A stretch of DNA of 64,000 nt from an uncultured bacterium (GTDB lineage: Bacteria > Fidelibacterota > Marinisomatia > Marinisomatales > UBA1611), in contig CAZEER010000003.1 in the NCBI GenBank assembly GCA_964511215.1, forward strand, positions 6,457-70,456. The letters are read 5' to 3'. Below, piece after piece: positions 1 through 64,000 of the stretch. The notes under the pieces were generated by a model. It did no database searches and was not told where the DNA came from. It saw only the letters and a program-made list of their open reading frames with translations. The first letter of the stretch is position 1; the number at the start of each line of letters is the position of its first letter. The translations under genes and the position numbers were made by a program.

Positions 1-684
1 AATTTCTAAACCTTTGCCCTCACGCTTTGTGCCGACTGTTGTTTGCAAAAATTCTTCTGAGGTACTTGTTGCAGTAAAATGTACTGGAATTACCATACCA
101 GGGATGGCATCCTGTGATACACGAAGCTCAGGAAGTTTGAAATTATGTATCACATCTTTTGAAGAGAGATCAATTCTTATTTTTTTATTTACAGGTATAT
201 GCAGTTGATTAATGGTGACAAAGTCATCTGCTCCATTTTCACTTGATCGGTCTAGGCCAATCGGATTATCCTGCTCATCAACCAGGTCAACTCTCGTATC
301 TCCAAATTTTCGATCTGCACCAGGATAGTGAATATTCCAGGCATATTGCTGGGCTACTACTCTTATGTATTCTGAATCTCTTGGATCTGGGACATCATTA
401 ACACGTTCCGCCCATATGGGAAAAGCAAACCCAAATAAAATAACAATTTCAATAACCGCTACAGCAGCTTCTAAAATAGAGGAGTAATGGGATTCAACTC
501 CATGGTAATTAGCCTTTTTATTTTTTGATGCTCTAAATTTGATAAGGCTCACAATAAAGAAAATACCCCAGCCAACAAACAAGACTAGCATGAGGTAATG
601 GATTATTACAGTAATCTCATCTATGCGTCCACTAACAGAAGAAATCCCAACAGGAAGACCAAAATATCTTAGTAAATCAATCAT
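1..684 (-). CDS. coxB: Cytochrome c oxidase subunit II, partial (C-terminus lies beyond window start)
   Basis: Not in the ORF track because it runs off the window. My reverse-strand translation from the ATG at 684 gives MIDLLRYFGLPVGISS..., two hydrophobic helices, then ...INQLHIPVNKKIRIDLSSKDVIHNFKLPELRVSQDAIPGMV. This matches the COX2 periplasmic-domain signature (DVIHSF.vP.l..K.DaiPG). It stays open to position 1. The start overlaps the upstream ORF stop (ATGATTGA). Confidence 0.8.
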   Translation of the reverse strand, partial: MIDLLRYFGLPVGISSVSGRIDEITVIIHYLMLVLFVGWGIFFIVSLIKFRASKNKKANYHGVESHYSSILEAAVAVIEIVILFGFAFPIWAERVNDVPDPRDSEYIRVVAQQYAWNIHYPGADRKFGDTRVDLVDEQDNPIGLDRSSENGADDFVTINQLHIPVNKKIRIDLSSKDVIHNFKLPELRVSQDAIPGMVIPVHFTATSTSEEFLQTTVGTKREGKGLEI

Positions 685-901
685 TAAGTTGATTTACTTT
701 TTTAGATTTTAGACCAATGGTGATTATTCCAACCGCGATAGCAATCAATATGGGTCCCGTAATACCCAAAAGAGTAATTATCGCCATGTCCATTCCTTTT
801 CCTGCATTACTATTTGCATCACCATAACAAGTTGCACACGCGTAAATAGTATCGGATGCAGATATTATAACCAAAGATATATAATATTTAATGCTTTTCA
901 T
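677..901 (-). CDS. Small exported/membrane protein (74 aa) of unknown function in the cox operon
   Basis: Track ORF with an N-terminal signal-like helix, a CATCYGD motif and a C-terminal TM helix. It is tightly packed between operon neighbours, with a 2-nt gap upstream and an 8-nt overlap with coxB. Confidence 0.5.
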   Translation of the reverse strand: MKSIKYYISLVIISASDTIYACATCYGDANSNAGKGMDMAIITLLGITGPILIAIAVGIITIGLKSKKVNQLND

Positions 902-903
902 AT

Positions 904-1092
904 TTAGATAGTTTTAAACTTTTTTAAAATGATTGATAAATAAAAAAAAAGAATTAGTGTAGTTAAGATTCCAAAGGATGCAAATATCATGGTATTAGGA
1001 TTGTTGGCATCAGTAAACATGGTGTACGAAAAGAAAATACTGAGCAATATTGAAAGTACTATAACAGTTATATGTGTTATTTTTAAGCTCAT
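904..1092 (-). CDS. Small two-TM membrane protein (62 aa), unknown function
   Basis: Track ORF with two hydrophobic helices and 2-nt spacing to both neighbours in the cox operon. Confidence 0.45.
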   Translation of the reverse strand: MSLKITHITVIVLSILLSIFFSYTMFTDANNPNTMIFASFGILTTLILFFYLSIILKKFKTI

Positions 1093-1094
1093 TT

Positions 1095-1403
1095 TTAGTA
1101 GCCGCTACCTGTAGCGTCTGTCAACCAAATAAGAGGCAAGAACATTAGAATTAAAAATGCAATAAAAGTAGTAACTAGAATCCATATAATTGCTTGCTTT
1201 TCTGAAATTAAATGCATGAAAAAACCGAGTACTAAGCTACCTTTTATCGTTGCGATTGTAATAGCAATGAAGAAAGCTTCTATAAATGAAACATTCAGAT
1301 AGCTAACCGCTACAGTCAAGACTGTTAGAATGCCTAGGGCAATAAAAACACGGATATATGTTTGTATGTGATGCTCGATTGAATGGTTTGATTCACTTGA
1401 CAT
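1095..1403 (-). CDS. Prokaryotic cytochrome c oxidase subunit IV-like protein
   Basis: 102 aa with three TM helices. The N-terminus HSIEHHIQTYIRVFIALGILTVLTVAVS resembles the COX4_pro family pattern (HH...Y..VF..L..LT..TV). It lies directly after subunit III. Confidence 0.7.
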   Translation of the reverse strand: MSSESNHSIEHHIQTYIRVFIALGILTVLTVAVSYLNVSFIEAFFIAITIATIKGSLVLGFFMHLISEKQAIIWILVTTFIAFLILMFLPLIWLTDATGSGY

Positions 1404-1414
1404 AATTTAATATC

Positions 1415-2017
1415 CTACAATAGATATAATATTGGGAAAAGAAAGATCCATACAAGATCGACAAAGTGCCAGTAAAGTCCAGTTATCTCAATTCGATTTG
1501 CGAGAAGATCTGGATTCTCTTTCCACATTTTATCTGCTTGTTTAGACCAGAAAAATCCTAAAACTAATAAACCTCCTATTATATGGAGGACATGTAGACC
1601 TGTAAGAGTAAAATATATTCCCATAAAAGTACTCGATGATGGATATATATCATGGTGAAATTTTCCAGTATACTCAAAGTATTTTACCACTAGAAATGCC
1701 AGACCACATAGGATAGTTATACCTAAATACATTTTATATTTATCAAATTGTTGCATTTTTAAAGATGCCCAGCTCATAACCATAGTGACACTTGATGTGA
1801 TTAAAACTAGAGTATTAAAAGTGGCCATGGGGACATTTAGTTTTTCGCCCCAATAAGAAAAGTCTCCTTCAGGAGCAGCAATTCTCAAAAAAACATATGC
1901 TGAAAATAAACCACCAAATAGCATGACCTCTGATGCTAGAAAGACCCAGATACCTAACTTGGAATTATTTAGACCAGTGTCTGGACGTTCTTCTAATATA
2001 TATGGGATATTGCTCAT
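1415..2017 (-). CDS. coxC: Cytochrome c oxidase subunit III
   Basis: 200 aa, polytopic. The GIWVFLASEVMLFGGLFSAY and YWHFVDLVWIFLFPILYL motifs are typical of haem-copper oxidase subunit III. It overlaps the coxA stop by 4 nt. Confidence 0.9.
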   Translation of the reverse strand: MSNIPYILEERPDTGLNNSKLGIWVFLASEVMLFGGLFSAYVFLRIAAPEGDFSYWGEKLNVPMATFNTLVLITSSVTMVMSWASLKMQQFDKYKMYLGITILCGLAFLVVKYFEYTGKFHHDIYPSSSTFMGIYFTLTGLHVLHIIGGLLVLGFFWSKQADKMWKENPDLLANRIEITGLYWHFVDLVWIFLFPILYLL

Positions 2018-3729
2018 TTTACTGTTTGCGGACAGAAATCTTTTTCTTTTCCTGGAACACTATACTCATATGGACCATGATATATTTTCACCGGTGAATC
2101 AAAGTTTACATGAGGAAGTGGTGGAGATGGGGCTGACCATTCAACTGTTGTTGATCCCCAGGGATTCTGTTCTTTCAATTTTTTATTACTTAATGTTATA
2201 ATTATATTGAGGATAAAAGGTATTTGAGCTAAACCTAAAATAAATGCAGATATGGTCATAAATTCATTCCAATGGAGAATATCTGAAGCGTGGGCATATT
2301 GCTGACCACCATCATACATCCTTCTGGAAAGACCAGCCAGACCTTGAATAAACATAGGCATAAAGATACCGTTCATTGCTAGAAATGAAGGATAAAAATG
2401 TAATTTTCCCATCGACTCACTTAATTGTCTACCAGTTATTTTTGGGAACCAATAGTAGATACCTGCGAACAAAGCAAATAAAGTACCAGGAGCAACGACA
2501 TAGTGGAAGTGACCAATAACATAATACGTATCATGGAGATAAATATCTGACGCAGCTACACCCAGAGGGAGACCTGTTAGACCGCCGATGCCAAACATTG
2601 GGAGGAATGAAAGTGCAAAAAGCATAGGTGTGTTGAAACGTATAGATCCACCCCATAGTGATATGAAAAATGCGGTAAGAACCACAACTGATGGGATTGA
2701 TATTATCATGGTGGTTAATTGAAAAAAGGCACTCATAGACTGTCCCATGCCAGTTAAAAACATATGATGGGCCCAGACAATAAATGACATGAATCCCAAA
2801 AATCCAATCGCATAGACTAGTGATTTATATCCCCACAGAGGTTTTCGTGTATTGTTGGCTAAAATTTCACCAACAATTCCAATTGCTGGTAAAATCAATA
2901 CATAGACTTCAGGGTGTGCTAAAAACCAGAAAAGATGTTGCCACAATAACGGAGACCCTGATCCATAGGCCTCGACACCGCTCCCTGCGTAAACAAGGCC
3001 TGATGGTAGAAAGAAACTTGTGTCAGCCAACCTATCCATAAGTTGTAAAACCGCGGCAGCTTCAAGAGGTGGAAAAGCAAGAATTAGGAGGAAGGATGTT
3101 ACAAGCTGTGACCAGACAAAAAAAGGCAACCTAAACCAGGACAATCCCGGTGCTCTTAACTGGACAATGGTAACAATAATGTTCATTGATCCCAAAAGAG
3201 AAGAGGTAATTAAAAACACCATTCCCAATAGCCACATTGTCTGTCCAGATTCAAAAATAGATAGAGGAGGATAAGAAGTCCATCCGGATCGTGCAGCTCC
3301 TTCAGGTGTGAAAAAGCTTGCAACCATTATAACACCACCTAAGAAATATGACCAATAACTCGCAGAATTCAGTTTTGGAAATGCCATATCAGGTGCACCT
3401 ATTTGTAGGGGAACAAGGTAATTCCCAAAGGCACCTACTGCGAGTGGTACTACGCCTAAAAATATCATAATAGTTCCATGCATAGCACCTAGGGTATTAT
3501 AATTTTCGGGTAGCATAACGCCACCACTTTCAGAGAAAAACCAGTCTCCAATATATGGAATTACCTGCTCTGGGTAAGCCAACTGATAACGCATGATTGC
3601 CATCAGTATAAAACCAAACAGTAAAAAGAGTAGAGATGTTATGCCATACTGAAGTCCGATAATCTTGTGGTCAACTGACCAAACATATTTTTGGAAAAAA
3701 TTTTCTTCGTGGTGGTGTGATGAACTCAT
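2014..3729 (-). CDS. coxA: Cytochrome c oxidase subunit I (A-type haem-copper oxidase)
   Basis: 571 aa with canonical motifs WFLAHPEVYVLILP, HHMF, and GHFHYV near the C-terminal helices. It has 12 or more TM helices. Confidence 0.97.
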   Translation of the reverse strand: MSSSHHHEENFFQKYVWSVDHKIIGLQYGITSLLFLLFGFILMAIMRYQLAYPEQVIPYIGDWFFSESGGVMLPENYNTLGAMHGTIMIFLGVVPLAVGAFGNYLVPLQIGAPDMAFPKLNSASYWSYFLGGVIMVASFFTPEGAARSGWTSYPPLSIFESGQTMWLLGMVFLITSSLLGSMNIIVTIVQLRAPGLSWFRLPFFVWSQLVTSFLLILAFPPLEAAAVLQLMDRLADTSFFLPSGLVYAGSGVEAYGSGSPLLWQHLFWFLAHPEVYVLILPAIGIVGEILANNTRKPLWGYKSLVYAIGFLGFMSFIVWAHHMFLTGMGQSMSAFFQLTTMIISIPSVVVLTAFFISLWGGSIRFNTPMLFALSFLPMFGIGGLTGLPLGVAASDIYLHDTYYVIGHFHYVVAPGTLFALFAGIYYWFPKITGRQLSESMGKLHFYPSFLAMNGIFMPMFIQGLAGLSRRMYDGGQQYAHASDILHWNEFMTISAFILGLAQIPFILNIIITLSNKKLKEQNPWGSTTVEWSAPSPPLPHVNFDSPVKIYHGPYEYSVPGKEKDFCPQTVK

Positions 3730-3758
3730 TATAGTATATGATGTATCTTTATCTTATC

Positions 3759-4085
3759 TTAATCGATCTCTAAATTGTAATTTTCTTCAAATACTTCAGT
3801 GCCAAGCATTCTGATAGCATCCCATGTCATTTTAGTACAAACTCTAGCACAAACCTGACATCCTGTACATTCATTGTAACGTACCTGGACTGGGGGTATA
3901 ACTGGGAATTCGTATTTACCAGTTGCAACTGGCTCAATACAATCAACGGGGCAAAAGGGAACACATGCCTGACATCCTGTACAGTTATCTTCATCTACCA
4001 CCGCAATGAGTTTTGGTCGCTTTGTTTTTTCTCTAGCGTATTCAGGAAGATCGGGTATCCCTTTGAAATAGTTATATGCTGACAT
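3759..4085 (-). CDS. 2x[4Fe-4S] dicluster ferredoxin
   Basis: Two cluster motifs are present: CTGCQACVPFCP (CxxCxxCxxxCP) and CTGCQVCARVC (CxxCxxCxxxC). It sits 29 nt upstream of coxA on the same strand. Confidence 0.85.
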   Translation of the reverse strand: MSAYNYFKGIPDLPEYAREKTKRPKLIAVVDEDNCTGCQACVPFCPVDCIEPVATGKYEFPVIPPVQVRYNECTGCQVCARVCTKMTWDAIRMLGTEVFEENYNLEID

Positions 4086-4160
4086 GTATTATGTACTCTT
4101 AAAATAATCTAGATTAGAACCCAAATTTAATAATATTATTCCCGAATCAATGAAAGATTT

Positions 4161-4319
4161 TTATTTTAGTATATATTTCTCAATGGCTAATCCGGAGCCA
4201 AAAAAAATAGCACCAGCAAGCAGTAATCTAGGATCCATTAGACTAGGGAATTTTATTATAAATCCTACTGCAATCATGAACATTCCTAATAATTCCAAAC
4301 CTTTTGCCGCGTAGTACAT
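4161..4319 (-). CDS. Unlisted mini-ORF, 52-aa two-TM protein
   Basis: My translation is MYYAAKGLELLGMFMIAVGFIIKFPSLMDPRLLLAGAIFFGSGLAIEKYILK. The ATG overlaps the stop of the upstream 161-aa ORF (TAATG). It is below the track length cut-off. Confidence 0.4.
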   Translation of the reverse strand: MYYAAKGLELLGMFMIAVGFIIKFPSLMDPRLLLAGAIFFGSGLAIEKYILK

Positions 4320-4804
4320 TAATCTTTTTCGTTTTGATTAGGTTCCAATTTACTAAGGATATCAAGCTGTTCTTTAAATGCATTATTCTTAATCTTTAGA
4401 GTCCAGATATGATGAATAAATGCTAGAACAAATAAAGGGCCATGCAACGGAGCGGTTAACATTTGATTCTCTACAGCTCCTATATGGATTACCCATCCAC
4501 CGACTAATAAGATTGTAAGCATTAATTGAGGGAAAAGATTCATTTTTAATTTTCTTTCTCTTGTCCAGAGTTCAGCTTTACCAAATCCAGACTCAATTGC
4601 ATTTTTTAGAGCTTTACCTGTGGAAATAAAAAAATACATAACCACGGTCTCAGTAATTGTAAAGATTAGAATCATAAATAAAGAGAATCGGGTATGGCTG
4701 GCGCCTAAAATGCTGAAGTCCCAATATCCACTAGCACCAACAAGTATAAGGTTTATAAGGTTAGCCAGCATTAAAGCATAGCAGGAAATCATAAAAATGT
4801 ACAT
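4319..4804 (-). CDS. Four-TM membrane protein of unknown function, first gene of the cox operon
   Basis: Track ORF, 161 aa, with four hydrophobic segments and conserved-looking His residues (HIGAVEN, LHGPL, IHHIW). No family was recognised. Confidence 0.6.
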   Translation of the reverse strand: MYIFMISCYALMLANLINLILVGASGYWDFSILGASHTRFSLFMILIFTITETVVMYFFISTGKALKNAIESGFGKAELWTRERKLKMNLFPQLMLTILLVGGWVIHIGAVENQMLTAPLHGPLFVLAFIHHIWTLKIKNNAFKEQLDILSKLEPNQNEKD

Positions 4805-4953
4805 CTTATTATATTTTTCTCTTTAAATGATAATTGAAAAATTACGTTATTATCTTTACAGTTTCCTGAAATGTTAAGTATTAATTTGTATGTTTAACTA
4901 AGAAAAATTATTGGTAATTTTAGTGCAATTAATTATGTATTAAAGGAGCTCGT

Positions 4954-5655
4954 ATGAGTGTTAAATATTTAGTCGCTTTTATTTTTATTTTTGCTTTAGC
5001 TGATGCAGGAACCCTAAAAGGTCATGTGAGCTATATTGGAAGAAACTTTAAAAATAAGCCACTCCGAATGGATGCTGATCCTGTTTGCGGTTCGTCTCAC
5101 TCGGGAAAAGTTTATAGTGAAGCTTTCAAGTTAGCTGCAGATGGTTCAATGGAAGATGCATTAGTCTATTTGAAAAAAGTCAGTTATGATGGTACACCCT
5201 CTAAACCAGTAGTATTAGATCAGAAAGGTTGTGTATATGTGCCTCATGTTTTTGGGATGGTTGCAGGACAGGAACTCCTTATAAAAAATAGTGATGCGAC
5301 TTTGCATAATATCCATTCTATGCCAAAGGTGAATAAGGAATTCAATTTTGCAATGCCAAAAGTGGTGAAAGAAAAGAAAACTACATTTTCGAAATCAGAA
5401 GAATTTCCTTTTTATATAAAATGTGACGTTCATCCATGGATGAAATCATGGGTTTTGGTCTCTGATAATCCTTATTTTGCAGTTACAGATAAAAATGGTA
5501 ATTATTCTATTGATGGAATTCCTCCAGGGACCTATGAGGTTGTATGTTGGCAGGAAAAATTTGCAGCTAAGAAAAAGTTCATCATTGAAAATGTAACAAT
5601 AAATAGTGGAGAAACTGTCAAGGATTTTGTTTTAAAAGGTCCTAAACCAAAATAA
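4954..5655 (+). CDS. Secreted cupredoxin-like protein with a C-terminal carboxypeptidase-regulatory-like beta-sandwich
   Basis: It has a signal peptide. Candidate type-1 copper ligands are LHNIHS ... KCDVHPWM (His, Cys-x2-His-x2-Met). The tail NGNYSIDGIPPGTYEVVCWQEKF is typical of CarboxypepD_reg-like domains. AGGAG lies 6 nt upstream of the ATG. Confidence 0.55.
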   Translation: MSVKYLVAFIFIFALADAGTLKGHVSYIGRNFKNKPLRMDADPVCGSSHSGKVYSEAFKLAADGSMEDALVYLKKVSYDGTPSKPVVLDQKGCVYVPHVFGMVAGQELLIKNSDATLHNIHSMPKVNKEFNFAMPKVVKEKKTTFSKSEEFPFYIKCDVHPWMKSWVLVSDNPYFAVTDKNGNYSIDGIPPGTYEVVCWQEKFAAKKKFIIENVTINSGETVKDFVLKGPKPK

Positions 5656-5675
5656 ATAATAAATTCATTAAAAAA

Positions 5676-5700
5676 GGCAGATATATCTGCCTTTTTTTTT
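5676..5700 (+). terminator. Rho-independent terminator
   Basis: GGCAGA-TATA-TCTGCC hairpin followed by a run of nine or more T, 20 nt after the stop at 5655. Confidence 0.75.
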
Positions 5701-5711
5701 ATTAGTATAAA

Positions 5712-6533
5712 ATGAAGCATGTACTTATATATAGTTTTTGTATTTTTTTTATAAGTTGTGAAAAAAATAAGAATATATATTGGGTTAAAGGAACCGTACA
5801 ATCTGTTAAACCAGAATTGAATAAGGTTATTATTGCGCATGATACTATTCCAGATTTTATGATGCCCATGGTTATGCCATTCTTAGTTAAGAATAAAAAA
5901 GAAATGGAATTCCTTAGAGTTAGTGATAGTATACACTTTCAATTAGTGTGGGATGATATTAAACCATATGCGAGGGATTTTGAGGTAGTAGGTCAGGGGA
6001 AGTTGATTGAAGAAGATGATTTCTTTGATGATGAATTTTCTGAAAAAAACATTGGCAATATTATTGATGATGGCACTTTTCTAGATGTAGATAATAAAGT
6101 AGTGAAATTATCAGATAGTGATGGTAGATACAGATTTATATCTTATATTTTTTCTAGGTGTCCTATGCCTAACATGTGTCCAGCAATAGTGATGAAAAAT
6201 CGTTATCTGGCTGATAACTTTCCAGAAGTAGATTTTATTATGGTGAGTTTTGATTATAAATATGATACTCCTAATGTTTTAAATAGAGCTTATGGTTTGA
6301 CTATTGGAGATTATAATAATTGGTATGTCTGGTCCAGCTCCGGTTACATAGATGATGTTTATAAACTAATTAGACAATCAGGCGGTAATTTCTGGGGAGT
6401 AGAGAAAGACAAAATTGGTCATTCTTTAAGTTCAATATTGATTGGACCAAAAAGAGAAATATTGGGCGTCTGGAAAGGGGATGAATGGGAAGCTAATCAG
6501 GTCGAGAATGCGATAATCCTCAATATGCAATAA
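5712..6533 (+). CDS. Lipoprotein fusing a CusF-like Cu(I)-binding domain to a SCO1/SenC-like thioredoxin fold
   Basis: Lipobox FFISC. VIIAHDTIPDFMMPMVMPF matches the CusF-like H..IP...MP.M.M.F pattern. FISYIFSRCPMPNMCP and GHSLSSILIGPKREIL resemble the SCO CxxxCP and conserved-His regions, but the Cys spacing is CxxxxxC. Confidence 0.6.
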   Translation: MKHVLIYSFCIFFISCEKNKNIYWVKGTVQSVKPELNKVIIAHDTIPDFMMPMVMPFLVKNKKEMEFLRVSDSIHFQLVWDDIKPYARDFEVVGQGKLIEEDDFFDDEFSEKNIGNIIDDGTFLDVDNKVVKLSDSDGRYRFISYIFSRCPMPNMCPAIVMKNRYLADNFPEVDFIMVSFDYKYDTPNVLNRAYGLTIGDYNNWYVWSSSGYIDDVYKLIRQSGGNFWGVEKDKIGHSLSSILIGPKREILGVWKGDEWEANQVENAIILNMQ

Positions 6534-6536
6534 AAA

Positions 6537-6558
6537 AGCCCATGATTATTTATGGGCT
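6537..6558. terminator. Bidirectional hairpin terminator between convergent genes
   Basis: AGCCCAT-N8-ATGGGCT hairpin flanked by an A-run on the left and a T-run on the right, between the stops at 6533 (+) and 6584 (-). Confidence 0.65.
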
Positions 6559-6583
6559 TTTAAAAGAATCTAATTAGTTTAGT

Positions 6584-9583
6584 TTACCAATCTTCATCAT
6601 CTCCCCAGTCATCTTCATCCTCCCACTCGTCGTCTCCTTCACTGTCTTCACCCGCACTATCAAAGTCATAACCATTCTCATCAAAATAAGATTTGATAAT
6701 ATCATCAATATTAGACTTGCCTTTTATAGACCATAAATAATCTCTTAATCCATCGAGCATTGCTGTTGTGTCTCCTCCAAGTGCTACCAGCGCTTTACCC
6801 CAATCTGATTCTGCACCTTCAAATGATAGTATCTCACTATCAGGAATATATGGTGCAGGCATTTTGGTTCCCGGCATTATTCCTTGTGGGTTTTTTAGCC
6901 ATTCAGTGACCCACTCAGCATTTAAACGTTCTTTTGTGATAACAAGGTTTGGAGCCCAGGTAGGTGCATCACCGGTAGGGAAGGTTTCACCATAGAAGTG
7001 ACAACTGTTGCACTGCCCAATTTCATGAAGTTTGTTCCCGGCAGCAAATTCTGTACTAGATTGATCAAATTGGTGGATGCCTCTATAATTTACAGTCTCA
7101 TGATCTATGTGCTGGAAGTAAGCTATAATTGCATCCCATTCTTCATCTGTTATTTGATGAAAGCTGGGCATTTTGACTTGCAGATTAGGTCTAATTATAG
7201 ATGGGTTATTAAAAAATGATAGCAACCAATCTGGATTGGCTTTTCGGCCTTCTGAATTAAGATTTGGAGGTCCATATTCAGGAGGACCAATATGTTCTAC
7301 TAATTGCCCACCTCTATTATCAATAAGATGGCATCCTTGGCAGTTGTATTTTTTGACAAGGCGGTGTCCTTTTTTATAAATATCAGGTGCTTTATTATGT
7401 GCTAATAGTTTTTCACCCACTTTATTTGAATTAAATGCAAGTACGGCTGTTGTAACAGCTTCAATTTCATCTTCAGAAAAATAGAAATTTGGCATTTTTA
7501 ACAGATCTAGGTGTTGGCTTTCTTTGCCTCTATCATATATCCGTGGAGTTCGTAATTTATTTTCGATCCATGCGGGAACTGTATGTGGGATATCATGTAA
7601 AAGTCCTAAGGCATATTTGCCTACCGGCTTTGATCCCTCTTCAGTGATCTCTACACCGATTGGTTTTGCATCATCAAATCCATCAATATGGTGACAGCCA
7701 AAACAACCATAATGGCGTATACTTTTTTCACCAATGAAATTTAATTTTTGGGAGCTACTCATTTTTTCTGCTTTTGCTTTTGCAAATTTTTCTGGATTTG
7801 ATTTTTTTAACCAATTAATTGTTAGCTCATTCAGGATATCTTTATCATATTGATGGTCAGGAGATTGTTCGAAGGCTTCATTTTTATCTTCAAGCAAGTA
7901 TGCTGTCAAATCTTTTGCTTGTTGAGGATCAAGTCTTAAGTTTGGCATTTTTGTGTCGGGCATATATTCTTGTGGATCCATTAGCCAATCATACAGCCAC
8001 TCTGCTGAAACCTTAGAACCTAACCCAACTAGATTAGGACCTTGTATCTTAGTTAAATTATTATAATTGTTAATAACAGGTGCATTCTCAGGTGTTTTTT
8101 CAGAGATATGACATCCCATACAACCAACAGCATTAAAAAGTTTTTCACCATTAACAGCATCTCCAATAAATCTATCACTGTTACTTCCTAGCGTTTTATC
8201 TTTTTTGGAAAATAAGTATTGAGTAATACCTGCAATTTCTACATTATTAAATGCAGTGATTTTAGGGTGCTCTTGATTTTTTTGTTCAAAAACGGCAGGC
8301 ATACGGGTGTTATACCTAAAATGCTTAGGGTTTTTCACCCATTTTGCTACCCAGTTTTCAGTTAATTTTTCATTTAACCTTTTCAGACTAGGTCCTGCCT
8401 TTGATTGACTGGGCCAGTTTGCATTATGATGACAACCATTACAGCCTGCTCTGTCAACAAGTGACAGACCAAAATTGATTTTTTCAGCTCCTGCAAGGTC
8501 ACTGGTATTAGAATGACATTTAAAGCAACTTGCCTGCGTGTATTTTGTGGGAAGCATTGGCGTTAGCCAGTGGTGGTTCACTTTCCAATCGTGTTCATCT
8601 ATCCACCTCTGTTCATCTTCAGGGCTATTAGGAGTATGAGAAGAAGATAAGAATGATGTACCACGGCTTCGTCCTGCGTGACAGCTTGTACAACCAAAAT
8701 TATTTAATGGGTGTGGTGATTTTGATGTGAGATAAAGATCTAAGTTTGGATGCGATGTATAGGGCTGCGGTGCATCTGAAAAATCTGGATTATTTATACC
8801 AAGGTGACAACTGGTACATCGATCTACGACAGGAACAGATGCAAAATTGACATCATACTTAACATCTGCGACTACAACCTGATGAACTTTATAATAAGGG
8901 TCAAGAAAATCAAGAATCGGAAGATCACGTACAATATCACCGAGCTTATTTGCAATAGTCATCTTATTGCGATCAAGTTTAGTTAATTTATTTTCAGTGA
9001 GTGTGAATTGCTTTTTATACTTATCTAATTCATCTTGTTTCTCTTTTACGATAGATTCGATTGATTTTATTTGTTTTTCTGTTGCAGTTATCTGTATCTC
9101 TGTTTCTTCTCTTGCTAATCTAAGTACATCAAGTCTATCAAGGGCTGCATTGTAATCATCTATATGGGTTGGGCCATGGTCTCCATGGGCATTATCTGCT
9201 TCAACAAGGTATTTTAGAGCATCAACATTTGCCTTATGACTTTGGTAGGTCATGTTCTGATCATAGTGCTTATCTTTTAATGAATTTAGTTTTTCAGTTA
9301 ATTCTTTTAGTTCATTACTCTGGCCATCATATTCTTTTTGAGCATCAGCCAATGCGCTTTCATAAATTGATTTATCTTTCTCAATCTCATTAGCTTGCTG
9401 CTCCAATTTTTGTTGAGCTATTTCAATTTCCAGTTTTCGAAATTCTTTCTGGTAATCTTTAAATTCATCATCATTATCATCAACAAACACCCAGACAGTA
9501 ACAGCAAGAAATATTATGGATGATATTGCAAACCATCTATTTAATAGGTTGATGTCCCAGTATCTTTCGTCGTTTTTAAACAT
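6584..9583 (-). CDS. Membrane-anchored octahaem c-type cytochrome, terminal gene of the Rieske/cyt b operon
   Basis: There are eight CxxCH motifs: CTSCH, CTSCH, CFKCH, CNGCH, CMGCH, CFGCH, CQGCH, CNSCH. There are five downstream Met-Pro motifs: RMPAV, KMPNL, KMPNF, KMPSF, KMPAP. It has an N-terminal TM helix, then about 170 aa of heptad-like charged sequence, and an acidic Trp-rich C-terminus. Confidence 0.9.
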   Translation of the reverse strand: MFKNDERYWDINLLNRWFAISSIIFLAVTVWVFVDDNDDEFKDYQKEFRKLEIEIAQQKLEQQANEIEKDKSIYESALADAQKEYDGQSNELKELTEKLNSLKDKHYDQNMTYQSHKANVDALKYLVEADNAHGDHGPTHIDDYNAALDRLDVLRLAREETEIQITATEKQIKSIESIVKEKQDELDKYKKQFTLTENKLTKLDRNKMTIANKLGDIVRDLPILDFLDPYYKVHQVVVADVKYDVNFASVPVVDRCTSCHLGINNPDFSDAPQPYTSHPNLDLYLTSKSPHPLNNFGCTSCHAGRSRGTSFLSSSHTPNSPEDEQRWIDEHDWKVNHHWLTPMLPTKYTQASCFKCHSNTSDLAGAEKINFGLSLVDRAGCNGCHHNANWPSQSKAGPSLKRLNEKLTENWVAKWVKNPKHFRYNTRMPAVFEQKNQEHPKITAFNNVEIAGITQYLFSKKDKTLGSNSDRFIGDAVNGEKLFNAVGCMGCHISEKTPENAPVINNYNNLTKIQGPNLVGLGSKVSAEWLYDWLMDPQEYMPDTKMPNLRLDPQQAKDLTAYLLEDKNEAFEQSPDHQYDKDILNELTINWLKKSNPEKFAKAKAEKMSSSQKLNFIGEKSIRHYGCFGCHHIDGFDDAKPIGVEITEEGSKPVGKYALGLLHDIPHTVPAWIENKLRTPRIYDRGKESQHLDLLKMPNFYFSEDEIEAVTTAVLAFNSNKVGEKLLAHNKAPDIYKKGHRLVKKYNCQGCHLIDNRGGQLVEHIGPPEYGPPNLNSEGRKANPDWLLSFFNNPSIIRPNLQVKMPSFHQITDEEWDAIIAYFQHIDHETVNYRGIHQFDQSSTEFAAGNKLHEIGQCNSCHFYGETFPTGDAPTWAPNLVITKERLNAEWVTEWLKNPQGIMPGTKMPAPYIPDSEILSFEGAESDWGKALVALGGDTTAMLDGLRDYLWSIKGKSNIDDIIKSYFDENGYDFDSAGEDSEGDDEWEDEDDWGDDEDW

Positions 9584-9591
9584 ATATAATA

Positions 9592-10710
9592 TTATATATT
9601 GAAAAAATATTCAGGTATTGCTATAAAATATTTCAAATTAAAAATCCATCTAAAATACATTTTCAATGGAAGCCCCAACATTACTAAACCAAAAACCATG
9701 AGAGAAACATATCGCACAGGTCCATAGGCCTCAAACATCTCTTTGAGCCAGGTTTTCGCTAGAATAATCGGCAGTATGAGTAAATAGATTCCCACTACCA
9801 TAAAGCCTAAAGCTTCTCTAAGTAATATGTTATCAGGGAGTCCTGTGCCAAGCAATTTCACCCAAAAATATTCAGATAAATTTACATTATTAAGTGCAAC
9901 AACTTTATGTGCATCCCAATATTCAAAAGGGCCATAAAAGTTCCAGTTAGGTCCTCTGAAAAATGTTCCAAGCACAATTAGAAATAGCCAGAGTACAATC
10001 CAGCCATACATAAAAATAAAGACCCCGACTCTCCTCTCTTTAAAAGAATAGTAACCATCTCCTTTTTTATTAATGTCCATATATGGAATAGCCATTAAAC
10101 CAAGTATGCAAAACATTGGTAGTACTATCCCAGCAATCCATGGGTCATAGTAGACAAGCATTTCTTGGAGCCCTAAAAAGTACCATGGAGCCTTAGATGG
10201 ATTGGGTGTTGATGCTGGGTTTGCGGGTTCTTCTAATGGTGCTGCAACTAAAATAGACCAGACTGTCAAAAATACTGTAAAGAGAATTAAGGCTATAAAT
10301 TCAATATACACTAAATCTGGCCAGACAAGAACTTTGTCGTCAGGATCGTTGTACTCTGAAGGCTTTAAACCTTTTTCTAATCTTTCATCATTTATATATG
10401 CCTTGTGCATCGCAAGCCAGGTAAAGAAAAAAATTGAATATACCATTAGAACGATTGGGAAATTATCTCCTTTCATTAGAATGACACTGAAGTTTTCATC
10501 CATATAGCCTACCGCGAAGAAAAATGTAATTACCGCCATGGCAATTGCACAACCAGGCTTAGTCCATAATAAATAAAATCCAAGCTTACGATTTATTTTA
10601 TCAAACCAGTCTGTAGGAGGAAATAAAATAGGTATCAAAACTGTCAGCATAGAAAAGCTAATAGTTGGTGACGAGAGATAATCTACAGTATGTTTAAATA
10701 CATCAAGCAT
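9592..10710 (-). CDS. Cytochrome b C-terminal half / subunit IV-like protein (extended, 372 aa)
   Basis: Polytopic. NPSKAPWYFLGLQEMLVY aligns with the Qo-site PEWY(F/Y) region of PetD/cyt b C-terminal domains. It lies directly after the b6-like gene. Confidence 0.8.
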   Translation of the reverse strand: MLDVFKHTVDYLSSPTISFSMLTVLIPILFPPTDWFDKINRKLGFYLLWTKPGCAIAMAVITFFFAVGYMDENFSVILMKGDNFPIVLMVYSIFFFTWLAMHKAYINDERLEKGLKPSEYNDPDDKVLVWPDLVYIEFIALILFTVFLTVWSILVAAPLEEPANPASTPNPSKAPWYFLGLQEMLVYYDPWIAGIVLPMFCILGLMAIPYMDINKKGDGYYSFKERRVGVFIFMYGWIVLWLFLIVLGTFFRGPNWNFYGPFEYWDAHKVVALNNVNLSEYFWVKLLGTGLPDNILLREALGFMVVGIYLLILPIILAKTWLKEMFEAYGPVRYVSLMVFGLVMLGLPLKMYFRWIFNLKYFIAIPEYFFNI

Positions 10711-10723
10711 AAATAATTCCTAT

Positions 10724-11518
10724 TTATAATGGCCCTGAGATACCACCGTCCTTTCTGATACGCCAGAAATGGACTGCCATAAAAATCATCATTATAAATG
10801 GTACTGCTATACAATGGATAACGTAAAACCTTAAGAGAGTTGCCTCACCAACAAATCTCCCACCAATTAGAGCAAATCGAACATCAGAGCCAATATGGAC
10901 TAGGTTTATATCTCCAATAGCTAGGAGACTAGCACCCGGACCTTCATGACCTATGAAAGGGTGAGCCCTCGCCATATTTGACCCAACTGTTACTGCCCAT
11001 ATAGCTAGCTGATCCCAGGGTAGCAAATAACCTGTAAATGATAAAAACATGGTCATTGTCATAAGCAATACCCCAACACCCCAGTTAAATTCTCTTGGAG
11101 GCTTATATGATCCAGTCATAAAAACTCGTAGCATGTGAAGCCAAACAACGAGAACCATTGCATGAGCTGCCCAACGATGAAGTTCACGCATTATACCAAG
11201 AGGCACCTGCTCGGTCAAGTCTATAATATCAGTATAGGCATATTCAACCGTTGGGCGATAGTAAAACATCAGAAGGATGCCGGTAATAGTAAGATTGACA
11301 AAGAGAAAAAAAGATAATCCTCCCATGCACCATGTATAGCCTACTTTCACTGCATGTTTAGGCAATCTTGCAGGATGAAGATGTAAGAAAACGCTACCTA
11401 GAACTGCATGCATTCTCTGTCTACGGGTATGAGGGACACCTGACCTAATAATTGATTTCCATACTTGGGATTCACCTAAGGTTTCAAGGATTGATTTTTT
11501 ATTTTGTTTTTCAGCCAT
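10724..11518 (-). CDS. Cytochrome b, b6-type N-terminal half
   Basis: The LHRWAAHAMVLVVWLH His pair is 14 residues apart. The second pair, VIHCIAVPFIMMIFMAVHF, is 15 apart. The C-terminus WRIRKDGGISGPL matches the cytochrome b6 terminus (RKQGISGPL). Confidence 0.9.
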   Translation of the reverse strand: MAEKQNKKSILETLGESQVWKSIIRSGVPHTRRQRMHAVLGSVFLHLHPARLPKHAVKVGYTWCMGGLSFFLFVNLTITGILLMFYYRPTVEYAYTDIIDLTEQVPLGIMRELHRWAAHAMVLVVWLHMLRVFMTGSYKPPREFNWGVGVLLMTMTMFLSFTGYLLPWDQLAIWAVTVGSNMARAHPFIGHEGPGASLLAIGDINLVHIGSDVRFALIGGRFVGEATLLRFYVIHCIAVPFIMMIFMAVHFWRIRKDGGISGPL

Positions 11519-11548
11519 TATTTAAGATTAATATTATTAGAAATTTAT

Positions 11549-12103
11549 TTACACTTTTAAATAAGATTCAGGGTTTTCCCATTCACCCTTTTCCCATTTA
11601 AAACTCTTAGTTTTATCTACTAAAATTTGTCCATCATTAGCAAGACTAATTTTAAATCGTTCTAATGGTCTAGGAGCAGGACCTTCAAAATGAATACCTG
11701 TCATCCTAAAACCACTGCCATGACAGGGACATTTAAATTTTGATTCTACCGGAAGCCAATTAGGCGTACATCCTAAGTGTGTACAAACCGTTGAAAGAGC
11801 AAAAATAGATTCTTCATCTCTGACAATCCAAGCATTAAACTGTTTTTTAAATTTTATATCAACAGAATTTTTAGAAAAATCATCAGGATAACCAATTTTA
11901 AAAGTCTGAGGTGGTTCAAATAAAACATTTGGGAAAAGAAAACGAACAATGATTGTAAAAAATCCCCCAGTAACCCCTAAATATGCTAGCCAACCAACAG
12001 ATAGCCAGCTTAAGAATCCTCTCCTATCAGTTTCAGTACCTTTGTATGCATTATCAGGAGAAGATCCTACTGCGGCATTTGGAACCATTTTTTCTTCAGA
12101 CAT
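11549..12103 (-). CDS. Rieske [2Fe-2S] iron-sulfur subunit
   Basis: CTHLGC and CPCHGS boxes are at the correct spacing. There is an N-terminal TM anchor preceded by RRGFL (Tat-like). Confidence 0.92.
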   Translation of the reverse strand: MSEEKMVPNAAVGSSPDNAYKGTETDRRGFLSWLSVGWLAYLGVTGGFFTIIVRFLFPNVLFEPPQTFKIGYPDDFSKNSVDIKFKKQFNAWIVRDEESIFALSTVCTHLGCTPNWLPVESKFKCPCHGSGFRMTGIHFEGPAPRPLERFKISLANDGQILVDKTKSFKWEKGEWENPESYLKV

Positions 12104-12106
12104 AAG

Positions 12107-12988
12107 TTAGATAACCTTATCGTAATTTTTCTTTAATGTTTTCATTGCAGCATTTCTTATTTTAAGATTTTCATCTGACTTTGCCAGATGCACAAGTTTT
12201 GGTTTAAACCTTAGATCATTAATAATCGAGGTTGCTTCAATTGCGGTAAGAATGACTCTTGTAATTTCATTATAGTCAAGCTCTGGGAAGGTCAACAAAT
12301 ATTCTCTATCCATAAGATTCTCAATAACTGAGACAGATGATTTCTCACCCATCTTTGCCAAGGCGATTGCAGCATCCCATCTAATATTTGGTTCATTATC
12401 AATTAAAAGTTCATTTAATACCGGTATAGATTTTTTGCTACCAATGAAGCCTAAAGACATAGTAGCAGCTAGACGTTCATCCTGATAGTCCGAGTTTTTG
12501 ATAATCTTGATTAATTCAGACACTGCCGTACTTGCTTTTACCATTCCCACAGACTGAATAGCTGCTAAACGAGATTCTCGGGATTGGTCTTGTAGACCAT
12601 TTAACAACTCTTCTGAATAAAAACTGTCTCTTGTTGCGCCCATTGCAATCGCTAAATAAGCACGTACAAGTGGGTCGTCATTGACAGCATGTTTATAGGC
12701 AGATATCATTTGGCTCTTAAAAGCAGGGTCACTGGGCACTGTCTCAGGATTATTTAACACTTTGGACAATTCATAGGCAGATTGCCATCTTTTAGTTGCA
12801 GATCCAATTTTAACTTGATTTAAAAGTGCAGAGGCATCTTCTGTTTCATATGTAATAAATCTAAATAATAGGAAAAATACTGCACCGAAGATTGCAATCA
12901 TAAATGGAATAAGAAAAAAAGAATAGAAGAGTGTGTAGATACGACTCGAATCATTTTTTTCCATTTCTATAGTTGTTGCGTTATTCAT
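12107..12988 (-). CDS. Membrane-anchored HEAT-repeat protein
   Basis: One N-terminal TM helix followed by repeated (I/V)R..AA.ALG..G units: VRAYLAIAMG, SRLAAIQSVG, ERLAATMSLG, IRWDAAIALAKMG, IRNAAMKTL. The stop is 3 nt from the Rieske start. Confidence 0.75.
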   Translation of the reverse strand: MNNATTIEMEKNDSSRIYTLFYSFFLIPFMIAIFGAVFFLLFRFITYETEDASALLNQVKIGSATKRWQSAYELSKVLNNPETVPSDPAFKSQMISAYKHAVNDDPLVRAYLAIAMGATRDSFYSEELLNGLQDQSRESRLAAIQSVGMVKASTAVSELIKIIKNSDYQDERLAATMSLGFIGSKKSIPVLNELLIDNEPNIRWDAAIALAKMGEKSSVSVIENLMDREYLLTFPELDYNEITRVILTAIEATSIINDLRFKPKLVHLAKSDENLKIRNAAMKTLKKNYDKVI

Positions 12989-13040
12989 AAAGCTAAAAAT
13001 TAGGTGGTGAATTTATTCTATAATCTTTTCTAAGAAAAAA

Positions 13041-13214
13041 CTAAATATCATTTTTATTTTTTTTATTATTGTTGTTTAGTTGTTCAAGATCTTGTCGAAG
13101 TATACGAGTCAATCTTGAAAGTTTACGAACATCTTTTTTCACTTTTACTAGTTCATTGACGAGAATCATTGCAAATACAAGAACCAAAAATGAAATGATA
13201 GGGAGAGCATCCAA
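13041..13214 (-). CDS. Unlisted mini-ORF, 57 aa, single TM plus charged tail (TTG start inferred)
   Basis: My translation is (M/L)DALPIISFLVLVFAMILVNELVKVKKDVRKLSRLTRILRQDLEQLNNNNKKNKNDI. It is in frame one codon after the preceding mini-ORF stop. No ATG would preserve the TM helix. Confidence 0.35.
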   Translation of the reverse strand: MDALPIISFLVLVFAMILVNELVKVKKDVRKLSRLTRILRQDLEQLNNNNKKNKNDI

Positions 13215-13217
13215 ACT

Positions 13218-13364
13218 TTAATCCTGTTCTCCTTTTTCACTCTTTTTTTTGAGTTGCCACCCTAAGAGGACAGGAAAAAAAAACAATATAATGCAACTCA
13301 CTGCAAGTAAACCGACAGCCCATTCTAGGTTTCGCATTAGCCATTCCAGAGTCAACCATTCCAT
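13218..13364 (-). CDS. Unlisted mini-ORF, 48 aa, single TM
   Basis: My translation is MEWLTLEWLMRNLEWAVGLLAVSCIILFFFPVLLGWQLKKKSEKGEQD, checked codon by codon. It has an ATG start and a TAA stop. Confidence 0.4.
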   Translation of the reverse strand: MEWLTLEWLMRNLEWAVGLLAVSCIILFFFPVLLGWQLKKKSEKGEQD

Positions 13365-13377
13365 ACGCTAATTATTA

Positions 13378-13485
13378 TTAGAATACCCAAGTGACAAGGG
13401 TAACATATACTAGGAGTAATGCAGTACAGGCTATCATTGAAATGACCTGAGTCTTAGTAACGGTATGTTTAGATGTTTCTGACAT
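13378..13485 (-). CDS. Unlisted mini-ORF, 35 aa, single TM
   Basis: My translation is MSETSKHTVTKTQVISMIACTALLLVYVTLVTWVF. The ATG lies 2 nt after the stop of the 437-aa ORF. Confidence 0.4.
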   Translation of the reverse strand: MSETSKHTVTKTQVISMIACTALLLVYVTLVTWVF

Positions 13486-13487
13486 TG

Positions 13488-14801
13488 TTATTTTGCTGAT
13501 CTTTTTGCTTTTATTACTGCAGACTTAATTTTTCCGCGTAGTACTCTGTTTTCTAGGGCATTAATCTCTTCCATATCCCCTGTAAGGCCTTTAGCAACCA
13601 ATCTATCCAGTAATTCTTCATCTGTTTCTTTTTTTGAGGAACCTTCATTGTTTGGCGAGGTTGATTCATTCGTAGATAACTTAGGCATGGGCGGTCTTTC
13701 TATGGATCCTCTATTTATTTTCACCATCATTGCCTTTGCTTTACCTCTAATTATTTTATCATCATGACTGTTTACTTTATCCATGTCTCCATCAAGCCCT
13801 ATATTGACAAAGTAGGCAACTAATTCATCTTTAGATAGCGAAGAAATACCTCCGCCAGAAGTAGTAGTAGTTCCAGCAATTGGTTTTTCAGGGCAAGGTG
13901 GTATTATACCTGTTCTTTTTGATTTAACAATTCCCGCTTTAGCCATTCCACGTATTGGCTTTTGAGGAATAGCATCTACATAATCCATATTGCCTTTTAT
14001 ACCCATATTAATTGCATAATCAATATAGTCTTGTCTAGATGAAAACCCTCCATCTTGTGATGTATTATCCGTACTATCATTGACTTGCTCATCATCAGAT
14101 AAAAAATCTACTTTGGGGATAATGCGATCAAGGTTTTGTAAAATTTTTGCCTTTTCGTTCCAATTCAGCTGACTTAAAATCGATAAAAGACCTTGAGATG
14201 AGCGAGTACAGGTTACCCAGACTCCATAATCGGATTCACGGATTGAGAATTGGATGTATTCCATCATAAATGGATTGTTTCTAAATGTGAAGCCAAACTC
14301 TTTCTCCTTTTCAAGAGTCATAATCCTACATTCAAACCAAGGTGCAATCGTTTTTGGCCGAATTTTGAAATAGTTACCAGGTTTTAATTCTAAATGATCA
14401 AAAGAATATTGATGTACATAACGCTTGGTATCTATAACTGGTAATGCGCGCTGTATACCATAAAACCAGACATTATACATTTCCAAGGATGTTAGCATTT
14501 CCCATATTATTTCTTTTGTAGTAGCAAAATGATGTTCTACTTTGCTCTCTCCTTTGAAAGGGCTCCACTCATTCCATGATATTCCAATGCCATTGTCAGG
14601 TACAGGGGGTATTTTTAGCGTTGCTTCTTTTTGTTGAAAACCATCTATTTCTAAATCTTTTAGAGAATGGTGCTCAATCCTGCCATCTGGAAACTCAAGC
14701 TCATACTTTGTTGGGTAAAAATAAATCTGTTTAACAGTACCTTCTTGACCAGTTTCGCGAACAGTACAGGATGTTCCTAATTTTATTCTATTGAGAATCA
14801 T
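13488..14801 (-). CDS. Hypothetical protein: small N-terminal beta domain, SRPBCC-like middle, three C-terminal ~45-aa repeats
   Basis: Track ORF and first gene of the bc operon. The three repeats are DYIDYAINMGIKGNMDYVDAIPQKPIRGMAKAGIVKSKRTGI, DELVAYFVNIGLDGDMDKVNSHDDKIIRGKAKAMMVKINRGSI and EELLDRLVAKGLTGDMEEINALENRVLRGKIKSAVIKAKRSAK. The SRPBCC call is from pattern only (IIWEMLTSLEMYNVWF ... EKEKEFGFTF ... VWVTCTRS). Confidence 0.75.
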   Translation of the reverse strand: MILNRIKLGTSCTVRETGQEGTVKQIYFYPTKYELEFPDGRIEHHSLKDLEIDGFQQKEATLKIPPVPDNGIGISWNEWSPFKGESKVEHHFATTKEIIWEMLTSLEMYNVWFYGIQRALPVIDTKRYVHQYSFDHLELKPGNYFKIRPKTIAPWFECRIMTLEKEKEFGFTFRNNPFMMEYIQFSIRESDYGVWVTCTRSSQGLLSILSQLNWNEKAKILQNLDRIIPKVDFLSDDEQVNDSTDNTSQDGGFSSRQDYIDYAINMGIKGNMDYVDAIPQKPIRGMAKAGIVKSKRTGIIPPCPEKPIAGTTTTSGGGISSLSKDELVAYFVNIGLDGDMDKVNSHDDKIIRGKAKAMMVKINRGSIERPPMPKLSTNESTSPNNEGSSKKETDEELLDRLVAKGLTGDMEEINALENRVLRGKIKSAVIKAKRSAK

Positions 14802-14811
14802 TATTTATTTT

Positions 14812-14825
14812 TTGATTTATATCAA
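14812..14825. promoter_or_regulatory. Perfect FNR/CRP-family consensus box TTGAT-N4-ATCAA
   Basis: The sequence TTGATTTATATCAA reads directly at 14812-14825. It lies in the 142-bp divergent region between the bc-complex operon (ATG at 14801, minus) and ctaA (ATG at 14944, plus). Confidence 0.45.
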
Positions 14826-14943
14826 ACTATTATGAAAAAAATAGTTTTAAATAGGTCCGTAAATTAATCATTTGTATCATTTTCTAAAGTGGAAAAGTTA
14901 TGCATAATGACTAAAATAATATTTTTAACTTATCGGCTCTTAT

Positions 14944-15876
14944 ATGCGATTATTTCGAACGTTTTCATTTATATCTACTGCGCTGACGTATCTATTAATT
15001 TTTATCGGGGGTCTGGTTCGTGTCTCCGGAGCGGGTATGGGTTGCCCTGATTGGCCGAAATGTTTTGGTCGTTGGATTCCTCCGACAGACTTGAGCCAGG
15101 TTCCATTGCAATATTTTGACCAATTCAATATAGTTCTAGCTTGGATTGAATACTGTAATAGACTTTTTGGAGCTTTAGTGGGTCTGACCATAACACTAAC
15201 ATTAGCGATAGGTTTAAAATATTTTTCCCATATCCCAACTATCAAGTGGCCAATAGTTATTGCATTTTTTCTAACATTAATAGAAGGTTGGCTTGGTTCG
15301 GTATTGGTAGATACAGTACTTAATCCTTTCACGATTACTCTACATTTACTTTTGGCATTAATTATAGTTATGCTGTTGTTATACTCTTCGCAGGAGGCAT
15401 ACTACTTGGAGAATCCTAAGGCTGAAGTTTTAAGCAAATATCCTGAAGATATAGGCTGGCTTTTTAGTTTAATTTCCATTGCCTTAATTATAGAAATTAT
15501 TTTAGGTACTGAAATACGTGGAGGTCTAGAAATAATCCGTAAGGAAAATCCCATGGTGGAATCAGAGTTTCTACTGCAGATGCTTGGTCCTTTCAAATAC
15601 GTCCATACCATTCTTGGATTTGTAATTACCGGTTTATCTGGACTTCTATGGTATAAACTAGTAAAAAAATCTTTTAATCCCTCAGTTGTGGTTATACAAT
15701 CTTCCACTGCAATTCTGGTTTTTATTATGATACAAATTATCTTGGGTGAGATGCTAGTGTTTTTAGAGATAATACCTCTTATTCAATTGTTTCATCTTTG
15801 GATAGCATCCTGGATACTTGGTTTGGTCAGTATACAATATTGTGCATGGAAAAAATCAAGACTTATCTATGAATAA
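14944..15876 (+). CDS. ctaA: Haem A synthase (COX15/CtaA family)
   Basis: The N-terminal RVSGAGMGCPDWPKCFG motif is typical of CtaA/COX15. It has eight TM helices and conserved His residues in the helices. Confidence 0.9.
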   Translation: MRLFRTFSFISTALTYLLIFIGGLVRVSGAGMGCPDWPKCFGRWIPPTDLSQVPLQYFDQFNIVLAWIEYCNRLFGALVGLTITLTLAIGLKYFSHIPTIKWPIVIAFFLTLIEGWLGSVLVDTVLNPFTITLHLLLALIIVMLLLYSSQEAYYLENPKAEVLSKYPEDIGWLFSLISIALIIEIILGTEIRGGLEIIRKENPMVESEFLLQMLGPFKYVHTILGFVITGLSGLLWYKLVKKSFNPSVVVIQSSTAILVFIMIQIILGEMLVFLEIIPLIQLFHLWIASWILGLVSIQYCAWKKSRLIYE

Positions 15877-16456
15877 GATATTTTATTATACTTTATTTAT
15901 TATAGTTCTAATGGGGGTCGGTGCAAGTTGGGTAATTCAGAAAGCTAGATTTTCTCATGATTTACCAGTAATAAAACTGGTCCCAGATTTCTCATTTACA
16001 AATCAATATGGTGAAATTTTCACTCAGGATAATTTAAGAGGTAAGGTTTCAGTTTTAGATTTTTTTTTCACTAGCTGTGCTGGTCCCTGCCCAATAATGA
16101 CCTATAATATGAAAGAACTGTACAATGATTTTTCCCAAATAAATGAAGTCCAGTTTATTTCAATTACTGTTGATCCAATTCTAGATACAAAACTAAAGCT
16201 TAAAGAATATGCAGATATTCAGGGTGTCTATGATAAGCGTTGGCAGTTTTTATTTTCAGATCTGGAACAGATAAAAAATCTAAAGAGAAATGGGTTTATG
16301 CTTTATGCTGATCAATTACCACAGGGACACGCAATTAAATTTATTTTGATTGATGAGAATGGTAAGATTCGAAAATATTTTGATGGAACTGATGATGCCA
16401 GTCAAGCAGTATTAAGAGAAAATATTACACATCTCCTAAGAAATTTTAAATCATAA
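15869..16456 (+). CDS. SCO1/SenC family copper chaperone / thiol-disulfide oxidoreductase
   Basis: FFFTSCAGPCP (CxxxCP), ISITVDP and the conserved His in GHAIKFILIDENGKI. The start is reassigned to MNKIFYY (ATG 15869, TM anchor), which overlaps the ctaA stop. The track start at 15818 lies inside ctaA. Confidence 0.85.
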   Translation: MNKIFYYTLFIIVLMGVGASWVIQKARFSHDLPVIKLVPDFSFTNQYGEIFTQDNLRGKVSVLDFFFTSCAGPCPIMTYNMKELYNDFSQINEVQFISITVDPILDTKLKLKEYADIQGVYDKRWQFLFSDLEQIKNLKRNGFMLYADQLPQGHAIKFILIDENGKIRKYFDGTDDASQAVLRENITHLLRNFKS

Positions 16457-17338
16457 ATGAAGAGAAGACCCAAGCAGGCAGGCAGTTTATCTGAAGCTTA
16501 TTTTGAATTAACAAAACCTTCCATTACTTTTTTGATACTAGTATCAACAGCATTAGGCTATTACCTGGGAGGGAATGGTATATCAATTTATTCGCATTTT
16601 CTTTTCACATTGTTAGGATCTTGCCTTGTCTCTTCTGGTGCTGGGGCATTAAACCATTATATGGAAATGGAATCTGATGCATTAATGCATCGCACACAAT
16701 ATAGGCCGCTTCCTACAGGTATGATCTCTGGAGTTAGGGCTATGGTTTTTGGTCTTACTTTGATTTTTTCAGGTGCTATAATCCTCTATACATTAATTAA
16801 CTCTGTCACTGCTTTATTAGCTCTAGTGACAACTGCTATGTATCTTTTTATTTATACTCCTCTTAAAAAATTTACCTGGCTTAATACATCAATTGGAGCA
16901 ATACCAGGTTCTATTCCACCATTGGGAGGGTGGGCTGCTGCAACTGGGAACCTAGATCCTGAAGCTTGGATTTTATTTGCTATTTTATTTTTATGGCAGC
17001 ATCCACATTTTTATGCAATTGCGCTAATGTGTAAGGATGATTATAAAAAAGCAAATTTGAAAATGTTACCAGTTATAGAGCCTGATGGAAAACGGACAAA
17101 CAGGCAGATTATCTGGCATTCTATTTTGCTAATTCCTGTATCAGTTATGCCCGTATATATTGGTCTTCTTGATACGTTTTATTTTTATATGGCGCTGGTA
17201 TTAGGTTTGGGGTATATGTTGTCAGGTATTTTATTAGCCAGACAATACAGTATTGACAATGCTCGTTTTGTTTTAAAAATGTCAGTGCTATATCTACCTG
17301 CTCTTTTTATAACAATTATAGTGGATAAATTTTTATGA
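16457..17338 (+). CDS. ctaB: Protohaem IX farnesyltransferase (haem O synthase)
   Basis: UbiA-family polytopic protein with GAGALNHYMEMESDALM (N..D...D) and the QHPHFYAIA motif typical of CyoE/CtaB. Confidence 0.93.
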   Translation: MKRRPKQAGSLSEAYFELTKPSITFLILVSTALGYYLGGNGISIYSHFLFTLLGSCLVSSGAGALNHYMEMESDALMHRTQYRPLPTGMISGVRAMVFGLTLIFSGAIILYTLINSVTALLALVTTAMYLFIYTPLKKFTWLNTSIGAIPGSIPPLGGWAAATGNLDPEAWILFAILFLWQHPHFYAIALMCKDDYKKANLKMLPVIEPDGKRTNRQIIWHSILLIPVSVMPVYIGLLDTFYFYMALVLGLGYMLSGILLARQYSIDNARFVLKMSVLYLPALFITIIVDKFL

Positions 17339-17850
17339 AGAATGAAACGTTTTGGACTCGTATTATTATTGTAGTTTCTATAGTTATTAGTTTAGTAGTG
17401 GCTTTTCTTATACTTGGTCCTAGACCAGAAGGAATTGAGGGTATGGTTGATGTCTCGATATTACCTTTAATTAATGCTTCTTTAAATGCTATTACAACTT
17501 TTCTATTATTAGTGGGATATTTTTTTATAGTACGAAAAAATATTGAAGCTCATAAAGTTGTTATGTTGACTTCGTTTGGTACATCATCACTTTTTTTAGT
17601 GAGTTATGTTATATATCACTGGTTTAAAAGTGGTCCAAAAATTTACATTGGGAATTTTCATACAGTTTATTACATTATATTATTTAGCCATATAATACTG
17701 GCTGCGCTTATCATACCACTGGCTCTTTTTACACTTTATAGAGGTTGGGTGACAGATATAAAAAGACATAGAAAGATTGCACGAATCACACTCCCACTCT
17801 GGCTTTATGTATCTGTAACAGGTGTTATTATATATCTAATGCTTTACTAG
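17335..17850 (+). CDS. DUF420 membrane protein (CtaM-like oxidase accessory factor)
   Basis: 171 aa with four TM helices. The pattern INASLNAITTFLLLVGYFFI...H is typical of DUF420. It overlaps ctaB by 4 nt, and its position after the cta genes matches Firmicutes CtaM. Confidence 0.7.
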   Translation: MKNETFWTRIIIVVSIVISLVVAFLILGPRPEGIEGMVDVSILPLINASLNAITTFLLLVGYFFIVRKNIEAHKVVMLTSFGTSSLFLVSYVIYHWFKSGPKIYIGNFHTVYYIILFSHIILAALIIPLALFTLYRGWVTDIKRHRKIARITLPLWLYVSVTGVIIYLMLY

Positions 17851-17869
17851 TTTATCCGTATTTATTATC

Positions 17870-20800
17870 TCAAATTATTTTTACTAAGCCGCCAAATTTT
17901 TTATTAATCTGGAATCCCTGTTTGGCAAAAAACCTTTGGGCATAAAAGCCAACTGTAATGATCTCTATATTTCTATGTTTCATACGTTTATATAGGTCAG
18001 ACATTAGACGCTTACTCAAAAAAATATTTTGATATTTTTCTTTTATTACTACCCATTCGAGATGAATCCTATTTTTTCCCAGATTTTTCCAGTATAGACC
18101 TCCAACAAGCCGGTTCCTACTATTGAATGAAAATAGAAATTCATGCTCTGCAGTAAAAACCGCTGATAATGAAGAGTCAGAAAGCAGCGTATGAAATTGT
18201 GCGATTTCTTTAGGAAGGAATGGTGGTCTAATACGATACAATTTACCATCCTTACATTCAGTTTGATAAACTAAGTCAATACGAGCTTTGTCTCCTATAG
18301 TGGTCGTGACAAGTTCTACATAGTCAGCAGCATCAATGTGAGGGAAAAGCATTCTAGCAAGGAAAAACTTTTCACTTTCATTTAATTCTACTGTGGTTTG
18401 GATGTCTGAAATACGATCTTGGATATTCCAGGGACTAAGTTTATTCTCTCTTAGATCCTTAATCAGAGAGCGGAATTTATTCGTAAGATCAGGGTTCTCA
18501 TCTTTAAAGCAAGTCATCATAAAAAATCTTACACGAGTTTCCGGATATTCATCTAATAATCCATCTAATTCATAATCTTTATATAATTCCTGCAAGATTG
18601 ATGCTTTAGCATTAAGAGTAGCCTCTTGATTCAAATCCAACCAGCGCTCATATCTTAGAGATGCGAATACTACAGGCTTTGTTAATACTCCAAAATGATC
18701 TATCTCATTCAAAAATTGATTGATCCTATCTTTTGTTAATCCAACTAGTTTACATTTCTTTTTAACTTTATTATCGTCCATTTCTAGTTTGAGTTCTTCA
18801 AGAATGTTTTTACCTTTTTTAACTTTTAGCGCTTGAATTGTTGCAGAAAAAATAACTTCCCAATCTGACATATGTGTCAGTCCACTGTATCTTTTTTCAG
18901 TTTTTATAATATAATCTGTGTATAAAGACAAAAAATGCTCTGCCAATGAAACCATAGGTTTGCGACCAGAAATTGATATCAATCTTGTACCAGTTTTATA
19001 GTCATGTTGAGGTATAATTAAATTATTAGGTACTGGTGGTTGAATTGATAATTTATAATATGTTTTCCGCCAGAATTCTTGATAGGCTTGTATACCATTC
19101 CAGATAAAATGTAGCCACCGCATTTGCCAGCGGTCAACTTTAGTTCGATCGCTTATATCATTTTCATTTCGTTGTAAATAAGTAGCTAAAGTTTCGCCTT
19201 GTATATATTCTTCAGTATATAGATGCTGCTCAGGCCAGTATCCACCGAAATTTTCCACTAATTGATGACCTTTAAAACTCGAGCTCATGGTAATTAACCA
19301 CTTTACTTCTTCATCGATAAATTCACTGTCCCAACCTTCATTTAGGTTTATTACCACATTATGTGTACCAAAATTTCTTGTTTTCATCAGTACTCTGAAT
19401 ACGCTTTTGTTATTGCGACTTCCTAAGTGTGTGATCCAAATACCATTTTTACTTATATCATTGAGCCCTATTAAATAGTGTTTTGAAAATAAGAAAATTG
19501 ATTCTCTTATCAGCGATGTTTCAATAATAGCGTTTAAGATGCGTTTTTTATGTTTTTTACGCACATTTTCATCAAATGTAACAATATCTTTCCAGGTATA
19601 TTCTTGCCCTGTATCAGGGTCAATGGTAATTGTCGCTGATTTCCCTATCCATGTTCGAAATCCGTTTACTAAACTGTAATACCCTTTCTGTACGGTAGAG
19701 TGGATAGGTTTAGGTATATCAGACAATAACCACCTTATCAATTCAGATCGTGACCACACAAATCGTGTTGGATGAAGTGTCCCGTATTCAGCTAAAAGCA
19801 GTAATAATGTTTTAATAAAATCTTGTTCATTCTGCTCAACCTTTATTATGTCTTGGTGGCTCTTATAAAGATATTCCACTATGGATTTGAAATGATCATC
19901 ATTAGTGCGCTTTATATCAAATCTAAATTCTTTCGTGGGATCAGATTTTTTTTGAAAAAGATATGCTTCTCGAAGCATTACAATAAAAATACTCCCTGAA
20001 AGCAAAGGCGAAAGTGACTCAACTAGTTTAACGCGAAAAATAGGATTAGAATGATCTTGGTAGTTTAAAAAAGTGTCAATTATCACATTAGACCAATTAC
20101 TAGAAGAGTTACCTGTGATAGTATCAAGAGTTTCAAAAACAGAAATATCATTATTTATAAAGGAATTAACTGATTTATGAATACTGAATAAAAGGGTATC
20201 AATTTTTTCAGAAGATAATTTTGATGAGCTAGATAATTGAGCTAGAGTCTCTAGCCTATTGATTTTCAGAGAGCTGTTTATTTTTGCTTCTTTTAATCTG
20301 TAGATGGAGCTTCCTGTGAAATTGGAAAAATTAAAATTACCTAGCCATAGGCTAGGGCATTGTATTACAGTTTCTAAGTCTAGGATATTTGTAGTAGAAC
20401 TATAAAAAAAGTCACCCATTTGGATAGTGTTTTTTGACCATTTCAATATTAATGATCTATCCTGATCAGAAGTAGAAATAGAATTACCATCCCAAGAAAG
20501 GTTGCTTTTTACTGTTCCAATTTCTCTCAATAGCCAGTTTGGTATTTTAATTTCTTTGGAACCATAATAAAGCGATAAATAATTTTTTTCATAAAGGGGG
20601 CTGATTATATGATTAAAATTTTTTAAAATTGTTTTCCGTTTGAATGTACCTTTCTGAGTTATTTCACCTTTCTCTTTGGAAAAATTTCGTTGAATAATTA
20701 CATAATTCACTATTCTTTCAAAAGGTGAAAGAAAACTATTAACTGAAAGAATCATTGAACTAAAAATTTCTCTAATTTCATCATCATTTAAAATATCAAA

Positions 20801-22450
20801 TTGGATTGATGACTTTTTATAATCGGGGTAGATAAGTACTGAATTAAACTCAAGTCCATCTCCAATAAGAAATACGGATTTTATTAATTCAAAATCTTGA
20901 AAAAGATTTTCTATTTTTTGAGGGGCGATAGTTTGCCCTCGACTATTTTTATAGATATCCTTTTTTCTATCAATTATATAATAATGGCCGCTATCTTCAC
21001 GAAAGATATCTTCGGTGTGGAACCAATTATCTTTAAAAATATCAAGATTTTCTTCTTTATAATAGCCTTCGGTAACATAAGGACCTTTTAAGCAAAGTTC
21101 CCCATCTTCTTCTAATTTGAGTTTAATACCCGGAAGAGCTTTACCTACAGAATCTCTTTTATATTCTCCTGGGGGTGTCATGGTAATTCCTCCAGTTGCT
21201 TCCGTCATACCATAACCACTTAGTAGATTGATTCCATAGGATTGGAAAAATACAAAGATATCTGGATCAAGATACCCAGCAGCCGAGAGTCCTAATTTGA
21301 GATTTCCACCTGTTATATTACTTAAATGATTCTCAATAATTGATTTATCTTCAGAAGAAAGATCTAACTGACTTTCAAGTAAATCATATAATTGTTGCCA
21401 CCTTTTTGGGATACTTATGAATATTGTAGGGTTAAAAACCTTAAAATCATTTAATAAGGAATTAAAAGCAGGAGATCCAGCGAAAGAATATGATGCTCCC
21501 CAAAAAATACTTCCCATTAATTCAAAAAATCTTCCAAACGTATGGAAAAGAGGTAGATAAGCCAAAAAAATATCATTTGAACTTATTTTAGGCAAAGCTA
21601 ACGCGCGTGCAAAACGTTTACTAACTAAATTCAATTGGTTGAAGATGATACCTTTTGGGTTTGCTGTTGTTCCAGAAGTATACATAATCGTTTGGACCAT
21701 TTTCATATCAACACTCATGAGACGTGAATTACTATCAAAATTAATTTCCTCGTCACCACGTTCTAAAAATGTTTCCCACTGATTGACATTATCTTGATTA
21801 ATAGCAGATTCATCCAAAGAAATAAAATTAATACTGTGTTTATTTTTAACTTCGTTCAAAAGCCTCATGGCTGTCTTACCCCCTACAAATAGGTGAGTGA
21901 TTTCTCCGTGTGTAATAATATATGAAACATGTTCTGAAGTTGAGTTTAGTGGTATTGGTATAACGCGGATTCCAAATGACAGGCACGCTAAATCCAAAAA
22001 AACTCCATTTAATTGATTATGGGTAAGTATTCCAATTACAAGCTGCTTATCGGATTTTTCAAGAGTAGATAAGGCTTTACCTACTTCAATTACTTTTTGC
22101 CAGAGAGTAGAATAAGATACAGTATGAAGTTGTCCATCTTCGATAATATTTAAAGCAGTTTTTTTATTATAAGTCACAGATCTTTGTTGTAAAATATATC
22201 CAACATTGTATTTTGATTTTTTAATTAACTCGATTATTTTTTTGAGCCAGATATCTCTTTCATTAGATATGGATATAGTTTCAGAGACTATACTTAGATG
22301 GGCAAGCTCCAACATTTGATGTAGGATATTTGCATTTGGACTTTGGCTTAAACAATCGTCTAATAGTTGCATCAAATCATCTAAATTGAGATTATTTTTT
22401 TCAGCCAATTCTCTTGTTTTACTAATTCTTAATTGAAGATTAGAAGACAT
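17870..22450 (-). CDS. 1526-aa multidomain protein: N-terminal ANL adenylate-forming ligase, ~750-aa unassigned middle, C-terminal GNAT-like domain
   Basis: The ANL motifs are YTSGTTANPKGI (A3), GYGMTEA (A5), DIFKDNWFHTEDI (A7) and YIIDRKKDIYK (A8). The C-terminus reads VGGLYWKN...IHLEWVVIKEKYQNIFLSKRLMSDLYKRMK...VGFYAQRFFAKQGF, a GNAT beta4-alpha3 ... FY.K.GF pattern. Confidence 0.85.
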   Translation of the reverse strand: MSSNLQLRISKTRELAEKNNLNLDDLMQLLDDCLSQSPNANILHQMLELAHLSIVSETISISNERDIWLKKIIELIKKSKYNVGYILQQRSVTYNKKTALNIIEDGQLHTVSYSTLWQKVIEVGKALSTLEKSDKQLVIGILTHNQLNGVFLDLACLSFGIRVIPIPLNSTSEHVSYIITHGEITHLFVGGKTAMRLLNEVKNKHSINFISLDESAINQDNVNQWETFLERGDEEINFDSNSRLMSVDMKMVQTIMYTSGTTANPKGIIFNQLNLVSKRFARALALPKISSNDIFLAYLPLFHTFGRFFELMGSIFWGASYSFAGSPAFNSLLNDFKVFNPTIFISIPKRWQQLYDLLESQLDLSSEDKSIIENHLSNITGGNLKLGLSAAGYLDPDIFVFFQSYGINLLSGYGMTEATGGITMTPPGEYKRDSVGKALPGIKLKLEEDGELCLKGPYVTEGYYKEENLDIFKDNWFHTEDIFREDSGHYYIIDRKKDIYKNSRGQTIAPQKIENLFQDFELIKSVFLIGDGLEFNSVLIYPDYKKSSIQFDILNDDEIREIFSSMILSVNSFLSPFERIVNYVIIQRNFSKEKGEITQKGTFKRKTILKNFNHIISPLYEKNYLSLYYGSKEIKIPNWLLREIGTVKSNLSWDGNSISTSDQDRSLILKWSKNTIQMGDFFYSSTTNILDLETVIQCPSLWLGNFNFSNFTGSSIYRLKEAKINSSLKINRLETLAQLSSSSKLSSEKIDTLLFSIHKSVNSFINNDISVFETLDTITGNSSSNWSNVIIDTFLNYQDHSNPIFRVKLVESLSPLLSGSIFIVMLREAYLFQKKSDPTKEFRFDIKRTNDDHFKSIVEYLYKSHQDIIKVEQNEQDFIKTLLLLLAEYGTLHPTRFVWSRSELIRWLLSDIPKPIHSTVQKGYYSLVNGFRTWIGKSATITIDPDTGQEYTWKDIVTFDENVRKKHKKRILNAIIETSLIRESIFLFSKHYLIGLNDISKNGIWITHLGSRNNKSVFRVLMKTRNFGTHNVVINLNEGWDSEFIDEEVKWLITMSSSFKGHQLVENFGGYWPEQHLYTEEYIQGETLATYLQRNENDISDRTKVDRWQMRWLHFIWNGIQAYQEFWRKTYYKLSIQPPVPNNLIIPQHDYKTGTRLISISGRKPMVSLAEHFLSLYTDYIIKTEKRYSGLTHMSDWEVIFSATIQALKVKKGKNILEELKLEMDDNKVKKKCKLVGLTKDRINQFLNEIDHFGVLTKPVVFASLRYERWLDLNQEATLNAKASILQELYKDYELDGLLDEYPETRVRFFMMTCFKDENPDLTNKFRSLIKDLRENKLSPWNIQDRISDIQTTVELNESEKFFLARMLFPHIDAADYVELVTTTIGDKARIDLVYQTECKDGKLYRIRPPFLPKEIAQFHTLLSDSSLSAVFTAEHEFLFSFNSRNRLVGGLYWKNLGKNRIHLEWVVIKEKYQNIFLSKRLMSDLYKRMKHRNIEIITVGFYAQRFFAKQGFQINKKFGGLVKII

Positions 22451-22542
22451 AGTAGAAATTTATTAAGTCATATAAATGAATACCTATTCTAATTGTTAAA
22501 AAGCTAATGAACTATGTACATTCAAATATTATATAACTGACA

Positions 22543-24162
22543 TTGATTATGGATGCATTAAATAGAATAAAATTTCTTGAAGATCGATTACATCGTTTAA
22601 GCGAAATAGGCATGGCTTTATCAACAGAAAAAGATACAGATCGTCTGTTTGAAATGATTTTGGAAGAAGCAAAAAATATAACATGCGCAGATGGCAGAAC
22701 TCTATACTCTATGAATAAAGATGGAGATTTGGACTTCGAAATTTTGCGTAATGATTCAATGAACACTATTATGGGAGGGACTTCTGGAGTGGAGATACCT
22801 TATTATCCAGTGCACTTATGGCTAGATGATTCAACTCCAAATCAAAAAAATGTTTCAGCTTATGTTGCACTTACTGGGAAAACTGTAAACATAAAAGATG
22901 CCTATAAAGAAGAAGGGTTTGACTTTGAAGGAACCAAGAATTTTGATAAAAAATCTGGATATCGTTCCCAATCATTTCTCACTGTACCTTTAAAAAATCA
23001 TGAGAATGAAATTATTGGTGTAATGCAACTTATCAATGCGCAAAATGACAAAGGCGATGTAATTCCATTTAATGAAGAGATGCAGGAGCAGGTAGAGTCT
23101 CTTGCTTCTCAGGGTGCTGTTGCTTTGACAAATAAACGCCTTGTTGAGGAGTTAAAAATACTTTTTGAAGCATTTATTAAACTTATAGCAACTGCAATTG
23201 ATAAAAAATCAGAATATACTGGCGGTCATTGTGCGCGAGTTCCTGTTATTACAATGATGTTGGCTGATGCTGTAGCAAAAATGAAGAAAGGGAAATTCAA
23301 AGATTTTTCAATGACCGATGATGAAAGATATGAGTTATATATTGCTGCATGGTTGCACGATTGTGGAAAAGTAGCGACACCCCCTCATGTAGTGGATAAG
23401 GGTACAAAACTTGAAACTATATTTGATCGTATTGAGCTTATTAAGACTAGGATGGAACTATTAAAACGAGACGCTGAAATTGCCTTTTTACATAGACAGT
23501 TAGATGGAAATACTCCAGAATCGTATGATGATGAGTATTTCAAAACTATTGAAAAGATTGATACTAATATGAAATTTTTGGAAGAGTGTAATATAGGTGG
23601 TGAATATATGCATCCCGAACTGCAGGATCGAGTAAAGGAAATTGGATCACAGAAAGTATTTTTAAATGGAGAAAAAATTTCACTTCTCACAGAAGAAGAA
23701 ATAAGCAATCTAAATATTCCTAAGGGAACGCTCCTGCCTGAAGAAAGAGAAATAATTAATGATCATATTGTTATTACTATTGAGATGTTAGAACAACTTC
23801 CTTATCCGAAAAATTTAAAAAATGTTCCTGAATTTGCTGGAGGACACCATGAGAAATTGGATGGGACTGGTTATCCAAAAGGTTTGAAGGGAACACAAAT
23901 GTCTACTCAGGCTAAGATCATGGCTATTGCTGATATATATGAAGCATTAACTGCTGCAGATCGACCTTACAAGGATGGGAAAACGCTTTCTCAGGCAATG
24001 CGTATTATGGGTTTTATGAAAAATGACTTCCATATTGATGAGGATTTATTTGAGATATTTGTTACGTCAGGTATTTATAAAAAATATGCAGAAGATTATA
24101 TAGCAGAAACTCAGATTGATGTGGTCAATGAATTAGCTGTGTTAGGTAAAAATGAAAAATAA
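22543..24162 (+). CDS. GAF domain - HD-GYP domain signalling protein (putative c-di-GMP phosphodiesterase)
   Basis: The N-terminal GAF-like region includes SFLTVPLKNHENEIIGVMQLIN. The HD-GYP motifs are WLHDCGK, EEREIINDH and GGHHEKLDGTGYPKGL. Confidence 0.88.
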   Translation: MIMDALNRIKFLEDRLHRLSEIGMALSTEKDTDRLFEMILEEAKNITCADGRTLYSMNKDGDLDFEILRNDSMNTIMGGTSGVEIPYYPVHLWLDDSTPNQKNVSAYVALTGKTVNIKDAYKEEGFDFEGTKNFDKKSGYRSQSFLTVPLKNHENEIIGVMQLINAQNDKGDVIPFNEEMQEQVESLASQGAVALTNKRLVEELKILFEAFIKLIATAIDKKSEYTGGHCARVPVITMMLADAVAKMKKGKFKDFSMTDDERYELYIAAWLHDCGKVATPPHVVDKGTKLETIFDRIELIKTRMELLKRDAEIAFLHRQLDGNTPESYDDEYFKTIEKIDTNMKFLEECNIGGEYMHPELQDRVKEIGSQKVFLNGEKISLLTEEEISNLNIPKGTLLPEEREIINDHIVITIEMLEQLPYPKNLKNVPEFAGGHHEKLDGTGYPKGLKGTQMSTQAKIMAIADIYEALTAADRPYKDGKTLSQAMRIMGFMKNDFHIDEDLFEIFVTSGIYKKYAEDYIAETQIDVVNELAVLGKNEK

Positions 24163-24478
24163 ACCATTTGTGAAAAATGAATTAAAAGATGCGATCTTCC
24201 ATTTAATGGATCAAGTTAATTTGTCTTTGGAATCTGAACAAAATGTAGATGACTTCCTTGATAAAACAGATTTATTTGATCGGTGGGAATTATTACTTCC
24301 GGAAGAAGAGTATCCAATTTTTGTTATAGCTGTTTTAAATAATATTAGAAGAAATTCTATTATTGATGTAATTGTAGGTGCAATTATTGATAATTCAAAA
24401 AACAATATGTACGATGTATTACCTAATGTACAAAAAGAAGAATTTCGCTCCCATATTGGAGAGCATCCATTTAGTTAA
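24152..24478 (+). CDS. Hypothetical protein (108 aa), overlaps the HD-GYP gene end by 11 nt
   Basis: Track ORF. No family was recognised. The overlap with the upstream gene suggests translational coupling. Confidence 0.45.
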   Translation: MKNKPFVKNELKDAIFHLMDQVNLSLESEQNVDDFLDKTDLFDRWELLLPEEEYPIFVIAVLNNIRRNSIIDVIVGAIIDNSKNNMYDVLPNVQKEEFRSHIGEHPFS

Positions 24479-24526
24479 GTTGGTTCTAGATGAATCTCTA
24501 TAAAATGTTGAACTAATTGTTATTGC

Positions 24527-26320
24527 ATGATGGCTGATATATTTTTTGTAATTGGTGTTCTTTTTTTTGGTTTTATTCTTTTTATCTCAGAACTGTTTTC
24601 AATTGACCTAACTGCAATGATTATTCTAACTATTCTATTTGTTATGGGTTATTTAACACCTCAAGAAGCATTGTCAGGGTTCTCTAACCCAGCAGTTATT
24701 ACCATTGCTTTTCTTTTTATTATAAGTCATGCACTTCAAAAAACGCGTATCCTAGAGTATTTGATTATTAGAGTGAGGAGGCTTGCAGATAGATCTATTC
24801 GTTTAGGAAGAGCCGTCTATCTATTAACTATTGGCTTGGCTTCGGCAGTAGTAAATAATACTGCGATCGTAGCTATTTTTATGCCTGTGAGTATTAGACT
24901 ATCTCAAAAATATAAAATGAGCCCTTCAAAAATCTTAATACCTTTAAGCTATGCAGCAATATTAGGCGGGACTTTAACTCTCGTAGGGACATCTACAAAT
25001 CTGCTTGTTAATTCAATTTATGCTCTAGAGCCAGGGGTAGAGCCTATGGGAATGTTTGAGTTTACTAAATATGGAATAATTTTGCTGGTTATAGGTCTTA
25101 CTTATATTTTATTTATTGCACCTCATCTTCTGCCATCACGTACTTCAACTTCAAGTTTAACAAAAAGTTACCATTTAGGTGGATATCTTACTGAAATGAA
25201 AATTGCTAATGAGTCACCGCTCAATGGCAAAACATGTATGGACAGAGGAATTAACAAAAATTATGATGTAATGGTGCTAGATATATTAAGAGATGGGAAA
25301 ATGATCACAAATAGTATTCGTTTAACTCGTTTAAAAGAAAATGATATTTTATTTGTGAGAGGGACTCTTGAAAATTTTTTACGTATGAAGGAAGTTGAAA
25401 AAGTTACATTACTTACGGATGAAAAACTTACTCAAGAAGAATTAGAAAAAGAAGACAATGTACTTGTAGAAGCTTTAATAACAGATAAATCTGACTTAGT
25501 TGGGCAGAGTTTGATGACAGGTAATTTTCGTAGAAGGTTTGGGCTCTTTATTATCGCAATTCGAAGGGAAGGTTCAATTTTGAGAAAAAAAATTGCACAT
25601 GTTGTTTTGAATGCTTATGATACTTTGCTTGTATACGGCCCAGAAAAAAAAGTAAATAATTTATCAGAAAATGGTGAATTTCTTGTTTTGGGTGAAGTGG
25701 ATGCTGAATTACAGAAACAACGTCTTTGGTGGATGACAATAGTTGCTATTCTCGGTACGATTACTTTAGCTGCTTTTGGGATTATGCCTATTGTAAAAAG
25801 TGCTATGCTAGGTGTTGTTGTATTATTAACTCTTAGAATTATAACTCCACAGGAAAGTTATCAATCAATAAACTGGCAGGTAATAATCTTAATTTCAGCA
25901 CTTATTCCAGTAGGGATCGTAATACAAAAAACTGGTACAGCAGAGTGGCTTGGTGGTTTTATAGCTTCTGCCACGAGTTCTGCTCCTAAGGATTGGCAAC
26001 CAAAAGTGCTTCTCGGATTAATATATTTAATAACGGTTGTTTTAACTGAAGTATCATCGAATGCAGCAACAGCTATAATCATGACGCCTATCGCACTAGC
26101 TGTAACTCAACAGATGGGGTTTGATCCTCGTGCTTTTGTTTTTGCAGTAGCATTTGCGGCTTCAGCATCTTTTATAACTCCTGTGGGTTACCAAACTAAT
26201 CTTATGGTCTATGGACCTGGGGGTTATAAATTTGGTGACTATATTCGTGTTGGATTACCCCTGGCATTAATTTTTTGGATAACAGCTATTTTTATTCTTC
26301 CAGTCTTATGGCCAATTTGA
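24527..26320 (+). CDS. DASS/SLC13-type anion transporter with two central TrkA-C (RCK_C) domains
   Basis: Polytopic N- and C-terminal halves (SNAATAIIMTPIA is typical of the CitMHS/DASS hairpin). The central soluble region has two TrkA-C-like repeats (GKTCMDRGI...DILFVRG and VGQSLMTGNFR...YDTLLVYG). Confidence 0.85.
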   Translation: MMADIFFVIGVLFFGFILFISELFSIDLTAMIILTILFVMGYLTPQEALSGFSNPAVITIAFLFIISHALQKTRILEYLIIRVRRLADRSIRLGRAVYLLTIGLASAVVNNTAIVAIFMPVSIRLSQKYKMSPSKILIPLSYAAILGGTLTLVGTSTNLLVNSIYALEPGVEPMGMFEFTKYGIILLVIGLTYILFIAPHLLPSRTSTSSLTKSYHLGGYLTEMKIANESPLNGKTCMDRGINKNYDVMVLDILRDGKMITNSIRLTRLKENDILFVRGTLENFLRMKEVEKVTLLTDEKLTQEELEKEDNVLVEALITDKSDLVGQSLMTGNFRRRFGLFIIAIRREGSILRKKIAHVVLNAYDTLLVYGPEKKVNNLSENGEFLVLGEVDAELQKQRLWWMTIVAILGTITLAAFGIMPIVKSAMLGVVVLLTLRIITPQESYQSINWQVIILISALIPVGIVIQKTGTAEWLGGFIASATSSAPKDWQPKVLLGLIYLITVVLTEVSSNAATAIIMTPIALAVTQQMGFDPRAFVFAVAFAASASFITPVGYQTNLMVYGPGGYKFGDYIRVGLPLALIFWITAIFILPVLWPI

Positions 26321-26612
26321 CAAAATAATTATTATAAGAATAAGATGAAATATGGATACCAGAAAACTATTTTTAAATTTCTTTAAGATGTAAACAATCA
26401 AATCCATTTTTGGTAAAATATATATATAGTTCAGTAATTATTTCAGTTTTGAATGTTGAACAATAACCTAGTATCAGTAATCATAAAGAATTACTACAGT
26501 CTCGTAGAAAAGTAAATATGATGTTAAAAAATGACAAAGATTAAATCTGAAATAATATCAAAATTACTTTACACTAACTCAAAATCTATTTAATAACTTT
26601 AAATCAAATTTT

Positions 26613-28010
26613 ATGGATATTAAACTCCAATCGGAATCACGGCTAGAATCATTTTTGGAAGACCCTGCAAAAGCATTATGGAGACTAGCAATTCCTATAA
26701 TGTTTGGAATGGGTATTCAAACATTTTATAATATAGTGGATATGTTGTTTATTGGGCGATTGGGTGGAGATGCAATCACTGGTATCGCATTTAATATGCC
26801 AATATTTTTTCTGATGCTAGGTCTGACTATGGGGCTGGGGTCAGGTGTCACAGCTTCTATAGCACGATTTATTGGTAAAAAAAATAAGGCTGGGGCAGAT
26901 AACAGTGCTGAACATGCATTGGCAATAGCAGGAATCATTGCTATAGTTTTTACAAGTATTGGCGTACTTTTTGGTGAGAATATATTATCCTTTCTTGGAG
27001 CTGAAGGGAATATCCATAGACTCGCTTGGGATTATCTATCTATGATTGTAGTAGGTTTGCCCTTTATGGTGTTTTCAGGCTTTTTCCGATCTATTTTGGC
27101 TGGAGAAGGGGATATGAAATTTCCAATGATGATTGCTGGTTTAGGCACAGTTTTAAATATATTATTAGATCCTATTTTTATTTTTAATCTAGAAAATTAT
27201 GGTAATATTGGATTTGGTATGGGGGTGAGAGGCGCCGCTCTAGCAACAGTTTTGTCACAACTAATAGTATTCATTATTTTTGTTTATATGCTATTTGTAA
27301 AAGATCATGCATACATTACTTTCCGGTTAAAATATTTTTCACCTTCAAAATTAATTCTTTGGGATATTATCAGGGTTGGTCTTCCTGCATCTTTATCAAT
27401 GGTAATTATGGCGATGGGGCAAGGAATTTTCAATAAAATTTTGATTCATTATTCTTCCCAAGCAGTTGCGGCATATCAAGTTGCAGGCAGACTAGATATG
27501 TTGATTTTTTTACCAATTTTTGCGATAGCAGGTGGTATGACCACTCTGGTTGGAATGTTTTATGGAGCTAAAGAAATTGAAGCGTTAAATCATATAATTG
27601 GATATGGTATTAAAAGTGCATTTTCCATAACTTTAATTGCTTCTTTATTTGTTTATGTATTTGCGAATACCTTTTCTTCATGGTTTACCAATGACCAAGA
27701 AATTATTGATGTATCAGTAAGTTTTTTAAGATTGCTTTGTCTCATTTATCCTTTGGTAGCTATAGCAATTACTTCTGGAAGAGTGATGCAAGGAATGGGT
27801 AGAGGATTGCCAGTTTTAATTATTACCATAGTCCGAGTACTGGGAATAAGTGCACCTTTATCACTTTATTTTAGTTTTGTATTAAATAAACCAATTGAGT
27901 GGAACTGGTATGCTATGATGATTGGAGCTGGCACTGCATTTTTGATTGCTATAACATGGGTTCGTGTTGAAATAAATAAGATAAATAAACTACATAGTGA
28001 AACTATATGA
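26613..28010 (+). CDS. MATE family efflux transporter
   Basis: 465 aa with 12 TM helices. The N-terminus LAIPIMFGMGIQTFYNIVDMLFIGRLG is typical of MatE/NorM proteins. Confidence 0.88.
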   Translation: MDIKLQSESRLESFLEDPAKALWRLAIPIMFGMGIQTFYNIVDMLFIGRLGGDAITGIAFNMPIFFLMLGLTMGLGSGVTASIARFIGKKNKAGADNSAEHALAIAGIIAIVFTSIGVLFGENILSFLGAEGNIHRLAWDYLSMIVVGLPFMVFSGFFRSILAGEGDMKFPMMIAGLGTVLNILLDPIFIFNLENYGNIGFGMGVRGAALATVLSQLIVFIIFVYMLFVKDHAYITFRLKYFSPSKLILWDIIRVGLPASLSMVIMAMGQGIFNKILIHYSSQAVAAYQVAGRLDMLIFLPIFAIAGGMTTLVGMFYGAKEIEALNHIIGYGIKSAFSITLIASLFVYVFANTFSSWFTNDQEIIDVSVSFLRLLCLIYPLVAIAITSGRVMQGMGRGLPVLIITIVRVLGISAPLSLYFSFVLNKPIEWNWYAMMIGAGTAFLIAITWVRVEINKINKLHSETI

Positions 28011-28285
28011 GCCTTTTAACAGATTTTCAGATTCAAAACCTTTTAAAAAATCTTACTGATTGGGAATATATAGATAACTCTATTCAAAAAACTTATGTAT
28101 TCACTTCGTATATGGATAGTATTGAATTTATAAACCGATTAGCTGAGAAAGCTGAAGCAGCCAATCATCATCCTGATATAATTGTAGGTTGGCGTAAGGT
28201 TAAATTATCTTTTACCTCCCATGATCAAGGGGGTGTTACATCTTCATGTATAGAAATGGCGATACAGGCAGACTTAGTATTATAA
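28007..28285 (+). CDS. phhB: Pterin-4-alpha-carbinolamine dehydratase
   Basis: 92 aa. W.......L.K.Y.F..Y...EFINRLAEKAEAANHHPDI...W..V.L.F.SHD matches the PCD/DCoH signature. Confidence 0.88.
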   Translation: MSLLTDFQIQNLLKNLTDWEYIDNSIQKTYVFTSYMDSIEFINRLAEKAEAANHHPDIIVGWRKVKLSFTSHDQGGVTSSCIEMAIQADLVL

Positions 28286-28288
28286 AGG

Positions 28289-28855
28289 TTAAATTTTTCT
28301 GCTAATTATTAATAATCCTGTACAGACACATGATTTAACTATATCGCCAATTAAGAATGGATAAAAGCCTATAGTTAAGGCTTTTTCAATACCTAAATCA
28401 AAGGAAATTAGGTAAAGTACACCAGTTATAAGGATTATTGTTGTAGATACCAAACAAGATATAAAGCTACTTAGGTAGTTTTTCGTAAATCCCTTTTCTG
28501 CTAAAAAACCAATTAGGAATACAGCTAAAACAAATCCCCATAGGTAACCACCAGTTGGGCCAATTAGTATGTGGATACCTCCTTTAAATTGCGCAAAAAC
28601 GGGTATCCCAATTGCACCTTCAAAAAGATAACATAGAACAGCCAACACCCCACGTTGGGCACCTAATAATCCTCCAACTAAAACTACTCCAATAGTTTGC
28701 CCTGTTATGGGGACCGGGCTATGTGGTAGGGGGATAGAAATTTGTGCTAATATGGCTATGAATAAAGATCCAAGTAGGATTGAAAAAATATTAGCAGTTT
28801 TTTCATCAATTGAAAGAATACCATTATGATTTAAATAAATTGTTCTTGTTTTCAT
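28289..28855 (-). CDS. bioY: Biotin transporter BioY
   Basis: 188 aa with six TM helices. The motifs PITGQTIGVVLVG and GPTGGYLWGF are characteristic of BioY. Confidence 0.85.
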   Translation of the reverse strand: MKTRTIYLNHNGILSIDEKTANIFSILLGSLFIAILAQISIPLPHSPVPITGQTIGVVLVGGLLGAQRGVLAVLCYLFEGAIGIPVFAQFKGGIHILIGPTGGYLWGFVLAVFLIGFLAEKGFTKNYLSSFISCLVSTTIILITGVLYLISFDLGIEKALTIGFYPFLIGDIVKSCVCTGLLIISRKI

Positions 28856-28875
28856 AATTGTAAATTATTCAATAT

Positions 28876-29634
28876 TTATATAATTGGCTTATGAAAGATT
28901 ACTTTTATTAACCAATTGTAAATGGTATTAGGAATTATACGTGCAATCCAGATTAAAATTTTGTAATACCATGGATATACATAGGTACTTGTGCCCTTAT
29001 TAATAATTTTAATGAACTTTTTTGCAGCGTTATTTGCCGATTTCATAGGCCATTTTCTTGCAGGTCCTTTCACCATAGGAGTGTCAATAAAGCCTGGGCA
29101 AATAGATATAGTTTTGATATTGTACCTTTGTAAGGTAGGACGCCAAGAATCAAAAATCATGCGTATCGCAATCTTAGAACTTGCATAACCCCCATGATAA
29201 GGAAGAGGCATAAAGCTTGCGACAGAGCTAATGCATACTAAAGAACCATTTTTCTGTTTTTTCATTATTGGAATAAAAGGCATCAATGTATTAGTAACAC
29301 CAAGAATATTAGTTGTTAGTATTTGATTAATATTTCTACTAGAGCCACTGTAGAGGTTATCATCACCTCCAATTCCAGCATTTGCGATAACACAATCTAT
29401 TCCTCCAGTGATTTCAAGAAAATTATTGGCAACTATTTTACATTTTTTTTGGTCACATACATCTAGCTCATAAACAATTGGTTTTCCACCAAGTTTTTCA
29501 CATTCATCAGCAATATTATTAAGTATTTCAACTCTTCGTGCAGAAATCCCAATGGTACATTTTTGTTTAGCATACATATAAGCAAGTGCTTTACCAATAC
29601 CTGAAGAGACACCTGTAATAAAAATATTTTTCAT
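28876..29634 (-). CDS. Short-chain dehydrogenase/reductase (SDR)
   Basis: TGVSSGIG (TGxxxGxG) and NAG motifs, with catalytic S...YxxxK (YASSKIA). Confidence 0.88.
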   Translation of the reverse strand: MKNIFITGVSSGIGKALAYMYAKQKCTIGISARRVEILNNIADECEKLGGKPIVYELDVCDQKKCKIVANNFLEITGGIDCVIANAGIGGDDNLYSGSSRNINQILTTNILGVTNTLMPFIPIMKKQKNGSLVCISSVASFMPLPYHGGYASSKIAIRMIFDSWRPTLQRYNIKTISICPGFIDTPMVKGPARKWPMKSANNAAKKFIKIINKGTSTYVYPWYYKILIWIARIIPNTIYNWLIKVIFHKPII

Positions 29635-30533
29635 AAATTAAACCTGTCACCTTCTCGAGCGACATTGAATCTGTTTGATCTAATTATTTTTGAAGCTGCA
29701 CCATTTTTCACTATTGCGGGGTTGGAGTGATTAAAATGAATAAAATGAATTTTATTTCTATTTTTTGTATTCAACATTTTTAATGTTTCTATTGTTTCAA
29801 TAATAAAAGGATGAGGTATTTCACTCATATCTCTATTGGGTAATTCATCTTGAGAATAAAAGGTTCCATCAAGAAGTGCAAAATCTGTATTTAAAACAAT
29901 TTGAAAAATGTCTTGGTCCCATTTTTCCCATTTATCTATATCAGGTATATAAATTAGTGATTTAGCATCGCTCATGATCCTATAGCCAACAGTCTCTGAA
30001 TATTCATCCCTATGGGGTACCAGAAAAGGTTCAATAAATAACTGATCACTAAGTTTTATTTCTCGATTATTTTGGATATGAGAGATCGTAATATTATTAA
30101 GAGAAATTAGTTGGTTCCATGGTCCATTATTTTTAAGAAATTTTCCCATTTTCGGCATGACATATACAGGGATATTTTTTGCCCCCATGACTTCCCGCCC
30201 AAGATGTAATAAACCTGTATAGTGTCCCATATGTGCGTGAGTTAAGAATATACCTGATAATTCACTATCATGGGATTTTTTTAGAATTCTTGTTTGGTAT
30301 GCAAAATCTGGAGTAGCATCAATGATCCAACTTTTGTTATTGCGTGGGTCAACAATTCCAATGCAAGAGACCTTTTCTTTTAGACCTGATTCCCAAAGAT
30401 TTTGGCAACAATGTTTTTCACATCCTGCGTGAGGAAAACCACCATCTTGAGCAATGCCAAGGACTACTATGTAAGGAGTCTCTCTTGAATATAAAAAACC
30501 AATAATCAGTAATATGAATAAAAAGAGTTTCAT
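29631..30533 (-). CDS. Secreted MBL-fold metallo-hydrolase, PqqB-like
   Basis: It has a signal peptide. VLGIAQDGGFPHAGCEKHCC resembles the PqqB N-terminus (LGSAAGGGFPQWNC.C). THAHMGH is the HxHxxH-type metal motif. It overlaps both neighbours by 4 nt. Confidence 0.72.
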   Translation of the reverse strand: MKLFLFILLIIGFLYSRETPYIVVLGIAQDGGFPHAGCEKHCCQNLWESGLKEKVSCIGIVDPRNNKSWIIDATPDFAYQTRILKKSHDSELSGIFLTHAHMGHYTGLLHLGREVMGAKNIPVYVMPKMGKFLKNNGPWNQLISLNNITISHIQNNREIKLSDQLFIEPFLVPHRDEYSETVGYRIMSDAKSLIYIPDIDKWEKWDQDIFQIVLNTDFALLDGTFYSQDELPNRDMSEIPHPFIIETIETLKMLNTKNRNKIHFIHFNHSNPAIVKNGAASKIIRSNRFNVAREGDRFNL

Positions 30534-31648
30534 AACTTTATTTGAATTTTTCTCCTATACATCCAATATAAAACAAACCAGAATCCTACTACATGTGTCA
30601 GCGCAAAAAGTAAAGATCCATTTAAGTCGTCTCCAGCTAGAGGAACAAAAATTGTTTTATAGAGATAATTGTGTGCACTGGTCATCTCTCCATCTAGGTT
30701 TAAATTTTTATAGAAACCAATCGTTTTTGCCCATAAGCCTGCCAAGATAAAAAGAAAGATTGAATTTGTACCAAATACTTCGAAAACCCAGAATGGTTTT
30801 TTCCAGAGTTTTATATCAATCAAAAATGTAAGTCCTGCTAAAATTATTGCTCCGATTCCTCCTGTGAATAAAACATAAGAACTAGTCCATAATGGTTTAT
30901 TTATAGGGAAGATAAATCCCCAGACGTATCCAGTAATAAGCAGTATAAAGCCAAAAATAGTCATTCGTTTTGCACAATCTGTATAATTTTTGGTTGTATG
31001 AAGCATCCCACCCATTAGATAACCAATAATCACAGTGCCGATTGATGGGATTGTACTTAGCAACCCTTCAGGATCAAAACGAATTCCAAATCCATTCCAA
31101 AGATGCTGCTTACCTAAAATGAAAATATCAATCTTTCGTGCCAGATTTGTTTCAAGGCTGTAAACCTGACCAGTACCACCTAACCACATTAATCCCCAAT
31201 AAAATAATAGAATCCCTGTTAATATTTTAGTCAATTGTCTAAAGTCATACCTAATGATTAGACATGCACTCAGACCATATGCAAGTGCAATACGCTGCAG
31301 TACACCCATTATTCTAAATGTTGACCAGTCCCAATCTTGGCGAATAAAAGGGTATGCTTGAAGCAAAATACCTGCAGTGAAAATTGAAAATGTTCTCCAG
31401 AATATATGTTTATAAAATTGTTTTGACGGGAAATAATGCCACTTAACAAAAGCAAATCTCATGGAAGACCCAACCAGAAAAAGGAAGAATGGAAAAACTA
31501 AATCAGTAAGAGTACAACCATTCCATTTGGCATGTAACAGAGGTGCATAGACGTGTCCCCAACTACCGGGATTATTTACAATAATCATCAAGGATATAGT
31601 AATGCCTCTAAAAATATCAATTGAATAAATTCGTCTTGGTTTTGACAT
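30530..31648 (-). CDS. DUF1624/DUF5009 polytopic membrane protein (heparan-alpha-glucosaminide N-acetyltransferase-like)
   Basis: The start is reassigned to MSKPRRIYSIDIFRGITI (ATG 31648, 2 nt after the SSS stop). R..S.D.FRG... is the family N-terminus and the protein has about 10 TM helices. The track extension to 31801 overlaps the upstream gene. Confidence 0.7.
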   Translation of the reverse strand: MSKPRRIYSIDIFRGITISLMIIVNNPGSWGHVYAPLLHAKWNGCTLTDLVFPFFLFLVGSSMRFAFVKWHYFPSKQFYKHIFWRTFSIFTAGILLQAYPFIRQDWDWSTFRIMGVLQRIALAYGLSACLIIRYDFRQLTKILTGILLFYWGLMWLGGTGQVYSLETNLARKIDIFILGKQHLWNGFGIRFDPEGLLSTIPSIGTVIIGYLMGGMLHTTKNYTDCAKRMTIFGFILLITGYVWGFIFPINKPLWTSSYVLFTGGIGAIILAGLTFLIDIKLWKKPFWVFEVFGTNSIFLFILAGLWAKTIGFYKNLNLDGEMTSAHNYLYKTIFVPLAGDDLNGSLLFALTHVVGFWFVLYWMYRRKIQIKL

Positions 31649-31650
31649 AT

Positions 31651-33483
31651 TTAGTGAAGTTTTGATAGGCTTCTGTTCCAGATTAAATAAGAACCTATTA
31701 ATGCAGCACCTAATAGCAAGACAGCATTTCCAAAGTTTTTGAAAATTAAGTTCCCTATTCCAAATGTGAATCCATATATCATCAATATACCGGCAATCCA
31801 TTGGAGCAAGAATCCATTACTTACTGGTTGGAGTGTATGTTTAAAGTCTTTTATAACAGGTTTCCACCATCCGCCAGGTTGAACTTTATCATAAAATAAT
31901 TGTAGTTGATCTAATGGCTCGGGCTTTGTCATAAGAGTAGCAGTTATCCATGTTATAACAGCAAGCGGTACAATAATCATTAGCTTATGATGCACCTGTA
32001 GACTGATATTAAATAATACTGGAGCAGATCCAAAAAGTGAATATTCACTCCCATCTGCAATTGTTTGAAAATATGCAATAATTTCTAATGTGCTTGTTAT
32101 GATTATTGATGTACCAAGTGCTGTAATCTCACTCCACGCATTTATACGCCACCAAAACCAACGTAGGATTAGTACTAGGCCTATTCCTGCACCCATTGAA
32201 AAAATAAATTCCCATGCTTTTGAGATACTCTGCATTTTTAATGCAGTAAATGCTGAAAGGATCATAAGAATCACCGTAATGATTTTTCCTACAATAACAT
32301 AATGGTTCTCAGATTCATTAGGTTTAAAAAATCTTTTGTATACATCATTTATAAGGTAAGACGCCCCCCAATTTAAATGAGTATCAATCGTAGACATGAA
32401 GGCTGCAAGAAAAGAAACAATAAGAATTCCTTTAAGACCTGGGCCAAGGAGCGCATTCATGACAAGCGGATACCCTGCTTTCACTCCAAGTTCTGAATAT
32501 GATTCAGGTATTAAAGGGAACATCGTGATTGAGACAACTGCTACGATGATCCATGGCCAAACTCGCAGGGCATAATGTGCAAGATTATACCAAAGAGTGG
32601 CCAATAATGCATGATGCTCATTTTTTGCCGATGACATTCTTTGAATAATATATCCTCCACCATCTGTTCCATGATGACTCCACCACATAATTGTAATAAA
32701 AATTAGAAATTTTGAGAAAGGAGACTCCCAGAAAATTGATGTAGAAATATTTGAATCTGGTATAGGCGGAATAAATTTTAAAGTGTTATCATGTACAATA
32801 CCTGTATCTTGGAGCATCGATAATTTGCTTAGTAATGAGTCCATTCCACCAATATGATTTAGTGCAATTATTGCAAGTGCAATAGAACCAAACATTGCTA
32901 TAAAGAATTGGACAAGGTCAGTTATAACTACACCCCAGAATCCAGATAAAATAGCATATACGAGAGCAATTACAACGCAGATCCATACTGCATTCCATTT
33001 ATCCATATTAAGCATAACGGATACAACTGAAGCCATTGCATTGATCACCCAGCCCATCACAATGAAATTATAAAGAATAGAGAAGTATCCTGCCTTAAAT
33101 GCTCTGAGAAAGGCAGCTGGTTTACCACTATATCTTATTTCTAATAATTCATTGTCCGTCAATACTTCTGCCCGGCGCCATAATCGAGAAAATAGAAAAA
33201 CCCCCAATAATGAACCCATGAGCAAATTCCACCAAAACCAATTCTGCCAAATACCTGATCCGCGGACAAATTCAGTTATGGCAAGAGGAGTATCGGCAGC
33301 GAATGTTGTTGCAACCATAGATGTACCAACAATCCACCATGGAAGTGAACGACCTGAAAGAAAATATTCTTCTGTATTTGAGGCAGCCCTTTTAGAGAAA
33401 TATATCCCAACTCCTAATGAAAAAATTATGTAGGAGATAATTATTGTCCAGTCAATCCAATGAAGTGATACAGATTCAATCAT
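31651..33483 (-). CDS. Sodium:solute symporter (SSS) family transporter
   Basis: 610 aa. LHWIDWTIIISY...EEYFLSGRSLPWW...VATTFAADTPL is the typical SSS N-terminus, with 13 or more TM helices. Confidence 0.88.
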   Translation of the reverse strand: MIESVSLHWIDWTIIISYIIFSLGVGIYFSKRAASNTEEYFLSGRSLPWWIVGTSMVATTFAADTPLAITEFVRGSGIWQNWFWWNLLMGSLLGVFLFSRLWRRAEVLTDNELLEIRYSGKPAAFLRAFKAGYFSILYNFIVMGWVINAMASVVSVMLNMDKWNAVWICVVIALVYAILSGFWGVVITDLVQFFIAMFGSIALAIIALNHIGGMDSLLSKLSMLQDTGIVHDNTLKFIPPIPDSNISTSIFWESPFSKFLIFITIMWWSHHGTDGGGYIIQRMSSAKNEHHALLATLWYNLAHYALRVWPWIIVAVVSITMFPLIPESYSELGVKAGYPLVMNALLGPGLKGILIVSFLAAFMSTIDTHLNWGASYLINDVYKRFFKPNESENHYVIVGKIITVILMILSAFTALKMQSISKAWEFIFSMGAGIGLVLILRWFWWRINAWSEITALGTSIIITSTLEIIAYFQTIADGSEYSLFGSAPVLFNISLQVHHKLMIIVPLAVITWITATLMTKPEPLDQLQLFYDKVQPGGWWKPVIKDFKHTLQPVSNGFLLQWIAGILMIYGFTFGIGNLIFKNFGNAVLLLGAALIGSYLIWNRSLSKLH

Positions 33484-34732
33484 AAAGTTTTTTTAGAGTT
33501 GTAGATAAAAAATAATGTGATAAAATTTTTTTAGTAGATTTATTTTGTAACGCCATTACCAATGCCCCAATCTGGCAGAGACCTACTCCATGCCCCCAGC
33601 CTGCTCCTTTTAACGTTATTGAATCTAAATTATTATTTGTATCCAAATTTGGAATAGTTATAAATGCAGAACTATATAAAAATTTATTATGTAGAACTCT
33701 TCTGATTTCATATTCACTCACAATGATTGCTTTATAAGGTTTAGTATTTTTAATTCCTTCAATCTTTAATTTTATTATTCTTCCAGAAACCCCACGTTTT
33801 AAGGCTTTTATTGATAAAATTGAATCAAATGCAATTCCTAATTTTTTATAGATCATTTCTTTTAATTCAATTATAGAATAAGTGAATTCCCAACGAAAAT
33901 AGTCACCCTTTTTATCTACGACTCCAATATATTTTTTCAAATTGTTATTACTAATGTATTTATTACTGCAATAACATTCAGGATAAGTTTTCATCCAATG
34001 TTCAAGGTCATTAATTTTATTAAAATCTGGTAAATCAATTTTTTCACTATCAGGAATTCCACGCAAATAGGGTTTAGGTTTTTCATCCCAAACGTTTTCA
34101 TTGTTTTCTGATATACCACCACATGATTTTGAATATCGAGTATCACAAATTTTATTATTAAAAATTAAGAATTGGCCACGAGTCATTTCTACTGAAGACT
34201 TAGACGCTTGTGTTAAGTTCTTTATGCCTTGATAACGTTGACAGCAATCATCATTGCATGCATCAATACCAAGAGCAGCATGTTTTTGCTCTGCTGCAGC
34301 TACAATCCATGATCTTGCTGCGATTGTTTGTGCTTTTAGTAATGCGGGTGGACATGCATTGCTCATTTCTGATATAGCGACACACATTAAATACATTTCT
34401 AATTTAATTTCATTCACTACAAATAGAGAATTACTTCTATTTGAGATAAATAAATTACCAGGAACTTGTATAGTAATATTTTTTTCCCAATGAAATCCAC
34501 GTCCAGTAGGAACCGGATGAATCAGAAAATATAAATTATGTGTTGATTGTTTTAGTTTAAAATTTTTTAAGTGCTTATTATTAACGATAAGGTGTGTATC
34601 TGCTGCAGTTATAGAATATTTTTTCTTTTTATTCTGTGTACTTATCTCTAGTGAATTTTGTTTATCACTGGGAAGGACTATGCCAATTGAGATTGTTGGC
34701 TCTTTCTTTGGAATCTCGCCACTTGTTAACAT
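33476..34732 (-). CDS. SpoIID/LytB domain protein (peptidoglycan-cleaving / amidase enhancer family)
   Basis: ISEMSNACPPALLKAQTIAARSW matches the SpoIID core (E....P.EALKAQAVAARTY), followed by DDCCQRYQG and GHGVGLCQIGA. Confidence 0.8.
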   Translation of the reverse strand: MLTSGEIPKKEPTISIGIVLPSDKQNSLEISTQNKKKKYSITAADTHLIVNNKHLKNFKLKQSTHNLYFLIHPVPTGRGFHWEKNITIQVPGNLFISNRSNSLFVVNEIKLEMYLMCVAISEMSNACPPALLKAQTIAARSWIVAAAEQKHAALGIDACNDDCCQRYQGIKNLTQASKSSVEMTRGQFLIFNNKICDTRYSKSCGGISENNENVWDEKPKPYLRGIPDSEKIDLPDFNKINDLEHWMKTYPECYCSNKYISNNNLKKYIGVVDKKGDYFRWEFTYSIIELKEMIYKKLGIAFDSILSIKALKRGVSGRIIKLKIEGIKNTKPYKAIIVSEYEIRRVLHNKFLYSSAFITIPNLDTNNNLDSITLKGAGWGHGVGLCQIGALVMALQNKSTKKILSHYFLSTTLKKLYD

Positions 34733-35664
34733 AATACTTTCCAGGCAGCACCCAATGCTGCCGTCCTTCTATCAGAAGAGAAATCAATAATTAAATCTGT
34801 ACAATTCATAAACATTTTCCCTAATCTGTTATTGTCATTTAATAGAAAATGGCCAAGTCTCTGGCCTATAACTATTTTTTCAATTGATTCATTATTTTTT
34901 TGAAAAAACTTAATTCGGTCATCTACTAGGAATGAAAATGCTTCTAATACATTTTCAACAATATCAAAAAATTGATTTGATCTAGATAGTTCAGACAGCG
35001 TTCTATATTTAGTGTTGTAAGTTAGATTGTACTTTTTGATTATACCTGATGGAGAGAGCCATGATTCTACAGAGTCACCAGATGGAAGAGTTAATTCCCA
35101 CGAACGTTTAGGACTAGAATTATGGTTAAAGTCAATCATTTCACCATTAAGAACTAATCCATCTGCTATTCCTGTTCCGCCACCAATATAGATACCATTA
35201 TTAATATTTTTCATTTTTCCTATAGTTGACTTCCACTCTCCCATAACACAGCAATCTGAATCATTATAAATAGTATTGACAGCATCTAGGCGATTTACCA
35301 TATTGATAATTCTTGGACCATTTGCTAATACTACGATATCATTTTTATTTTTTATTCCTGGAAAACATAATCCAGTTTGATAACCTTGACACTGAGATAA
35401 AGCTTGTTGAATTGTTTCTATAATGATATTCCCTTGAATGATCTCAGAATTTTTGATTGATATTTTTCCAATTTTATATTCATTTCGTTGTATATCTAAT
35501 GCTACTGGTAAAAAGTTTTTATCCCAGCTTGGATGATTAGAGTAAAGAAATTCTTGATAAATTTTACCTGGAGAGATGTTATTGGATTCAGGATCAAAAA
35601 TTGCTGATTGGATAAGTACTTTTGTGGCACCGCAGTCAACACCCACTAAAAGATCATTATTCAT
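34726..35664 (-). CDS. BadF/BadG/BcrA/BcrD-type ATPase, probable N-acetylglucosamine (amino-sugar) kinase
   Basis: The ASKHA phosphate-1 motif VGVDCGATKV lies at the N-terminus, with GGGTGIADG later. It sits between SpoIID and NagZ with overlapping stops and starts. Confidence 0.7.
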   Translation of the reverse strand: MNNDLLVGVDCGATKVLIQSAIFDPESNNISPGKIYQEFLYSNHPSWDKNFLPVALDIQRNEYKIGKISIKNSEIIQGNIIIETIQQALSQCQGYQTGLCFPGIKNKNDIVVLANGPRIINMVNRLDAVNTIYNDSDCCVMGEWKSTIGKMKNINNGIYIGGGTGIADGLVLNGEMIDFNHNSSPKRSWELTLPSGDSVESWLSPSGIIKKYNLTYNTKYRTLSELSRSNQFFDIVENVLEAFSFLVDDRIKFFQKNNESIEKIVIGQRLGHFLLNDNNRLGKMFMNCTDLIIDFSSDRRTAALGAAWKVLC

Positions 35665-36715
35665 TGATATTATATTTTAATTTGAGAGTATCAATTCTAT
35701 TGATAGATTCTAATATTCTAGTTTTTTGTATCTTACCGGTATCAATTAGATGACAAATTGTATGGATTGCTTTAGGAATGTAATCATTATCATAAATAAG
35801 ATTATTTCCAAGACAAAATAGGTCAATCCCTGCATTAATCATAAGTTCAAATGTATCTTCCATACTATAGTGATCTGAAATAGCACGCATGCTAGGATCA
35901 TCGCAAATAACTACGCCTTCAAAACCAAGATCAGTTTTTAACATATCAGATATAATCTTTTTTGATAGAGATGCAGGGTATTCAGGATCTAATTTGTTAT
36001 CAAAAGCATGAGAGACCATTATTGTATCTAAATCTTTAGATTGAATTAATTTATCAAATGGTAAAACATCTTTGACAGTCCAAGTATTTGTAATATCTGT
36101 AAACCCTTCATGAGTATCACCCGAAGCCGTTCCAAGTCCTGGGAAATGTTTACCACAGGAAATTATTCCTTTTTCTCGATGAGTACTTATAAATATTTTT
36201 GAATGTTCAACTACAGTTTTTGGGTCTTTTGAGAATGCTCTATCAGCCTCACTTATAACGGTACCATCTCCAAAATCAAGGTCTAATACTGGAGCAAAAT
36301 TAAGATTAATTCCTGCCTCTGAAAGTGTTGATGCCATGGATTGTGAAAACTGTTTTGTTATGAGTGGATTATTTAATAATCCAATATGTTTCCAAGAAGG
36401 ATTTTCTTCAAAACCATATATTGCTTTAAGCCTAGATGAGTTTCCACCCTCTTGGTCAACTGATATTAAAAGTGGTATTTTAGAGATATTCTGTAATTGT
36501 GATGTAAGAACTTTAATTTGCTTTGGAGATTCTATATTCCGTGTTCCTGGTTTCATTTCACTTCCACCGAGTTCAAGATCTATATCGTAAAGAATTACAC
36601 CTGCAATATTATACTTATCAATATATTTTTTTATTTCAGAACCATTTAATAGATTTTTACCACGAAACCCTGCGATAATTATTTGCCCAACAAGCTGTTC
36701 AATTGATTTTGCCAT
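35657..36715 (-). CDS. nagZ: Beta-N-acetylhexosaminidase, GH3 (NagZ)
   Basis: 352 aa. VDQEGG, the NagZ-type KHFPGLG...GDTH motif, and VSHA are present. Confidence 0.88.
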   Translation of the reverse strand: MAKSIEQLVGQIIIAGFRGKNLLNGSEIKKYIDKYNIAGVILYDIDLELGGSEMKPGTRNIESPKQIKVLTSQLQNISKIPLLISVDQEGGNSSRLKAIYGFEENPSWKHIGLLNNPLITKQFSQSMASTLSEAGINLNFAPVLDLDFGDGTVISEADRAFSKDPKTVVEHSKIFISTHREKGIISCGKHFPGLGTASGDTHEGFTDITNTWTVKDVLPFDKLIQSKDLDTIMVSHAFDNKLDPEYPASLSKKIISDMLKTDLGFEGVVICDDPSMRAISDHYSMEDTFELMINAGIDLFCLGNNLIYDNDYIPKAIHTICHLIDTGKIQKTRILESINRIDTLKLKYNINE

Positions 36716-36900
36716 ATATTGAAACTAATTTGAAAAATTCATATGTCTAATAAAAAGCGTATAGATTATAAAATTTTATAAACAATTTTACGTATCTTTT
36801 TATTTATTATTTTTTATTATTTAGTTGTATAAGTTTAGTTGAACAGATATATTTTTACTTAAGGTTGTTGATAATTATCCTAAAATATTATTATTGAATA

Positions 36901-39807
36901 ATGACTAGAAGTCATCCTACATATTTTGTCTACAGTATTATAATTTTATTTTTTATTAGTTGCTCTCCCATGCCAAATAGTTCAAATAATTGGGCAGAAA
37001 AAACTTTAAAAAATTTATCGTTGCGTGAAAAGATTGCTCAAATGATGATTTACCGCATGAACATGAGATTAAAAGATATTCCTGTATCCAAATGGAATGA
37101 GATAATGGATTTAATCAATTCTGATGGTATAGGTGGAGTTCATCTATGGTTTGGTGAAGCGAGTAGTTCCTTGATAATAATGAATGAAATGCAGAATGCT
37201 TCTAAAGTACCTATTATATTTGATGCTGATATTGAGTATGGACTGCACCAAAGATTCCCAATGGGAACGGAGCTTATGCCTTTAATGGCGATAGCTGCTA
37301 CAGGTAATCCTAAAAATGCCTATGCAATTGGGAAAATTGTTGCTAAAGAATCAAGAGCAATCGGAGTACATTGGAATTTTTCACCTGTTGTTGATGTAAA
37401 TAACAATCCTGCGAATCCAATTATTAATGTTAGATCCTTTAGTGAAGACCCCAAAATAGTTAGTCAATATGGTGTAGAATATTTAAAAGGTCTACAGGAT
37501 AATGGGATGCTTGCAACTGCAAAACATTTTCCAGGGCATGGTGATACAGAAACAGATTCACACTCTGCATTGGCAATGATTCCTAGTGATTCATCTAGAA
37601 TTTGGTCAGTGGAAATACCGCCTTTTCAAGCAATGATTAATAATGGAGTTGATGCTGTAATGATTGCCCATGTTCATGCACCAGATTACCAGCCTGATGC
37701 TTATATGCCTGCATCTATGAATTCCTTTTGGGTAAAAAATATATTAAGAGATAGACTTGGTTTTAAGGGAGTTATAGTAACGGATGCAATGGAGATGGGT
37801 GGGATTACGAAAAATTATTCAGATGCATTTGCTTTAGTAGAAGCTGTGAAAGCGGGTTGTGATGTTATTATCCAAAATGATGATTTAATACAATCTATAG
37901 AAACTATAGAGAAAGCAGTTTTAGATGGTAGAGTTTCTGAAGATACAATTGATCAATCTGCTCTAAAAATGCTTAAAATGAAAGAAAAGTTAGGTATCCA
38001 TTTAAGCAATAAAATAAATCTAACCAATGTTCAAGAGATTTTCAGTAATGATCAACATAAAATTGAAGCTAAAAGAATAGCTTCGGAAGTAATCACATGT
38101 GTAAAACATAATAAAAACATGCTTCCTATTAATCAGAATATTGACTGGATTGTTATTGATATCTATGATACTGAAAATAATCACTCTATCTCACCAATTA
38201 CAAAAGGGCTGAAATCCGCAGGTCTAAAAATAAAATCATTTCAAATAGATGAGTCTGATTCAAAAAATATTTTAACTGAAATTCTAAATCAAATACCTCA
38301 AAACTCTAATGTAATTCTAAATACTTTTGTAACCTATCAAGCTTGGAAAGATAGGATTTCACTCCCTGAAAATGAATCAAATTTCATAAAAAATATATTG
38401 AAGATTACGGATAGAGTAATTTTAGGAAGTCTGGGAAATCCATATATCATCCAAGATTTTCCTGAAATACCAGTATACTTATGTGCATATAAAAATAATT
38501 TATTAATGCAAAATGCATACATTGATGCTTTATTAGGGAAGACTACAATTGCTGGAAAATTACCTATTACTATACCAGGGGTTTCAGATTTAAATCAAGG
38601 TATAATAATCAAAAAACAAGATAAAAAGAACTCTGTTATTTATTCTAAACCAGGAATCGAGATAAAACAAGTTATCCCATATGAAATAAATGTTAATACT
38701 GAACAATTAGTTTCACTATTAGAAGAAGCTGTGCAAAAAAGAGCATGGGCCGGTAGTGTTTTACTTGGCTCAAAATCTGGGAAAATTTTTATTAATAAAG
38801 CATCTGGCTATCATACCTATGAAAGAAAAAGAAAAATGAGAAAGAGTGACATTTTTGATTTAGCCTCTATATCAAAAGTAATTTCAACAACCTCATGTGT
38901 AATGAAGCTTTATGATCAAAAATTAATTGATTTAGAAGATTTAGTGATTGAATATTTACCAAGATTTAAAGGTTCGCAGGAGCAGTATTTTGATCAAAAA
39001 TCTAAAACCACTATTAAAAATCTTTTAACCCATACTGCTGGTTTACCTCCATTTCGTCAGTACTTTCTCATGAAAGAGCCACCAGAAGTAATGTTAGATA
39101 GTATCTTTAATACAGAACCCATTTTCGGCTTAGAAGATACCGCAGTTTATTCCGATGTAGGGATTATTGTTCTTGGTGAAATTGTTAAAAAAGTTGGAGG
39201 TTTATCATTAGCTAAGTACGCAGATGAAAATATATTTCAATCTTTGGGAATGAATACTACATTTTATAACCCACCAAAAGAAAAATTAAATCGTATTGTT
39301 CCAACAGAAATAAATATAGAAGGAAAATTAATCAAGGGATATGTACATGATGAAAATGCTTTTGCCTTGGGTGGAGTTGCAGGGCATGCAGGATTGTTTT
39401 CTACAACTCGGGATTTAGCTATTTTTTCACAAATGATGTTAAATAAGGGTCTATATGGATGGAAAAGAATTTTTCAATCTGAAACTGTAGAACTTTTTAC
39501 TCAATACTCGGATACCAATAAAAAAACCTCTAGGAGATTAGGATGGGATGCCCCATCAGGGAAATCTTCGGGAGGAGTTTATTTAAGTAACTCCAGTTTT
39601 GGCCATACAGGCTTTACAGGAACAAGTCTTTGGATAGATCCAGAGAATAATGTTATTGTAATTCTGTTAACAAATGCAGTCCATCCCAGAAGAGTAAATA
39701 AAATGCCCCTTTATTTTGATTGGCGTCAAAGAATCCATTCAGCCGTTTATGAATCATTGGGTTTGGATCAGAAAAACAAAGATTTAGATTGGAGAAAAAG
39801 ATGGTGA
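36901..39807 (+). CDS. Lipoprotein fusing GH3 beta-hexosaminidase to a beta-lactamase-family serine hydrolase
   Basis: Lipobox FFISC. The GH3 half carries KHFPGHGDTETDSH. The C-terminal half carries FDLASISKV (SxxK), YSDVG and GHTGFTGT (the KTG-equivalent box of AmpC/esterase-type enzymes). Confidence 0.88.
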   Translation: MTRSHPTYFVYSIIILFFISCSPMPNSSNNWAEKTLKNLSLREKIAQMMIYRMNMRLKDIPVSKWNEIMDLINSDGIGGVHLWFGEASSSLIIMNEMQNASKVPIIFDADIEYGLHQRFPMGTELMPLMAIAATGNPKNAYAIGKIVAKESRAIGVHWNFSPVVDVNNNPANPIINVRSFSEDPKIVSQYGVEYLKGLQDNGMLATAKHFPGHGDTETDSHSALAMIPSDSSRIWSVEIPPFQAMINNGVDAVMIAHVHAPDYQPDAYMPASMNSFWVKNILRDRLGFKGVIVTDAMEMGGITKNYSDAFALVEAVKAGCDVIIQNDDLIQSIETIEKAVLDGRVSEDTIDQSALKMLKMKEKLGIHLSNKINLTNVQEIFSNDQHKIEAKRIASEVITCVKHNKNMLPINQNIDWIVIDIYDTENNHSISPITKGLKSAGLKIKSFQIDESDSKNILTEILNQIPQNSNVILNTFVTYQAWKDRISLPENESNFIKNILKITDRVILGSLGNPYIIQDFPEIPVYLCAYKNNLLMQNAYIDALLGKTTIAGKLPITIPGVSDLNQGIIIKKQDKKNSVIYSKPGIEIKQVIPYEINVNTEQLVSLLEEAVQKRAWAGSVLLGSKSGKIFINKASGYHTYERKRKMRKSDIFDLASISKVISTTSCVMKLYDQKLIDLEDLVIEYLPRFKGSQEQYFDQKSKTTIKNLLTHTAGLPPFRQYFLMKEPPEVMLDSIFNTEPIFGLEDTAVYSDVGIIVLGEIVKKVGGLSLAKYADENIFQSLGMNTTFYNPPKEKLNRIVPTEINIEGKLIKGYVHDENAFALGGVAGHAGLFSTTRDLAIFSQMMLNKGLYGWKRIFQSETVELFTQYSDTNKKTSRRLGWDAPSGKSSGGVYLSNSSFGHTGFTGTSLWIDPENNVIVILLTNAVHPRRVNKMPLYFDWRQRIHSAVYESLGLDQKNKDLDWRKRW

Positions 39808-39813
39808 TTTCTT

Positions 39814-41175
39814 ATGCTGAATATTATTAATTCAAATATAAAAAATTATATTGTTTTATTTTTTTTCGTTAGTTTATTAACTGCTCAACGTGTTGTGGGA
39901 TACTATCCTTATTGGGTCCAAAATACGCTCTTACCTCAAAATATTGATCTAGTAACATTTACTCATATTAATCACGCTTTTGCATGGCCAGATGCAAATG
40001 GTGAAATAATCGCTCCGAACAATTCATTTTTTGATGTTCTGACATCGAGCTATATCCATGACCTAGATAGGAAATTCATCCTTTCCTTAGGTGGAGGAGG
40101 GCAGGGGCAAGGGTTTGCCACTTCCACCTCAACATATGATATTAGAGCAGTTTTTATTGAGAATATTATTGATAAGCTTATTACCTATGGTTATGATGGG
40201 ATTGATATTGATTGGGAGCATCCTCAATCAACCGAGCAAAGAAATAATCTCACCCAATTTATTCAAGAATTAGATTCCACATTCAATGCCTTTGATCCTG
40301 AGTTATTAATAACCATGGCAGTTCCCATATCAAATTGGTCTGGGCAGTGGTATGATTTTAATAGCCTAAAATTGCATGTGGATTATTTTAATGCGATGAC
40401 GTATGATATCCATGGTGGGTGGAGTACACACGCAGGTCACAATTCCCCTTTATACCAATCTCCACAGGGTGATCCCGATGGGTCAGTCCAGACAGGGATA
40501 AATTATTTAATAAGCAGTGGAATCCCTCAAGAAAAAATAAACATGGGTATACCTTTTTGGGGCAAGCAGTATAATACATCTACAATTAATGGAAATTTTT
40601 CTGGCACTGTTGTTGATCTATATTACAATGAAATTACCCCGCTCATTGGAAATGGATGGGTCTACGAATGGGATAATGTTGCTAAGTGTCCTTATCTTGT
40701 GAAAGATGATCAAACAAAAATTATTACCTATGACAATCCTCTTTCAGTAGAGTATAAATGTAATTATGCAAAACTTAGAAATCTTGGAGGGGTTATGGTA
40801 TGGGCATTAGGTTATGATGAAATAGGTGGAGACGAAACTCTCACAGGGGCAATTAATATGCATTGGTTATCTGCATCGAACCGTGATTCTAAAATTTTAC
40901 CAAATGATGCTAGTCTAGCTGTTTTTCCTAATCCATTTAATCCAGGAACAAAAATAAAGTTCGAATTACATAAAGCTGAAAATATTCGTATTAATATATA
41001 CAATATTAGAGGGGCAATAATCAGGACTGTAGTAAATGACTATTTTAAAGCAGGAATTCACGTAATGAATTATTATCCAGAATCGAATCATGATAATATT
41101 TCTAGTGGTGTTTATTTCTTAGAGTTAGAAACTTCCACAAAAAGGGTAACGAAAAAAATATTATATATAAAATAA
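39814..41175 (+). CDS. GH18 glycosidase (chitinase / endo-beta-N-acetylglucosaminidase-like) with T9SS C-terminal sorting domain
   Basis: It has a signal peptide and the catalytic DGIDIDWE motif (DxxDxDxE). The C-terminus LAVFPNPFNPGTKIKFEL...GVYFLELETSTKRVTKKILYIK is typical of T9SS type A CTDs. Confidence 0.88.
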   Translation: MLNIINSNIKNYIVLFFFVSLLTAQRVVGYYPYWVQNTLLPQNIDLVTFTHINHAFAWPDANGEIIAPNNSFFDVLTSSYIHDLDRKFILSLGGGGQGQGFATSTSTYDIRAVFIENIIDKLITYGYDGIDIDWEHPQSTEQRNNLTQFIQELDSTFNAFDPELLITMAVPISNWSGQWYDFNSLKLHVDYFNAMTYDIHGGWSTHAGHNSPLYQSPQGDPDGSVQTGINYLISSGIPQEKINMGIPFWGKQYNTSTINGNFSGTVVDLYYNEITPLIGNGWVYEWDNVAKCPYLVKDDQTKIITYDNPLSVEYKCNYAKLRNLGGVMVWALGYDEIGGDETLTGAINMHWLSASNRDSKILPNDASLAVFPNPFNPGTKIKFELHKAENIRINIYNIRGAIIRTVVNDYFKAGIHVMNYYPESNHDNISSGVYFLELETSTKRVTKKILYIK

Positions 41176-41176
41176 A

Positions 41177-42475
41177 TTAATCATAAAGGAAGTATTTAGA
41201 AGACTTTTTAATAAATTTCTCTATGTCTTTTTTTTCCTTAGCAAGAAAATTAAACAGGTATTTTCCTGCTTCAATTTCATCAGATGGGGTTCCATTATCC
41301 AAATAGTTTGATAGGGATTCATTACCATAGAGTTTGTTAATTATGTTTGGGGTGAATTGAAATTTATTTTCGTAAAGGTTCTTTATCATAAAAAGGCTGT
41401 AAAGCCCCATTTCTAGAGATCTGTATTTATATTTATCTGTTACTTCAAAAGAGCTACCGTAACATATTTTATTTTCAAATTTTGGGTTTAGCGCTTTACC
41501 AGGTATGGATTCTGGGAAGAAATTAGTAAAGTCAATTTTAACTCCATTAAGACTCAGGTTTTGTAGCCTTTCAATTAGAATTTTAGTTATCCATGGTGCA
41601 CCGATTTGTTTAAATGGTTTTCTGGTTCCCCGTCCTTCACTGATATTTGTCCCTTCAATGAGACACATGCCTGGATAAATAATTGCAGTTTCTAGATCTG
41701 GGATATTTGGAGAAGGTGCAACCCATGGTAAGCCAGTATCATCAAAAAACATTGATCTTTTCCATCCATCCATTTTTACGATGGTTATTTCTTTTGGTGT
41801 TGATGATAGCCATTTTTCATTTATTGCCATATTTGTTAGTTCGCCAACGGTCATTCCATATCTGATCGGTATGGGATAATATCCTAAAAATGATTTGAAT
41901 GAAGTATCAAGTATAGGCCCTTCAAATATTTCTCCTCCAATAGGATTTGGCCTATCTAATACCATGAACTCAATTCCGAAATCTCCAGCTGCTTCCATGG
42001 CCATACCAAGAGTTGATATGTATGTGTAAAAACGAGCACCGATATCTTGGATATCATAAATTATCAGATCAATTTCTTTTAGCATTTCAATTGTTGGTCT
42101 TCTTGTTGTTCCATATAGTGAGATTATTTCTGGTCCAGATATATTATGATTATCATAGATGACTTTAGCTCCGGCGCTTGCTTCTCCATAAAAACCATGT
42201 TCAGGCGCAAATATTGTTTTTAAAAATATGTTAGGGTTGCTTTGAAAAAGTTGATAGTTTTTTTGATTATTTCTTGAGATGCCTGTTTGATTTGTGATGA
42301 GTCCAATTGTTTTTCCCTTAAGGTAGCTAGGATAGTCTTCTAACAATACATCTAAACCAGTTCTGACAATATTATTTTTATCAGGCTTAATTGGGCCAAG
42401 AGTTACAATGGAATATTCGGGTTTATGATATTTCATCCCTAGGAGACATAGGAATAATAGGATATTTAACTTCAT
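41177..42475 (-). CDS. namZ: DUF1343 family exo-beta-N-acetylmuramidase (NamZ-like)
   Basis: GLITNQTGI, FAPEHGFYG and DIQDIGARFYTYISTLG are signature DUF1343 blocks. Confidence 0.85.
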   Translation of the reverse strand: MKLNILLFLCLLGMKYHKPEYSIVTLGPIKPDKNNIVRTGLDVLLEDYPSYLKGKTIGLITNQTGISRNNQKNYQLFQSNPNIFLKTIFAPEHGFYGEASAGAKVIYDNHNISGPEIISLYGTTRRPTIEMLKEIDLIIYDIQDIGARFYTYISTLGMAMEAAGDFGIEFMVLDRPNPIGGEIFEGPILDTSFKSFLGYYPIPIRYGMTVGELTNMAINEKWLSSTPKEITIVKMDGWKRSMFFDDTGLPWVAPSPNIPDLETAIIYPGMCLIEGTNISEGRGTRKPFKQIGAPWITKILIERLQNLSLNGVKIDFTNFFPESIPGKALNPKFENKICYGSSFEVTDKYKYRSLEMGLYSLFMIKNLYENKFQFTPNIINKLYGNESLSNYLDNGTPSDEIEAGKYLFNFLAKEKKDIEKFIKKSSKYFLYD

Positions 42476-42692
42476 AAATTTAGTTTATTTGTATTATTTA
42501 CATGATAGTCTGTATAGCTAGACCCAATCCATATTGCTAATATAATAAGTTCAAAAATATTGATTGAAGAAAATTATGGTTTTAGTATAATTAAAGCAAA
42601 AATATATAAAAAACGTATTTTGCGATACTCTGGAAATATAGAATGAATTTTCTAAAATAATTATTAATTAATAACAAAATAGGAGTTTAATT

Positions 42693-44264
42693 ATTCATTG
42701 GATTGATAATTTAATTATTTTCCTTTTTTTATCAGGTCTCATTGGGTTTGGATGGGTTCAAGGACTGCATAATAAGACTACATCAGATTATTTTCTAGGA
42801 AATAAAAAACTTCCATGGGTTACAGTCATGTTATCAATTGTAGCCACGGAAACATCAGTACTAACTTTTATCAGTATTCCAGGTATTGCATATCGTGGGA
42901 ATTGGATTTTTATCCAGCTTGCCTTTGGCTATATCTTTGGAAGAATTTTGGTGAGCATTTTTCTTCTCCCAAAATATTTCTCGTCCGGGATTGTGTCCAT
43001 TTATGAGATATTAGGTGAAAAATTTGGTAAGAATATGCAGAAAATTGCATCAGGTGTATTCCTGACAACTCGCATTCTTGCAGATGGTATTAGATTTTTA
43101 GCGACAGCAGTTATAATTCAAGTTATTACTGGTTGGTCTTTGCCGGTTTCAGTATTACTTATTGGTATTATTACGTTAATATATTCAGCACAGGGTGGAA
43201 TAAAGACTATTATATGGGTGGATAGTATTCAATTTGTATTATACCTTGCTGGGGGGATCATCTCTATCTTATATATATTATATAACTCGGATGAAACTTT
43301 TCATAATATTTTTTTCAGTTTAAGTGATGCTGGAAAGATGAGGATTTTTGGCCTAAATGGTCATCCTCTTACAGAACCATATTTTCTTATAAGTGCTTTT
43401 GTTGGAGGTACGTTCTTATCTTTATCATCGCATGGTGCGGATTATATGATGGTGCAACGTGTACTTACGACAAAAGAACTAAGATCAGGTCAAAAAGCGA
43501 TGATAGGTAGTGGAATTTTTGTAATGATTCAGTTTGGGATTTTTCTTTTAGCAGGTTCACTAATATTCTATTATTTTGATGGTACCCCATTACAAAAAGA
43601 TAGGGAATTCACTTCGTTTATTGTGAACCATTTACCGATAGGATTGAGAGGGTTTTTGCTTGCAGGAATATTGTCAGCTGCCATGTCTACACTAAGTTCA
43701 TCTATTAATTCTCTTTCATCTTCAACCATAATTGACTGGTTTGGAGCACATTCTTCATTAAATCTATCAAGATTGGTTAGCCTGTTTTGGTCGATAATTT
43801 TGATTAGTATCGCACTCCTTTTTAATGAAAGTGATTCAGCCATAGTTATTGTAGGTCTGCAAATTGCATCATTTACCTATGGAGGTCTACTTGGTTTATT
43901 TTTATTGAGTAAGAGTAACAGAAAATTCCATTCAAGTAGTTTAATTATTGGATTAATTTCAAGTTTTTTAATTGTATTTTACTTGAAGCATCTGGGCCTA
44001 GCCTGGACTTGGTTTATAATGATTTCAGTCATGACGAATGTTTCAATGGCATTTTTAGCTGAAGCATTTATTAAACCAAGTGACACAAAGATGATTGCGT
44101 TACTGGTAATCATAATCAGTATTTCTTTACTTTATTCTTCTTTTTTAAAACCTATTATACAATCAACTCAAAGATTTTTTGATAATCATAATTCTAACAG
44201 ATTAATACAATCAGTCGCATATGATTTTTTGAATGGGAAAGAGAAAGAAGACAGATCTAATTAA
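42693..44264 (+). CDS. Sodium:solute symporter (second SSS paralogue); proposed non-canonical ATT start
   Basis: The track starts at 42828 (MLSIVATETS), but the frame is open from 42675. It encodes (I)HWIDNLIIFLFLSGLIGFGWVQGLHNKTTSDYFLGNKKLPWVTV, the obligatory SSS TM1 and DYFLGxRxxPW block. No ATG, GTG or TTG occurs in that stretch. AGGAG at 42681-42685 lies 7 nt before the ATT at 42693. Confidence 0.75.
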   Translation: MHWIDNLIIFLFLSGLIGFGWVQGLHNKTTSDYFLGNKKLPWVTVMLSIVATETSVLTFISIPGIAYRGNWIFIQLAFGYIFGRILVSIFLLPKYFSSGIVSIYEILGEKFGKNMQKIASGVFLTTRILADGIRFLATAVIIQVITGWSLPVSVLLIGIITLIYSAQGGIKTIIWVDSIQFVLYLAGGIISILYILYNSDETFHNIFFSLSDAGKMRIFGLNGHPLTEPYFLISAFVGGTFLSLSSHGADYMMVQRVLTTKELRSGQKAMIGSGIFVMIQFGIFLLAGSLIFYYFDGTPLQKDREFTSFIVNHLPIGLRGFLLAGILSAAMSTLSSSINSLSSSTIIDWFGAHSSLNLSRLVSLFWSIILISIALLFNESDSAIVIVGLQIASFTYGGLLGLFLLSKSNRKFHSSSLIIGLISSFLIVFYLKHLGLAWTWFIMISVMTNVSMAFLAEAFIKPSDTKMIALLVIIISISLLYSSFLKPIIQSTQRFFDNHNSNRLIQSVAYDFLNGKEKEDRSN

Positions 44265-44283
44265 AACTCCTTGGATTCTAGGG

Positions 44284-45429
44284 TTAAATTATCCTTTTTA
44301 CGAAAAGGAATGTCTCCAGCCTTTTTGGGGCAAAATTAACTAAATTTTTATCTAAAGAATTTTCTTTTACCATGCCCCCTTGATGGATAAACTCTTTTCC
44401 ACCAGTACTTATACCAACATGTGTTACTCTATTATTTTCCCCAAAAAAAAGTAAATCCCCAGGGCGAATATTTTCCCAATTTTTATCAGGGGTTATATCA
44501 ATTCCTTCTAATGCCTGTTGTCTAGCATCACGTGGCAATTGTATACCATTTGATTTGAATACTATTTGGGTAAACCCTGAGCAATCATTCCCTTTAGAAG
44601 AATTGCCACCCCATAAATAAGGCACTCCGGTCATTTTATAAGCGTCCCTAAGGATACTATCTGGGACTGCTAATTTCTCCGGTCTACTAATTATAGGTTT
44701 TAAAATATTTTTTGTAACATAACCAGATCTACCATCGGGGAGCAAAATAGATACCCAATCTTTATTTTTAATATTACCAATTAATATATTATTAAGTACA
44801 GCATCAGTAATAGGTTGGCTTGTATTATTAGGTAATGAAAATATAGTAGTTTGTAATGTGTTAATAGTGTAGTTAGCATTTTTTACCCAATTATTTTTTA
44901 AAACTGAGTCACATATAAACAATCCAGTTTCATTAATCCACCCCACATAATTATAGTGTGTTTGAGATAAATACCAACCAGTTTTGTAACGAAGCAACCT
45001 AATAATATTCCCCATTGTAGTCTGATCTACCATTTGACTAGAGTGACTTGGCTTTTCTCGCAAAGGTGTAACGCTTACATTAACAATTGCATAATTATTA
45101 TTGCCTAGTGTAGGGTCAGGTAGCATCATAAAATTATTAGTGAATTTTTTTGACCTAAACAGTGAGTCACTCATTTCCATCAATTTTGTAAAAGCAATAG
45201 CATTAGTGGTGGCACCTTCTATGACCCATTGATTATCTATTTTTTTTAGGCTTGGTGAAAAGACAGAGAGTGATTTGTCAGTAATATATTGTTTACTTAT
45301 TTCTGAGACCCTTCTATCAAAATCAGAAATAATTTTCTTTTTATCAGAACAATCAGATACTAAAAATAACAGGAATAAGTAAAACAAAAAGCTGAAGATT
45401 TTTTTCATTAATTTTTTTCTTCTAATCAT
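44284..45429 (-). CDS. NlpC/P60 (C40) cell-wall endopeptidase with N-terminal SH3b-like domains
   Basis: YLWGGNSSKGNDCSGFTQIVF (catalytic Cys) followed by HVGIS (His). It has a lipoprotein-like N-terminus; MKKIFSFLFYLFLLFLVSDC is a possible alternative start at 45408. Confidence 0.85.
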   Translation of the reverse strand: MIRRKKLMKKIFSFLFYLFLLFLVSDCSDKKKIISDFDRRVSEISKQYITDKSLSVFSPSLKKIDNQWVIEGATTNAIAFTKLMEMSDSLFRSKKFTNNFMMLPDPTLGNNNYAIVNVSVTPLREKPSHSSQMVDQTTMGNIIRLLRYKTGWYLSQTHYNYVGWINETGLFICDSVLKNNWVKNANYTINTLQTTIFSLPNNTSQPITDAVLNNILIGNIKNKDWVSILLPDGRSGYVTKNILKPIISRPEKLAVPDSILRDAYKMTGVPYLWGGNSSKGNDCSGFTQIVFKSNGIQLPRDARQQALEGIDITPDKNWENIRPGDLLFFGENNRVTHVGISTGGKEFIHQGGMVKENSLDKNLVNFAPKRLETFLFVKRII

Positions 45430-46858
45430 GAATAATATTTTGGACTATTTCATTTTGTATATGCTGATAAGGCTCAGAATCTCCAACAAAACCATTAATT
45501 AAGATAGAGAAAGCAACAGGTCCATATTTTGGTGAAAAAATATATCCTGATAAATTATTAACACCAGATAAACCGCCGGTTTTTGCTCTGATCATTGCTC
45601 CTTCTTTTACCAGCCTATTCTCAAGAGTTCCATTTTCCCATCCTCCTCCTGGTAGGACAGAAATAAAATCATCTCTATGTTTACTGCTATACATCTTAAT
45701 TAATAATGAGGTCAAGTGATCGGCACTTGTGAGATTATATCTTGATAGTCCTGAGCCATCTGCTAATCGTATCATGGATGTATCTATTCCAATAGAATCA
45801 GATAAGAATGATTTAACACGGTTTATACCATTCTGCCAATTCCCTTGACTTTGATTAGTAATACCTATTGTTTTAATAAATAGCTCTGCTTTTAGATTGT
45901 CACTCTCGTTCATTAAATCTGCAGTTGAAAAAATGATGGGATTTGAATTATGATACGCAAGAGTGTCGAAGTCTTTTTTTAATGTACCCTTAACCAAATT
46001 TTTTACTTTAACACCATAGTTGTTCAGAGACTCTCTGAAGATCGTGCCTGTGAATAAAGTAGGGTCATAGATATTCCGTCTGAGTGTATCACATTTTTTT
46101 TTATAAAATATTTCACCACTTATTTTAAAATGATTTGTTCTTGCGACCCAATCACGATCTATTTTTAGTTTTTCTAGTTCAATATTATTTGTAACAGTAA
46201 GGGAGTGGTTAGATAATGATATATATTCAGTATATGGGAAATAATTAATATTAGCAGGTTTTCCTGGAATATCTGGGGAAATATAAAAATCTATGCAATT
46301 ATCATTAACAGTTAGTGCTCCAACTGGAGCAGCATACCACCATGCTCCTTCATCCCACATCCATCCCTTACCAAAATATAATGAGTCCATAGAAGTTGCA
46401 TCTAAAAATAATGTGTCAACTGTTTTTAAAAATGTGGATGTTATCTTTGCAAGAGAATCTAATTGATCCACAGTGAGATCAGGGTCACCATGTCCCTGTA
46501 GTATTATATTGTTTTTATCTCGTAAGATATTTGTTGTAAACATATAATCCTTTCCTAAATAATCTAAAGCAGCTGCGCTGGTATACAACTTATTGTTACT
46601 CGCAGGGATTAATAACTTTTTACTATTCAATTCATATAATATTTTTCCGTTAGTCAATGAAATTATTTTTACACCTATTAGAAAATCTTGGTTAGAATCA
46701 ATGATTATTTGATTCAATTTTTTTTTTAAAGAAGAGACTCCTTGATTTGTTAATAAAGAGGGATGTGGAGTACAGGATAAAAGATAAAAAGTTGTTAAAA
46801 AACAAATAGTGTTAAATCTCATGAGAACCATCTTGTACTTTATTAAGAAATGACTCAA
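45422..46858 (-). CDS. dacB: D-alanyl-D-alanine carboxypeptidase/endopeptidase, PBP4 (S13) family
   Basis: PASNNKL (SxxK), DGSGLSRYN (SxN) and KTGGLSG (KTG) are present. The true start may be MRFNTICFLTTFYLLSC (46822), which gives a lipobox and a smaller overlap with the upstream gene. Confidence 0.85.
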   Translation of the reverse strand: MSHFLIKYKMVLMRFNTICFLTTFYLLSCTPHPSLLTNQGVSSLKKKLNQIIIDSNQDFLIGVKIISLTNGKILYELNSKKLLIPASNNKLYTSAAALDYLGKDYMFTTNILRDKNNIILQGHGDPDLTVDQLDSLAKITSTFLKTVDTLFLDATSMDSLYFGKGWMWDEGAWWYAAPVGALTVNDNCIDFYISPDIPGKPANINYFPYTEYISLSNHSLTVTNNIELEKLKIDRDWVARTNHFKISGEIFYKKKCDTLRRNIYDPTLFTGTIFRESLNNYGVKVKNLVKGTLKKDFDTLAYHNSNPIIFSTADLMNESDNLKAELFIKTIGITNQSQGNWQNGINRVKSFLSDSIGIDTSMIRLADGSGLSRYNLTSADHLTSLLIKMYSSKHRDDFISVLPGGGWENGTLENRLVKEGAMIRAKTGGLSGVNNLSGYIFSPKYGPVAFSILINGFVGDSEPYQHIQNEIVQNIIHD

Positions 46859-47480
46859 GTAATAACACGCTTAGAGATTGTGTCTTACTAAATTGTTTTT
46901 CACTTACCCCAATTCTTTGGGCAAATGTTTTTGAAGCTTCAATATGTGGTTGAAAACCCCAAATTGGAAGATGCTTGTGTACTATTGCCTCAATTTTCAC
47001 CATCGAACTTGTTGCAAATACATCAAAGTTCTCAGGACATTTAGTGACACCTTCTTGGTGAGAATAAATTAAATAATCCTCCTGCGTATTATTTAGCCGG
47101 TTATTTTCTAAAATTTTTATTCTTCTAATTCCTCTTTTTTTAGTAGTATTCCATAGATAATCGACTGTTCCTCCAAAAAGGTGTGCCAGAAATTGATGAC
47201 CAAAACAGATCCCAAGAATTGGGATTCTATTTTTAATGCCTATTTCTATTATCTCCTTGATATTATTCAGCCAATGAAAGGAATCGTGGACCGAAGCAGC
47301 ACTACCCATAAGAATTATACCGCAAGCATTGTTAATATGCTTTTTCATGGAATTCGGCGAATGTATTTTGGGTAAATGATAGGTAGTATTTATATTGCAG
47401 CGCAGTGAAATTTCATTGTAAGATTCTATTTCAGGAGTCTTTATTGCAGGGTCAATGACCATTAAGTTTTGAAAACTCAT
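46812..47480 (-). CDS. Class I glutamine amidotransferase-like protein (C26-type Cys-His-Glu hydrolase fold)
   Basis: GICFGHQ nucleophile elbow and the GFQPHIE His-Glu pair. At 222 aa it is stand-alone, with no synthase domain. Confidence 0.72.
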   Translation of the reverse strand: MSFQNLMVIDPAIKTPEIESYNEISLRCNINTTYHLPKIHSPNSMKKHINNACGIILMGSAASVHDSFHWLNNIKEIIEIGIKNRIPILGICFGHQFLAHLFGGTVDYLWNTTKKRGIRRIKILENNRLNNTQEDYLIYSHQEGVTKCPENFDVFATSSMVKIEAIVHKHLPIWGFQPHIEASKTFAQRIGVSEKQFSKTQSLSVLLLESFLNKVQDGSHEI

Positions 47481-47612
47481 TAACTATTATAGTAATAGTT
47501 TTTTAAAAATGACAATTAGAAATATTTTTTTGTTCAAAGTATCCTTTATGAATAAAATTGTGGAATTTGCATCTGATTGAATGTGATATTATATATAAAT
47601 TAGGGTATTTAA

Positions 47613-48458
47613 TTGATCAAATACTTCGTGCATTTTAAAATTTTTGCTATTCTATTATTTGCTTTTGGTTCTTGTGCTGACCGTGGACCTTATGATTGGA
47701 TTGAGTCTCTCCCAGCTCCTTGGACCTTGTCAAATTATCAACTAGATTCATATCTACCACAATTCCATAAAAAGTACCCTGATTATTATGATCGGTTAAT
47801 AGCTCTTAACCTATGGCGTGTAGGTACTCCTTATGGATTATTTTGTCTTGGTGAAGAGCAGGGTATAGATCTCGACCCAATCATTAGAATTGATAGTTCA
47901 GATTGTACGGTACATGTTTTAACGACTATTGCGTTGGCAGAAAGTCAAACATGGCAAGGTGCAAGAGATGCGATGATTGACATCCACTATAAGCCGGATC
48001 TCAATGGTATTAAAAAACCTACTTATAAATCTCGCTGGCATTTTACATCTGATCGTTTATTAAATAATCCCCGCACAGTTGATATAACCTCGATTATTGC
48101 ATCACCAGAAGACGTTGATACAATCAATATTATATTAAATAAAAAAATCGATGGTTCTCAGTTTTTGAAACTTGGTTGGACATCAAAACTATCAACTTAC
48201 TTTATCCCTATCCAAAATATAGGGGAGCATTTATTATCACAACTCCCTGTTATTTGTGGGATTGCTTTTGTTAAAAAAAACTATTTTAAAAATGGTATTG
48301 TTATTGCTCATGAAGGATATGTTATTAATAGAAGGAATCTAATCCATGCTTCATCAGTAGAAAACAAGACAGTCAATGTTAACTTATTGTCATATATTGG
48401 GAATGTTAGTAAACCTCGTTTTGATGGAGTGATGTTTTACGAGATCAGGAAAATTTGA
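47613..48458 (+). CDS. DUF1460 (AmiA-like NlpC/P60-fold N-acetylmuramoyl-L-alanine amidase) lipoprotein
   Basis: TTG start, lipobox FGSC, and DSSDCTVHVLTTIALAE (a candidate catalytic Cys context, as in DUF1460). The family assignment is from memory of the DUF1460 pattern, so confidence is moderate. Confidence 0.6.
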   Translation: MIKYFVHFKIFAILLFAFGSCADRGPYDWIESLPAPWTLSNYQLDSYLPQFHKKYPDYYDRLIALNLWRVGTPYGLFCLGEEQGIDLDPIIRIDSSDCTVHVLTTIALAESQTWQGARDAMIDIHYKPDLNGIKKPTYKSRWHFTSDRLLNNPRTVDITSIIASPEDVDTINIILNKKIDGSQFLKLGWTSKLSTYFIPIQNIGEHLLSQLPVICGIAFVKKNYFKNGIVIAHEGYVINRRNLIHASSVENKTVNVNLLSYIGNVSKPRFDGVMFYEIRKI

Positions 48459-48461
48459 AAA

Positions 48462-50804
48462 ATGGTTAATAAAAATCTATCCCAAGTAGAATCTTATTTC
48501 ACAGATAATAATAAGATATTAAAACAACTTACAAATATTCCATATCTAGTTGTTGATAATTTTCCAGATTTAGGTTTAATTACATCTCTTCGATTTCTAG
48601 AATGGATCTTAGAAAATCCCCATGGTGTTATTAGTCTTCCGACTGGTAAAACTCCAGAATATTTTATTAAATGGACTCACTATTTTCTAAATAATTGGGA
48701 TGTTGATAATGTAAAATCCATTCGACTGAAATATGGTCTAGACTGTAACAAAAGACCAGACTTATCAAAATTACAATTTGTCCAAATTGATGAGTTTTAT
48801 CCTCTTAACCCTGCGCAGCATAACAGTTTTTATAATTATGTAAGCAAATATTATCTTGAAGGGTTTGGGATTTCCCCTAATAAATCATTATTAATTAATT
48901 CAGATTCTATAAAACTTTATAAAGATAAACATTGGAGTTCAATTTTCCCAGATGGAATCATCGATCTGAATTTGCGTTACAGGGATGCCAAAACTGACGC
49001 TGAAAAAATGCAAAAAGAATCGATCTATATTATAGATCAATGGTGTAATCAATATGAAGAAAAAATAAGGAATATGGGAGGGATTGGGTTTTTTCTAGGC
49101 GGTATTGGTCCAGATGGGCACATTGCTTTTAATATCAGAGGTTCAGATCATAATTCAACAACTCGGTTGATGAAAACGAATTTTGAGACACAGGCCGCAG
49201 CTGCCGTGGATTTGGGAGGGATTGAAATTAGTAAAAATCGTTTGGTTATAACTATTGGGCTGGGAACAATAACTTATAATGAAAATGCTACGGTTATTAT
49301 TATTGCTGCAGGAGAAGCTAAATCAGCTATAGTCAAGGAATCACTTGAATCTCAACAAGATATAAAATATCCTGCAACTGTTCTTCAAAAACTTGAAAAT
49401 AGCAGATTTTATATAACTATAGGTGCATCAAAAATGCTTAAGGATAGTCAAGATCATTATTGGAAAAAAAATCCTTGGAATTCGGAAAAGAAACAGAGAG
49501 CATTATTAAAGCTTTCTAAGAGAAAGAACATTTTTGGTAAAAAACTTCAGTTGCATGATCTACAAAAAGATGAAATTTTTAAAAATATGAATGGGATAAA
49601 TGAAAAAACAGTTGATGAAATTATCCAAAATATTGATAAAAAAGTCCAACAAGGAATCAAGATTGAAAAAGATGAAACATATTATCACACGGGTCCCCAT
49701 CATGATGATATTATGCTTGGGATGATGCCTCACATTATACATTTGATTAGGGAACCAAGTAATAGGCATATTTTTGCAAATATGACTTCTGGATTTACAT
49801 CGGTAACTAATAGTTTTTTAAATAAAGTGATTAAAACTACTTTGGATTTTCTTGAAAAAGGGAAAATTCAGATGATAGACTATCTAGATTTTTTTTCAGA
49901 TGGTTATAAGTTTAAATGGGATAAGGACGTATACCATTACCTTGACAGAATTGCCGATAATGATTTAAGTGGCCAATTGAGAGGTTTATCACATAGGGTT
50001 GTACGCTCAATAGTAAAAATTTATAATGTCCAAAATAAAAACCAATTAATCGAGCAATTAACAAGAGTGGTTAATGAATTAAATGATTATTACGATGGAG
50101 AAAAAAATTCACCAGCAATCCAACGGTTAAAAGGAATGATCCGAGAATTTGAAGAAGAGTTAGTCTGGGCAAACTATGGTGTACGTGTAAAAGATGTACA
50201 TCATCTAAGGCTTGGATTTTATAAGGGTGATATTTTTACAGAACAGCCTCAGCAGAAGAGAGATGTAACACCCATACTAGAACAATTAAGAGAATTTAAA
50301 CCAACTGTTATTTCACTTGCACTTGATCCTGAAGGAAGTGGCCCTGATACACATTACAAGGTTTTGCAGGCTATTGCAGAAGCAGTTCGAAGATGGAACA
50401 AAGATTCTGATTTATCAAATTTAAGAATTTGGGGCTATAGAAACGTTTGGTATAGGTTTGATATGTCAGAGGCAGATTTAATTATTCCTGTGACACTTAA
50501 TTCTATGGCAATTATGAATTCTACTTTTATGAATTGTTATTTGAGTCAAAAAGATGCTTCATTCCCCAGCTATGAGTATGATGGCCCTTTTTCTAAACTC
50601 ACTCAAAAAATATGGGTTGAACAGCACAGAGATTTACAACTGATTTTTGGCCGAGATTATTGGTATCAAAATAAAAATCCACATTTAAGAGCAGTGCATG
50701 GAGCATTATATTTAAAACAATTTGGTGTAGAAGATTTTTTGAAGTTAGCTAGGCGAATTGAGGATTCCACAGAAGGATCAAATATTCTAAAAGAATCATT
50801 TTAA
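48462..50804 (+). CDS. nagB: Long-form glucosamine-6-phosphate deaminase fused to a PIG-L/LmbE-like deacetylase domain
   Basis: The N-terminal half carries LPTGKTPEYF, QIDEFYPL and GIGPDGHIAFN (NagB/6PGL fold). The C-terminal half carries YYHTGPHHDDIMLG, resembling the PIG-L (A/P)HPDDxxxG zinc motif. Confidence 0.82.
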   Translation: MVNKNLSQVESYFTDNNKILKQLTNIPYLVVDNFPDLGLITSLRFLEWILENPHGVISLPTGKTPEYFIKWTHYFLNNWDVDNVKSIRLKYGLDCNKRPDLSKLQFVQIDEFYPLNPAQHNSFYNYVSKYYLEGFGISPNKSLLINSDSIKLYKDKHWSSIFPDGIIDLNLRYRDAKTDAEKMQKESIYIIDQWCNQYEEKIRNMGGIGFFLGGIGPDGHIAFNIRGSDHNSTTRLMKTNFETQAAAAVDLGGIEISKNRLVITIGLGTITYNENATVIIIAAGEAKSAIVKESLESQQDIKYPATVLQKLENSRFYITIGASKMLKDSQDHYWKKNPWNSEKKQRALLKLSKRKNIFGKKLQLHDLQKDEIFKNMNGINEKTVDEIIQNIDKKVQQGIKIEKDETYYHTGPHHDDIMLGMMPHIIHLIREPSNRHIFANMTSGFTSVTNSFLNKVIKTTLDFLEKGKIQMIDYLDFFSDGYKFKWDKDVYHYLDRIADNDLSGQLRGLSHRVVRSIVKIYNVQNKNQLIEQLTRVVNELNDYYDGEKNSPAIQRLKGMIREFEEELVWANYGVRVKDVHHLRLGFYKGDIFTEQPQQKRDVTPILEQLREFKPTVISLALDPEGSGPDTHYKVLQAIAEAVRRWNKDSDLSNLRIWGYRNVWYRFDMSEADLIIPVTLNSMAIMNSTFMNCYLSQKDASFPSYEYDGPFSKLTQKIWVEQHRDLQLIFGRDYWYQNKNPHLRAVHGALYLKQFGVEDFLKLARRIEDSTEGSNILKESF

Positions 50805-51223
50805 GTCCCTTCCAGATTAGAATTTATTTCATTAGCGGCTTGTGCCTTTTTAGCAAGATAAAACAAATATAACACAGATGTTCTGATTTCATCCTTAGAT
50901 CCTAAATTATAAAATCCTTTTGGTGGCATTACGCCATTTTCACCTTTATATCCTTCCCAGACACTATTGAAAAGCTCATCAGTTCCTTTTGCGGCGGCTT
51001 TATCCCAATATTCTTTCTCCTCAAGAATTACAGCTCCATTGATCCCGCGCCTATGGCATCTAAAACATGCTGTGGCCCATATAGATTCTCCTAAAATAAT
51101 CTGTTTATTAGTAAGTGACTTATATTCATTAGAATCGTAAATATTTACTGAGATTTCTTTTTTAGCACATCCTGACAGATTAAAAAGAATAACAATATTT
51201 AATAAAGCATAAAATGTTTTCAT
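50801..51223 (-). CDS. Class I c-type monohaem cytochrome, lipoprotein
   Basis: Lipobox LSGC, a single CFRCH haem motif, and a distal GVMPPKG Met ligand context. Confidence 0.8.
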   Translation of the reverse strand: MKTFYALLNIVILFNLSGCAKKEISVNIYDSNEYKSLTNKQIILGESIWATACFRCHRRGINGAVILEEKEYWDKAAAKGTDELFNSVWEGYKGENGVMPPKGFYNLGSKDEIRTSVLYLFYLAKKAQAANEINSNLEGT

Positions 51224-51252
51224 AATAATGTATAGATATTTTAATTAGGGTT

Positions 51253-52233
51253 TTATTGGATTCCAGTTTTTAGAATATCATGAATATGTACAATACCATC
51301 AGGTTTTTTTAGATTTGGATTAGAATAAACAAATAAACTTGTTATGGAGTATTTTTCCATAAGTTCTAGTGCTGAGATAGCTAATGTATCAGATGCTACC
51401 CATTTTGGTTTTTTAGACATAATGCATTCTGCTGTTTTATCAAAAAGGCTATTATCATTATTTTCTAATCCCCTTCGAATATCACCATCGGTTATAATAC
51501 CAATCATTTCATTGTGTTTATCTAATACTCCGGTTACTCCAAAACCTTTTTCTGAAATAACTAGTAAAGCATCTTTGATGTTAGAAGAATTATAAACAAA
51601 CGGAATACGGTTATTTTTATGTGTGAGTTGTTCGACTGTTAATAAAAGGCGCTTACCAAGCATTCCACCTGGATGTATCTCGGCAAAATCTTCCTTATTA
51701 AAACCCTTTAACTCAAGTAAAGAAACTGCTAGGGCATCTCCCATAGCAAGTGTAGCGGTGGTGCTGGCTGTTGGAGCAAGATCTAAAGTACATGCTTCTT
51801 TCTCAATAGATGTATCCAGAAAAATATCAGATTTGAGAGATAATGTTGAATTTTTTCGCCCAATAAGACCTATTATGGGTAGATTTTTCTTTTTTAATAT
51901 ATCTAGAATCTGAGTTAGTTCTATACTTTCACCACTATTGCTTACAATGAGAATTACATCTTGGTCTGTAATCATTCCCAGATCACCATGGACAGCTTCT
52001 CCTGGGTGTACAAATTGAGCGGGTGTACCTGTGGATGCCATTGTGGAAGCAATTTTTTGTGATATTAATCCTGACTTACCTATGCCCGATACAATTAATC
52101 GGCCCTTACATTCAAAAATGGTTTGTACTGCTGATTCAAAATATTTATCGATACGATCTTGCATTAAAGAAACAGCTTCTGCTTCAATTTGGAGGACTTG
52201 TTTAGCGATAGATTTAATATCAGAGTTTTTCAT
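51253..52233 (-). CDS. kdsD: KpsF/GutQ family arabinose-5-phosphate isomerase (SIS + tandem CBS)
   Basis: GIGKSGLISQKIASTMASTGTPAQFVHPGEAVHGDLG is the SIS domain. The C-terminal CBS pair includes VTGVLDKHNEMIGIITDGDIRR. Confidence 0.9.
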   Translation of the reverse strand: MKNSDIKSIAKQVLQIEAEAVSLMQDRIDKYFESAVQTIFECKGRLIVSGIGKSGLISQKIASTMASTGTPAQFVHPGEAVHGDLGMITDQDVILIVSNSGESIELTQILDILKKKNLPIIGLIGRKNSTLSLKSDIFLDTSIEKEACTLDLAPTASTTATLAMGDALAVSLLELKGFNKEDFAEIHPGGMLGKRLLLTVEQLTHKNNRIPFVYNSSNIKDALLVISEKGFGVTGVLDKHNEMIGIITDGDIRRGLENNDNSLFDKTAECIMSKKPKWVASDTLAISALELMEKYSITSLFVYSNPNLKKPDGIVHIHDILKTGIQ

Positions 52234-52299
52234 GATACAAAATTTAATACTATTAACTAATACTACTATTTAGATTTTGATTCAGTTATATATAAAAAA

Positions 52300-52794
52300 A
52301 TGAAATATTTATTATTTTTTACTATGTTTAATATGTCTTTATTCGGAACGCATCTGCAAGTGGGTGAACAAGCACCTAATTTTTCTTTAAATGATCAAAA
52401 TGGTAAAAAACACCAATTAGAAGATTACAAAGGTAAAAATTTAGTAATTTATTTTTTCCCAAAAGCTTTCACTCCTGGCTGAACAAAACAAGCGTGCGGG
52501 TTACGTGATGAGTCAATGACATTTAAAGATTTAAATATTTCTATATTGGGTATTAGCTATGATTCTCAAGATCAATTAAAATCCTTTAAAGAAAAATATA
52601 ATCTACCATTTGATTTTTTATCGGATTCAGAAAAACTTATGGGTAGTGATTATGGTGTAAATAGTTTTCACTTTTTTCCACAGCGTAAGACCTTTCTCAT
52701 TGATGAAAAAGGGATTTTAATACATATTTTTAATAATGTCGATTTAAATAGGCATCCTAAAGATATTTTAAAAATATTTAATCACCATGATTAA
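52300..52794 (+). CDS. bcp: Bcp/PrxQ-type peroxiredoxin with in-frame TGA (52480-52482) at the peroxidatic Cys position; predicted selenocysteine
   Basis: Track ORFs 52300..52482 and 52516..52794 are in the same frame. The joined sequence is ...LVIYFFPKAFTPG[TGA]TKQACGLRDESMTFKDLNISILGISYDS..., and the Bcp consensus is FYPKDFTPGCTxExC. The resolving Cys five residues downstream is retained. An N-terminal signal peptide is present. Confidence 0.8.
52493..52505 (+). promoter_or_regulatory. Candidate bSECIS-like hairpin downstream of the peroxiredoxin UGA
   Basis: CGUG-CGGGU-UACG: a 4-bp stem including one G-U pair, with a GGU-containing loop, starting 10 nt after the UGA. The stem is short, so confidence is low. 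Confidence 0.3.
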
Positions 52795-52804
52795 GGAGTA
52801 ATAT

Positions 52805-53029
52805 ATGAAAGTATCTATTGAATATTGCGCAGTTTGAAACTACTTACCGAAAGCTTCCAGTCTGGAGGCTATGTTAAGCGCAACTTTTTCTGATATTGAA
52901 GTAAAACTTGTATCTAGTGGCGGGGGTGTTTTTGAAATAATGCTAGATGACCAATTAATATTTTCAAAAAAATCCTTAAATCGCTTTCCAGAACATGGAG
53001 AAATTGTAGATTTAATAAAAGCAGGATGA
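52805..53029 (+). CDS. SelW/Rdx-family thioredoxin-like protein with in-frame TGA (52835-52837) in a CxxU motif; predicted selenoprotein
   Basis: Absent from the ORF track. My translation is MKVSIEYCAV[TGA]NYLPKASSLEAMLSATFSDIEVKLVSSGGGVFEIMLDDQLIFSKKSLNRFPEHGEIVDLIKAG. The Rdx family begins with (V/I)xIEYCxxC/U, has GGxFEV in the middle and a RFP(E/D) tail. Confidence 0.8.
52853..52869 (+). promoter_or_regulatory. Candidate bSECIS hairpin downstream of the SelW-like UGA
   Basis: GCUUCC-AGUCU-GGAGGC: a 6-bp stem with one G-U pair and a 5-nt loop containing GU, starting 15 nt after the UGA. Confidence 0.45.
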
Positions 53030-53036
53030 CTGTAGA

Positions 53037-53792
53037 TTGATTTCTGAAATTGATCATAGTGGGAAAATTTATACTGTAAATCTTGAATCTGGGATTGATT
53101 TATCAATCCAAAATAATTTTTCGGGTGATGCCCCAACCTTTTTTAATTCGAATCCTCCTACTATAAGACCCGCACAATCAAAGAATTTTATTGGAGATAT
53201 CGGTCAGGGGGGTAGCTGTAATGTGCCCATCACAATGTTAAATATTCATTGTACAGGGACTCACACTGAATCTATTGGTCATATCAATGACTCTGGTGTT
53301 AGAGTAGTAGATGTTTGTCCCAAAGGTTTGATGACAGCTTTATTAATTACTGTAATACCACGGAAAATAAATGAGACTAATGATTCTTATCATTCTAAAT
53401 TATCTAATGAATTAGTCATAACTAGGGAAAGTATACAAAAACAATTAACAGCGAATGTGGAAGGACTTATATTAAGAACCCTACCCAATAATCAATCTAA
53501 AAAATCAAGAGATTATGATGCAGAACCAGCTCCATTTTTTACTAATGATGCTATTGATTATATACATGATGCTGGTATAAAACACCTACTTGTAGATATC
53601 CCATCAGTGGACAAGGCTGATGATGGAGGAATGTTGGAAAATCATAGAAGATTTTTTAAAAATGGAGCAACAATTTCAGAATTATTATTTATCCCTGATA
53701 TTACCCCGGATGGATTTGGTTTTTTACAAATCCAAATCCCAAATTGGGGATTAGATGTTGTCCCAAGTCGTCCGATATTTTATCCTGTGTAA
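53037..53792 (+). CDS. Putative cyclase family protein (kynurenine formamidase-like fold)
   Basis: The HCTGTHTESIGH block resembles the cyclase-family H.GTH.D.P.H metal motif. The ORF uses a TTG start 8 nt after the SelW-like stop. Confidence 0.65.
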   Translation: MISEIDHSGKIYTVNLESGIDLSIQNNFSGDAPTFFNSNPPTIRPAQSKNFIGDIGQGGSCNVPITMLNIHCTGTHTESIGHINDSGVRVVDVCPKGLMTALLITVIPRKINETNDSYHSKLSNELVITRESIQKQLTANVEGLILRTLPNNQSKKSRDYDAEPAPFFTNDAIDYIHDAGIKHLLVDIPSVDKADDGGMLENHRRFFKNGATISELLFIPDITPDGFGFLQIQIPNWGLDVVPSRPIFYPV

Positions 53793-53862
53793 TTTTCATT
53801 TTTTAAAATGTATAGTTCTATTTGTAATTTTATGATTAATGCATGAATGAAAAAGGATCAAA

Positions 53863-55146
53863 ATGAGTAAAGATATTAAAAGTGTAATAACCTGTGACAT
53901 TGATGGGAAAGTAGAAACATTTAGCGATGGTGCTGCTGAGCTTTTTGGTTATAATGCAGATGAAGTTATTGGTAAAATGAGAGTTAGTGATTTTAGCGAT
54001 GGTCAGATTGTTCTTGGCCACGTTATTGGTTGGTTAGATGAATCGGTTAAAAAGGGTAAGTGGGAAGGAAATACCACATTTTTACATAAAGATGGTAGTG
54101 AGATACCATGTCGTATCAAAATTACTCCAACTAGAAATAAGGATGGGGAACACATTGGTTATTGTGGTGTCACAACACCACTAAAAGATAAAACACCTGA
54201 TGAAGTTAGACCTAAAATAGATCTCATGACTAAAATATTTACATGGGTCATTATCATGCGCATGCCCTTTTTGTCGGCCACTTTTGTACCTATTTTTGTC
54301 GGAGCTGCAGTTACAAAATTTATGGGATATACAGTTGATTGGGCTTGGCTTGGTCTAACGTTACTTGGTGGTTCTCTTCTGCATATAGGGACCAATACAT
54401 CTAATGATTATTTTGATCATTTGAGTGGTACAGATGAATTAAACTACAACTATAGTAATAAGGGGTTGAATGGTGGAAGTAGGGGTATTCAAATGGGCTT
54501 AATTTCGCCTAAAGGAGTTCTCACAGTTGCTATTATCGCATTTACGCTTAGTGCTATTATCGGCGTTCCACTTATACAGAAAGCGGGTGCACCAATCCTC
54601 TGGCTAGGATTAATTGGATTCTTATCAGGTTTATTTTATACTGCACCACCTTTTCGATTTTCATCCAGAAAAGGAATAGGCGAACTACTTATTGGGTTAA
54701 ATTTTGGTCCTTTAATGGTAGCAGGGAGTGCACTTGTCCAAACGGGTCAGTTTTTACCTGAGGCATTTTTGGCGGGGATACCAATAGGATTTCTTATAGC
54801 TGCTGTTGTATATGTGAATGAGTTTCCTGATCATGATAGTGATAAGGCAACAGGTAAAAATACTTTGATAGTCGTCTTTGGCCCTGAAAAAGCCAGAGCT
54901 GGTTACGTATCTTTGGTTGTGGGTGCATTTTTAAGTATAGTCCTACTAGTGTTAAACGGTACATTCCCATCTATGATTTTAATCACATTATTAGGCTCGT
55001 ATTTTGGAGTAACATCTATTCAAACATTATATAAATATTATAATAATAGACTTCTTGAACCGGCAAATTGGGGAACTATTATAATGCACAGTGCAACAGG
55101 AGCCTTGCTGTTTATAGGGCTCTGGTTGGGAAATTCCTCATTATAA
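53863..55146 (+). CDS. PAS domain fused to a UbiA-family prenyltransferase (MenA-like 1,4-dihydroxy-2-naphthoate prenyltransferase)
   Basis: The N-terminal ~110 aa is PAS-like (ITCDIDGKVETFSDGAAELFGYNADEVIGK...FLHKDGSEIPCRIKITP...GYCGV). It is followed by 8-9 TM helices with TNTSNDYFDHLSGTDE (NDxxD) and a second Asp-rich loop, NEFPDHDSD. Confidence 0.82.
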   Translation: MSKDIKSVITCDIDGKVETFSDGAAELFGYNADEVIGKMRVSDFSDGQIVLGHVIGWLDESVKKGKWEGNTTFLHKDGSEIPCRIKITPTRNKDGEHIGYCGVTTPLKDKTPDEVRPKIDLMTKIFTWVIIMRMPFLSATFVPIFVGAAVTKFMGYTVDWAWLGLTLLGGSLLHIGTNTSNDYFDHLSGTDELNYNYSNKGLNGGSRGIQMGLISPKGVLTVAIIAFTLSAIIGVPLIQKAGAPILWLGLIGFLSGLFYTAPPFRFSSRKGIGELLIGLNFGPLMVAGSALVQTGQFLPEAFLAGIPIGFLIAAVVYVNEFPDHDSDKATGKNTLIVVFGPEKARAGYVSLVVGAFLSIVLLVLNGTFPSMILITLLGSYFGVTSIQTLYKYYNNRLLEPANWGTIIMHSATGALLFIGLWLGNSSL

Positions 55147-55172
55147 ATAATTACATATAAATAAAAATAATT

Positions 55173-55202
55173 AAAAGCTTCTTCTTCAAGGGGCTTTTTT
55201 TT
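55173..55202 (+). terminator. Rho-independent terminator after the PAS-MenA gene
   Basis: AAAAGCUUCUU-CUUC-AAGGGGCUUUU: an 11-bp stem with two G-U pairs, running into a T tract. Confidence 0.55.
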
Positions 55203-55233
55203 ATTTGCATAGATTTGAAACTCTTTGTAAAAT

Positions 55234-55255
55234 ACTTACGAGTAACTTACGAGTA
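55234..55255. repeat. Perfect tandem 11-mer ACTTACGAGTA x2 (each unit contains ACT-N4-AGT dyad symmetry); candidate operator upstream of lexA
   Basis: Read directly as aaATACTTACGAGTAACTTACGAGTATta. It lies about 170 bp upstream of the lexA ATG and 22 bp upstream of the 50-aa mini-ORF. Confidence 0.35.
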
Positions 55256-55276
55256 TTATGTTAATAGGATTAGGAA

Positions 55277-55429
55277 ATGAAAAATATATTTAAAAAACAA
55301 AATCAAGAAAAAGTATCTGAGGCTGTAATTCGTGCCGTTTCCAGATTAAATAAATATGAAGATCAGAAAGTATCTCATTCAATAGTATGGGATGGTAAAT
55401 CGATTAATTATATATCGCTCACCTCATGA
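55277..55429 (+). CDS. Unlisted 50-aa ORF overlapping the lexA start (ATGA)
   Basis: My translation is MKNIFKKQNQEKVSEAVIRAVSRLNKYEDQKVSHSIVWDGKSINYISLTS. The stop TGA overlaps the lexA ATG. No family was recognised, and it could be non-coding leader. Confidence 0.3.
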   Translation: MKNIFKKQNQEKVSEAVIRAVSRLNKYEDQKVSHSIVWDGKSINYISLTS

Positions 55430-56046
55430 ACAAACATCTGTCACCAAAACTGAAAAAGTTTCTAGATTTTATTAAGCAATTCACGCTAATTCATAGCCAT
55501 CCTCCATCTTACGAGGAAATTATGTCAAATCTAGGATTTGGATCGTTGGGGACAATCAATTGGTATGTAAAAACCCTAGAAGAACAGGGTTACTTATCTC
55601 GTGTAAAAGGTCCCAACGGCAAGCGAGCGCTCATCTTAAGTCAAGAAGAGCATGCTACAACTACAACATCTTGTTTGCCGCTACTGGGACTCATTGCCGC
55701 CGGAGAACCTATTGAAGCATTAGAAAATCCTGAAATGGTTGATGTTCCGCCATCTCTGTTGCATCCGGATAATTATATTTTACAGGTAAGAGGAGATTCT
55801 ATGATTGATGAACAGATTCATGATGGAGATTATATTGTTGCGAGGAAAACACAGACTGCCCGTTCGGGGCAGATTATTGTAGCTCTTATTAATGGAGAGG
55901 CAACTCTAAAGTGTTATATTAAAAAAAATGATGGGGTAGAGCTTCATCCCCGTAACCCAGATTATCCGATTATAAAAATTAATCCACAAGATAATTTTTA
56001 CATTAATGGTGTACTACTCTATTCTTTTCGAAATTATTTGAATTAA
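55426..56046 (+). CDS. lexA: LexA repressor (S24 peptidase)
   Basis: N-terminal winged HTH (PSYEEIMSNLGFGSLGTINWYVKTLEEQGYL), cleavage-site region LIAAGEP, catalytic Ser in VRGDSM, and Lys in ATLKCY. Confidence 0.9.
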   Translation: MNKHLSPKLKKFLDFIKQFTLIHSHPPSYEEIMSNLGFGSLGTINWYVKTLEEQGYLSRVKGPNGKRALILSQEEHATTTTSCLPLLGLIAAGEPIEALENPEMVDVPPSLLHPDNYILQVRGDSMIDEQIHDGDYIVARKTQTARSGQIIVALINGEATLKCYIKKNDGVELHPRNPDYPIIKINPQDNFYINGVLLYSFRNYLN

Positions 56047-56057
56047 GTAAATCTTTT

Positions 56058-57230
56058 ATGACTAGCCAAGACGTTTTGCATATGCGTCTTAATAATATGG
56101 AAATTCAGGCGGAGCGGATTATAGACCCAAGTCTTAAAGCACGTCCGGTTGCTATTATTTCTTCCCATAATTCTAATGGAAGTATTATATCTTTATCTTC
56201 TGAAGCAAAAGAAGAAGGATTACACCGAGGCATGAAAGTTTCATTGGTACGGAAAATGAGTCACAGTACCCAATTATTGCCTTACAATCATTCTCTATAT
56301 GATCGGATTAATTGGTATATATATCGCGTTGTATCTTCTTATACACCTGTTGTTGAACCACATAGATTGAATGAATTTTTTTTGGATATGGGTGGTATGG
56401 ATTCAATTTATGGTAATATAAAAAATGCAGGTCTTGATATTATAAAACGTATAAGAGATGAAATTAGTATTTATGGGACAATTGGTATTAGTAAGAATAA
56501 ATTAGTAAGCCAGATTATAACTGCCGTTATTCCAGATGAAATTCATAAAATTGATAGCGGATATGAATCTCAATTCCTTGAACCTTTAAACCCCAAACTA
56601 CTACCTGTAGTACGTATAAAATCAATTCAATGCATTCTTAAATTTTTATTAATCAAACAAATATCTCATATTCAAATTATGGCAGAGCAATCAGAAGAGT
56701 TTGATATATTATTTGGGATATATGCAAAAGTACTTAGTAAAGAAGCTCAAGGTTATGACACATCACAAGTAAAATCGTATCGTTCACGCAATCACATTTT
56801 AGAACAGAAAATATTACCAGAAGATACAAATGACCAAATGATATTGGATGGAATAGTAAAAGATTTATCAGAACGAGTTTCTTTTAAACTAAGAAAACGT
56901 AAACAGATTGCAGATCGTGTTCAATTAGAGATTCATTATAGCGATGGATATAATATATGCTATAATGGAAAATTTGCAGATATTGATGATATGTCTGTAT
57001 TTATGACTTGTAAAAAACTATTTAAAAATGCGAACCAAAGGCGTAATAGAATACGTTCAATATTGATAGATGTATCAGAATTTCGTCCGTATGCTGATCA
57101 AAAAAATTTATTTTTTACAAAAGAAGGTCATAGTATGAAAGTATCTCGGGCAATAGATAAAATTCGTGCAAAATATGGATTTGACAGTATTCAAACTGCT
57201 AATGTACTTCGAGTGTTAAATCATCAGTAA
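56058..57230 (+). CDS. imuB: ImuB-like Y-family polymerase homologue (catalytic acidic residues apparently replaced)
   Basis: It has a Y-family fold pattern (ARPVAIISS...). Where DinB has LHIDMDAFYASVE, this protein has LHMRLNNMEIQAE, so both Asp are lost, as in ImuB. It sits between lexA and dnaE2. Confidence 0.78.
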   Translation: MTSQDVLHMRLNNMEIQAERIIDPSLKARPVAIISSHNSNGSIISLSSEAKEEGLHRGMKVSLVRKMSHSTQLLPYNHSLYDRINWYIYRVVSSYTPVVEPHRLNEFFLDMGGMDSIYGNIKNAGLDIIKRIRDEISIYGTIGISKNKLVSQIITAVIPDEIHKIDSGYESQFLEPLNPKLLPVVRIKSIQCILKFLLIKQISHIQIMAEQSEEFDILFGIYAKVLSKEAQGYDTSQVKSYRSRNHILEQKILPEDTNDQMILDGIVKDLSERVSFKLRKRKQIADRVQLEIHYSDGYNICYNGKFADIDDMSVFMTCKKLFKNANQRRNRIRSILIDVSEFRPYADQKNLFFTKEGHSMKVSRAIDKIRAKYGFDSIQTANVLRVLNHQ

Positions 57231-60200
57231 TGTTCATTCATTTAAATATTCATTCTATTTATTCTGCAATGCGAGGACTTTTATCTTTACCTGATTTGAT
57301 GAATGCTGCGAAATCGTATGATATGGATACATTAGCTCTTACAGATGTTAATGGTCTGTTTGGTTTTATTCATTTTGTTCAGCATTGTCATGAAGCAGGT
57401 GTCAAAGCTATTGCGGGAGTTAACTTGATGACTATTACAGATGAAGTAATCATATTAGTAGAGAATCAGTATGGTTATGAAAATCTTTGTCGGATTATAT
57501 CCAGTATCCATGATAATTCAGATCAAGATATTTCTGATATTTTAAAAAAATATTCATCAGGCTTATTTATGTTGGCTCATAATAGATCAACGTTAAAAAA
57601 ACTACATTGTTTTATTCCAGATACGCATTTATTTGTAGAGCTGAGACCAGGGCTTTCAGAATTAGAAGCAGAACAATTATCAAAAGAATTAAAATTAGAG
57701 ATTATTGCAACAGGAGATGTGTATTTTAGATCATATGTAGACCATCGATCCCATAAAATTTTACGTGCTATAAAAAATAATACTACAATTGAAAATTGGG
57801 ATATAACAGATTGTAAATCGGAACAGAGTTGGTTCCGCAGTGAAAAGGATATGGCCGTACTTTTCCCAAATAGCTTAGATGCAATCAACAATAGTCGCTA
57901 TTTAGCGGATCGTTGTAAAACAGATTGGTCTTTTGTGAATACTGTTTTTCCAGGTCTATCACTTAAAAATACCTATCATGCTAATAAAAAATTAAAAAAT
58001 AAAGTCTATGCAGGTGCAAAAATCCGTTATGGTGCAATTAATGATTTAATACAATCTCGTATTGAATATGAATTAGAACTGATTACCCAAAAAGGATTTG
58101 CACCTTATTTTCTTATCGTAGAAGACATTATAATACAAACTCAATCGACTATTGGAAGAGGATCGGCTGCTGCATCGATTGTTAGTTATTGTCTTTTTAT
58201 TACTCAAGTAGATCCTATAAAGTACAATCTGAAATTCGAGCGCTTTATTCATACGGAGCGTGAGGGCATGCCTGATATTGATATTGATTTTCCATGGGAT
58301 GAGCGAGATAATATTTTGGATTATGTATTTACTAAATATGGAAAAGACCGAACAGCAATGGTCGCCAGTCAGGTTTTTTTAAAATCTCGTTCTGCAATTC
58401 GGGAAGTTGGAAAAGTGTTCGGCCTCTCTAATGAAGAAATAAAAACAATTACGAAACGTATAGGGTGGTATAATTCTAATCAAGACCTTGAATCTCAAGT
58501 ACAAACAGATCCACGTTTTAGTAATATAGGTTTAGATGAAACATTAATAGAAGTATTAAGAGAAAGTAAAAAAATTATAGGTGTATTACGTCATGTATCT
58601 GTGCATCCTGGAGGAATAGTTATCGTTCCTGATGAGATTAGAAAATATGTACCAGTACTCATGGCACCTAAAGGAGTTCAGATTGTAGAATGGGAAAAAG
58701 ATCAAGTGGAGGATTCAGGTTTATTAAAAATTGACCTTTTAGGGAATAGGAGTTTAGGAGTGGTGCGAGATAGTATACGTTATATTAATCTCAATTATGG
58801 TGAAAATGTGGTTCGTAGTAAATATTTAAATTATCATCAGATTCAACCATTGGATGATCCAAAAACAGAGCATCTCATGAAAGAAGGGAAGACAATGGGT
58901 GTCTTTTATATTGAAAGTCCTGCAACTCGACAGCTTTTGGCAAAAGCGAAGATGGTGGATTTTGAGCATGTGGTAATTTATTCATCTATTATTCGTCCTG
59001 CAGCCAATCGATATACGAATCTGATGCTATCTAGAATACATGGTGCAAAATGGAATTCAATGCATCAGGATTTAGATTTTTTAAATGAAAGCTATGGAAT
59101 TATGGTCTATGAAGAACAGGTTTCGATGGCAGTTATGACGATGGCGGGATTAGGTTATTCAGATGCAGAGTTGCTCAGAAAAACTATGAGCAGAAATTCC
59201 ATGCAGTATCTTGTATCACATTGGGAAAAACAATTCTCTCGTGGCGCACTTCGTAGAGGATATTCATCTAGTTTAATTAATAATGTATGGGATATGATCA
59301 AATCGTTTATAGGATACTCTTTTTGTAAACCACATTCAGCATCGTATGCAATGCTTTCTTTTACCTGCGCATATCTTAAAGCTCATTTCCCTGCCGAATT
59401 TTTATCGTCTGTGATTTCTAACCAAGGTGGTTTCTATTCATCTTATGCGTATATGAGTGAAGCACGTAGGTTGGGTATTCAGATTGTATGTCCAGATATT
59501 AACAACAGTTATTTTGAATGGAGAGGATCAAAAAATAAGATTCAAATGGGATTTATGAGTATTAAAGGATTGCAAAAAAAAACAATAGATTTAATTTTAG
59601 ATGAGCGTAAAGCAGGTTATTTTGATTCACTAAATGATTTTTTATTTCGAGTGGATTTGAATATGACCGATGCAATGGTTTTGACCAATGCAAGTTGTTT
59701 TAACATCATCGCATCAGAATTAAGTCACCAGGAAATAGCATATAAAATTGCTGGTTTTTATTTACAAAGTGGCTCTCGCAGACTATTCAATAGATCTCAT
59801 ATACAATCAAAATTAACAATTGATGAAAAATACAAATTGGAGTTGGATATATTTGGTTATCCGGTATCTATTCATCCCATTACCAAATACAGGCCTATAC
59901 TAAGTTCACGTATTCGATATGCTAGAGATATTCCAAAATATTTTGGCCAATCTATCTACCTTACAGGAATTTATATTACACGTAAAGAATCCATCACTCA
60001 TCAGTCAGAACCTATGCAATTCCTAACTTTAGAAGATGAAACTGATTTATATGAATGTGTTTTATTTCCTGAAGTGTTTAAAAAATTTGGTGATTTATTT
60101 TACTGGGAAACATTATTTATCATCAGAGGAACGGTAGAAAAATCTTTTGGGGTATATAGTATTATTATTGAAAAAATGGGGAGTCTACAACAGTGGGTGC

Positions 60201-60238
60201 ATCGATTAGGTCAAAGTAATTCTTTTAAAATTGTATAA
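57230..60238 (+). CDS. dnaE2: Error-prone DNA polymerase III alpha homologue DnaE2 (ImuC)
   Basis: PHP domain HLNIHSIYSAMRG, the palm-domain DIDIDF aspartates, and GYSFCKPHSASYA. At about 1000 aa its length and context with lexA and imuB match DnaE2. The start overlaps the imuB stop. Confidence 0.9.
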   Translation: MFIHLNIHSIYSAMRGLLSLPDLMNAAKSYDMDTLALTDVNGLFGFIHFVQHCHEAGVKAIAGVNLMTITDEVIILVENQYGYENLCRIISSIHDNSDQDISDILKKYSSGLFMLAHNRSTLKKLHCFIPDTHLFVELRPGLSELEAEQLSKELKLEIIATGDVYFRSYVDHRSHKILRAIKNNTTIENWDITDCKSEQSWFRSEKDMAVLFPNSLDAINNSRYLADRCKTDWSFVNTVFPGLSLKNTYHANKKLKNKVYAGAKIRYGAINDLIQSRIEYELELITQKGFAPYFLIVEDIIIQTQSTIGRGSAAASIVSYCLFITQVDPIKYNLKFERFIHTEREGMPDIDIDFPWDERDNILDYVFTKYGKDRTAMVASQVFLKSRSAIREVGKVFGLSNEEIKTITKRIGWYNSNQDLESQVQTDPRFSNIGLDETLIEVLRESKKIIGVLRHVSVHPGGIVIVPDEIRKYVPVLMAPKGVQIVEWEKDQVEDSGLLKIDLLGNRSLGVVRDSIRYINLNYGENVVRSKYLNYHQIQPLDDPKTEHLMKEGKTMGVFYIESPATRQLLAKAKMVDFEHVVIYSSIIRPAANRYTNLMLSRIHGAKWNSMHQDLDFLNESYGIMVYEEQVSMAVMTMAGLGYSDAELLRKTMSRNSMQYLVSHWEKQFSRGALRRGYSSSLINNVWDMIKSFIGYSFCKPHSASYAMLSFTCAYLKAHFPAEFLSSVISNQGGFYSSYAYMSEARRLGIQIVCPDINNSYFEWRGSKNKIQMGFMSIKGLQKKTIDLILDERKAGYFDSLNDFLFRVDLNMTDAMVLTNASCFNIIASELSHQEIAYKIAGFYLQSGSRRLFNRSHIQSKLTIDEKYKLELDIFGYPVSIHPITKYRPILSSRIRYARDIPKYFGQSIYLTGIYITRKESITHQSEPMQFLTLEDETDLYECVLFPEVFKKFGDLFYWETLFIIRGTVEKSFGVYSIIIEKMGSLQQWVHRLGQSNSFKIV

Positions 60239-60257
60239 TAATTAAACTGAAATAAAT

Positions 60258-62024
60258 TTATTCTAAAATAACCCAATCATAATCAGCATATTCTGTAACA
60301 TGTTTTCCATTGGAGGTTGCATATAAGCCACAATATGTCCCTGTATAGCTTTTACACAAAATAACATCTGCATCATTTTCAGCGAAAAAATGAAAAGTTT
60401 TACTATCATCAATGGAAAAGAAATATTTATAGACTTTATTATCGGATGTGATTTTAAAAATTATAGAGCCCTCATAAGATGGTAAGAAATCTTTTTTAAT
60501 GGTAATTGGTAGACTATTTTTTTCTTTGACAACCAGTTTGAGTATATAATTTTGTTTAGTTTTTTCAATTGTATATGTGATATAATTATCATCTTTTTGA
60601 AAGAGGCTGATTCCAGATTGCACTTGATCTGATTTTGGATTAAATAACATTTTTGCAGTAAAACTAAATTGACTTTCTTTTTGCCTAATACCAAGAATGC
60701 TACATCTAGATCGTTCTTCAATAATATTTGGACTTGCAAATAGGCGAAGAAAACCTTTTTCAGTTTTCATTTCATACGTATTAAAGTTTGGTACACGACG
60801 AAAATTCCATTCTAAGTCTAGCTTTGTATTTCCAAAATCATCTAGAAATCTTTTTTTTATATTTTGAGTGGAATTGGAGAATGGAAGAGGATAATATTTT
60901 TCCAATCTCCCAGTAATTGGTGAACAGACAGGCCATTCATAATTGACTCTACGTAGTTTTTCAAAATGATCTTTTTTGGATAATTGCGACCATTCTGTGT
61001 CAATACTATCATATTGCCAATCAAAAGATTCTTTCTCCCAAATTACGGGAGCTAGGTGGGTTTCTCTTCCCATATTAGAGAAAGTTTTAATTTCTGATCG
61101 GATTCCAAGTATTACCATATACCATCTATCATTAGCTAATTCTATTAGGTCCCCATGACCGACACTATTAACCCAATAATCATTTGACAGATGACGAGAA
61201 GTTAAAATTGGGTTCCTGTCATTTGGAACGTAAGGACCAGTGATTTTACTGCTTACAGCAACCATTACTCCATGGTTTAGGCTGGTACCACCTTCTGCAA
61301 TTAACAAATAATAATACCCATTTCTTTTATAAATATGAGGGCCTTCTGCCCAAGTACCAAAATATAGAGCGCCTCTCCATAAAAAATGTCTTTTCCCTAT
61401 TAAAGACCAATTCGTAGGGTTTAATTCTTGTAACCAAATCTCGCCTTCACCATTAAACTTAGGGTTATCTGGAGAATGGGTGCCTACATACCATACTTTA
61501 TTATCATCAAAAATTATATCAGGATCTATTCCGGGTGCGCCATCTATTATTTTTGGATCTGACCATGGACCTTCAATATTTTCTGAAGTGATAATAAAAT
61601 TTATCATTTGAGCTGGTTCACCTACTGCAGGGCTATAGACATTAGTGGTAATAATATAAAATAAGCCATCGTGATATCGAATGGACGGGGCATGTATTCC
61701 TCCATTTGATTGAACATTTATTAAATTCATTTTACCACTGCACTGTGCTTCTCGATGAAGGCCATAGCCAACCAGTTCCCAGTTTACAAGATCCTTACTA
61801 TGATGAATGGGAAGTCCTGGAAAATATTCAAAAGAGGAATTAACAAGATAAAAGTCCTCTCCAACTTTGCAAATAGATGGGTCAGGATAACTCCCTGAAA
61901 TGATTGGATTTGAATAGGTCGTATTATCTGTTTTTGAACATGCATTGAATGTAATTGCGAGGGGGACCATTTTTAATAAAAAAAGAAAAATGTAATATAA
62001 ATAATTCAAATTAAAGTTTTCCAC
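60258..62024 (-). CDS. GH43 glycoside hydrolase (beta-xylosidase/alpha-L-arabinofuranosidase type) with C-terminal concanavalin-like domain
   Basis: NPIISGSYPDPSICKVGEDFYLVNSSFEYFPGLPIHHSKDLVNW is the classic GH43 N-terminus. The central EGPH block is also present. Confidence 0.88.
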   Translation of the reverse strand: MENFNLNYLYYIFLFLLKMVPLAITFNACSKTDNTTYSNPIISGSYPDPSICKVGEDFYLVNSSFEYFPGLPIHHSKDLVNWELVGYGLHREAQCSGKMNLINVQSNGGIHAPSIRYHDGLFYIITTNVYSPAVGEPAQMINFIITSENIEGPWSDPKIIDGAPGIDPDIIFDDNKVWYVGTHSPDNPKFNGEGEIWLQELNPTNWSLIGKRHFLWRGALYFGTWAEGPHIYKRNGYYYLLIAEGGTSLNHGVMVAVSSKITGPYVPNDRNPILTSRHLSNDYWVNSVGHGDLIELANDRWYMVILGIRSEIKTFSNMGRETHLAPVIWEKESFDWQYDSIDTEWSQLSKKDHFEKLRRVNYEWPVCSPITGRLEKYYPLPFSNSTQNIKKRFLDDFGNTKLDLEWNFRRVPNFNTYEMKTEKGFLRLFASPNIIEERSRCSILGIRQKESQFSFTAKMLFNPKSDQVQSGISLFQKDDNYITYTIEKTKQNYILKLVVKEKNSLPITIKKDFLPSYEGSIIFKITSDNKVYKYFFSIDDSKTFHFFAENDADVILCKSYTGTYCGLYATSNGKHVTEYADYDWVILE

Positions 62025-62046
62025 TTAGTATAATTTTATTACAAAA

Positions 62047-62073
62047 CAAAAAGCCCTGTTAACAGGGCTTTTT
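62047..62073 (-). terminator. Rho-independent (bidirectionally symmetric) terminator
   Basis: AAAAAGCCCTG-TTAA-CAGGGCTTTTT, 18 nt downstream of the stop of the T9SS cargo gene. Confidence 0.78.
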
Positions 62074-62090
62074 ATTTAACTAATTATAAT

Positions 62091-64000
62091 TTATTTCAAA
62101 AAAGTCATTTTCTTTATATCCCGAAATTGTTTGCCTGCACTTATTTCGTAAAAATAAATACCAGTCGTCACTTGCTCTCCATATTGGTTCTCACCATTCC
62201 ATTCAAATTCATAATTCCCGGCTTCGAGCTTTTCATTACGATATTCATAAATACGTTGCCCAAGTATATTATAGATATTTATTTGTACATCCATATTGGC
62301 AATAATTCCAAAAGTAAATGAAGTGGTAGGGTTAAATGGATTTGGAAAATTATTACTCAAGAAAAATTCATTTGGGATAGTACCAGAATCTATTCCAGCC
62401 AAAGGAATACAAATTGAATCAGGGTTAAAGTCTTCCACGGGCATTGGAGGGTCAGGTTGCCAGTGGTCCATGGGAAAAGTGTAATCTCTCCACCAGCAGT
62501 CATTGTTTGCATTTGCGTGATGATATCTTGCTCGAGATCCTCCAAAACCAAATCCTCCACCTTCTTCAACATATGCAAGCTCAGATACATCATAGAAACC
62601 CCAGGTATAGATCATATGCCAGGGAAAGGGACCAATAAATGTAGGAGCCGCAGAGTAAGTACCATCACCATTAGCCGTTGCCCACATTTTATGATCACCT
62701 CCACCGAGACCTTGTAATAATTTTAGCCAATGATCTTTTAATGATAGATAAACAGAATCCTCCGCAGGATTAAAACCAAGTGAATCTGCTCCTGTCATAT
62801 CTACATTGAAGGTCAATGTAATTGATTGTCCGCTAGGTACTACACCTCCTGCAGGTAAATCATAATATCCGGCTAAAGGTAGCTCCAAGAGCCCAGTATC
62901 ATCTTCTATACCAAGCTCAAAAACTCTATTACCTCCGCCATATTGGGGGGAATTTTCCCAACCTATGTAATCAGGTGGGTCACCATAAGTTATACTTAAG
63001 TATTCCACTGATGTTGAATCAAGGTGCATATAATATTTATATTCAATTGGAGCGGTTGGGAACCCACTTATACTGACAGCGATACTAAATAAATTTGTTC
63101 CCGGAGTACGGGTCATTTCACAATCGGCAGGATCATCACAATCCCATCCATTAAAACCACCCCGCAATTGCATTTGATCGCCTCTAGAAAGGCTAAATAC
63201 TGGCATTCCGGATGCACCTTCTTCATCGAGCCATTCGGTCATGTCAACTGAGAAAATCACGGTTTTGGTAATTGGATCACCTTGATATGGAATAGTAATA
63301 TTAGTAGATCCTGTGATAGAACCATCATCCTCAATAGTAAACTCCTGATTAGGCTCTCCAATAATATTTAATAACCAGTTACCATACCCATCGCTACCAT
63401 CACATATATCACATGTGGTACCATTGCCATTATCGGTATCAATTGCACCCCATTCATAAGAATTTGGTCCAATTACGTTTTCTAATACAGTTGTCCAAAT
63501 TAAATCACCTGCTGTTTCATCGCCATTAGTACCATCATCATACCCTTGTACCACAGCCCAATTTGTCATAGTACCTTTGAATCTTATATCTTGGAACCCA
63601 TTACCTTCATCGGTAAGAGTAAGGATTACTGTTGAATATACAATGTCATCATTTGTGGGAGGTTCATTATTAAAATATGCCCAGGCCAGTGTGGTATCTA
63701 CTGAGCTTGTGAATACTCTATTATTGATACTTTCCCAACCGCCGAGTCCATGCTGGAATTTATAGGAAATAACTGTACCACCTTCCGGATCAAAAGAAAA
63801 ACTTCCAGACCAAAACTCAGAATCATCTTCTTGAGTCAGTGGTTCCCCTTCCCAGCTATTCATGTATCCAGCAATATACATAGTGTCCCCGTCGTACCCA
63901 AGGATACCAGCAGTGCTTACTCGAAAAAAGACATCGATACTATCCGTTTCAGTAAAAGGAGGTGATGTACCATTTTCCCAGTAATCATATGCAAGAAATG
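62091..64000 (-). CDS. Secreted multi-domain protein with repeated CBM-like beta-sandwich modules and T9SS C-terminal sorting domain; N-terminus beyond window end
   Basis: The track begins at M (63881), but my translation stays open upstream to 64000 (...FLAYDYWENGTSPPFTETDSIDVFFRVSTAGILGYDGDTMYIAGYMNSWEG). It has recurrent (V/I)x(F/L)xGxxxxW modules. The C-terminus is NNFPNPFNPTTSFTF...GIYFYEISAGKQFRDIKKMTFLK. Confidence 0.8.
   Translation of the reverse strand, partial: FLAYDYWENGTSPPFTETDSIDVFFRVSTAGILGYDGDTMYIAGYMNSWEGEPLTQEDDSEFWSGSFSFDPEGGTVISYKFQHGLGGWESINNRVFTSSVDTTLAWAYFNNEPPTNDDIVYSTVILTLTDEGNGFQDIRFKGTMTNWAVVQGYDDGTNGDETAGDLIWTTVLENVIGPNSYEWGAIDTDNGNGTTCDICDGSDGYGNWLLNIIGEPNQEFTIEDDGSITGSTNITIPYQGDPITKTVIFSVDMTEWLDEEGASGMPVFSLSRGDQMQLRGGFNGWDCDDPADCEMTRTPGTNLFSIAVSISGFPTAPIEYKYYMHLDSTSVEYLSITYGDPPDYIGWENSPQYGGGNRVFELGIEDDTGLLELPLAGYYDLPAGGVVPSGQSITLTFNVDMTGADSLGFNPAEDSVYLSLKDHWLKLLQGLGGGDHKMWATANGDGTYSAAPTFIGPFPWHMIYTWGFYDVSELAYVEEGGGFGFGGSRARYHHANANNDCWWRDYTFPMDHWQPDPPMPVEDFNPDSICIPLAGIDSGTIPNEFFLSNNFPNPFNPTTSFTFGIIANMDVQINIYNILGQRIYEYRNEKLEAGNYEFEWNGENQYGEQVTTGIYFYEISAGKQFRDIKKMTFLK

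Follow-up and report, generated by a model that had tools for sequence, protein, structure and literature searches.

Which respiratory complex does a minus-strand run of nine genes from an uncultured bacterium encode, which of its products belong together, and in which direction would electrons pass through it? The genes lie within a 64-kb stretch of one contig (64,000 nucleotides; hereafter the window). A preliminary description made from the sequence alone had seen in them a non-textbook Rieske/cytochrome b operon of an apparently non-photosynthetic heterotroph, and the host indeed belongs to Marinimicrobia/SAR406, a marine lineage of non-photosynthetic heterotrophs.

Layout of the operon

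The nine ORFs were reproduced on a single strand, with the coordinates and lengths originally assigned to them (Table 1). From g437 to the octahaem gene, the intergenic gaps read from the ORF coordinates are 2, 13, 3, 52, 3, 30, 13 and 8 nt, within the limit of about 55 nt claimed before. The sole gap of more than 100 nt around the cluster is the divergent region upstream of g437, which is presumed to be the promoter region for both the operon and the ctaA-sco-ctaB-DUF420 genes. This divergent arrangement of CtaA/Sco/CtaB/DUF420 is kept in most close Marinimicrobia loci. At the other end, the hairpin has a 10-bp stem (-12.8 kcal/mol, z=-3.2) followed by UUUUUU, and its stability was matched by none of 200 shuffles. 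Internal promoters or terminators that split the cluster had been named as evidence against a single operon; within the cluster, neither terminators (3 vs 4.9 expected) nor promoters (35 vs 37.6 expected) rose above chance. The short gaps, the lack of internal signals above chance and the strong 3' terminator suggest that the cluster forms one transcription unit. Since every product has many homologues, the cluster is not a chance feature.

Table 1. Coordinates of the operon genes and neighbouring features in the window
Feature	Position	Strand	Characteristics
Cupredoxin-like protein, 233 aa, secreted	4954..5655	+	Outside 6584-14801; type-1 copper motif H...CDVHPWM
Intrinsic terminator-like hairpin + U-run	6528..6561	-	Directly 3' of octahaem gene, between convergent genes
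Octahaem cytochrome c, 999 aa	6584..9583	-	N-terminal transmembrane helix; eight CxxCH
Extended subunit IV (SUIV), 372 aa	9592..10710	-	~8 predicted helices; Qo motif APWY
Cytochrome b6-type subunit, 264 aa	10724..11518	-	Four helices; four His haem ligands; TWCMGG; N-terminal LHLHP
Rieske [2Fe-2S] subunit, 184 aa	11549..12103	-	Twin-arginine signal anchor DRRGFL; CTHLGC and CPCHGSGF boxes
HEAT protein, 293 aa	12107..12988	-	One N-terminal transmembrane helix; HEAT_2, HEAT_PBS
m57, 57 aa, TTG start	13041..13214	-	Single-helix membrane protein; basic amphipathic C-terminal helix KLKKEVRKL
m48, 48 aa	13218..13364	-	Single-helix membrane protein; N-terminal DWLTLEWLM motif; basic C-tail
m35, 35 aa	13378..13485	-	Single-helix membrane protein; conserved Cys in SM(I/V)xCTxLL
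g437, 437 aa, first gene	13488..14801	-	Soluble; small N-terminal beta domain, SRPBCC/START-fold domain, three repeats
Divergent intergenic region, AT-rich	14802..14943	.	Between g437 and plus-strand ctaA-sco-ctaB-DUF420

The Rieske/cytochrome b core and its octahaem cytochrome

The core had been called b6f-like on the grounds of a split cytochrome b, 14/15 histidine spacing and an RKDGGISGPL terminus, and both the residues and the Pfam/NCBIfam matches agree with this. In the cytochrome b6-type subunit (Pfam Cytochrome_B, 9.7e-40), the histidines are spaced by 14 on helix B (H114/H128) and by 15 on helix D (H235/H250), the CxGG motif supplies the cysteine for a covalent haem cn/ci, and the LHLHP near the N-terminus is conserved. 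Its C-terminus reads ...RKDGGISGPL, as first described. Among solved structures, the subunit is closest to cytochrome b6 chains (1.2e-40 vs ~5e-24 for bc1 cytochrome b). SUIV consists of three extra N-terminal helices, a PetD-like core (residues 110-243) and two extra C-terminal helices, the extensions being conserved across phyla. It matches PF00032 (9.1e-6), PetD TIGR01156 (1.4e-7) and subunit IV in the PDB (1.5e-7), and its relatives fall into 273 50%-identity clusters at E<=1e-30. APWY was found in all loci with a readable motif region. Among NCBIfam models, b6 comes closest to ExtP and SUIV to ExtQ, both from the Geobacter selenite/tellurite cluster. The Rieske subunit (Pfam Rieske, 5.6e-10) has PetC and the bc1 ISP as its nearest NCBIfam models, both below cut-off. 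Its boxes are invariant in 77 loci, contain both disulfide cysteines and are of type 'S-F', which marks a medium-high potential in the scheme that PMC4122944 quotes.

The place of cytochrome f or c1 is taken, as first proposed, by a very large cytochrome in which CxxCH occurs exactly eight times, at residues 256, 298, 353, 381, 488, 627, 748 and 858. Its transmembrane helix is followed by a helical hairpin of ~170 residues. Three haem sites lie towards the N-terminus, five further haem domains are of class I (His/Met type), and the C-terminal tail is very acidic; Pfam matches are to Cytochrom_C, CBB3 and FixO. The AF2 model placed the transmembrane helix at 11-35 and long helices at 40-132 and 141-203, with the haem domains at low confidence (mean pLDDT 57). 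Aligned orthologues of 927-1585 aa from several phyla have the eight haem motifs in the same columns, and intact orthologues of up to 1809 aa have eight motifs too. Candidate sixth ligands are conserved at all eight haem sites: five M-P pairs (428, 546, 697, 805 and 908), three histidines (H278, H291 and H316) and M343. This argues for an electron-transfer rather than a catalytic cytochrome. By sequence, the complex belongs to the b6-like 'APWY' class, in which an octahaem cytochrome c stands in for cytochrome f or c1.

Accessory genes and their distribution across phyla

Rieske, b6, SUIV and octahaem genes occur together in nearly all of 80 loci, the order HEAT-Rieske-b6-SUIV-octahaem in four phyla and the full nine-gene order in closer Marinimicrobia. 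Across related loci of Marinimicrobia, Acidobacteriota, Planctomycetota and Verrucomicrobiota, the shared motifs are invariant and the aligned haem sites number eight in every case. A gene-neighbourhood survey had been proposed as a check, and the accessory genes are syntenic with Rieske/cytochrome b in relatives. The HEAT protein (HEAT_2, 1.6e-22; HEAT_PBS, 1.4e-9) has its transmembrane helix at residues 16-49. Orthologues that share this helix, the RWQ motif and the arrangement of HEAT repeats are encoded directly 5' of Rieske in Marinimicrobia, Vicinamibacterales, several Planctomycetota and one Verrucomicrobiota MAG. In the reverse test, starting from HEAT, Rieske was the next gene in 60 of the 66 metagenome HEAT loci with room downstream. 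Judged by this synteny, the Rieske/b6 operon has the HEAT protein as a conserved partner in four phyla; the protein may be a fifth component, whether as a subunit or in assembly.

Each of the three mini-genes encodes one predicted transmembrane helix. The differences at codon positions 1/2/3 are 4610/2373/6135 for m35 (kept in 24 related loci), 13136/6274/17580 for m48 (36 Marinimicrobia loci, deeper branches included, the widest conservation of the three) and 7903/4363/9366 for m57 (25 related loci). This coding-type pattern of position 2 < 1 < 3 indicates that all three are under purifying selection. The peptides had been likened to PetG/L/M/N of b6f; they gave no Pfam match at E<=0.1 and are restricted to Marinimicrobia, so that with no sequence relationship the likeness is an analogy at most. 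The first gene, g437, had been described as an SRPBCC-like repeat protein. The sequence match is weak (Pfam AHSA1, E=0.02) and the predicted fold is clear: the AF2 model (mean pLDDT 75.7) retrieved the SRPBCC proteins 3q63, PYR1 and CoxG-type 2ns9 from the PDB by Foldseek (E ~1e-6, prob 1.0). The C-terminal part consists of three basic helical repeats of ~45 aa each, with pairwise local scores of 76-89 vs a shuffle mean of ~21 (sd ~4.5), and no membrane segment was predicted in the protein. All listed members of its 371 homologues are unnamed or from Marinimicrobia and without a Pfam domain, and the gene sits 5' of the mini-genes in ~23 of 44 Marinimicrobia loci.

Only HEAT and the four core genes stay together from phylum to phylum, and this falls short of establishing a complex of all nine products. 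g437, m35 and m57 are restricted to a Marinimicrobia sub-clade and absent from deeper Marinimicrobia, and these three as well as m48 are absent from other phyla, so they are not essential to the catalytic core. It is a real possibility, though one we would bet against, that the functional unit is HEAT-Rieske-b6-SUIV-octahaem alone, with g437 and the mini-proteins as co-transcribed assembly or regulatory factors or passengers and not PetG/L/M/N-like subunits. Besides the restricted distribution, the housekeeping genes dCTP deaminase and Ndk occupying their position in acidobacterial loci, the lack of Pet-subunit homology in the mini-proteins and of a membrane segment in g437 speak for such a unit. 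The tight spacing of 2-13 nt, the strictly conserved order wherever these genes occur and the selection on three single-pass membrane proteins speak against it, and bc1 and b6f complexes commonly have supernumerary subunits of a single helix. In our preferred reading, the mini-proteins and the SRPBCC protein are lineage-specific additions that may serve either as supernumerary subunits or as assembly/quinone-handling factors.

Direction of electron flow and comparison with known complexes

Around the operon lie genes for COX1/COX3/COX4, CtaA and CtaB, for two copper chaperones of the SCO type and for DUF420. This oxidase/haem-A linkage is seen again in Marinimicrobia, Acidobacteriota-like loci (L046, 48, 49, 52 and 55) and Planctomycetota, whose loci have COX2-COX1 downstream. 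A CuA-type COX2 gene was found neither in the 64-kb window nor in any Marinimicrobia locus examined. In SAR406, low-affinity cytochrome c oxidases are present in the genomes and expressed (PMC5596340), and Pfam/NCBIfam detected no NAD(P) oxidoreductase of the anammox type in the cluster. Together with the 'S-F' type of the Rieske protein, these observations suggest that the cluster probably encodes a respiratory quinol-oxidising Rieske/cytochrome b complex III of Marinimicrobia (SAR406) that works in the forward direction and feeds an oxidase. The missing COX2, the poor model of the octahaem haem domains and Kao and Hunte's suggestion of reverse operation were counted against a forward complex III.

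Directly 3' of the octahaem gene, other phyla carry homologues of the cupredoxin (two copies in Pirellulales and Gemmatales), whose copper ligands H, C, H and M do not vary in an alignment across phyla. The protein has a CarboxypepD_reg-like domain, a basic tail and a weak amicyanin match (TIGR02657, 3.1e-5); in Marinimicrobia a basic cupredoxin tail goes with an acidic octahaem tail, a correlation from a single lineage. The ligands, the gene position and the tail charges suggest that the cupredoxin is likely the electron acceptor of the octahaem cytochrome.

Because no member of the class has been purified, we infer the Q cycle and the direction of flow by homology with bc1/b6f. Quinol oxidation would take place at a Qo site to which cytochrome b6 and the APWY loop of the eight-helix SUIV both contribute. 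The first electron would pass to the Tat-exported, medium-to-high-potential Rieske cluster and on to the membrane-anchored octahaem cytochrome, which would serve as a periplasmic wire made up of about three haems at the N-terminus and five class-I domains of the His/Met type. From there it would most likely reach the adjoining amicyanin-like cupredoxin and then the A-type haem-copper oxidase encoded alongside. The second electron would reach the Qi site across the membrane, by way of haems bL and bH and the covalent haem cn.

Two other readings dispense with this aerobic route. That the complex runs in reverse or bifurcates, passing electrons from a high-potential donor to the quinone pool or a low-potential acceptor, appears highly improbable. 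Possible reverse operation of APWY complexes was suggested by Kao and Hunte, the APWY motif lacks the acidic residue and was linked to such operation (PMC4122944), related Kuenenia complexes were proposed to bifurcate towards NAD(P)+ (PMC12954380), and the LHLHP of cytochrome b6 could match an extra b-haem site predicted in anammox models. However, the cluster lacks any NAD(P) oxidoreductase or other n-side redox subunit, the 64-kb window holds no lithotrophic donor system, oxidase, haem-A and copper-chaperone genes surround the operon in several phyla, and the lineage of the host has been characterised as chemo-organoheterotrophic, with aa3-type oxidases that are expressed (PMC5596340).

We also think it unlikely that the octahaem protein is a terminal reductase or conduit (for N-oxides, sulfur compounds, metals or extracellular acceptors) within a dedicated anaerobic respiratory module. 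Its multihaem size and weak matches to the MtrC domain, c7 and c3 would fit, but each of the eight sites is a CxxCH and has a conserved candidate for the sixth ligand, and HAO, NrfA and CxxCK signatures are absent from the protein. One haem domain exceeds the SoxX cut-off (70.6 vs 61 bits), yet that model is a 78-position monohaem domain matching one of the eight domains, and soxA/YZ/B or reductase genes are not adjacent. The proximity to ExtP and ExtQ is likewise offset by scores under both cut-offs (265<290 and 65<150). Some SAR406 lineages have anaerobic respiratory genes (PMC5596340), whereas the aerobic oxidase linkage is consistent across phyla. The forward complex III remains our preferred reading.

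Among known systems, the b6f subunits are the closest solved relatives of this cytochrome b6 and SUIV, and the complex falls within the APWY Qo-motif clade, or subfamily G, of published bc classifications (PMC4122944, PMC5600118, PMC3509893). The architecture had been put forward as non-textbook. For the core, this no longer holds, as operons with a Rieske protein, split b6/subunit IV and an 'atypical octaheme cytochrome c' were reported in Nitrospina gracilis, Kuenenia stuttgartiensis and Methylomirabilis oxyfera (PMC3578206), and the Kuenenia versions have been modelled (PMC12954380), none of these complexes having been purified or solved. In the literature searched, the HEAT protein directly 5' of Rieske in four phyla, the three Marinimicrobia-restricted mini-membrane proteins with the SRPBCC-fold protein, and the setting of the operon in an aa3-oxidase/haem-A/copper-chaperone island beside a conserved amicyanin-like cupredoxin all seem undescribed. 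With the Nitrospina, Kuenenia and Methylomirabilis operons, the Marinimicrobia cluster shares the same core of Rieske, split b6 and octahaem c.

Layout and distribution of the operon

The gene description in the preliminary account, a nine-gene Rieske/cytochrome b6 operon with an octahaem cytochrome, proved accurate: the nine ORFs, their profile assignments and exactly eight CxxCH motifs in the 999-aa product were all confirmed. The ORFs are 2-52 nt apart, in a window with a G+C content of ~33%. An AT-rich gap of 142 nt lies 5' of the first gene, with a divergent ctaA-sco-ctaB-DUF420 set on its other side, and 3' of the last gene is a hairpin with a 10-bp stem followed by a U-run. This hairpin has a predicted stability of -12.8 kcal/mol (z=-3.2), which was matched by none of 200 shuffled sequences. 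Inside the operon, terminator-like and promoter-like matches showed no excess over the shuffle expectation. The nine genes are thus most simply read as a single transcription unit. An Rfam scan of the window returned zero matches.

MAGs and single-cell genomes of Marinimicrobia/Neomarinimicrobiota (SAR406) are the source of close homologues of both the octahaem protein and the cytochrome b6, the latter with up to 99% identity. A scan of one genome per species yielded 80 loci with b6 relatives, in which ORFs were called and compared with the nine products. The full order, 437-aa protein, three mini membrane proteins (m35, m48 and m57, named by length), HEAT protein, Rieske, b6, subunit IV and octahaem cytochrome, is kept in the closer Marinimicrobia. 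Deeper Marinimicrobia retain the HEAT gene and the core, and usually m48 too. The series HEAT/Rieske/b6/subunit IV/large cytochrome c also occurs in Vicinamibacterales (Acidobacteriota), several Planctomycetota and one Verrucomicrobiota MAG. Pirellulales and Gemmatales have Rieske/b6/subunit IV and a very large cytochrome c without an adjacent HEAT gene, and no hidden HEAT domain was found in the long Rieske ORFs of Pirellulales. The motifs TWC(M/A)GG, APWY, CTHLGC and CPCHGSG(F/Y) are essentially invariant over all loci.

Features of the operon, its flanks and related loci (window coordinates unless a related locus, L, is named)
Feature	Coordinates	Strand	Details
Haem-copper oxidase operon	677-4804	-	161-aa four-helix protein, 108-aa 2x[4Fe-4S] ferredoxin, COX1, COX3, COX4, 62-aa and 74-aa products
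Secreted cupredoxin-like protein, 233 aa	4954-5655	+	Amicyanin-like CDVHPWM; TIGR02657 3.1e-5; CarboxypepD_reg-like domain
CusF-like copper-binding + SCO1/SenC fusion	5712-6533	+	Convergent with octahaem gene
Nine ORFs of the operon	6584-14801	-	437, 35, 48, 57, 293, 184, 264, 372 and 999 aa
1526-aa protein	17870-22450	-	N-terminal AMP-binding (acyl-adenylate-forming) and C-terminal GNAT acetyltransferase domains
Monohaem cytochrome c, lipoprotein-like, 140 aa	50801-51223	-	CFRCH; PF13442 5.4e-6
Cupredoxin homologue	L046:14888-15676		
Cupredoxin homologue	L055:14793-15644		
Cupredoxin homologues	L071:17072-17935 and 17998-18906		

Catalytic core and octahaem cytochrome

The core carries the marks of the Rieske/cytochrome b superfamily, namely cluster-binding boxes of the form CxHxGC and CxCHxS, and two His pairs on helices B and D. 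The Rieske subunit (Pfam PF00355, 5.6e-10) combines a DRRGFL twin-arginine motif with the boxes CTHLGC and CPCHGSGF, disulfide cysteines included; these boxes are invariant in 77 loci. Its S-F pair corresponds to the medium-high potential class in the scheme used by Kao and Hunte 2014 (PMC4122944). The N-terminal half of cytochrome b matches PF00033 (Cytochrome_B) at 9.7e-40, and its closest solved relatives are b6 chains (E=1.2e-40), with bc1 cytochromes b clearly further away (~5e-24). The His pairs H114/H128 (spacing 14) and H235/H250 (spacing 15), ligands of haems bL and bH, are at least 97% conserved. The b6 proteins have TWCMGG in 79 of the 80 loci and TWCAGG in the other; the CxGG cysteine is the binding site of haem cn/ci in both b6f and Firmicute complexes. 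The b6 C-terminus reads RKDGGISGPL. Near the N-terminus, LHLHP (residues 45-49; H46 and H48) is at least 97% conserved in 81 sequences from several phyla, and may match the His ligand of an additional b haem placed between the monomers when the Kuenenia complexes were modelled with AlphaFold3 (PMC12954380).

The adjacent gene encodes a 372-aa PetD-like C-terminal half (PF00032, 9.1e-6), whose only solved relative is b6f subunit IV (1.5e-7). The split between b6 and subunit IV, the 14/15 spacing and the CxGG cysteine are features of the b6f 'green clade'. Rather than the three helices of subunit IV in b6f-type complexes, ~8 are predicted here: three before the PetD-like core (residues 110-243) and two after it. 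These N- and C-terminal extensions are kept across phyla. The Qo motif is APWY, not PEWY, in all related loci where the motif region was readable. Together with the S-F or S-Y pair of a Mid+/high-potential Rieske protein (CPCHGSG[FY] throughout the loci), this is the combination expected of the APWY clade of Rieske/cytochrome b complexes. An exhaustive search with subunit IV returned 273 clusters (50% identity) at E<=1e-30; judged by these sequences, the family is widespread, though not huge.

The octahaem gene lies directly downstream of subunit IV, as in other APWY/octahaem operons. Its product contains several class-I cytochrome c domains in profile searches, an N-in transmembrane helix (residues 11-35) and two predicted long helices, 40-132 and 141-203 (pLDDT 70-90); the haem domains were poorly modelled by AF2 (mean pLDDT 57). 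Pfam profiles and the solved-structure search gave no match to cytochrome f, and the latter returned only single class-I domain matches at E>1e-4. With few exceptions, intact orthologues, which range from 927 to 1809 aa, likewise carry eight CxxCH motifs. When 14 orthologues of 927-1585 aa from multiple phyla were aligned, the eight haem motifs shared identical columns, and M-P pairs (M428, M546, M697, M805 and M908), H278, H291, H316 and M343 were also conserved. These residues supply enough conserved sixth ligands for all eight haems, which fits a wire for electron transfer better than a multihaem enzyme with a catalytic role.

Several named families were considered for these subunits and rejected. 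The octahaem protein scores above the SoxX cut-off (TIGR04485; 70.6 against 61), but the 78-position model covers one of the eight haem domains (residues 379-459), and no sox genes were found near the operon, contrary to the pairing of SoxX with SoxA. Memberships of PetC/PetD and QcrC were below the NCBIfam cut-off or domain-level artefacts.

Accessory proteins

The HEAT gene is the accessory gene with the widest distribution. Its product (PF13646, 1.6e-22) belongs to one orthologous family across four phyla, with one N-terminal helix, an RWQ motif and HEAT repeats. The association with the core was also examined in the reverse direction, by seeding a search of metagenome contigs with three acidobacterial HEAT sequences. 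Rieske was directly downstream of HEAT in 60 of the 66 metagenome loci with at least 300 nt of room, and the whole HEAT-to-octahaem series was visible in 27. In a profile search with the HEAT alignment, the 120 matches listed were all from Marinimicrobia.

What the HEAT protein does was considered in relation to haem cn. PBS-lyase-type HEAT repeats are the repeat type of enzymes that form a tetrapyrrole-cysteine thioether. The membrane-anchored HEAT protein could accordingly be imagined as the factor behind insertion or ligation of the single-thioether haem cn in b6 where the cyanobacterial CCB system is absent, although we regard this as very unlikely. The attachment machinery outside cyanobacteria is described by Dibrova et al. 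2017 (PMC5600118) as unknown and the nature of the factor as 'a mystery'. The family alignment contains no conserved Cys or His, and membrane orientation by the positive-inside rule is ambiguous (K+R 23 vs 18); for these reasons the assembly role is not favoured over that of a plain structural subunit. The E/F-type phycobilin lyases CpcE, CpcF, CpeY and NblB were rejected as assignments, since the HEAT protein scores 25-38 bits against cut-offs of 220-600. It shares with the bilin lyases just the generic PBS-lyase-type HEAT repeat.

The remaining accessory genes are specific to Marinimicrobia. The three mini-genes are kept as proteins in 24-36 Marinimicrobia loci, and all three have a substitution pattern typical of coding sequence. 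Homology of their products to PetG/L/M/N was considered and rejected: no Pfam relatives, Pet families included, were found at E<=0.1, and the likeness in size and single-helix topology is one of analogy only. In acidobacterial loci, no mini-gene equivalents were found 5' of HEAT, where housekeeping genes and a common 64-aa two-helix protein are located. In one deeper Marinimicrobia lineage, a 2650-aa ORF directly 5' of HEAT (L033:386-8338) occupies the position of the 437-aa gene and mini-genes.

The 437-aa protein has 371 homologues, which among the matches listed are all unnamed or from Marinimicrobia, and has no Pfam domain. In its AF2 model (mean pLDDT 75.7), three helical repeats follow a small beta domain and an SRPBCC/START fold, with residues 72-227 forming the beta-sheet and helices of the SRPBCC helix-grip. 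The best 50 Foldseek matches of the model in the PDB were all SRPBCC proteins (prob 1.0); at the sequence level the match is weak (AHSA1, E=0.02). Coq10 and other START-domain proteins are quinone handlers of bc1 complexes. By analogy, a role of the 437-aa protein in quinone handling is a possible lead.

Respiratory context and comparison with known systems

The operon is flanked by genes for COX1, COX3, COX4, a ferredoxin, a four-helix protein, the CusF-SCO fusion, CtaA, SCO1, CtaB and DUF420. This oxidase/haem-A/copper-chaperone island is conserved in Marinimicrobia; elsewhere, CtaA/CtaB/SCO/DUF420 or COX2-COX1 come after the operon. A CuA-type COX2 motif was absent from the 64-kb window and from all Marinimicrobia loci examined. 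It is present in five Planctomycetota loci, where COX2 directly precedes COX1. The Marinimicrobia COX2 gene may lie at another genomic site; alternatively, their oxidase could be an unusual one. The 1526-aa AMP-binding/GNAT protein adjoins the haem-A biosynthesis genes in close Marinimicrobia, where it is conserved.

In Marinimicrobia, Acidobacteriota-like and Planctomycetota loci, cupredoxin genes adjoin the octahaem gene or follow it directly, and Pirellulales/Gemmatales have a tandem pair of them. The family has an invariant H, C, H and M, with a C-x2-H-x2-M motif as in amicyanin, together with a CarboxypepD_reg-like domain, and by its sequences looks like an unannotated secreted family. 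In Marinimicrobia the CusF-SCO1/SenC fusion stays next to the cupredoxin, and its probable role is that of a copper chaperone serving either this protein or the oxidase. The octahaem C-terminus (6584-6673 in the window) is strongly acidic in all Marinimicrobia loci examined, ending in DDW with a net charge of -8 to -19 in the final 30 residues. The cupredoxin C-terminus (5620-5655) is basic, ending in PKKK, in all Marinimicrobia loci where a neighbouring cupredoxin was recovered. Neither tail is found in other phyla. The paired charges are suggestive of electrostatic docking, as a correlation within a single lineage. The 140-aa monohaem cytochrome c from the same genome region is another possible periplasmic electron carrier.

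Under the arrangement proposed here, electrons would pass from quinol through Rieske and the octahaem wire to the cupredoxin and on to the oxidase, with a Q cycle running via bL, bH and cn. Kao and Hunte 2014 (PMC4122944) defined the APWY clade, in which no complex was characterised, and discussed reverse operation. The cluster here contains no NAD(P) oxidoreductase gene of anammox type, and SAR406 genomes are reported to encode and express low-affinity cytochrome c oxidases (PMC5596340). On these grounds, we favour forward operation of the complex in ordinary aerobic respiration. An octahaem APWY complex in an aerobic chain argues against the class being mainly a reverse-flow device.

Few heterotrophs in dark or low-oxygen ocean waters are as abundant as Marinimicrobia, and the operon indicates that they use a little-studied octahaem APWY-type Rieske/b6 complex within an aerobic chain. 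The HEAT protein, the cupredoxin and the oxidase without a visible CuA subunit are candidates for extra subunits, for haem cn assembly and for the route to oxygen. Current understanding is not overturned; a known family is extended. No description of a HEAT partner of Rieske/b6 operons, of a Marinimicrobia complex III or of the cupredoxin link was found in the limited literature searched, an absence that does not prove novelty, and the main text of PMC5600118 makes no mention of Marinimicrobia.

The identities given to the genes in the preliminary description stand, but the novelty claimed for the operon was overstated, because octahaem operons of Nitrospina, Kuenenia and Methylomirabilis were already published. 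Lücker et al. 2013 (PMC3578206) described a b6f-like operon in Nitrospina gracilis, in which the only adjacent cytochrome c was 'an atypical octaheme cytochrome c', and reported 'exactly the same operon structure' in Kuenenia and Methylomirabilis. The 2025 Kuenenia models (PMC12954380) have b6-like cores, a five-helix subunit IV and hexa- or octahaem cytochromes; the long helices of kustd1485 wrap the complex, and a possible extra b haem is predicted at the dimer interface. The operons of Nitrospina, Kuenenia (kustd1480-1485 and kuste4569-4574) and Methylomirabilis oxyfera share with the window a four-helix b6-like cytochrome b that carries haem cn, extra helices in subunit IV, and an anchored multihaem (hexa- or octahaem) cytochrome c in place of cytochrome f. 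The helices predicted within residues 40-203 of our octahaem protein are likened to those of kustd1485 by its published description. Unlike these operons, the cluster lacks both an NAD(P) oxidoreductase subunit and an HAO-like partner, its subunit IV has ~8 helices rather than five, and it adds the HEAT, SRPBCC and three mini-membrane genes and is linked to an aerobic oxidase island. The core is therefore a new member of a known, uncharacterised class. What is distinctive is the cross-phylum HEAT gene, the Marinimicrobia-specific SRPBCC and mini-membrane genes, the aerobic context and the cupredoxin link.

Such sequences are placed in subfamily G of Dibrova et al. 2013 and 2017 (the latter PMC5600118), and the corresponding Rieske/cytochrome b groups of Baymann et al. 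2012 are A1/A2. With the APWY clade the window shares APWY, a split cytochrome b, the CxGG cysteine, a Mid+/high-potential Rieske protein and a patchy spread over several phyla; discussion of the clade has centred on reverse electron flow, whereas the gene surroundings here point to an ordinary aerobic respiratory role. The closest solved structures are those of cyanobacterial and chloroplast b6f (PDB 1VF5, 2ZT9, 1Q90 and 6RQF; 1e-40 for b6 and 1e-7 for subunit IV), which have in common with the window the 14/15 His spacing, the haem cn cysteine, the GISGPL terminus and the Rieske subunit. The window differs from b6f in having no cytochrome f, no PetG/L/M/N homologues, APWY instead of PEWY and five extra helices in subunit IV, and in being respiratory, not photosynthetic. 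The actinobacterial bcc-aa3 supercomplex and Firmicute b6c complexes offer a functional analogy, as a membrane-bound multi-domain cytochrome c would replace soluble cytochrome c as a wire leading from complex III to the oxidase, and there is a weak QcrC match (NCBIfam, 2.3e-8). Their cytochromes are dihaem rather than octahaem, and the actinobacterial complex has an unsplit cytochrome b and no cupredoxin intermediate. The nearest NCBIfam models are those of Geobacter ExtO/P/Q/S, which function in selenite/tellurite reduction, with ExtP for b6 (3.5e-79) and ExtQ for subunit IV (6.7e-18). Both fall short of equivalog status (265.4 vs a cut-off of 290, and 65.2 vs 150), and the cluster differs from Geobacter Ext in its context and in having no outer-membrane or rhodanese genes.

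Follow-up and report, generated by a model that had tools for sequence, protein, structure and literature searches.

An open reading frame encoding a soluble protein of 437 residues, in the following called the target, lies on the minus strand of the 64-kb window, by which we mean the whole stretch of DNA analysed here (Table 1). The maximal KD19 value of the protein is 0.79, and it has neither a hydrophobic segment nor a signal peptide. NCBI holds an identical protein (P0001). Its homologues, 371 in number and all from Marinimicrobia, are unnamed or hypothetical without a single exception.

The gene had been described as leading its operon, and its surroundings agree with this description. 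Upstream, a divergent intergenic region of 142 nt is followed by ctaA; downstream, eight genes on the same strand follow in the order three small ORFs, HEAT protein, Rieske protein, b6-like cytochrome, subunit IV-like protein and octahaem cytochrome c. The gaps between these same-strand genes measure 2–52 nt, and the stop codon of the target is separated from the next start by 2 nt. Terminator-like sites were absent from the operon strand in the scanned part (12000–15200). The regulatory scan yielded counts of promoters and terminators that did not exceed those of shuffled sequence, and an Rfam scan of 12900–15000 gave no credible match. As judged from homologous loci, we take the UbiA-family gene of the divergent cluster to be ctaB (haem O synthase). 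A gene for a 2x[4Fe-4S] ferredoxin is also present in the respiratory island of the target.

Table 1. The target gene, its domains and the neighbouring genes, with positions in the window
Feature	Position	Strand	Basis or remark
Target ORF, 437 aa, ATG start	13488..14801	(-)	soluble
Small beta domain, residues 1-56	14634..14801	(-)	AF2 secondary structure, pLDDT 71-88
SRPBCC/START (helix-grip) domain, residues 71-230	14112..14591	(-)	AF2, Foldseek, weak Pfam matches
Repeat 1, residues 254-298	13908..14042	(-)	conserved PPxPE tail after it
Repeat 2, residues 322-366	13704..13838	(-)	ERPPMPK tail after it
Repeat 3, residues 392-437	13491..13628	(-)	C-terminal type
35-aa single-helix membrane ORF	13378..13485	(-)	intact in 32 loci; codon-position differences 0.32/0.13/0.56
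48-aa single-helix membrane ORF	13218..13364	(-)	intact in 31 loci; codon-position differences 0.29/0.11/0.52
57-aa ORF, TTG start	13041..13214	(-)	intact in 30 loci; codon-position differences 0.43/0.20/0.59
293-aa protein, N-terminal membrane helix and HEAT (PBS-lyase-like) repeats	12107..12988	(-)	
Rieske [2Fe-2S] protein	11549..12103	(-)	
Cytochrome b6-like protein, 264 aa	10724..11518	(-)	
Subunit IV-like protein, 372 aa, matching the C-terminal part of cytochrome b	9592..10710	(-)	
Cytochrome c, 999 aa, eight CxxCH motifs, last gene of the run	6584..9583	(-)	
Divergent cluster: ctaA (haem A synthase), SCO1, UbiA-family gene, DUF420	14944..17850	(+)	synteny

The order of these genes is kept in all 29 of the 29 loci that extend far enough; the sample consists of loci from 35 GTDB species of a single phylum, with ortholog identities of 51–69%, so that the synteny may partly reflect shared ancestry rather than functional coupling. 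The proposal that homologues always sit beside Rieske and cytochrome b genes is thereby borne out for the orthologues, but not for distant, membrane-anchored relatives, which occupy a non-respiratory locus (see below). The b6-like protein has a cysteine, Cys64 (in WCMGGLS), at the aligned position of the one in the b6 motif FYCLGG, namely Cys35, the ligand of haem c_n. The C-terminus of the protein, ISGPL, is identical to that of b6.

The 500-nt "gap" downstream of the target contains three conserved small membrane ORFs, which the original prediction had missed. The 57-aa product consists of an N-terminal membrane helix and a basic helix thereafter. Judged by their codon-position differences, all three are under purifying selection. 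The gene calls at three inspected loci include one of the three ORFs in each case. In a comparison with NCBIfam none of them reached a curated cut-off; the 48-aa ORF had two weak, unrelated matches below threshold.

The middle region of the target had been likened to a START/SRPBCC fold, an assignment that now stands on several kinds of evidence. In the AF2 model the domain has a beta2-alpha2-beta6-alpha layout with a pLDDT of ~90, in agreement with the helix-grip fold, in which an antiparallel sheet is wrapped around a long C-terminal helix. A Foldseek search of the PDB yielded 287 matches at E <= 1e-3, and the best 50 of these 287 are mostly named SRPBCC proteins; the best match among those listed is PYR/PYL (E 1.6e-7), while SMU.440 and MLL2253 superimpose with TM values of 0.72–0.77. 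Mll2253 was also matched in a PDB profile search (E 0.004). The target's own Pfam match is AHSA1 with 18.5 bits, below the gathering cut-off of 22.1 bits. The middle domains of 17 relatives matched Polyketide_cyc2 (11/17; best E 7.7e-9), Polyketide_cyc (10/17; best E 5.3e-8) and AHSA1 (8/17). Polyketide_cyc (PF03364) is the Pfam family of Coq10. Invariant throughout the superfamily are W100, W112, G142, P154, P177, E181 and F185; E181 is the sole invariant polar residue, and no His or Cys is conserved.

Ahead of this domain, the first 56 residues are predicted by AF2 to form five strands, with a helix of 3 residues preceding the last one. Pfam offered no family match for this segment; the predicted strand topology suggests an SH3-like domain, SH3 being the fold of the electron-transfer accessory subunits PetP, NdhS and PsaE. 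A divergent homologue, P0122, has kept the beta domain; its contig of just 1.6 kb is too short to show any neighbouring genes. In more distant relatives the beta domain is replaced by an N-terminal membrane helix, and the same SRPBCC-plus-repeat body, with 2–5 repeats, is retained. These anchored relatives share a conserved non-respiratory locus with an SSF transporter, a hydrolase, a DHFR and an M16 peptidase as neighbours, which speaks against an intrinsic tie between the SRPBCC-plus-repeat unit and the bc complex.

The C-terminal part of the target is an array of three repeats of ~45 residues. Upon local alignment, pairs of repeats score 76–95, compared with 20–23 +/- 4.5 for shuffled sequences (z = 14–16), and an HMM of the repeat detects exactly three units in the entire window (E 5e-23 to 2e-20). 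Both the ORF and its three repeats are real, as had been claimed; the repeat region, however, is not confined to the C-terminal third, as originally described, but makes up the C-terminal 42% of the protein. The linkers read as noted before (...PPCPEKPIAGTTTTSGGGISS... and ...ERPPMPKLSTNESTSPNNEGSSKK...), the repeats being strung on flexible stretches of Pro, Ser, Thr and Gly. Each repeat is modelled confidently as a three-helix unit (pLDDT 94). The net charge is -2 to -7 in the acidic front half, helices 1 and 2, and +6 to +8 in the strongly basic helix 3, and the overall charge comes out near neutral. Within the module K35 is invariant, R31 and K40 are nearly so. The type of repeat 2 is the one duplicated in homologues with 4 and 5 repeats and is closest to the repeats of NuoC (see below); repeat 3 most resembles the repeat that comes last in the membrane-anchored relatives.

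The module matches no entry of Pfam, NCBIfam or the PDB, and a PDB fold search with the repeat gave nothing better than E = 5. The models of SAP, HeH, LEM and Rho_N were absent from the matches of a diverse set of 40 units (E up to 10) and from those of the three repeats of the window. These results lend the earlier label "HeH-like" no support. An EF-hand reading of the GDMD loop was dropped, since the final Asp is the only one of its residues that the units conserve. A repeat-only profile search of a 5.8-billion-protein set gave only proteins of 28–79 aa; those inspected turned out to be not stand-alone modules but C-terminal fragments of the target family or pieces of frameshifted NuoC genes.

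The strongest functional clue, overlooked in the original prediction, is the presence of the same module on two subunits of complex I. In Marinimicrobial operons for an 11-subunit complex I it forms the N-terminus of NuoC or the C-terminus of NuoI; the assignment of these loci to Marinimicrobia/Neomarinimicrobiota was made through named cluster members. Among the NuoC relatives, 119 of 120 carry 1–3 copies. The identity of the carriers is backed by a Pfam match of P0203 to Complex1_30kDa (E 4e-38) and by matches of P0344 to NCBIfam NuoI models, which stay below the curated cut-offs (best E 5.7e-31). The NuoC model NF005832 was rejected as evidence of homology; its alignment spans the repeat region of P0404, yet the score is no higher than with the NuoC domain by itself. 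The operons in question consist of nuoABCDHIJKLMN and are devoid of nuoEFG, and at each locus seen the module resides either on NuoC or on NuoI, never on both. The co-occurrence of these fusions with the target holds at the level of the phylum, the contigs being unbinned metagenome records. The repeat was also encountered in fusion with DegT, AdoHcyase, Cpn60, enolase, formyl transferase and hexapeptide transferase; these cases are probably chimeric gene calls, each being a single copy of the repeat in one short metagenome protein, and were left out of consideration.

Known systems offer partial analogies. In CoxG an SRPBCC domain is joined to a membrane anchor; the protein shuttles menaquinone, and basic residues mediate its docking on the enzyme (PMC13525633; bioRxiv 10.1101/2024.01.09.574806). 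Like the target family, it places an SRPBCC domain at the cytoplasmic membrane, by an anchor in the case of the target's distant relatives, and it serves a respiratory enzyme, as is proposed for the target. The anchor of CoxG, however, is C-terminal, whereas that of the relatives is N-terminal and the target itself has a beta domain instead of an anchor; CoxG lacks the tandem three-helix repeats, of which the target has three, and it is encoded with cox genes, not with a b6f-like operon. Neither in sequence nor by a C-terminal membrane anchor does the target belong to CoxG, and the CoxG family (PF06240) was absent from the Pfam matches of the 17 middle domains at E <= 0.1. Coq10 and PasT are the START precedents for quinone binding (PMC13525633). 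They share with the target the SRPBCC fold and, if the proposal for the target is right, the hand-over of quinone to respiratory complexes; but they are single-domain proteins, while the target has two additional kinds of domain and stays below every Pfam cut-off. By analogy with Coq10/PasT and CoxG, the idea that the target is a quinone-handling or tethering factor appears plausible (PMC13525633).

The beta domain calls to mind PetP, an SH3 fold at the cytoplasmic face of cyanobacterial b6f, which sits near haem c_n on the picket fence of PetG/L/M/N (PMC9342900). The two have a similar setting, since the genes of both accompany a b6-type complex with small single-helix subunits and the haem c_n cysteine. 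PetP, however, is a stand-alone protein of ~10 kDa without sequence similarity to the beta domain, which comprises just the first 56 of 437 residues and owes its SH3 assignment to predicted topology. By sequence, the three small ORFs are not members of PetG/L/M/N, which they resemble only in size, single membrane helix and operon context. As regards the repeats, the E2 component of 2-oxoacid dehydrogenases carries peripheral-subunit-binding and lipoyl domains on flexible linkers rich in Pro, Ala and Ser and docks electrostatically. The likeness to the target consists in small independent domains of ~35–45 residues, flexible linkers and a copy number that varies between species; there is no match in sequence or fold, and the biological context is unrelated.

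Our best explanation, to be taken as tentative, is that the target is a cytoplasmic, membrane-peripheral accessory of the Marinimicrobial respiratory chain that is co-transcribed with the b6f-like Rieske/cytochrome b complex. We infer that it would handle a hydrophobic ligand such as quinone and dock via the shared module. The SRPBCC pocket could take up a hydrophobic membrane ligand, most likely an isoprenoid quinone, in the manner of Coq10/PasT and CoxG. The beta domain would make up for the loss of the membrane anchor: it would dock on the b6f-like complex from the cytoplasmic side, perhaps seated on the three single-helix subunits encoded downstream, as PetP is on its picket fence. The dipolar modules would act as electrostatic docking units on tethers, and their partner might be an acidic surface or protein that is also required by the peripheral arm of complex I. 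A further step is unlikely: the module might be a tag for respiratory complexes that is specific to this phylum, and its copies on NuoC or NuoI and on the target, by sharing one partner or by binding head to tail, might couple complex I and the b6f-like complex at the cytoplasmic face or recruit a shared electron donor. In the head-to-tail version the acidic face of one module would lie against the basic helix of another.

Of course, the same data may be read differently. The target might be a general membrane-surface protein for lipid or quinone transfer without any specific tie to Rieske/cytochrome b; its operon position would then be gene order inherited within one phylum, and the repeats would keep the protein at the anionic membrane surface. 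The anchored relatives with the same body in a conserved non-respiratory locus fit this picture, as do the strongly basic helix 3 in each repeat and the origin of all synteny evidence from one phylum. The picture sits poorly, however, with the 2-nt distance between stop and start and the invariant order in 29 of 29 loci. The repeats, being near neutral because their front half is acidic, are also a poor fit to a plain polybasic membrane binder; the anchored relatives retain 2–5 of them despite having an anchor, which would leave the repeats unexplained if they served for anchoring only; and NuoC and NuoI, which also bear the module, are already within a membrane complex. We consider this reading unlikely. 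Hardly credible, and already weakly refuted, is the view that the repeats are HeH/SAP-type nucleic-acid-binding motifs through which the target links DNA or RNA to the membrane. The layout of helix, loop and basic helix and the abundance of lysine in helix 3 recall such motifs; the model and fold searches described above speak against them, and binding of nucleic acids makes little sense for a repeat that is fused to the complex I subunits NuoC and NuoI.

In another reading the repeat would capture a soluble redox partner of acidic character, for instance ferredoxin or flavodoxin. Attached to NuoC or NuoI it would supply the complex I that lacks NuoEFG, and on the target it would bring the partner to the cytoplasmic face of the b6f-like complex near haem c_n, in line with what has been proposed for the Fd-FNR/PetP site of b6f. 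The electron donor of NuoEFG-less complex I is unknown (PMC7002350), and it is precisely operons without nuoEFG that carry the module; its location on NuoC or NuoI, not on both in the loci seen, suggests that it serves the entire peripheral arm. The conserved basic residues of helix 3, the haem c_n cysteine of the b6-like cytochrome, the binding of PetP at the proposed Fd-FNR site of b6f and the 2x[4Fe-4S] ferredoxin gene of the island point the same way. Still, the partner is putative, and the proposal leaves the fusion to an SRPBCC lipid-pocket domain unexplained, as it does the anchored copies away from respiratory genes; we rate it as rather unlikely. Finally, the target might be a cofactor chaperone or assembly factor, its SRPBCC pocket carrying haem and its partner being the lyase-like HEAT protein that the operon encodes for the membrane. 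It would serve the attachment of haem c_n to the b6-like cytochrome from the cytoplasmic side, or the traffic of haem O/A. The location of the gene between ctaA-SCO1-ctaB and the b6f-like operon, the haem c_n cysteine and the HEAT protein of PBS-lyase type would agree with such a role. It is nevertheless improbable: the literature surveyed contained no precedent for an SRPBCC haem chaperone, the superfamily offers E181 but no conserved His or Cys, and a repeat on NuoC and NuoI has no connection with haem.

Marinimicrobia (SAR406, Fidelibacterota) abound in oxygen-minimum zones and the dark ocean, yet hardly any of them has been cultured. Their b6f-like complex seemingly has four extra parts, the target and three small membrane subunits, which were not recognised by the models of the family libraries searched; the annotation of the small ORFs in the operon is only partial. 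An unclassified mobile module links three respiratory proteins: NuoC, NuoI and the SRPBCC target. Should this module serve for docking, it would be relevant to the question of what feeds a complex I without NuoEFG (PMC7002350) and to whether SRPBCC proteins pass quinone to membrane complexes in cases other than CoxG and Coq10 (PMC13525633). A module-based coupling or a shared donor, if true, would mean that one of the most abundant uncultured phyla of the sea organises its respiratory chain in a novel manner.

The first gene of the b6f-like operon encodes a soluble cytoplasmic protein, in which a beta domain is followed by an SRPBCC domain and then by three dipolar modules. Its reading frame is real. 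An identical protein of 437 residues is in the databases, together with 371 homologues. None of these has a functional name; the named ones are called "hypothetical protein", and those with an organism name belong to Candidatus Marinimicrobia, which the NCBI taxonomy resolves to Fidelibacterota. The domain layout stems from an AF2 model, built on an alignment of 91 homologues (mean pLDDT 79). A hydrophobic segment (maximum KD19 0.79) and a signal peptide are both absent, and the protein is therefore cytoplasmic.

Features of the window (nucleotide positions) and domains of the 437-residue protein (residues, AF2 model)
Feature	Position	Strand	Remarks
2x[4Fe-4S] ferredoxin, 108 aa	3759-4085	-	directly upstream of COX1-COX3-COX4
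Cytochrome c, 999 aa	6584-9583	-	eight CxxCH motifs; N-terminal membrane helix; long coiled-coil-like stretch
Cytochrome b, b6-like	10724-11518	-	split from 372-aa subunit IV-like protein
HEAT-repeat protein, phycobilisome-lyase type, membrane-anchored	12107-12988	-	HEAT_2 at E 1.6e-22; weak NblB, CpcE/F matches
Small ORFs s35, s48, s57	13041-13485	-	between 437-aa ORF and HEAT gene; conserved
437-aa ORF	13488-14801	-	first gene of operon
1526-aa protein	17870-22450	-	AMP-binding (acyl-CoA synthetase-like) N-terminus; C-terminal acetyltransferase domain
N-terminal beta domain	residues 1-52		five strands; 3-residue helix preceding last strand
Helix-grip domain	residues 72-226		beta2-alpha2-beta6-alpha; pLDDT around 90
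Repeats	residues 256-297, 324-363, 394-436		three three-helix units; pLDDT 85-90
Linkers	residues 235-248, 308-317, 377-391		pLDDT below 50

The START/SRPBCC fold of the middle region, originally predicted from the sequence, was backed by Foldseek against the PDB with 287 matches at E <= 1e-3. Nearly all of the best 50 carry the name of an SRPBCC protein; PYR/PYL scores E 1.6e-7, and SMU.440 and MLL2253 reach TM 0.72-0.77. In Pfam, the only match of the protein is AHSA1, under the cut-off; 17 diverse middle domains matched Polyketide_cyc2 (11/17), Polyketide_cyc (10/17) and AHSA1 (8/17), with best E-values of 1.5e-7 and 8.5e-7. Residues invariant superfamily-wide are mostly aromatic, proline or glycine, the one polar residue being E181. 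The fold itself is of a known kind.

The three C-terminal repeats are genuine (residues 254-298, 322-366 and 392-437), and their linkers are as first described. Pairwise local alignments score 76-95 versus about 22 ± 4.5 in shuffles (z = 14-16), and a repeat HMM run over the 64-kb window finds exactly these units (E about 1e-20 to 1e-23). One unit, as modelled on 40 diverse examples (pLDDT 93.9), has helices at positions 3-15, 19-23 and 28-44. Its consensus is xxDxhIxxhVxKGLxGDMDxINxIxDKxxRGKAKAxhVKAKR, with K35 invariant and R31 and K40 nearly so. The first 27 residues carry a net charge of -2 to -7 and helix 3 one of +6 to +8, which makes each unit an electrostatic dipole. A conserved PPxPE tail follows repeats 1 and 2. 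The label "HeH-like", by which the original prediction had described the repeats, is not borne out: no HeH is recognisable, Pfam and NCBIfam yield no match, the PDB gave no sequence match, and the fold search there gave nothing better than E = 5. The repeat is an unclassified module.

Copy number varies over 120 homologues: three in 99, four in 19, five in one and two in one. Where there are extra copies, these duplicate the repeat-2 type almost exactly. In P0012 and P0006, homologues of alignment A1 with four or five repeats, the repeat-2 unit is tandemly duplicated in near-identical form, linker included, which implies a recent and recurrent expansion. Type goes with position: repeat 3 most resembles the last repeat of the distant relatives, and among the types repeat 2 comes nearest to the repeats of NuoC.

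The module is common to this protein and two peripheral-arm subunits of complex I. Across 1.84 billion representative proteins, searched exhaustively by profile, only 205 matches reach E <= 1e-3. In the protein P0203 two repeats precede Complex1_30kDa (NuoC, E 4e-38), and among the 120 best relatives of this fusion 119 contain the repeat (one copy in 30, two in 85, three in 4). In P0231 and P0344 two C-terminal repeats follow 2x[4Fe-4S] domains (Pfam Fer4 families); P0344 matches the NCBIfam NuoI models below cut-off (best E 5.7e-31), and its gene occupies the nuoI position of its operon. The module-bearing operons are nuoABCDHIJKLMN, without nuoEFG, and in the loci seen the module resides on NuoC or on NuoI but not on both.

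Marinimicrobial NuoC has 1-3 N-terminal copies, as at L043:6001-6723 and L039:7829-8156; in the latter, a long-read contig, the repeats show up as separate ORFs of 62 and 51 aa because frameshifts break nuoC. Another Marinimicrobial contig (L042:185-11745) has a tandem pair of 11-subunit nuo operons, one with the repeat on NuoI and, after it, one with an unmatched 45-aa ORF between nuoB and nuoC. Among the matches of the representative search, single metagenome proteins (P0206, P0200, P0186, P0193, P0211) combine the repeat with unknown sequence or with a formyl transferase or hexapeptide transferase, and single Pfam cases with DegT, AdoHcyase, Cpn60 or enolase; all these are probably chimeric gene calls.

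More distant full-length relatives retain the SRPBCC domain and 2-5 repeats, yet have an N-terminal hydrophobic helix (KD19 1.8-3.2) in place of the beta domain. Their conserved locus is non-respiratory, with DHFR among the downstream neighbours; L040 and L051 also contain an SSF transporter, a hydrolase and two M16 peptidases, L041 penicillin amidase and pyruvate dehydrogenase genes. By named cluster members, these and the NuoC and NuoI loci can all be placed, at phylum level, in Marinimicrobia/Neomarinimicrobiota. The expected proximity of homologues to Rieske and cytochrome b genes thus fails for the anchored relatives, but in the synteny sample (38 loci fetched, 35 being GTDB species representatives) the order is kept in 29/29 sufficiently long loci.

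This order is: the 437-residue protein, s35, s48, s57, HEAT membrane protein, Rieske, cytochrome b, subunit IV-like protein and 999-aa cytochrome c, with intergenic gaps of 2-52 nt. The three small ORFs (35, 48 and 57 aa, one hydrophobic helix each) fill an apparent 500-nt "gap". Their frames are intact across 30-32 related loci, and their substitutions by codon position (3 > 1 > 2, e.g., 0.56/0.32/0.13) are as expected when purifying selection acts on coding sequence. In each of three annotated loci inspected, gene calling picked up just one of them. They may be small subunits of the b6f-like complex, comparable to PetG/L/M/N. The HEAT gene within the operon is kept in every related locus reaching that far. 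Cytochrome b is more similar to b6 (E 1e-40) than to bc1 cytochrome b (5e-24), shares the C-terminal end ISGPL with b6, and aligns its Cys64 to the cysteine of the b6 FYCLGG motif. The latter is Cys35, which binds haem c_n covalently on the cytoplasmic side of b6f; the complex here therefore probably has a c-type haem on that side. The 999-aa cytochrome c fills the position of cytochrome c1 or f.

Divergent neighbours are ctaA, SCO1, a UbiA-family gene (ctaB; called from homologous loci) and DUF420, with CusF-SCO1, the ferredoxin, COX1, COX3 and COX4 farther along. A ferredoxin is an unusual companion for a haem-copper oxidase operon; loci L001-L003 likewise have an Fe-S gene called at this position. 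The 1526-aa protein is kept beside the haem A/O cluster in L002 and is divided among several genes in L001.

How might the protein work? Its pocket would handle a hydrophobic ligand from the membrane, quinone being the likeliest. The closest precedent is CoxG, an SRPBCC protein with a membrane anchor, which shuttles menaquinone and uses basic residues to dock on its enzyme; Coq10 and PasT are others (PMC13525633). The beta domain would dock on the complex and so take the place of a membrane anchor. A parallel is PetP, an SH3-fold protein that sits close to haem c_n on the picket fence of small subunits in b6f (PMC9342900). Taken as a whole, with the repeats as docking units, this mechanism is tentative, its chances being somewhat below even.

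Its rivals fare worse. A general lipid-transfer protein whose synteny is a matter of inheritance is unlikely. Slightly less likely still is capture of ferredoxin or flavodoxin by the repeat, which would fit a complex I lacking NuoEFG, whose electron donor is unknown (PMC7002350). A chaperone of haem or another cofactor we consider improbable, and nucleic-acid-binding HeH repeats, left with no family or fold match, most improbable.

The three-part architecture, the repeat module with its occurrence on NuoC and NuoI, and the three small-subunit candidates appear to be undescribed in the libraries and literature searched. If ligand handling and docking is the right reading, the repeats would be tethered electrostatic docking units, and whatever they dock to would also be relevant to complex I.

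Follow-up and report, generated by a model that had tools for sequence, protein, structure and literature searches.

E. coli recovers its own murein turnover products via AmpG, NagZ, AmpD and LdcA. In B. subtilis, NagZ, AmiE and NamZ together digest intact peptidoglycan (PG) from the non-reducing end (PMC8054146), and the namZ1 cluster of Tannerella forsythia holds NamZ, LytB and a kinase. Fidelibacter multiformis, the one cultured representative of the phylum considered here, obtains carbon and energy from exogenous muropeptides and builds its wall with them, a reliance reported to be an ancestral trait of the phylum (PMC11652737, citing Katayama 2024).

Here, we analysed a locus in a 64-kb stretch of DNA (the window) from the MAG of a marine Marinimicrobia (SAR406) bacterium. 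Its core, a YbbD-type GH3 fused to a beta-lactamase-fold, putatively AmiE-like hydrolase plus NamZ, matches the PG-degrading trio of B. subtilis, and around this core lie AmiA-like, YkfC-like, PBP4, SpoIID/LytB, NagZ, HGSNAT/NagX-like, two sodium:solute symporter family (SSS) and NagB-LmbE genes. Like the T. forsythia cluster, it combines NamZ, LytB and a kinase. Its construction around SSS transporters without a SusC/D pair, which the initial annotation had singled out, is not peculiar, because the Bacteroidetes MurNAc salvage clusters likewise lack SusC/D beside NamZ, while other SAR406 NamZ loci have TonB-dependent receptors.

Gene content and borders of the locus

All 17 named open reading frames, checked against the window sequence, are present where they had been placed, and Pfam and NCBIfam uphold the family calls for 16 of them, the exception being a sugar kinase (Table 1). 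The contiguous stretch of PG enzymes is thus real. Both flanks are unrelated to it: the left one encodes respiratory proteins, MATE and BioY, the right one cytochrome c and KdsD. The window also contains cox genes, and the organism is aerobic. The short-chain dehydrogenase gene, with which the minus-strand operon ends, has no match near the cluster in relatives that retain the adjoining MBL gene; the left border is therefore more likely at 29631, and it is doubtful that the dehydrogenase is part of the system.

Table 1. Genes of the locus, with window coordinates and principal matches
Product	Coordinates	Strand	Length (aa)	Match
SDR, short-chain dehydrogenase	28876..29634	-	252	PF00106, E 5.4e-44
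Exported MBL-fold, PqqB-like protein	29631..30533	-	300	PF12706, E 1.2e-23
NagX/HGSNAT-like polytopic membrane protein	30530..31645	-	371	NCBIfam NagX NF046061, E 2e-39, under cutoff
SSS1, sodium:solute symporter family	31651..33483	-	610	PF00474, E 1.5e-43
SpoIID/LytB-domain protein, lytic-transglycosylase family	33476..34732	-	418	TIGR02669, E 9.5e-50, above cutoff; PF08486, E 7.3e-20
ROK-fold sugar kinase	34726..35664	-	312	AF2 model and Foldseek
NagZ-like single-domain GH3 beta-N-acetylglucosaminidase	35657..36715	-	352	PF00933, E 5.7e-54
GH3::S12 beta-lactamase-fold lipoprotein fusion	36901..39807	+	968	PF00933, E 3.3e-84; PF00144, E 3.2e-54
GH18 glycosidase, secreted, T9SS C-terminal sorting domain	39814..41175	+	453	PF00704, E 1.5e-66; Por_Secre_tail, E 1.8e-9
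NamZ (GH171) exo-beta-N-acetylmuramidase, exported	41177..42475	-	432	PF07075 (NamZ_N), E 4.5e-79; PF20732 (NamZ_C), E 3.8e-38
SSS2, sodium:solute symporter	42693..44264	+	523	PF00474, E 6.4e-22; TIGR00813, E 7.8e-42
YkfC/DPP-VI-like SH3b-NlpC/P60 lipoprotein	44284..45429	-	381	PF00877, SH3_3, SH3_16
PBP4-type (S13) DD-carboxypeptidase/endopeptidase lipoprotein	45422..46858	-		PF02113, E 2.4e-82; TIGR00666, E 1.1e-70, above cutoff
Class-I glutamine amidotransferase/C26-like, stand-alone, cytoplasmic	46812..47480	-	222	PF00117, E 3.2e-20; PF07722, E 5.7e-9
AmiA-like (DUF1460) NlpC/P60-related MurNAc-L-Ala amidase lipoprotein	47613..48458	+	281	PF07313, E 6.7e-19, above cutoff
NagB-LmbE cytoplasmic fusion	48462..50804	+	780	NCBIfam PRK02122, E 7.8e-58, under cutoff

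Localisation was assigned with a hydropathy and lipobox script. Lipobox-like motifs were found in the GH3::S12 fusion (FISC), PBP4 (LLSC), the AmiA-like protein (FGSC) and the NlpC/P60 protein (VSDC), and N-terminal signal-like segments in GH18, NamZ and the MBL-fold protein, hydrophobic in the latter two. Neither feature was detected in NagZ, which is cytoplasmic, or in the kinase, the glutamine amidotransferase, NagB-LmbE or SpoIID/LytB, the last having no signal peptide and no N-terminal hydrophobic segment. That the locus spans exported, membrane and cytoplasmic PG-processing steps, and is coherent and conserved, is supported.

The initial description of the route as near-complete was overstated: in the 64-kb window, tblastn found no MurQ etherase, Pfam and NCBIfam found no NagA, AmpG, AnmK or LdcA, and neither an outer-membrane importer or TonB-dependent receptor nor AmgK/MurU is encoded. 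MurQ and outer-membrane import would therefore be encoded elsewhere in the genome, or these steps proceed differently. The three divergent promoter regions yielded no shared operator motif.

Conservation in relatives

One relative (L006) carries the complete cluster in identical gene order, and its core is retained in eight further species-level genomes (L012, L013, L014, L019, L020, L025, L026 and L028; NamZ 45-54% identical). The grouping is not due to chance, since these genes also lie together in at least nine other species-level genomes and are not scattered in relatives; the locus is a genuine, functionally coherent cluster of 21 kb, conserved among uncultured marine SAR406. The clusters of relatives add LdcA, AnmK, Gate::Peptidase_M15 (a D-Ala-D-Ala dipeptidase) and GH20, and other Marinimicrobia NamZ loci carry a T9SS DigH-like GHL10 protein (E 5e-21 to E. 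coli DigH), T9SS Amidase_2 and Amidase_3 proteins, and SusC-like receptors.

Enzymes acting on the glycan

The GH3 half of the fusion matches B. subtilis YbbD/NagZ (3bmx; E 2.9e-63, residues 32-562) and is predicted to be a two-domain exo-beta-N-acetylglucosaminidase of the YbbD type. The fusion also matches PBP4B (NF002968, E 3.1e-55) and contains SISK, YSD and HTG motifs; more than 140 of the best 150 cluster representatives match it at fusion length (~880-1030 aa), and stand-alone beta-lactamase-fold genes, 39-43% identical to its C-terminal half, adjoin NamZ in Acidobacteriota and Deltaproteobacteria. The S12 half may be an AmiE-like exo-MurNAc-L-Ala amidase, a likeness drawn through the beta-lactamase fold of B. 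subtilis AmiE. NamZ itself scores above the Pfam cutoff, matches the B. fragilis NamZ-like structures 4k05 (E 5.7e-70) and 4jja (E 2.3e-57), and retains Glu92 of the PEHG motif, which is invariant across 26 homologues.

The GH18 protein, whose T9SS export signal had been recognized correctly, contains the catalytic motif DGIDIDWE and adjoins NamZ at 24 of 89 NamZ loci, all 24 of them Marinimicrobia-like. Its best PDB match is the chitinase ChiW (5gzu, E 2.5e-58), and, because its nearest solved relatives are chitinases, the PG role assigned to it is putative only: the family call stands, and the enzyme would be a chitinase or else a PG endo-N-acetylglucosaminidase.

In the minus-strand operon, which opens with the NagZ-like gene (NF003740 beta-N-acetylhexosaminidase, E 4.5e-51, under cutoff), the kinase gene overlaps nagZ by 8 nt. 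The kinase, previously called BadF-type, has no Pfam match at E <= 1e-3 (ROK, E 0.18) and hence none to BadF, and its AF2 model (pLDDT 90.9) fits ROK N-acetylhexosamine kinases; its best Foldseek PDB matches are 3r8e, NanK (2yhw and 6q27) and NagK (4db3 and 7p9l), with E values of 1e-13 to 7e-16. It carries a GxDxGxTK-type motif (VGVDCGATK) and, going by this model, is probably a GlcNAc and/or MurNAc 6-kinase. The position of SpoIID/LytB is kept in L006 and L019, where SSS1 orthologues (81% identity) adjoin it.

Peptidases, transporters and sugar catabolism

The NlpC/P60 protein resembles BoYkfC (3npf, E 8.4e-45) and BtYkfC (3pvq, E 2e-41), with the DCSG Cys, the LPRD Asp and one SH3b1 Tyr aligning with these structures, and is predicted to be a gamma-D-Glu-diamino-acid amidase on free stem peptides. 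BoYkfC and BtYkfC act on free stem peptides only; their substrate comes from AmiA, whose activity was described in B. uniformis (PMC4600125). The AmiA-like gene adjoins SSS2 or NagB-LmbE in L006, L010, L012-14, L019, L020 and L025. PBP4, which likely starts at 46822 (466 aa), is encoded at or close to NamZ in L014, L016, L020, L025, L026 and L028. Sequence comparison supports recycling or catabolic types among the peptidases, rather than generic housekeeping ones, as the YkfC match in particular indicates. The glutamine amidotransferase gene is kept in the cluster only in L006, and its role in the locus is uncertain.

Of the two symporters, SSS2 has the most consistent link to NamZ and AmiA in the phylum, with orthologues (62-73% identity) in L002/3, L006, L012-14, L020, L025, L086 and L088; alignment to these, which start with ATG or TTG, places its own start at an ATT codon. 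SSS1 has at least 11 transmembrane segments, and we infer an amino sugar or muropeptide as its substrate. The NagX/HGSNAT-like protein, with at least six such segments, had been assigned to the right family and given a start at 31801; the gene caller's placement at 31645 is probably correct. It matches human HGSNAT (8vkj, E 9.4e-24), whose catalytic His297 aligns with the His in LLHAKWNGCTLTDLVFPFF. Its predicted activity is that of a transmembrane acetyl-CoA:glucosaminide N-acetyltransferase, with MurT-like transport of MurNAc as the alternative; the function of NagX and its distant kinship to TfMurT have been described (PMC9007349). The MBL-fold protein (TIGR02108 PqqB, E 2.8e-32, under cutoff; PDB PqqB 4z7r, E 1.8e-8) is a conserved cluster member, present in L012-14, L016, L020 and L025 at 51-60% identity.

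Both halves of the proposed NagB-PIG-L fusion were found. The N-terminal half has a NagB-like, GlcN-6-P deaminase fold (PDB NagB 3hn6, E 1.3e-16; below curated cutoffs and without a Glu148 equivalent), and the C-terminal half is an LmbE/PIG-L-fold deacetylase (PIG-L, E 0.0066) with the motif HTGPHHDD. In Foldseek, the AF2 model (pLDDT 76.6; residues 208-261 of low confidence) matches NagB (E 9e-8), diacetylchitobiose deacetylase (8bgo, E 2.7e-4) and MshB. The fusion is 65-75% conserved across Marinimicrobia.

Discussion

We consider it probable that the locus, spanning ~29.6-50.8 kb, is a SAR406 cluster that takes apart PG fragments, most likely those of other bacteria, and catabolises the products. 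Outside the cell, GH18, secreted by the T9SS, may cut into glycan strands or into chitin-like material. In the periplasm or at the surface, judging from family membership and export signals, the YbbD-like half of the fusion lipoprotein would take off terminal GlcNAc, its AmiE-like half would next strip the stem peptide from the exposed MurNAc, and NamZ would then release peptide-free MurNAc, a cycle biochemically shown for B. subtilis NagZ, AmiE and NamZ. The AmiA-like amidase would liberate peptides from anhydro-muropeptides, PBP4 would cleave D-Ala-D-Ala termini and DD-cross-links, and the YkfC-like amidase would split free stem peptides at gamma-D-Glu-diamino acid. The NagX/HGSNAT-like protein may re-acetylate de-N-acetylated GlcN with cytoplasmic acetyl-CoA, or mediate TfMurT-like MurNAc uptake, while SSS1 and SSS2 may import sugars or small fragments. 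In the cytoplasm, to go by the folds, NagZ would cleave imported GlcNAc-(anh)MurNAc, the ROK kinase would phosphorylate N-acetylhexosamine, and NagB-LmbE would deacetylate and deaminate the product to fructose-6-P.

These genes could also recycle the bacterium's own wall, and the cluster might do only this, processing periplasmic turnover products without foraging. Cytoplasmic NagZ, PBP4 and SpoIID/LytB are typical wall-maintenance families, LdcA and AnmK of the relatives' clusters are classic recycling enzymes, and the window lacks an outer-membrane importer. However, exclusive recycling is unlikely given the T9SS-secreted GH18, the related SAR406 loci that link NamZ with T9SS-secreted DigH-like and amidase proteins and SusC-like receptors, and the catabolic NagB-LmbE gene conserved beside AmiA; moreover, the exo-lytic enzymes of B. 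subtilis act on released or exogenous PG, and F. multiformis relies on exogenous muropeptides. The GH18 tail, the composition of the other NamZ loci and the cultured relative make exogenous PG, as originally proposed, a plausible substrate, and the two activities are compatible, one not excluding the other.

Use of chitin or amino sugars would account equally well for the GH18, NagX, kinase and NagB genes, and the locus, GH3s included, might mainly serve this purpose, with the PG enzymes as co-located passengers. Although the nearest solved relatives of GH18 are chitinases, NagX family genes are found in chitin operons (PMC9007349), the kinase shares its fold with NagK and NanK, the LmbE half is similar to diacetylchitobiose deacetylase, and GH20 occurs in relatives' clusters, this explanation appears very unlikely: across species, the cluster keeps six PG-specific families (NamZ, AmiA-like, YkfC-like, PBP4, SpoIID/LytB and the S12 domain), relatives carry LdcA, AnmK and a D-Ala-D-Ala dipeptidase, GH18 is specifically tied to NamZ at 24 SAR406-type loci, and neither a chitin-binding module nor an LPMO was found in the window. 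We attach equally little probability to salvage for wall building by an auxotroph without de novo MurNAc or PG precursor synthesis, as in T. forsythia and F. multiformis. The ancestral muropeptide reliance reported for the phylum and the genes common to the T. forsythia namZ1 cluster would agree with it, but the organism is aerobic, with cox genes in its window, NagB-LmbE points to catabolism, and AmgK/MurU and MurQ are absent from the window.

Cell-wall salvage is already known in Bacillus, Tannerella and Fidelibacter multiformis, and the SAR406 cluster, probably directed at the walls of other bacteria, is a variant of these systems.

Results

Gene content of the cluster

The stretch from 28876 to 50804 holds closely spaced ORFs whose coordinates are exactly those proposed in the initial annotation, which read the stretch as a near-complete route for scavenging peptidoglycan (PG). 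Its calls of a SpoIID/LytB protein, a NagZ-like single-domain GH3, a fusion of GH3 with a PF00144 domain (GH3::S12), a T9SS-sorted GH18, a NamZ with both NamZ_N and NamZ_C, two SSS transporters (SSS1 and SSS2), an SH3b-NlpC/P60 protein, a PBP4/S13 peptidase, a stand-alone GATase1/C26 hydrolase, an AmiA-like DUF1460 amidase and a NagB-like 780-aa protein are all borne out by Pfam and NCBIfam. The proposed export of several products is likewise supported: a hydropathy/lipobox script detected lipobox-like motifs in four proteins (the GH3 fusion, PBP4, the AmiA-like and the NlpC/P60 protein) and signal-like N-termini in three (NamZ, GH18 and an MBL-fold protein), with GH18 also carrying a T9SS sorting domain, and it found no export signal in NagZ, the kinase, SpoIID, the GATase or the NagB-like protein. 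The observation is thus confirmed, with four corrections that concern the kinase, the NagB-LmbE fusion, the start of SSS2 and an SDR gene.

Coordinates of the features in the window and in related NamZ loci (L numbers, loci from other genomes); a single number is the ORF coordinate
Feature	Sequence	Position	Strand	Remark
Respiratory island	window	1415-17850		cox1, cox3, Rieske, cytochrome b, 999-aa multi-haem cytochrome c, CtaA, CtaB, SCO1, DUF420
1526-aa protein	window	17870-22450	-	N-terminal AMP-binding (acyl-CoA synthetase-like), C-terminal GNAT; middle ~800 residues without annotation
SDR	window	28876
PqqB-like MBL	window	29631-30533	-
NagX-like	window	30530-31645	-
SSS1	window	31651-33483	-
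SpoIID/LytB	window	33476-34732	-
Sugar kinase	window	34726-35664	-	312 aa
NagZ	window	35657
GH3::S12	window	36901-39807	+	968-aa lipoprotein
GH18, ~450-aa type	window	39814		downstream of NamZ, convergent
NamZ	window	41177
SSS2	window	42693-44264	+
YkfC-like (NlpC/P60)	window	44284-45429	-
PBP4	window	45422
GATase1/C26	window	46812
AmiA-like	window	47613
NagB-LmbE	window	48462-50804	+	780 aa
LexA, ImuB-like (IMS family), DnaE2-like	window	55426-60238	+	SOS mutagenesis cassette type; DnaE2-like is a 1002-aa Pol III alpha
GH43, beta-xylosidase/arabinanase-like	window	60258-63881	-	beside 596-aa protein with T9SS sorting tail
LdcA (S66); Gate-domain membrane protein; Gate::Peptidase_M15 fusion (D-Ala-D-Ala dipeptidase)	L006	4644-7335		between PBP4 and YkfC-like gene
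MBL	L012	12584-13429
MBL	L013	2587-3483
MBL	L020	12632-13522
MBL	L016	10136-10981
T9SS GHL10, DigH homologue	L086	6568-9996		1140 aa, upstream of NamZ
T9SS GHL10, DigH homologue	L088	6568-9996		1140 aa, upstream of NamZ
T9SS GHL10, DigH homologue	L002/L003	6577-9996		1140 aa, upstream of NamZ
SSS and Beta-lactamase2, fused	L086	382-2898
GH18, ~810-aa type	L004, L087			upstream of NamZ, same strand; stop abuts/overlaps NamZ start

The probable exo-lytic core

NamZ matches PF07075 with 265 bits (cutoff 26.9) and PF20732 with 132 bits (cutoff 25), and aligns with PDB 4k05 at E 5.7e-70. The conserved residues of BsNamZ are the catalytic Glu92 and Arg279; here, across 26 homologues, residue 92 is the Glu of an invariant PEHG motif and R282 is nearly invariant, so that these two may correspond to the BsNamZ residues. 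The GH3 half of GH3::S12, for which the hydropathy/lipobox script identified the lipobox FISC, aligns over residues 32-562 with the whole two-domain structure of B. subtilis YbbD/NagZ (3bmx/4gyj, E 2.9e-63). Its C-terminal 380 residues form the S12 domain (PF00144, E 3.2e-54), with the motifs SxxK as SISK, YxD as YSD, and HTG, and with PBP4B as the top NCBIfam match. The initial annotation had described this part as a beta-lactamase-fold hydrolase. As a novelty the fusion was ruled out: more than 140 of the best 150 representatives (at 50% identity) are of fusion length, ~880-1030 aa.

AmiE is a beta-lactamase-fold protein, and in E. coli the gene for PBP4B (yfeW) adjoins murQP. On that basis, the window would encode a B. 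subtilis-like trio in which the first two enzymes, NagZ and a putative AmiE-like amidase assigned by family, are fused. In B. subtilis, NagZ, AmiE and NamZ jointly digest intact PG, stepwise from the non-reducing end (PMC8054146). Independent support for the trio comes from other phyla: stand-alone genes whose products are 39-43% identical to the S12 domain lie near NamZ in Acidobacteriota and Deltaproteobacteria, directly upstream of it in three of four loci.

The peptide branch

The AmiA-like protein matches PF07313 with 68.6 bits (cutoff 27) and carries the lipobox FGSC. The nearest relatives of the NlpC/P60 lipoprotein are the YkfC proteins of B. ovatus (3npf, E 8.4e-45, residues 109-375) and B. 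thetaiotaomicron (E 2e-41), with which it shares the SH3b-SH3b-NlpC/P60 architecture and the Tyr/Asp pair. It keeps the catalytic Cys of DCSG, the Asp of LPRD and the SH3b1 Tyr in nYvGW, which lies opposite ddYtGW of BoYkfC; the correspondence to Y80 and D221 is by presumed numbering. The Tyr/Asp pair restricts Bacteroides YkfC to free stem peptides whose N-terminal residue is L-Ala, and the enzyme has been proposed to follow AmiA, a DUF1460 amidase, in a route of periplasmic recycling (Xu et al. 2015, PMC4600125). That AmiA-like, YkfC-like and PBP4 proteins all occur in the window cluster argues against these peptidases being mere housekeeping enzymes of wall synthesis, a possibility that the initial annotation had raised against its own reading.

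Membrane proteins and cytoplasmic enzymes

The product of the gene at 30530, described earlier as HGSNAT-like, has at least six TM segments and no Pfam match. Against NCBIfam NagX it reaches E 2e-39 and a score of 135.7, where the equivalog cutoff is 480, and is therefore a family member rather than a NagX equivalog. The HGSNAT-like description holds: by phmmer the protein matches human HGSNAT (8vkj) at E 9.4e-24, with the catalytic His297 opposite the His of LLHAKWNG. NagX is distantly related to TfMurT (Price et al., PMC9007349), and the protein may be either an acetyltransferase or a MurT-type MurNAc transporter; the conserved catalytic His favours the predicted acetyltransferase.

SSS2 appears to begin with ATT, preceded by AGGAG 7 nt upstream. 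Across the region 42672-42830 (+), from the in-frame TAA at 42672 to the ATG at 42828, the SSS2 frame contains no ATG, GTG or TTG, and the 45 codons between ATT and this ATG encode a conserved N-terminal helix (IHWIDNLIIF...). At this very codon, orthologues carry ATG or TTG, and ATT is common to the window clade, L086, L006 and L002/3. The ATT start may serve to tune translation down.

The BadF-type assignment of the kinase did not hold. The protein has no PF01869 match, its ROK Pfam match is at E 0.18, a sequence search of the PDB returned only three weak sugar-kinase matches, and its family is essentially restricted to Marinimicrobia-like metagenome proteins. Its AF2 model (pLDDT 90.9) finds ROK kinases as top structural matches, led by N-acetylmannosamine and N-acetylglucosamine kinases; all 50 structural matches listed are ROK-family proteins or glucokinases, and none is MurK. 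The missing PF01869 match and these structural matches rule out a BadF/MurK identity, and the model identifies the protein as a predicted sugar kinase that is not of the MurK type used by T. forsythia.

For the proposed NagB-PIG-L fusion, both folds were recovered: at fold level, the N-terminal half matches NagB, and the matches of the C-terminal half are deacetylases of the LmbE family (diacetylchitobiose deacetylase, teicoplanin deacetylase and MshB). The protein has the Asp of IDEF, the His of GPDGHIAFN and a metal-binding-type HTGPHHDD (HxDD) motif. The NagB part is less secure, as its scores lie below curated cutoffs, a Glu148-equivalent is missing and the model is poor at residues 208-261.

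SpoIID/LytB (TIGR02669, 170 bits, cutoff 83.3) lies 6.4 kb from NamZ in the same cluster. The family works on the sacculus, yet this protein shows neither a signal peptide nor a TM segment; its position between the kinase and SSS1 is kept in L006 and L019.

Conservation and variants in relatives

One genome per GTDB species was scanned with a NamZ alignment, yielding 80 loci in which the window proteins were compared by tblastn. L006, from a Neomarinimicrobiota MAG whose NamZ is 72% identical in the scan and 71% by tblastn, preserves the whole cluster with its gene order. Another eight genomes (L012, L013, L014, L019, L020, L025, L026 and L028), with NamZ only 45-54% identical, retain the core, GH18-NamZ-(PBP4)-(MBL)-SSS2-AmiA-GH3::S12-NagZ-kinase-(SpoIID-SSS1). 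The genes are thus not scattered in relatives, which the initial annotation had named as grounds for abandoning its reading. NagB-LmbE adjoins AmiA or SSS2 in L006, L010 and L025. Synteny gives no support to membership of the SDR, which lies at the left edge of the range first proposed: in relatives no SDR was found near the cluster, and the neighbouring MBL gene is kept.

The copy in L006, the closest relative, has three genes that are extra relative to the window (see table). In L026, the gap genes encode LdcA, an amino-acid permease and AnmK, to which the gap ORFs of L028 correspond by size and order alone. The exported PqqB-like MBL is a conserved cluster member, usually beside PBP4 and a ~535-aa ORF; this ORF adjoins the MBL gene in L012, L013, L016 and L020, and in L012 it was identified as a GH20 hexosaminidase.

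Other Marinimicrobia have PUL-like NamZ loci (L002/3, L086, L087 and L088). These encode a SusC-like TonB-dependent receptor and, after it, a ~700-aa protein without Pfam match, SSS and Beta-lactamase2 proteins (in one case fused), and Amidase_3 or Amidase_2 proteins that match a T9SS tail weakly. Their T9SS-tagged GHL10 matches E. coli DigH, a denuded-glycan-specific hydrolase, at E 5e-21. MurQ adjoins NamZ in one Marinimicrobia lineage only (L004/5), and outside the phylum NamZ has at most a beta-lactamase-fold neighbour. By gene content and order, the cluster is one variant of a modular system that recurs through the phylum.

GH18 and its linkage to NamZ

The catalytic DxxDxDxE of GH18 is intact, and its nearest solved relatives are chitinases. 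GH18 adjoins NamZ in 24 of 89 NamZ loci, all of Marinimicrobia type and none from other phyla, and the NamZ-linked enzymes are of two types that differ in length and orientation (see table). Hevamine, a GH18 enzyme that places GlcNAc in the -1 subsite, cuts GlcNAc-beta-1,4-MurNAc. By analogy, a GH18 with GlcNAc in this subsite could in principle cut the same bond, exposing MurNAc non-reducing ends for NamZ. Use of chitin or of mixed amino sugars is equally compatible with the GH18 evidence.

Genes missing from the window, flanks and host

A tblastn search with Marinimicrobia MurQ found no match in the window, where KdsD is the sole SIS protein. PTS genes, NagA, AnmK, LdcA, a TonB-dependent receptor and a regulator were not found in the window either, and no AmpG/MFS match was seen among the window ORFs of at least 120 aa that were scanned. 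Because MurQ, NagA, AmpG, AnmK, LdcA, the TonB-dependent receptor and a regulator are missing from the window, the description of the route as near-complete was overstated, and the locus accounts neither for what becomes of the lactyl ether nor for passage across the outer membrane. The earlier statement that there is no SusC/D pair is correct for the window ORFs scanned, none of which is a SusC-like transporter or SusD-like lipoprotein.

An Rfam scan of the window gave no match, and thus no riboswitch or RNA regulator. A scan for sigma-70 promoters and terminators was uninformative, because the DNA is AT-rich and promoter-like sites were fewer than in shuffles. Among the divergent regions 36716-36900, 42476-42692 and 47481-47612 and their L006 counterparts, a search for a shared operator found no common k-mer of 10 or longer and no shared k-mer of k = 8-9 with at least two G/C.

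The flanks are unrelated: cytochrome oxidase, bc-type respiratory genes, MATE and BioY on the left; cytochrome c, KdsD, a LexA/ImuB/DnaE2 cassette and GH43 on the right. The window encodes an aerobic respiratory chain, and the gene content of the respiratory island indicates an aerobic lifestyle. GH43 and the T9SS-tailed protein beside it may be another small glycan-degrading unit. A marine metagenome scaffold of 46 kb (ENA ERZ23498662) carries exactly this NamZ protein, its homologues go under the names Candidatus Marinimicrobia or Neomarinimicrobiota, and the GC content of the window is ~33%.

Discussion

Built on family membership, folds, export signals and synteny, with all substrate specificities, transport functions and co-expression being predicted, the following route can be proposed. 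Exported GH3::S12 and then NamZ would depolymerise PG fragments exo-lytically, a step possibly primed by GH18, while the AmiA-like, PBP4 and YkfC-like enzymes would trim the peptides. The NagX-like protein would re-acetylate GlcN residues or transport MurNAc, and SSS1 and SSS2 would import the products. In the cytoplasm, NagZ, the ROK kinase and NagB-LmbE would funnel amino sugars to fructose-6-P.

A more far-reaching reading would be that pelagic SAR406 practise a phylum-specific, modular PG foraging, in which T9SS GH18s of two types, locked to NamZ only in this phylum, were recruited as PG endo-N-acetylglucosaminidases that make MurNAc ends for NamZ, and in which MurNAc is processed without a cluster MurQ, possibly helped by the PqqB-like MBL, the signal-less SpoIID or the NagX-like protein. 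As a whole, we regard this reading as rather unlikely.

The locus follows the same logic as known systems and shares several families with them, but its composition differs. Like the murQ-murR-murP-amiE-nagZ-namZ operon of B. subtilis, which serves exo-lytic PG breakdown and MurNAc catabolism, it encodes a secreted two-domain GH3 of the NagZ/YbbD type and a GH171 NamZ, together with a putative exo-MurNAc-L-Ala amidase domain. Unlike in B. subtilis, NagZ and the amidase-like domain are fused in one lipoprotein, MurQ, MurR and the PTS MurP are missing, and uptake would proceed through SSS and NagX-like proteins; moreover, the host is Gram-negative with T9SS export, and the locus includes extra peptide-processing enzymes and NagB-LmbE. 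The namZ1 cluster of T. forsythia (Tanf_08345-08385: LytB, AmpG, NamZ1, MurT, MurK and MurQ) comes from the same lineage, the FCB group, and likewise gathers salvage of exogenous PG in a single cluster, with a SpoIID-like LytB, a periplasmic NamZ and a non-PTS MurNAc transporter plus kinase, TfMurT being the distant relative of the NagX family. In contrast to that cluster, the window lacks AmpG and MurQ, its kinase is ROK rather than BadF/MurK, and it adds GH3::S12, the T9SS GH18, AmiA-like, YkfC-like and PBP4 proteins, two SSS and NagB-LmbE.

Both families of the Bacteroides AmiA (DUF1460) to YkfC route, which handles anhydro-muropeptides and then free stem peptides (PMC4600125), are present as lipoproteins. 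The Bacteroides genes are described as a proposed pathway, not as a single locus of 16 genes; for the window proteins, the specificity is predicted by homology only. With proteobacterial nag clusters of the Shewanella type, the window shares NagX-like, N-acetylhexosamine kinase and deaminase genes beside GH18 and hexosaminidases, but it lacks NagA and NagP, its NagB fusion is divergent, and PG-specific enzymes dominate. As in a Bacteroidota PUL, exported or lipoprotein glycoside hydrolases, uptake and cytoplasmic catabolism are co-localised, with T9SS or lipoprotein targeting; unlike in a PUL, there is neither a SusC/SusD pair nor a regulator, and it is the loci L002/3, L086, L087 and L088 that contain a SusC-like protein. 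What is distinct is the set itself: fused NagZ-AmiE-like protein, T9SS GH18, NagX-like protein, ROK kinase, NagB-LmbE and SSS, while MurQ and AmpG are missing.

Scavenging of cell walls by Marinimicrobia is not a new idea, because Fidelibacter multiformis IA91 (Marine Group A/Marinimicrobia), which belongs to the same phylum and is its only cultured member, draws wall material, carbon and energy from exogenous muropeptides, and its authors report that this reliance goes back to the ancestors of the phylum (PMC11652737). IA91 is anaerobic, from the subsurface, of class AB16, with 45.6% GC and a MurQ yielding D-lactate, whereas the window organism belongs to an aerobic pelagic lineage of low GC (~33%), and its locus has no MurQ. 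A literature search, which did not cover the primary IA91 paper, found no description of a SAR406/Marinisomatota 'peptidoglycan utilization locus' or of this architecture, and the Black Sea bead and SIP papers gave no evidence of a Marinimicrobia response specific to PG.

Marine dissolved organic nitrogen is generally regarded as including PG remnants and D-amino acids, and in the mesopelagic and in oxygen-minimum zones SAR406 counts among the uncultured lineages of highest abundance. The NamZ-adjoining GH18, GH3::S12, the NagX-like protein, NagB-LmbE and the exported PqqB-like protein are candidate enzymes for biochemistry. As a conserved modular locus, the cluster offers a testable gene set for asking whether SAR406 live partly on the cell walls of others, and would extend the 2024 finding of muropeptide dependence in an anaerobic cultured relative to aerobic pelagic lineages. 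If the more far-reaching foraging reading is true, SAR406 would be dedicated dark-ocean consumers of bacterial cell-wall detritus.
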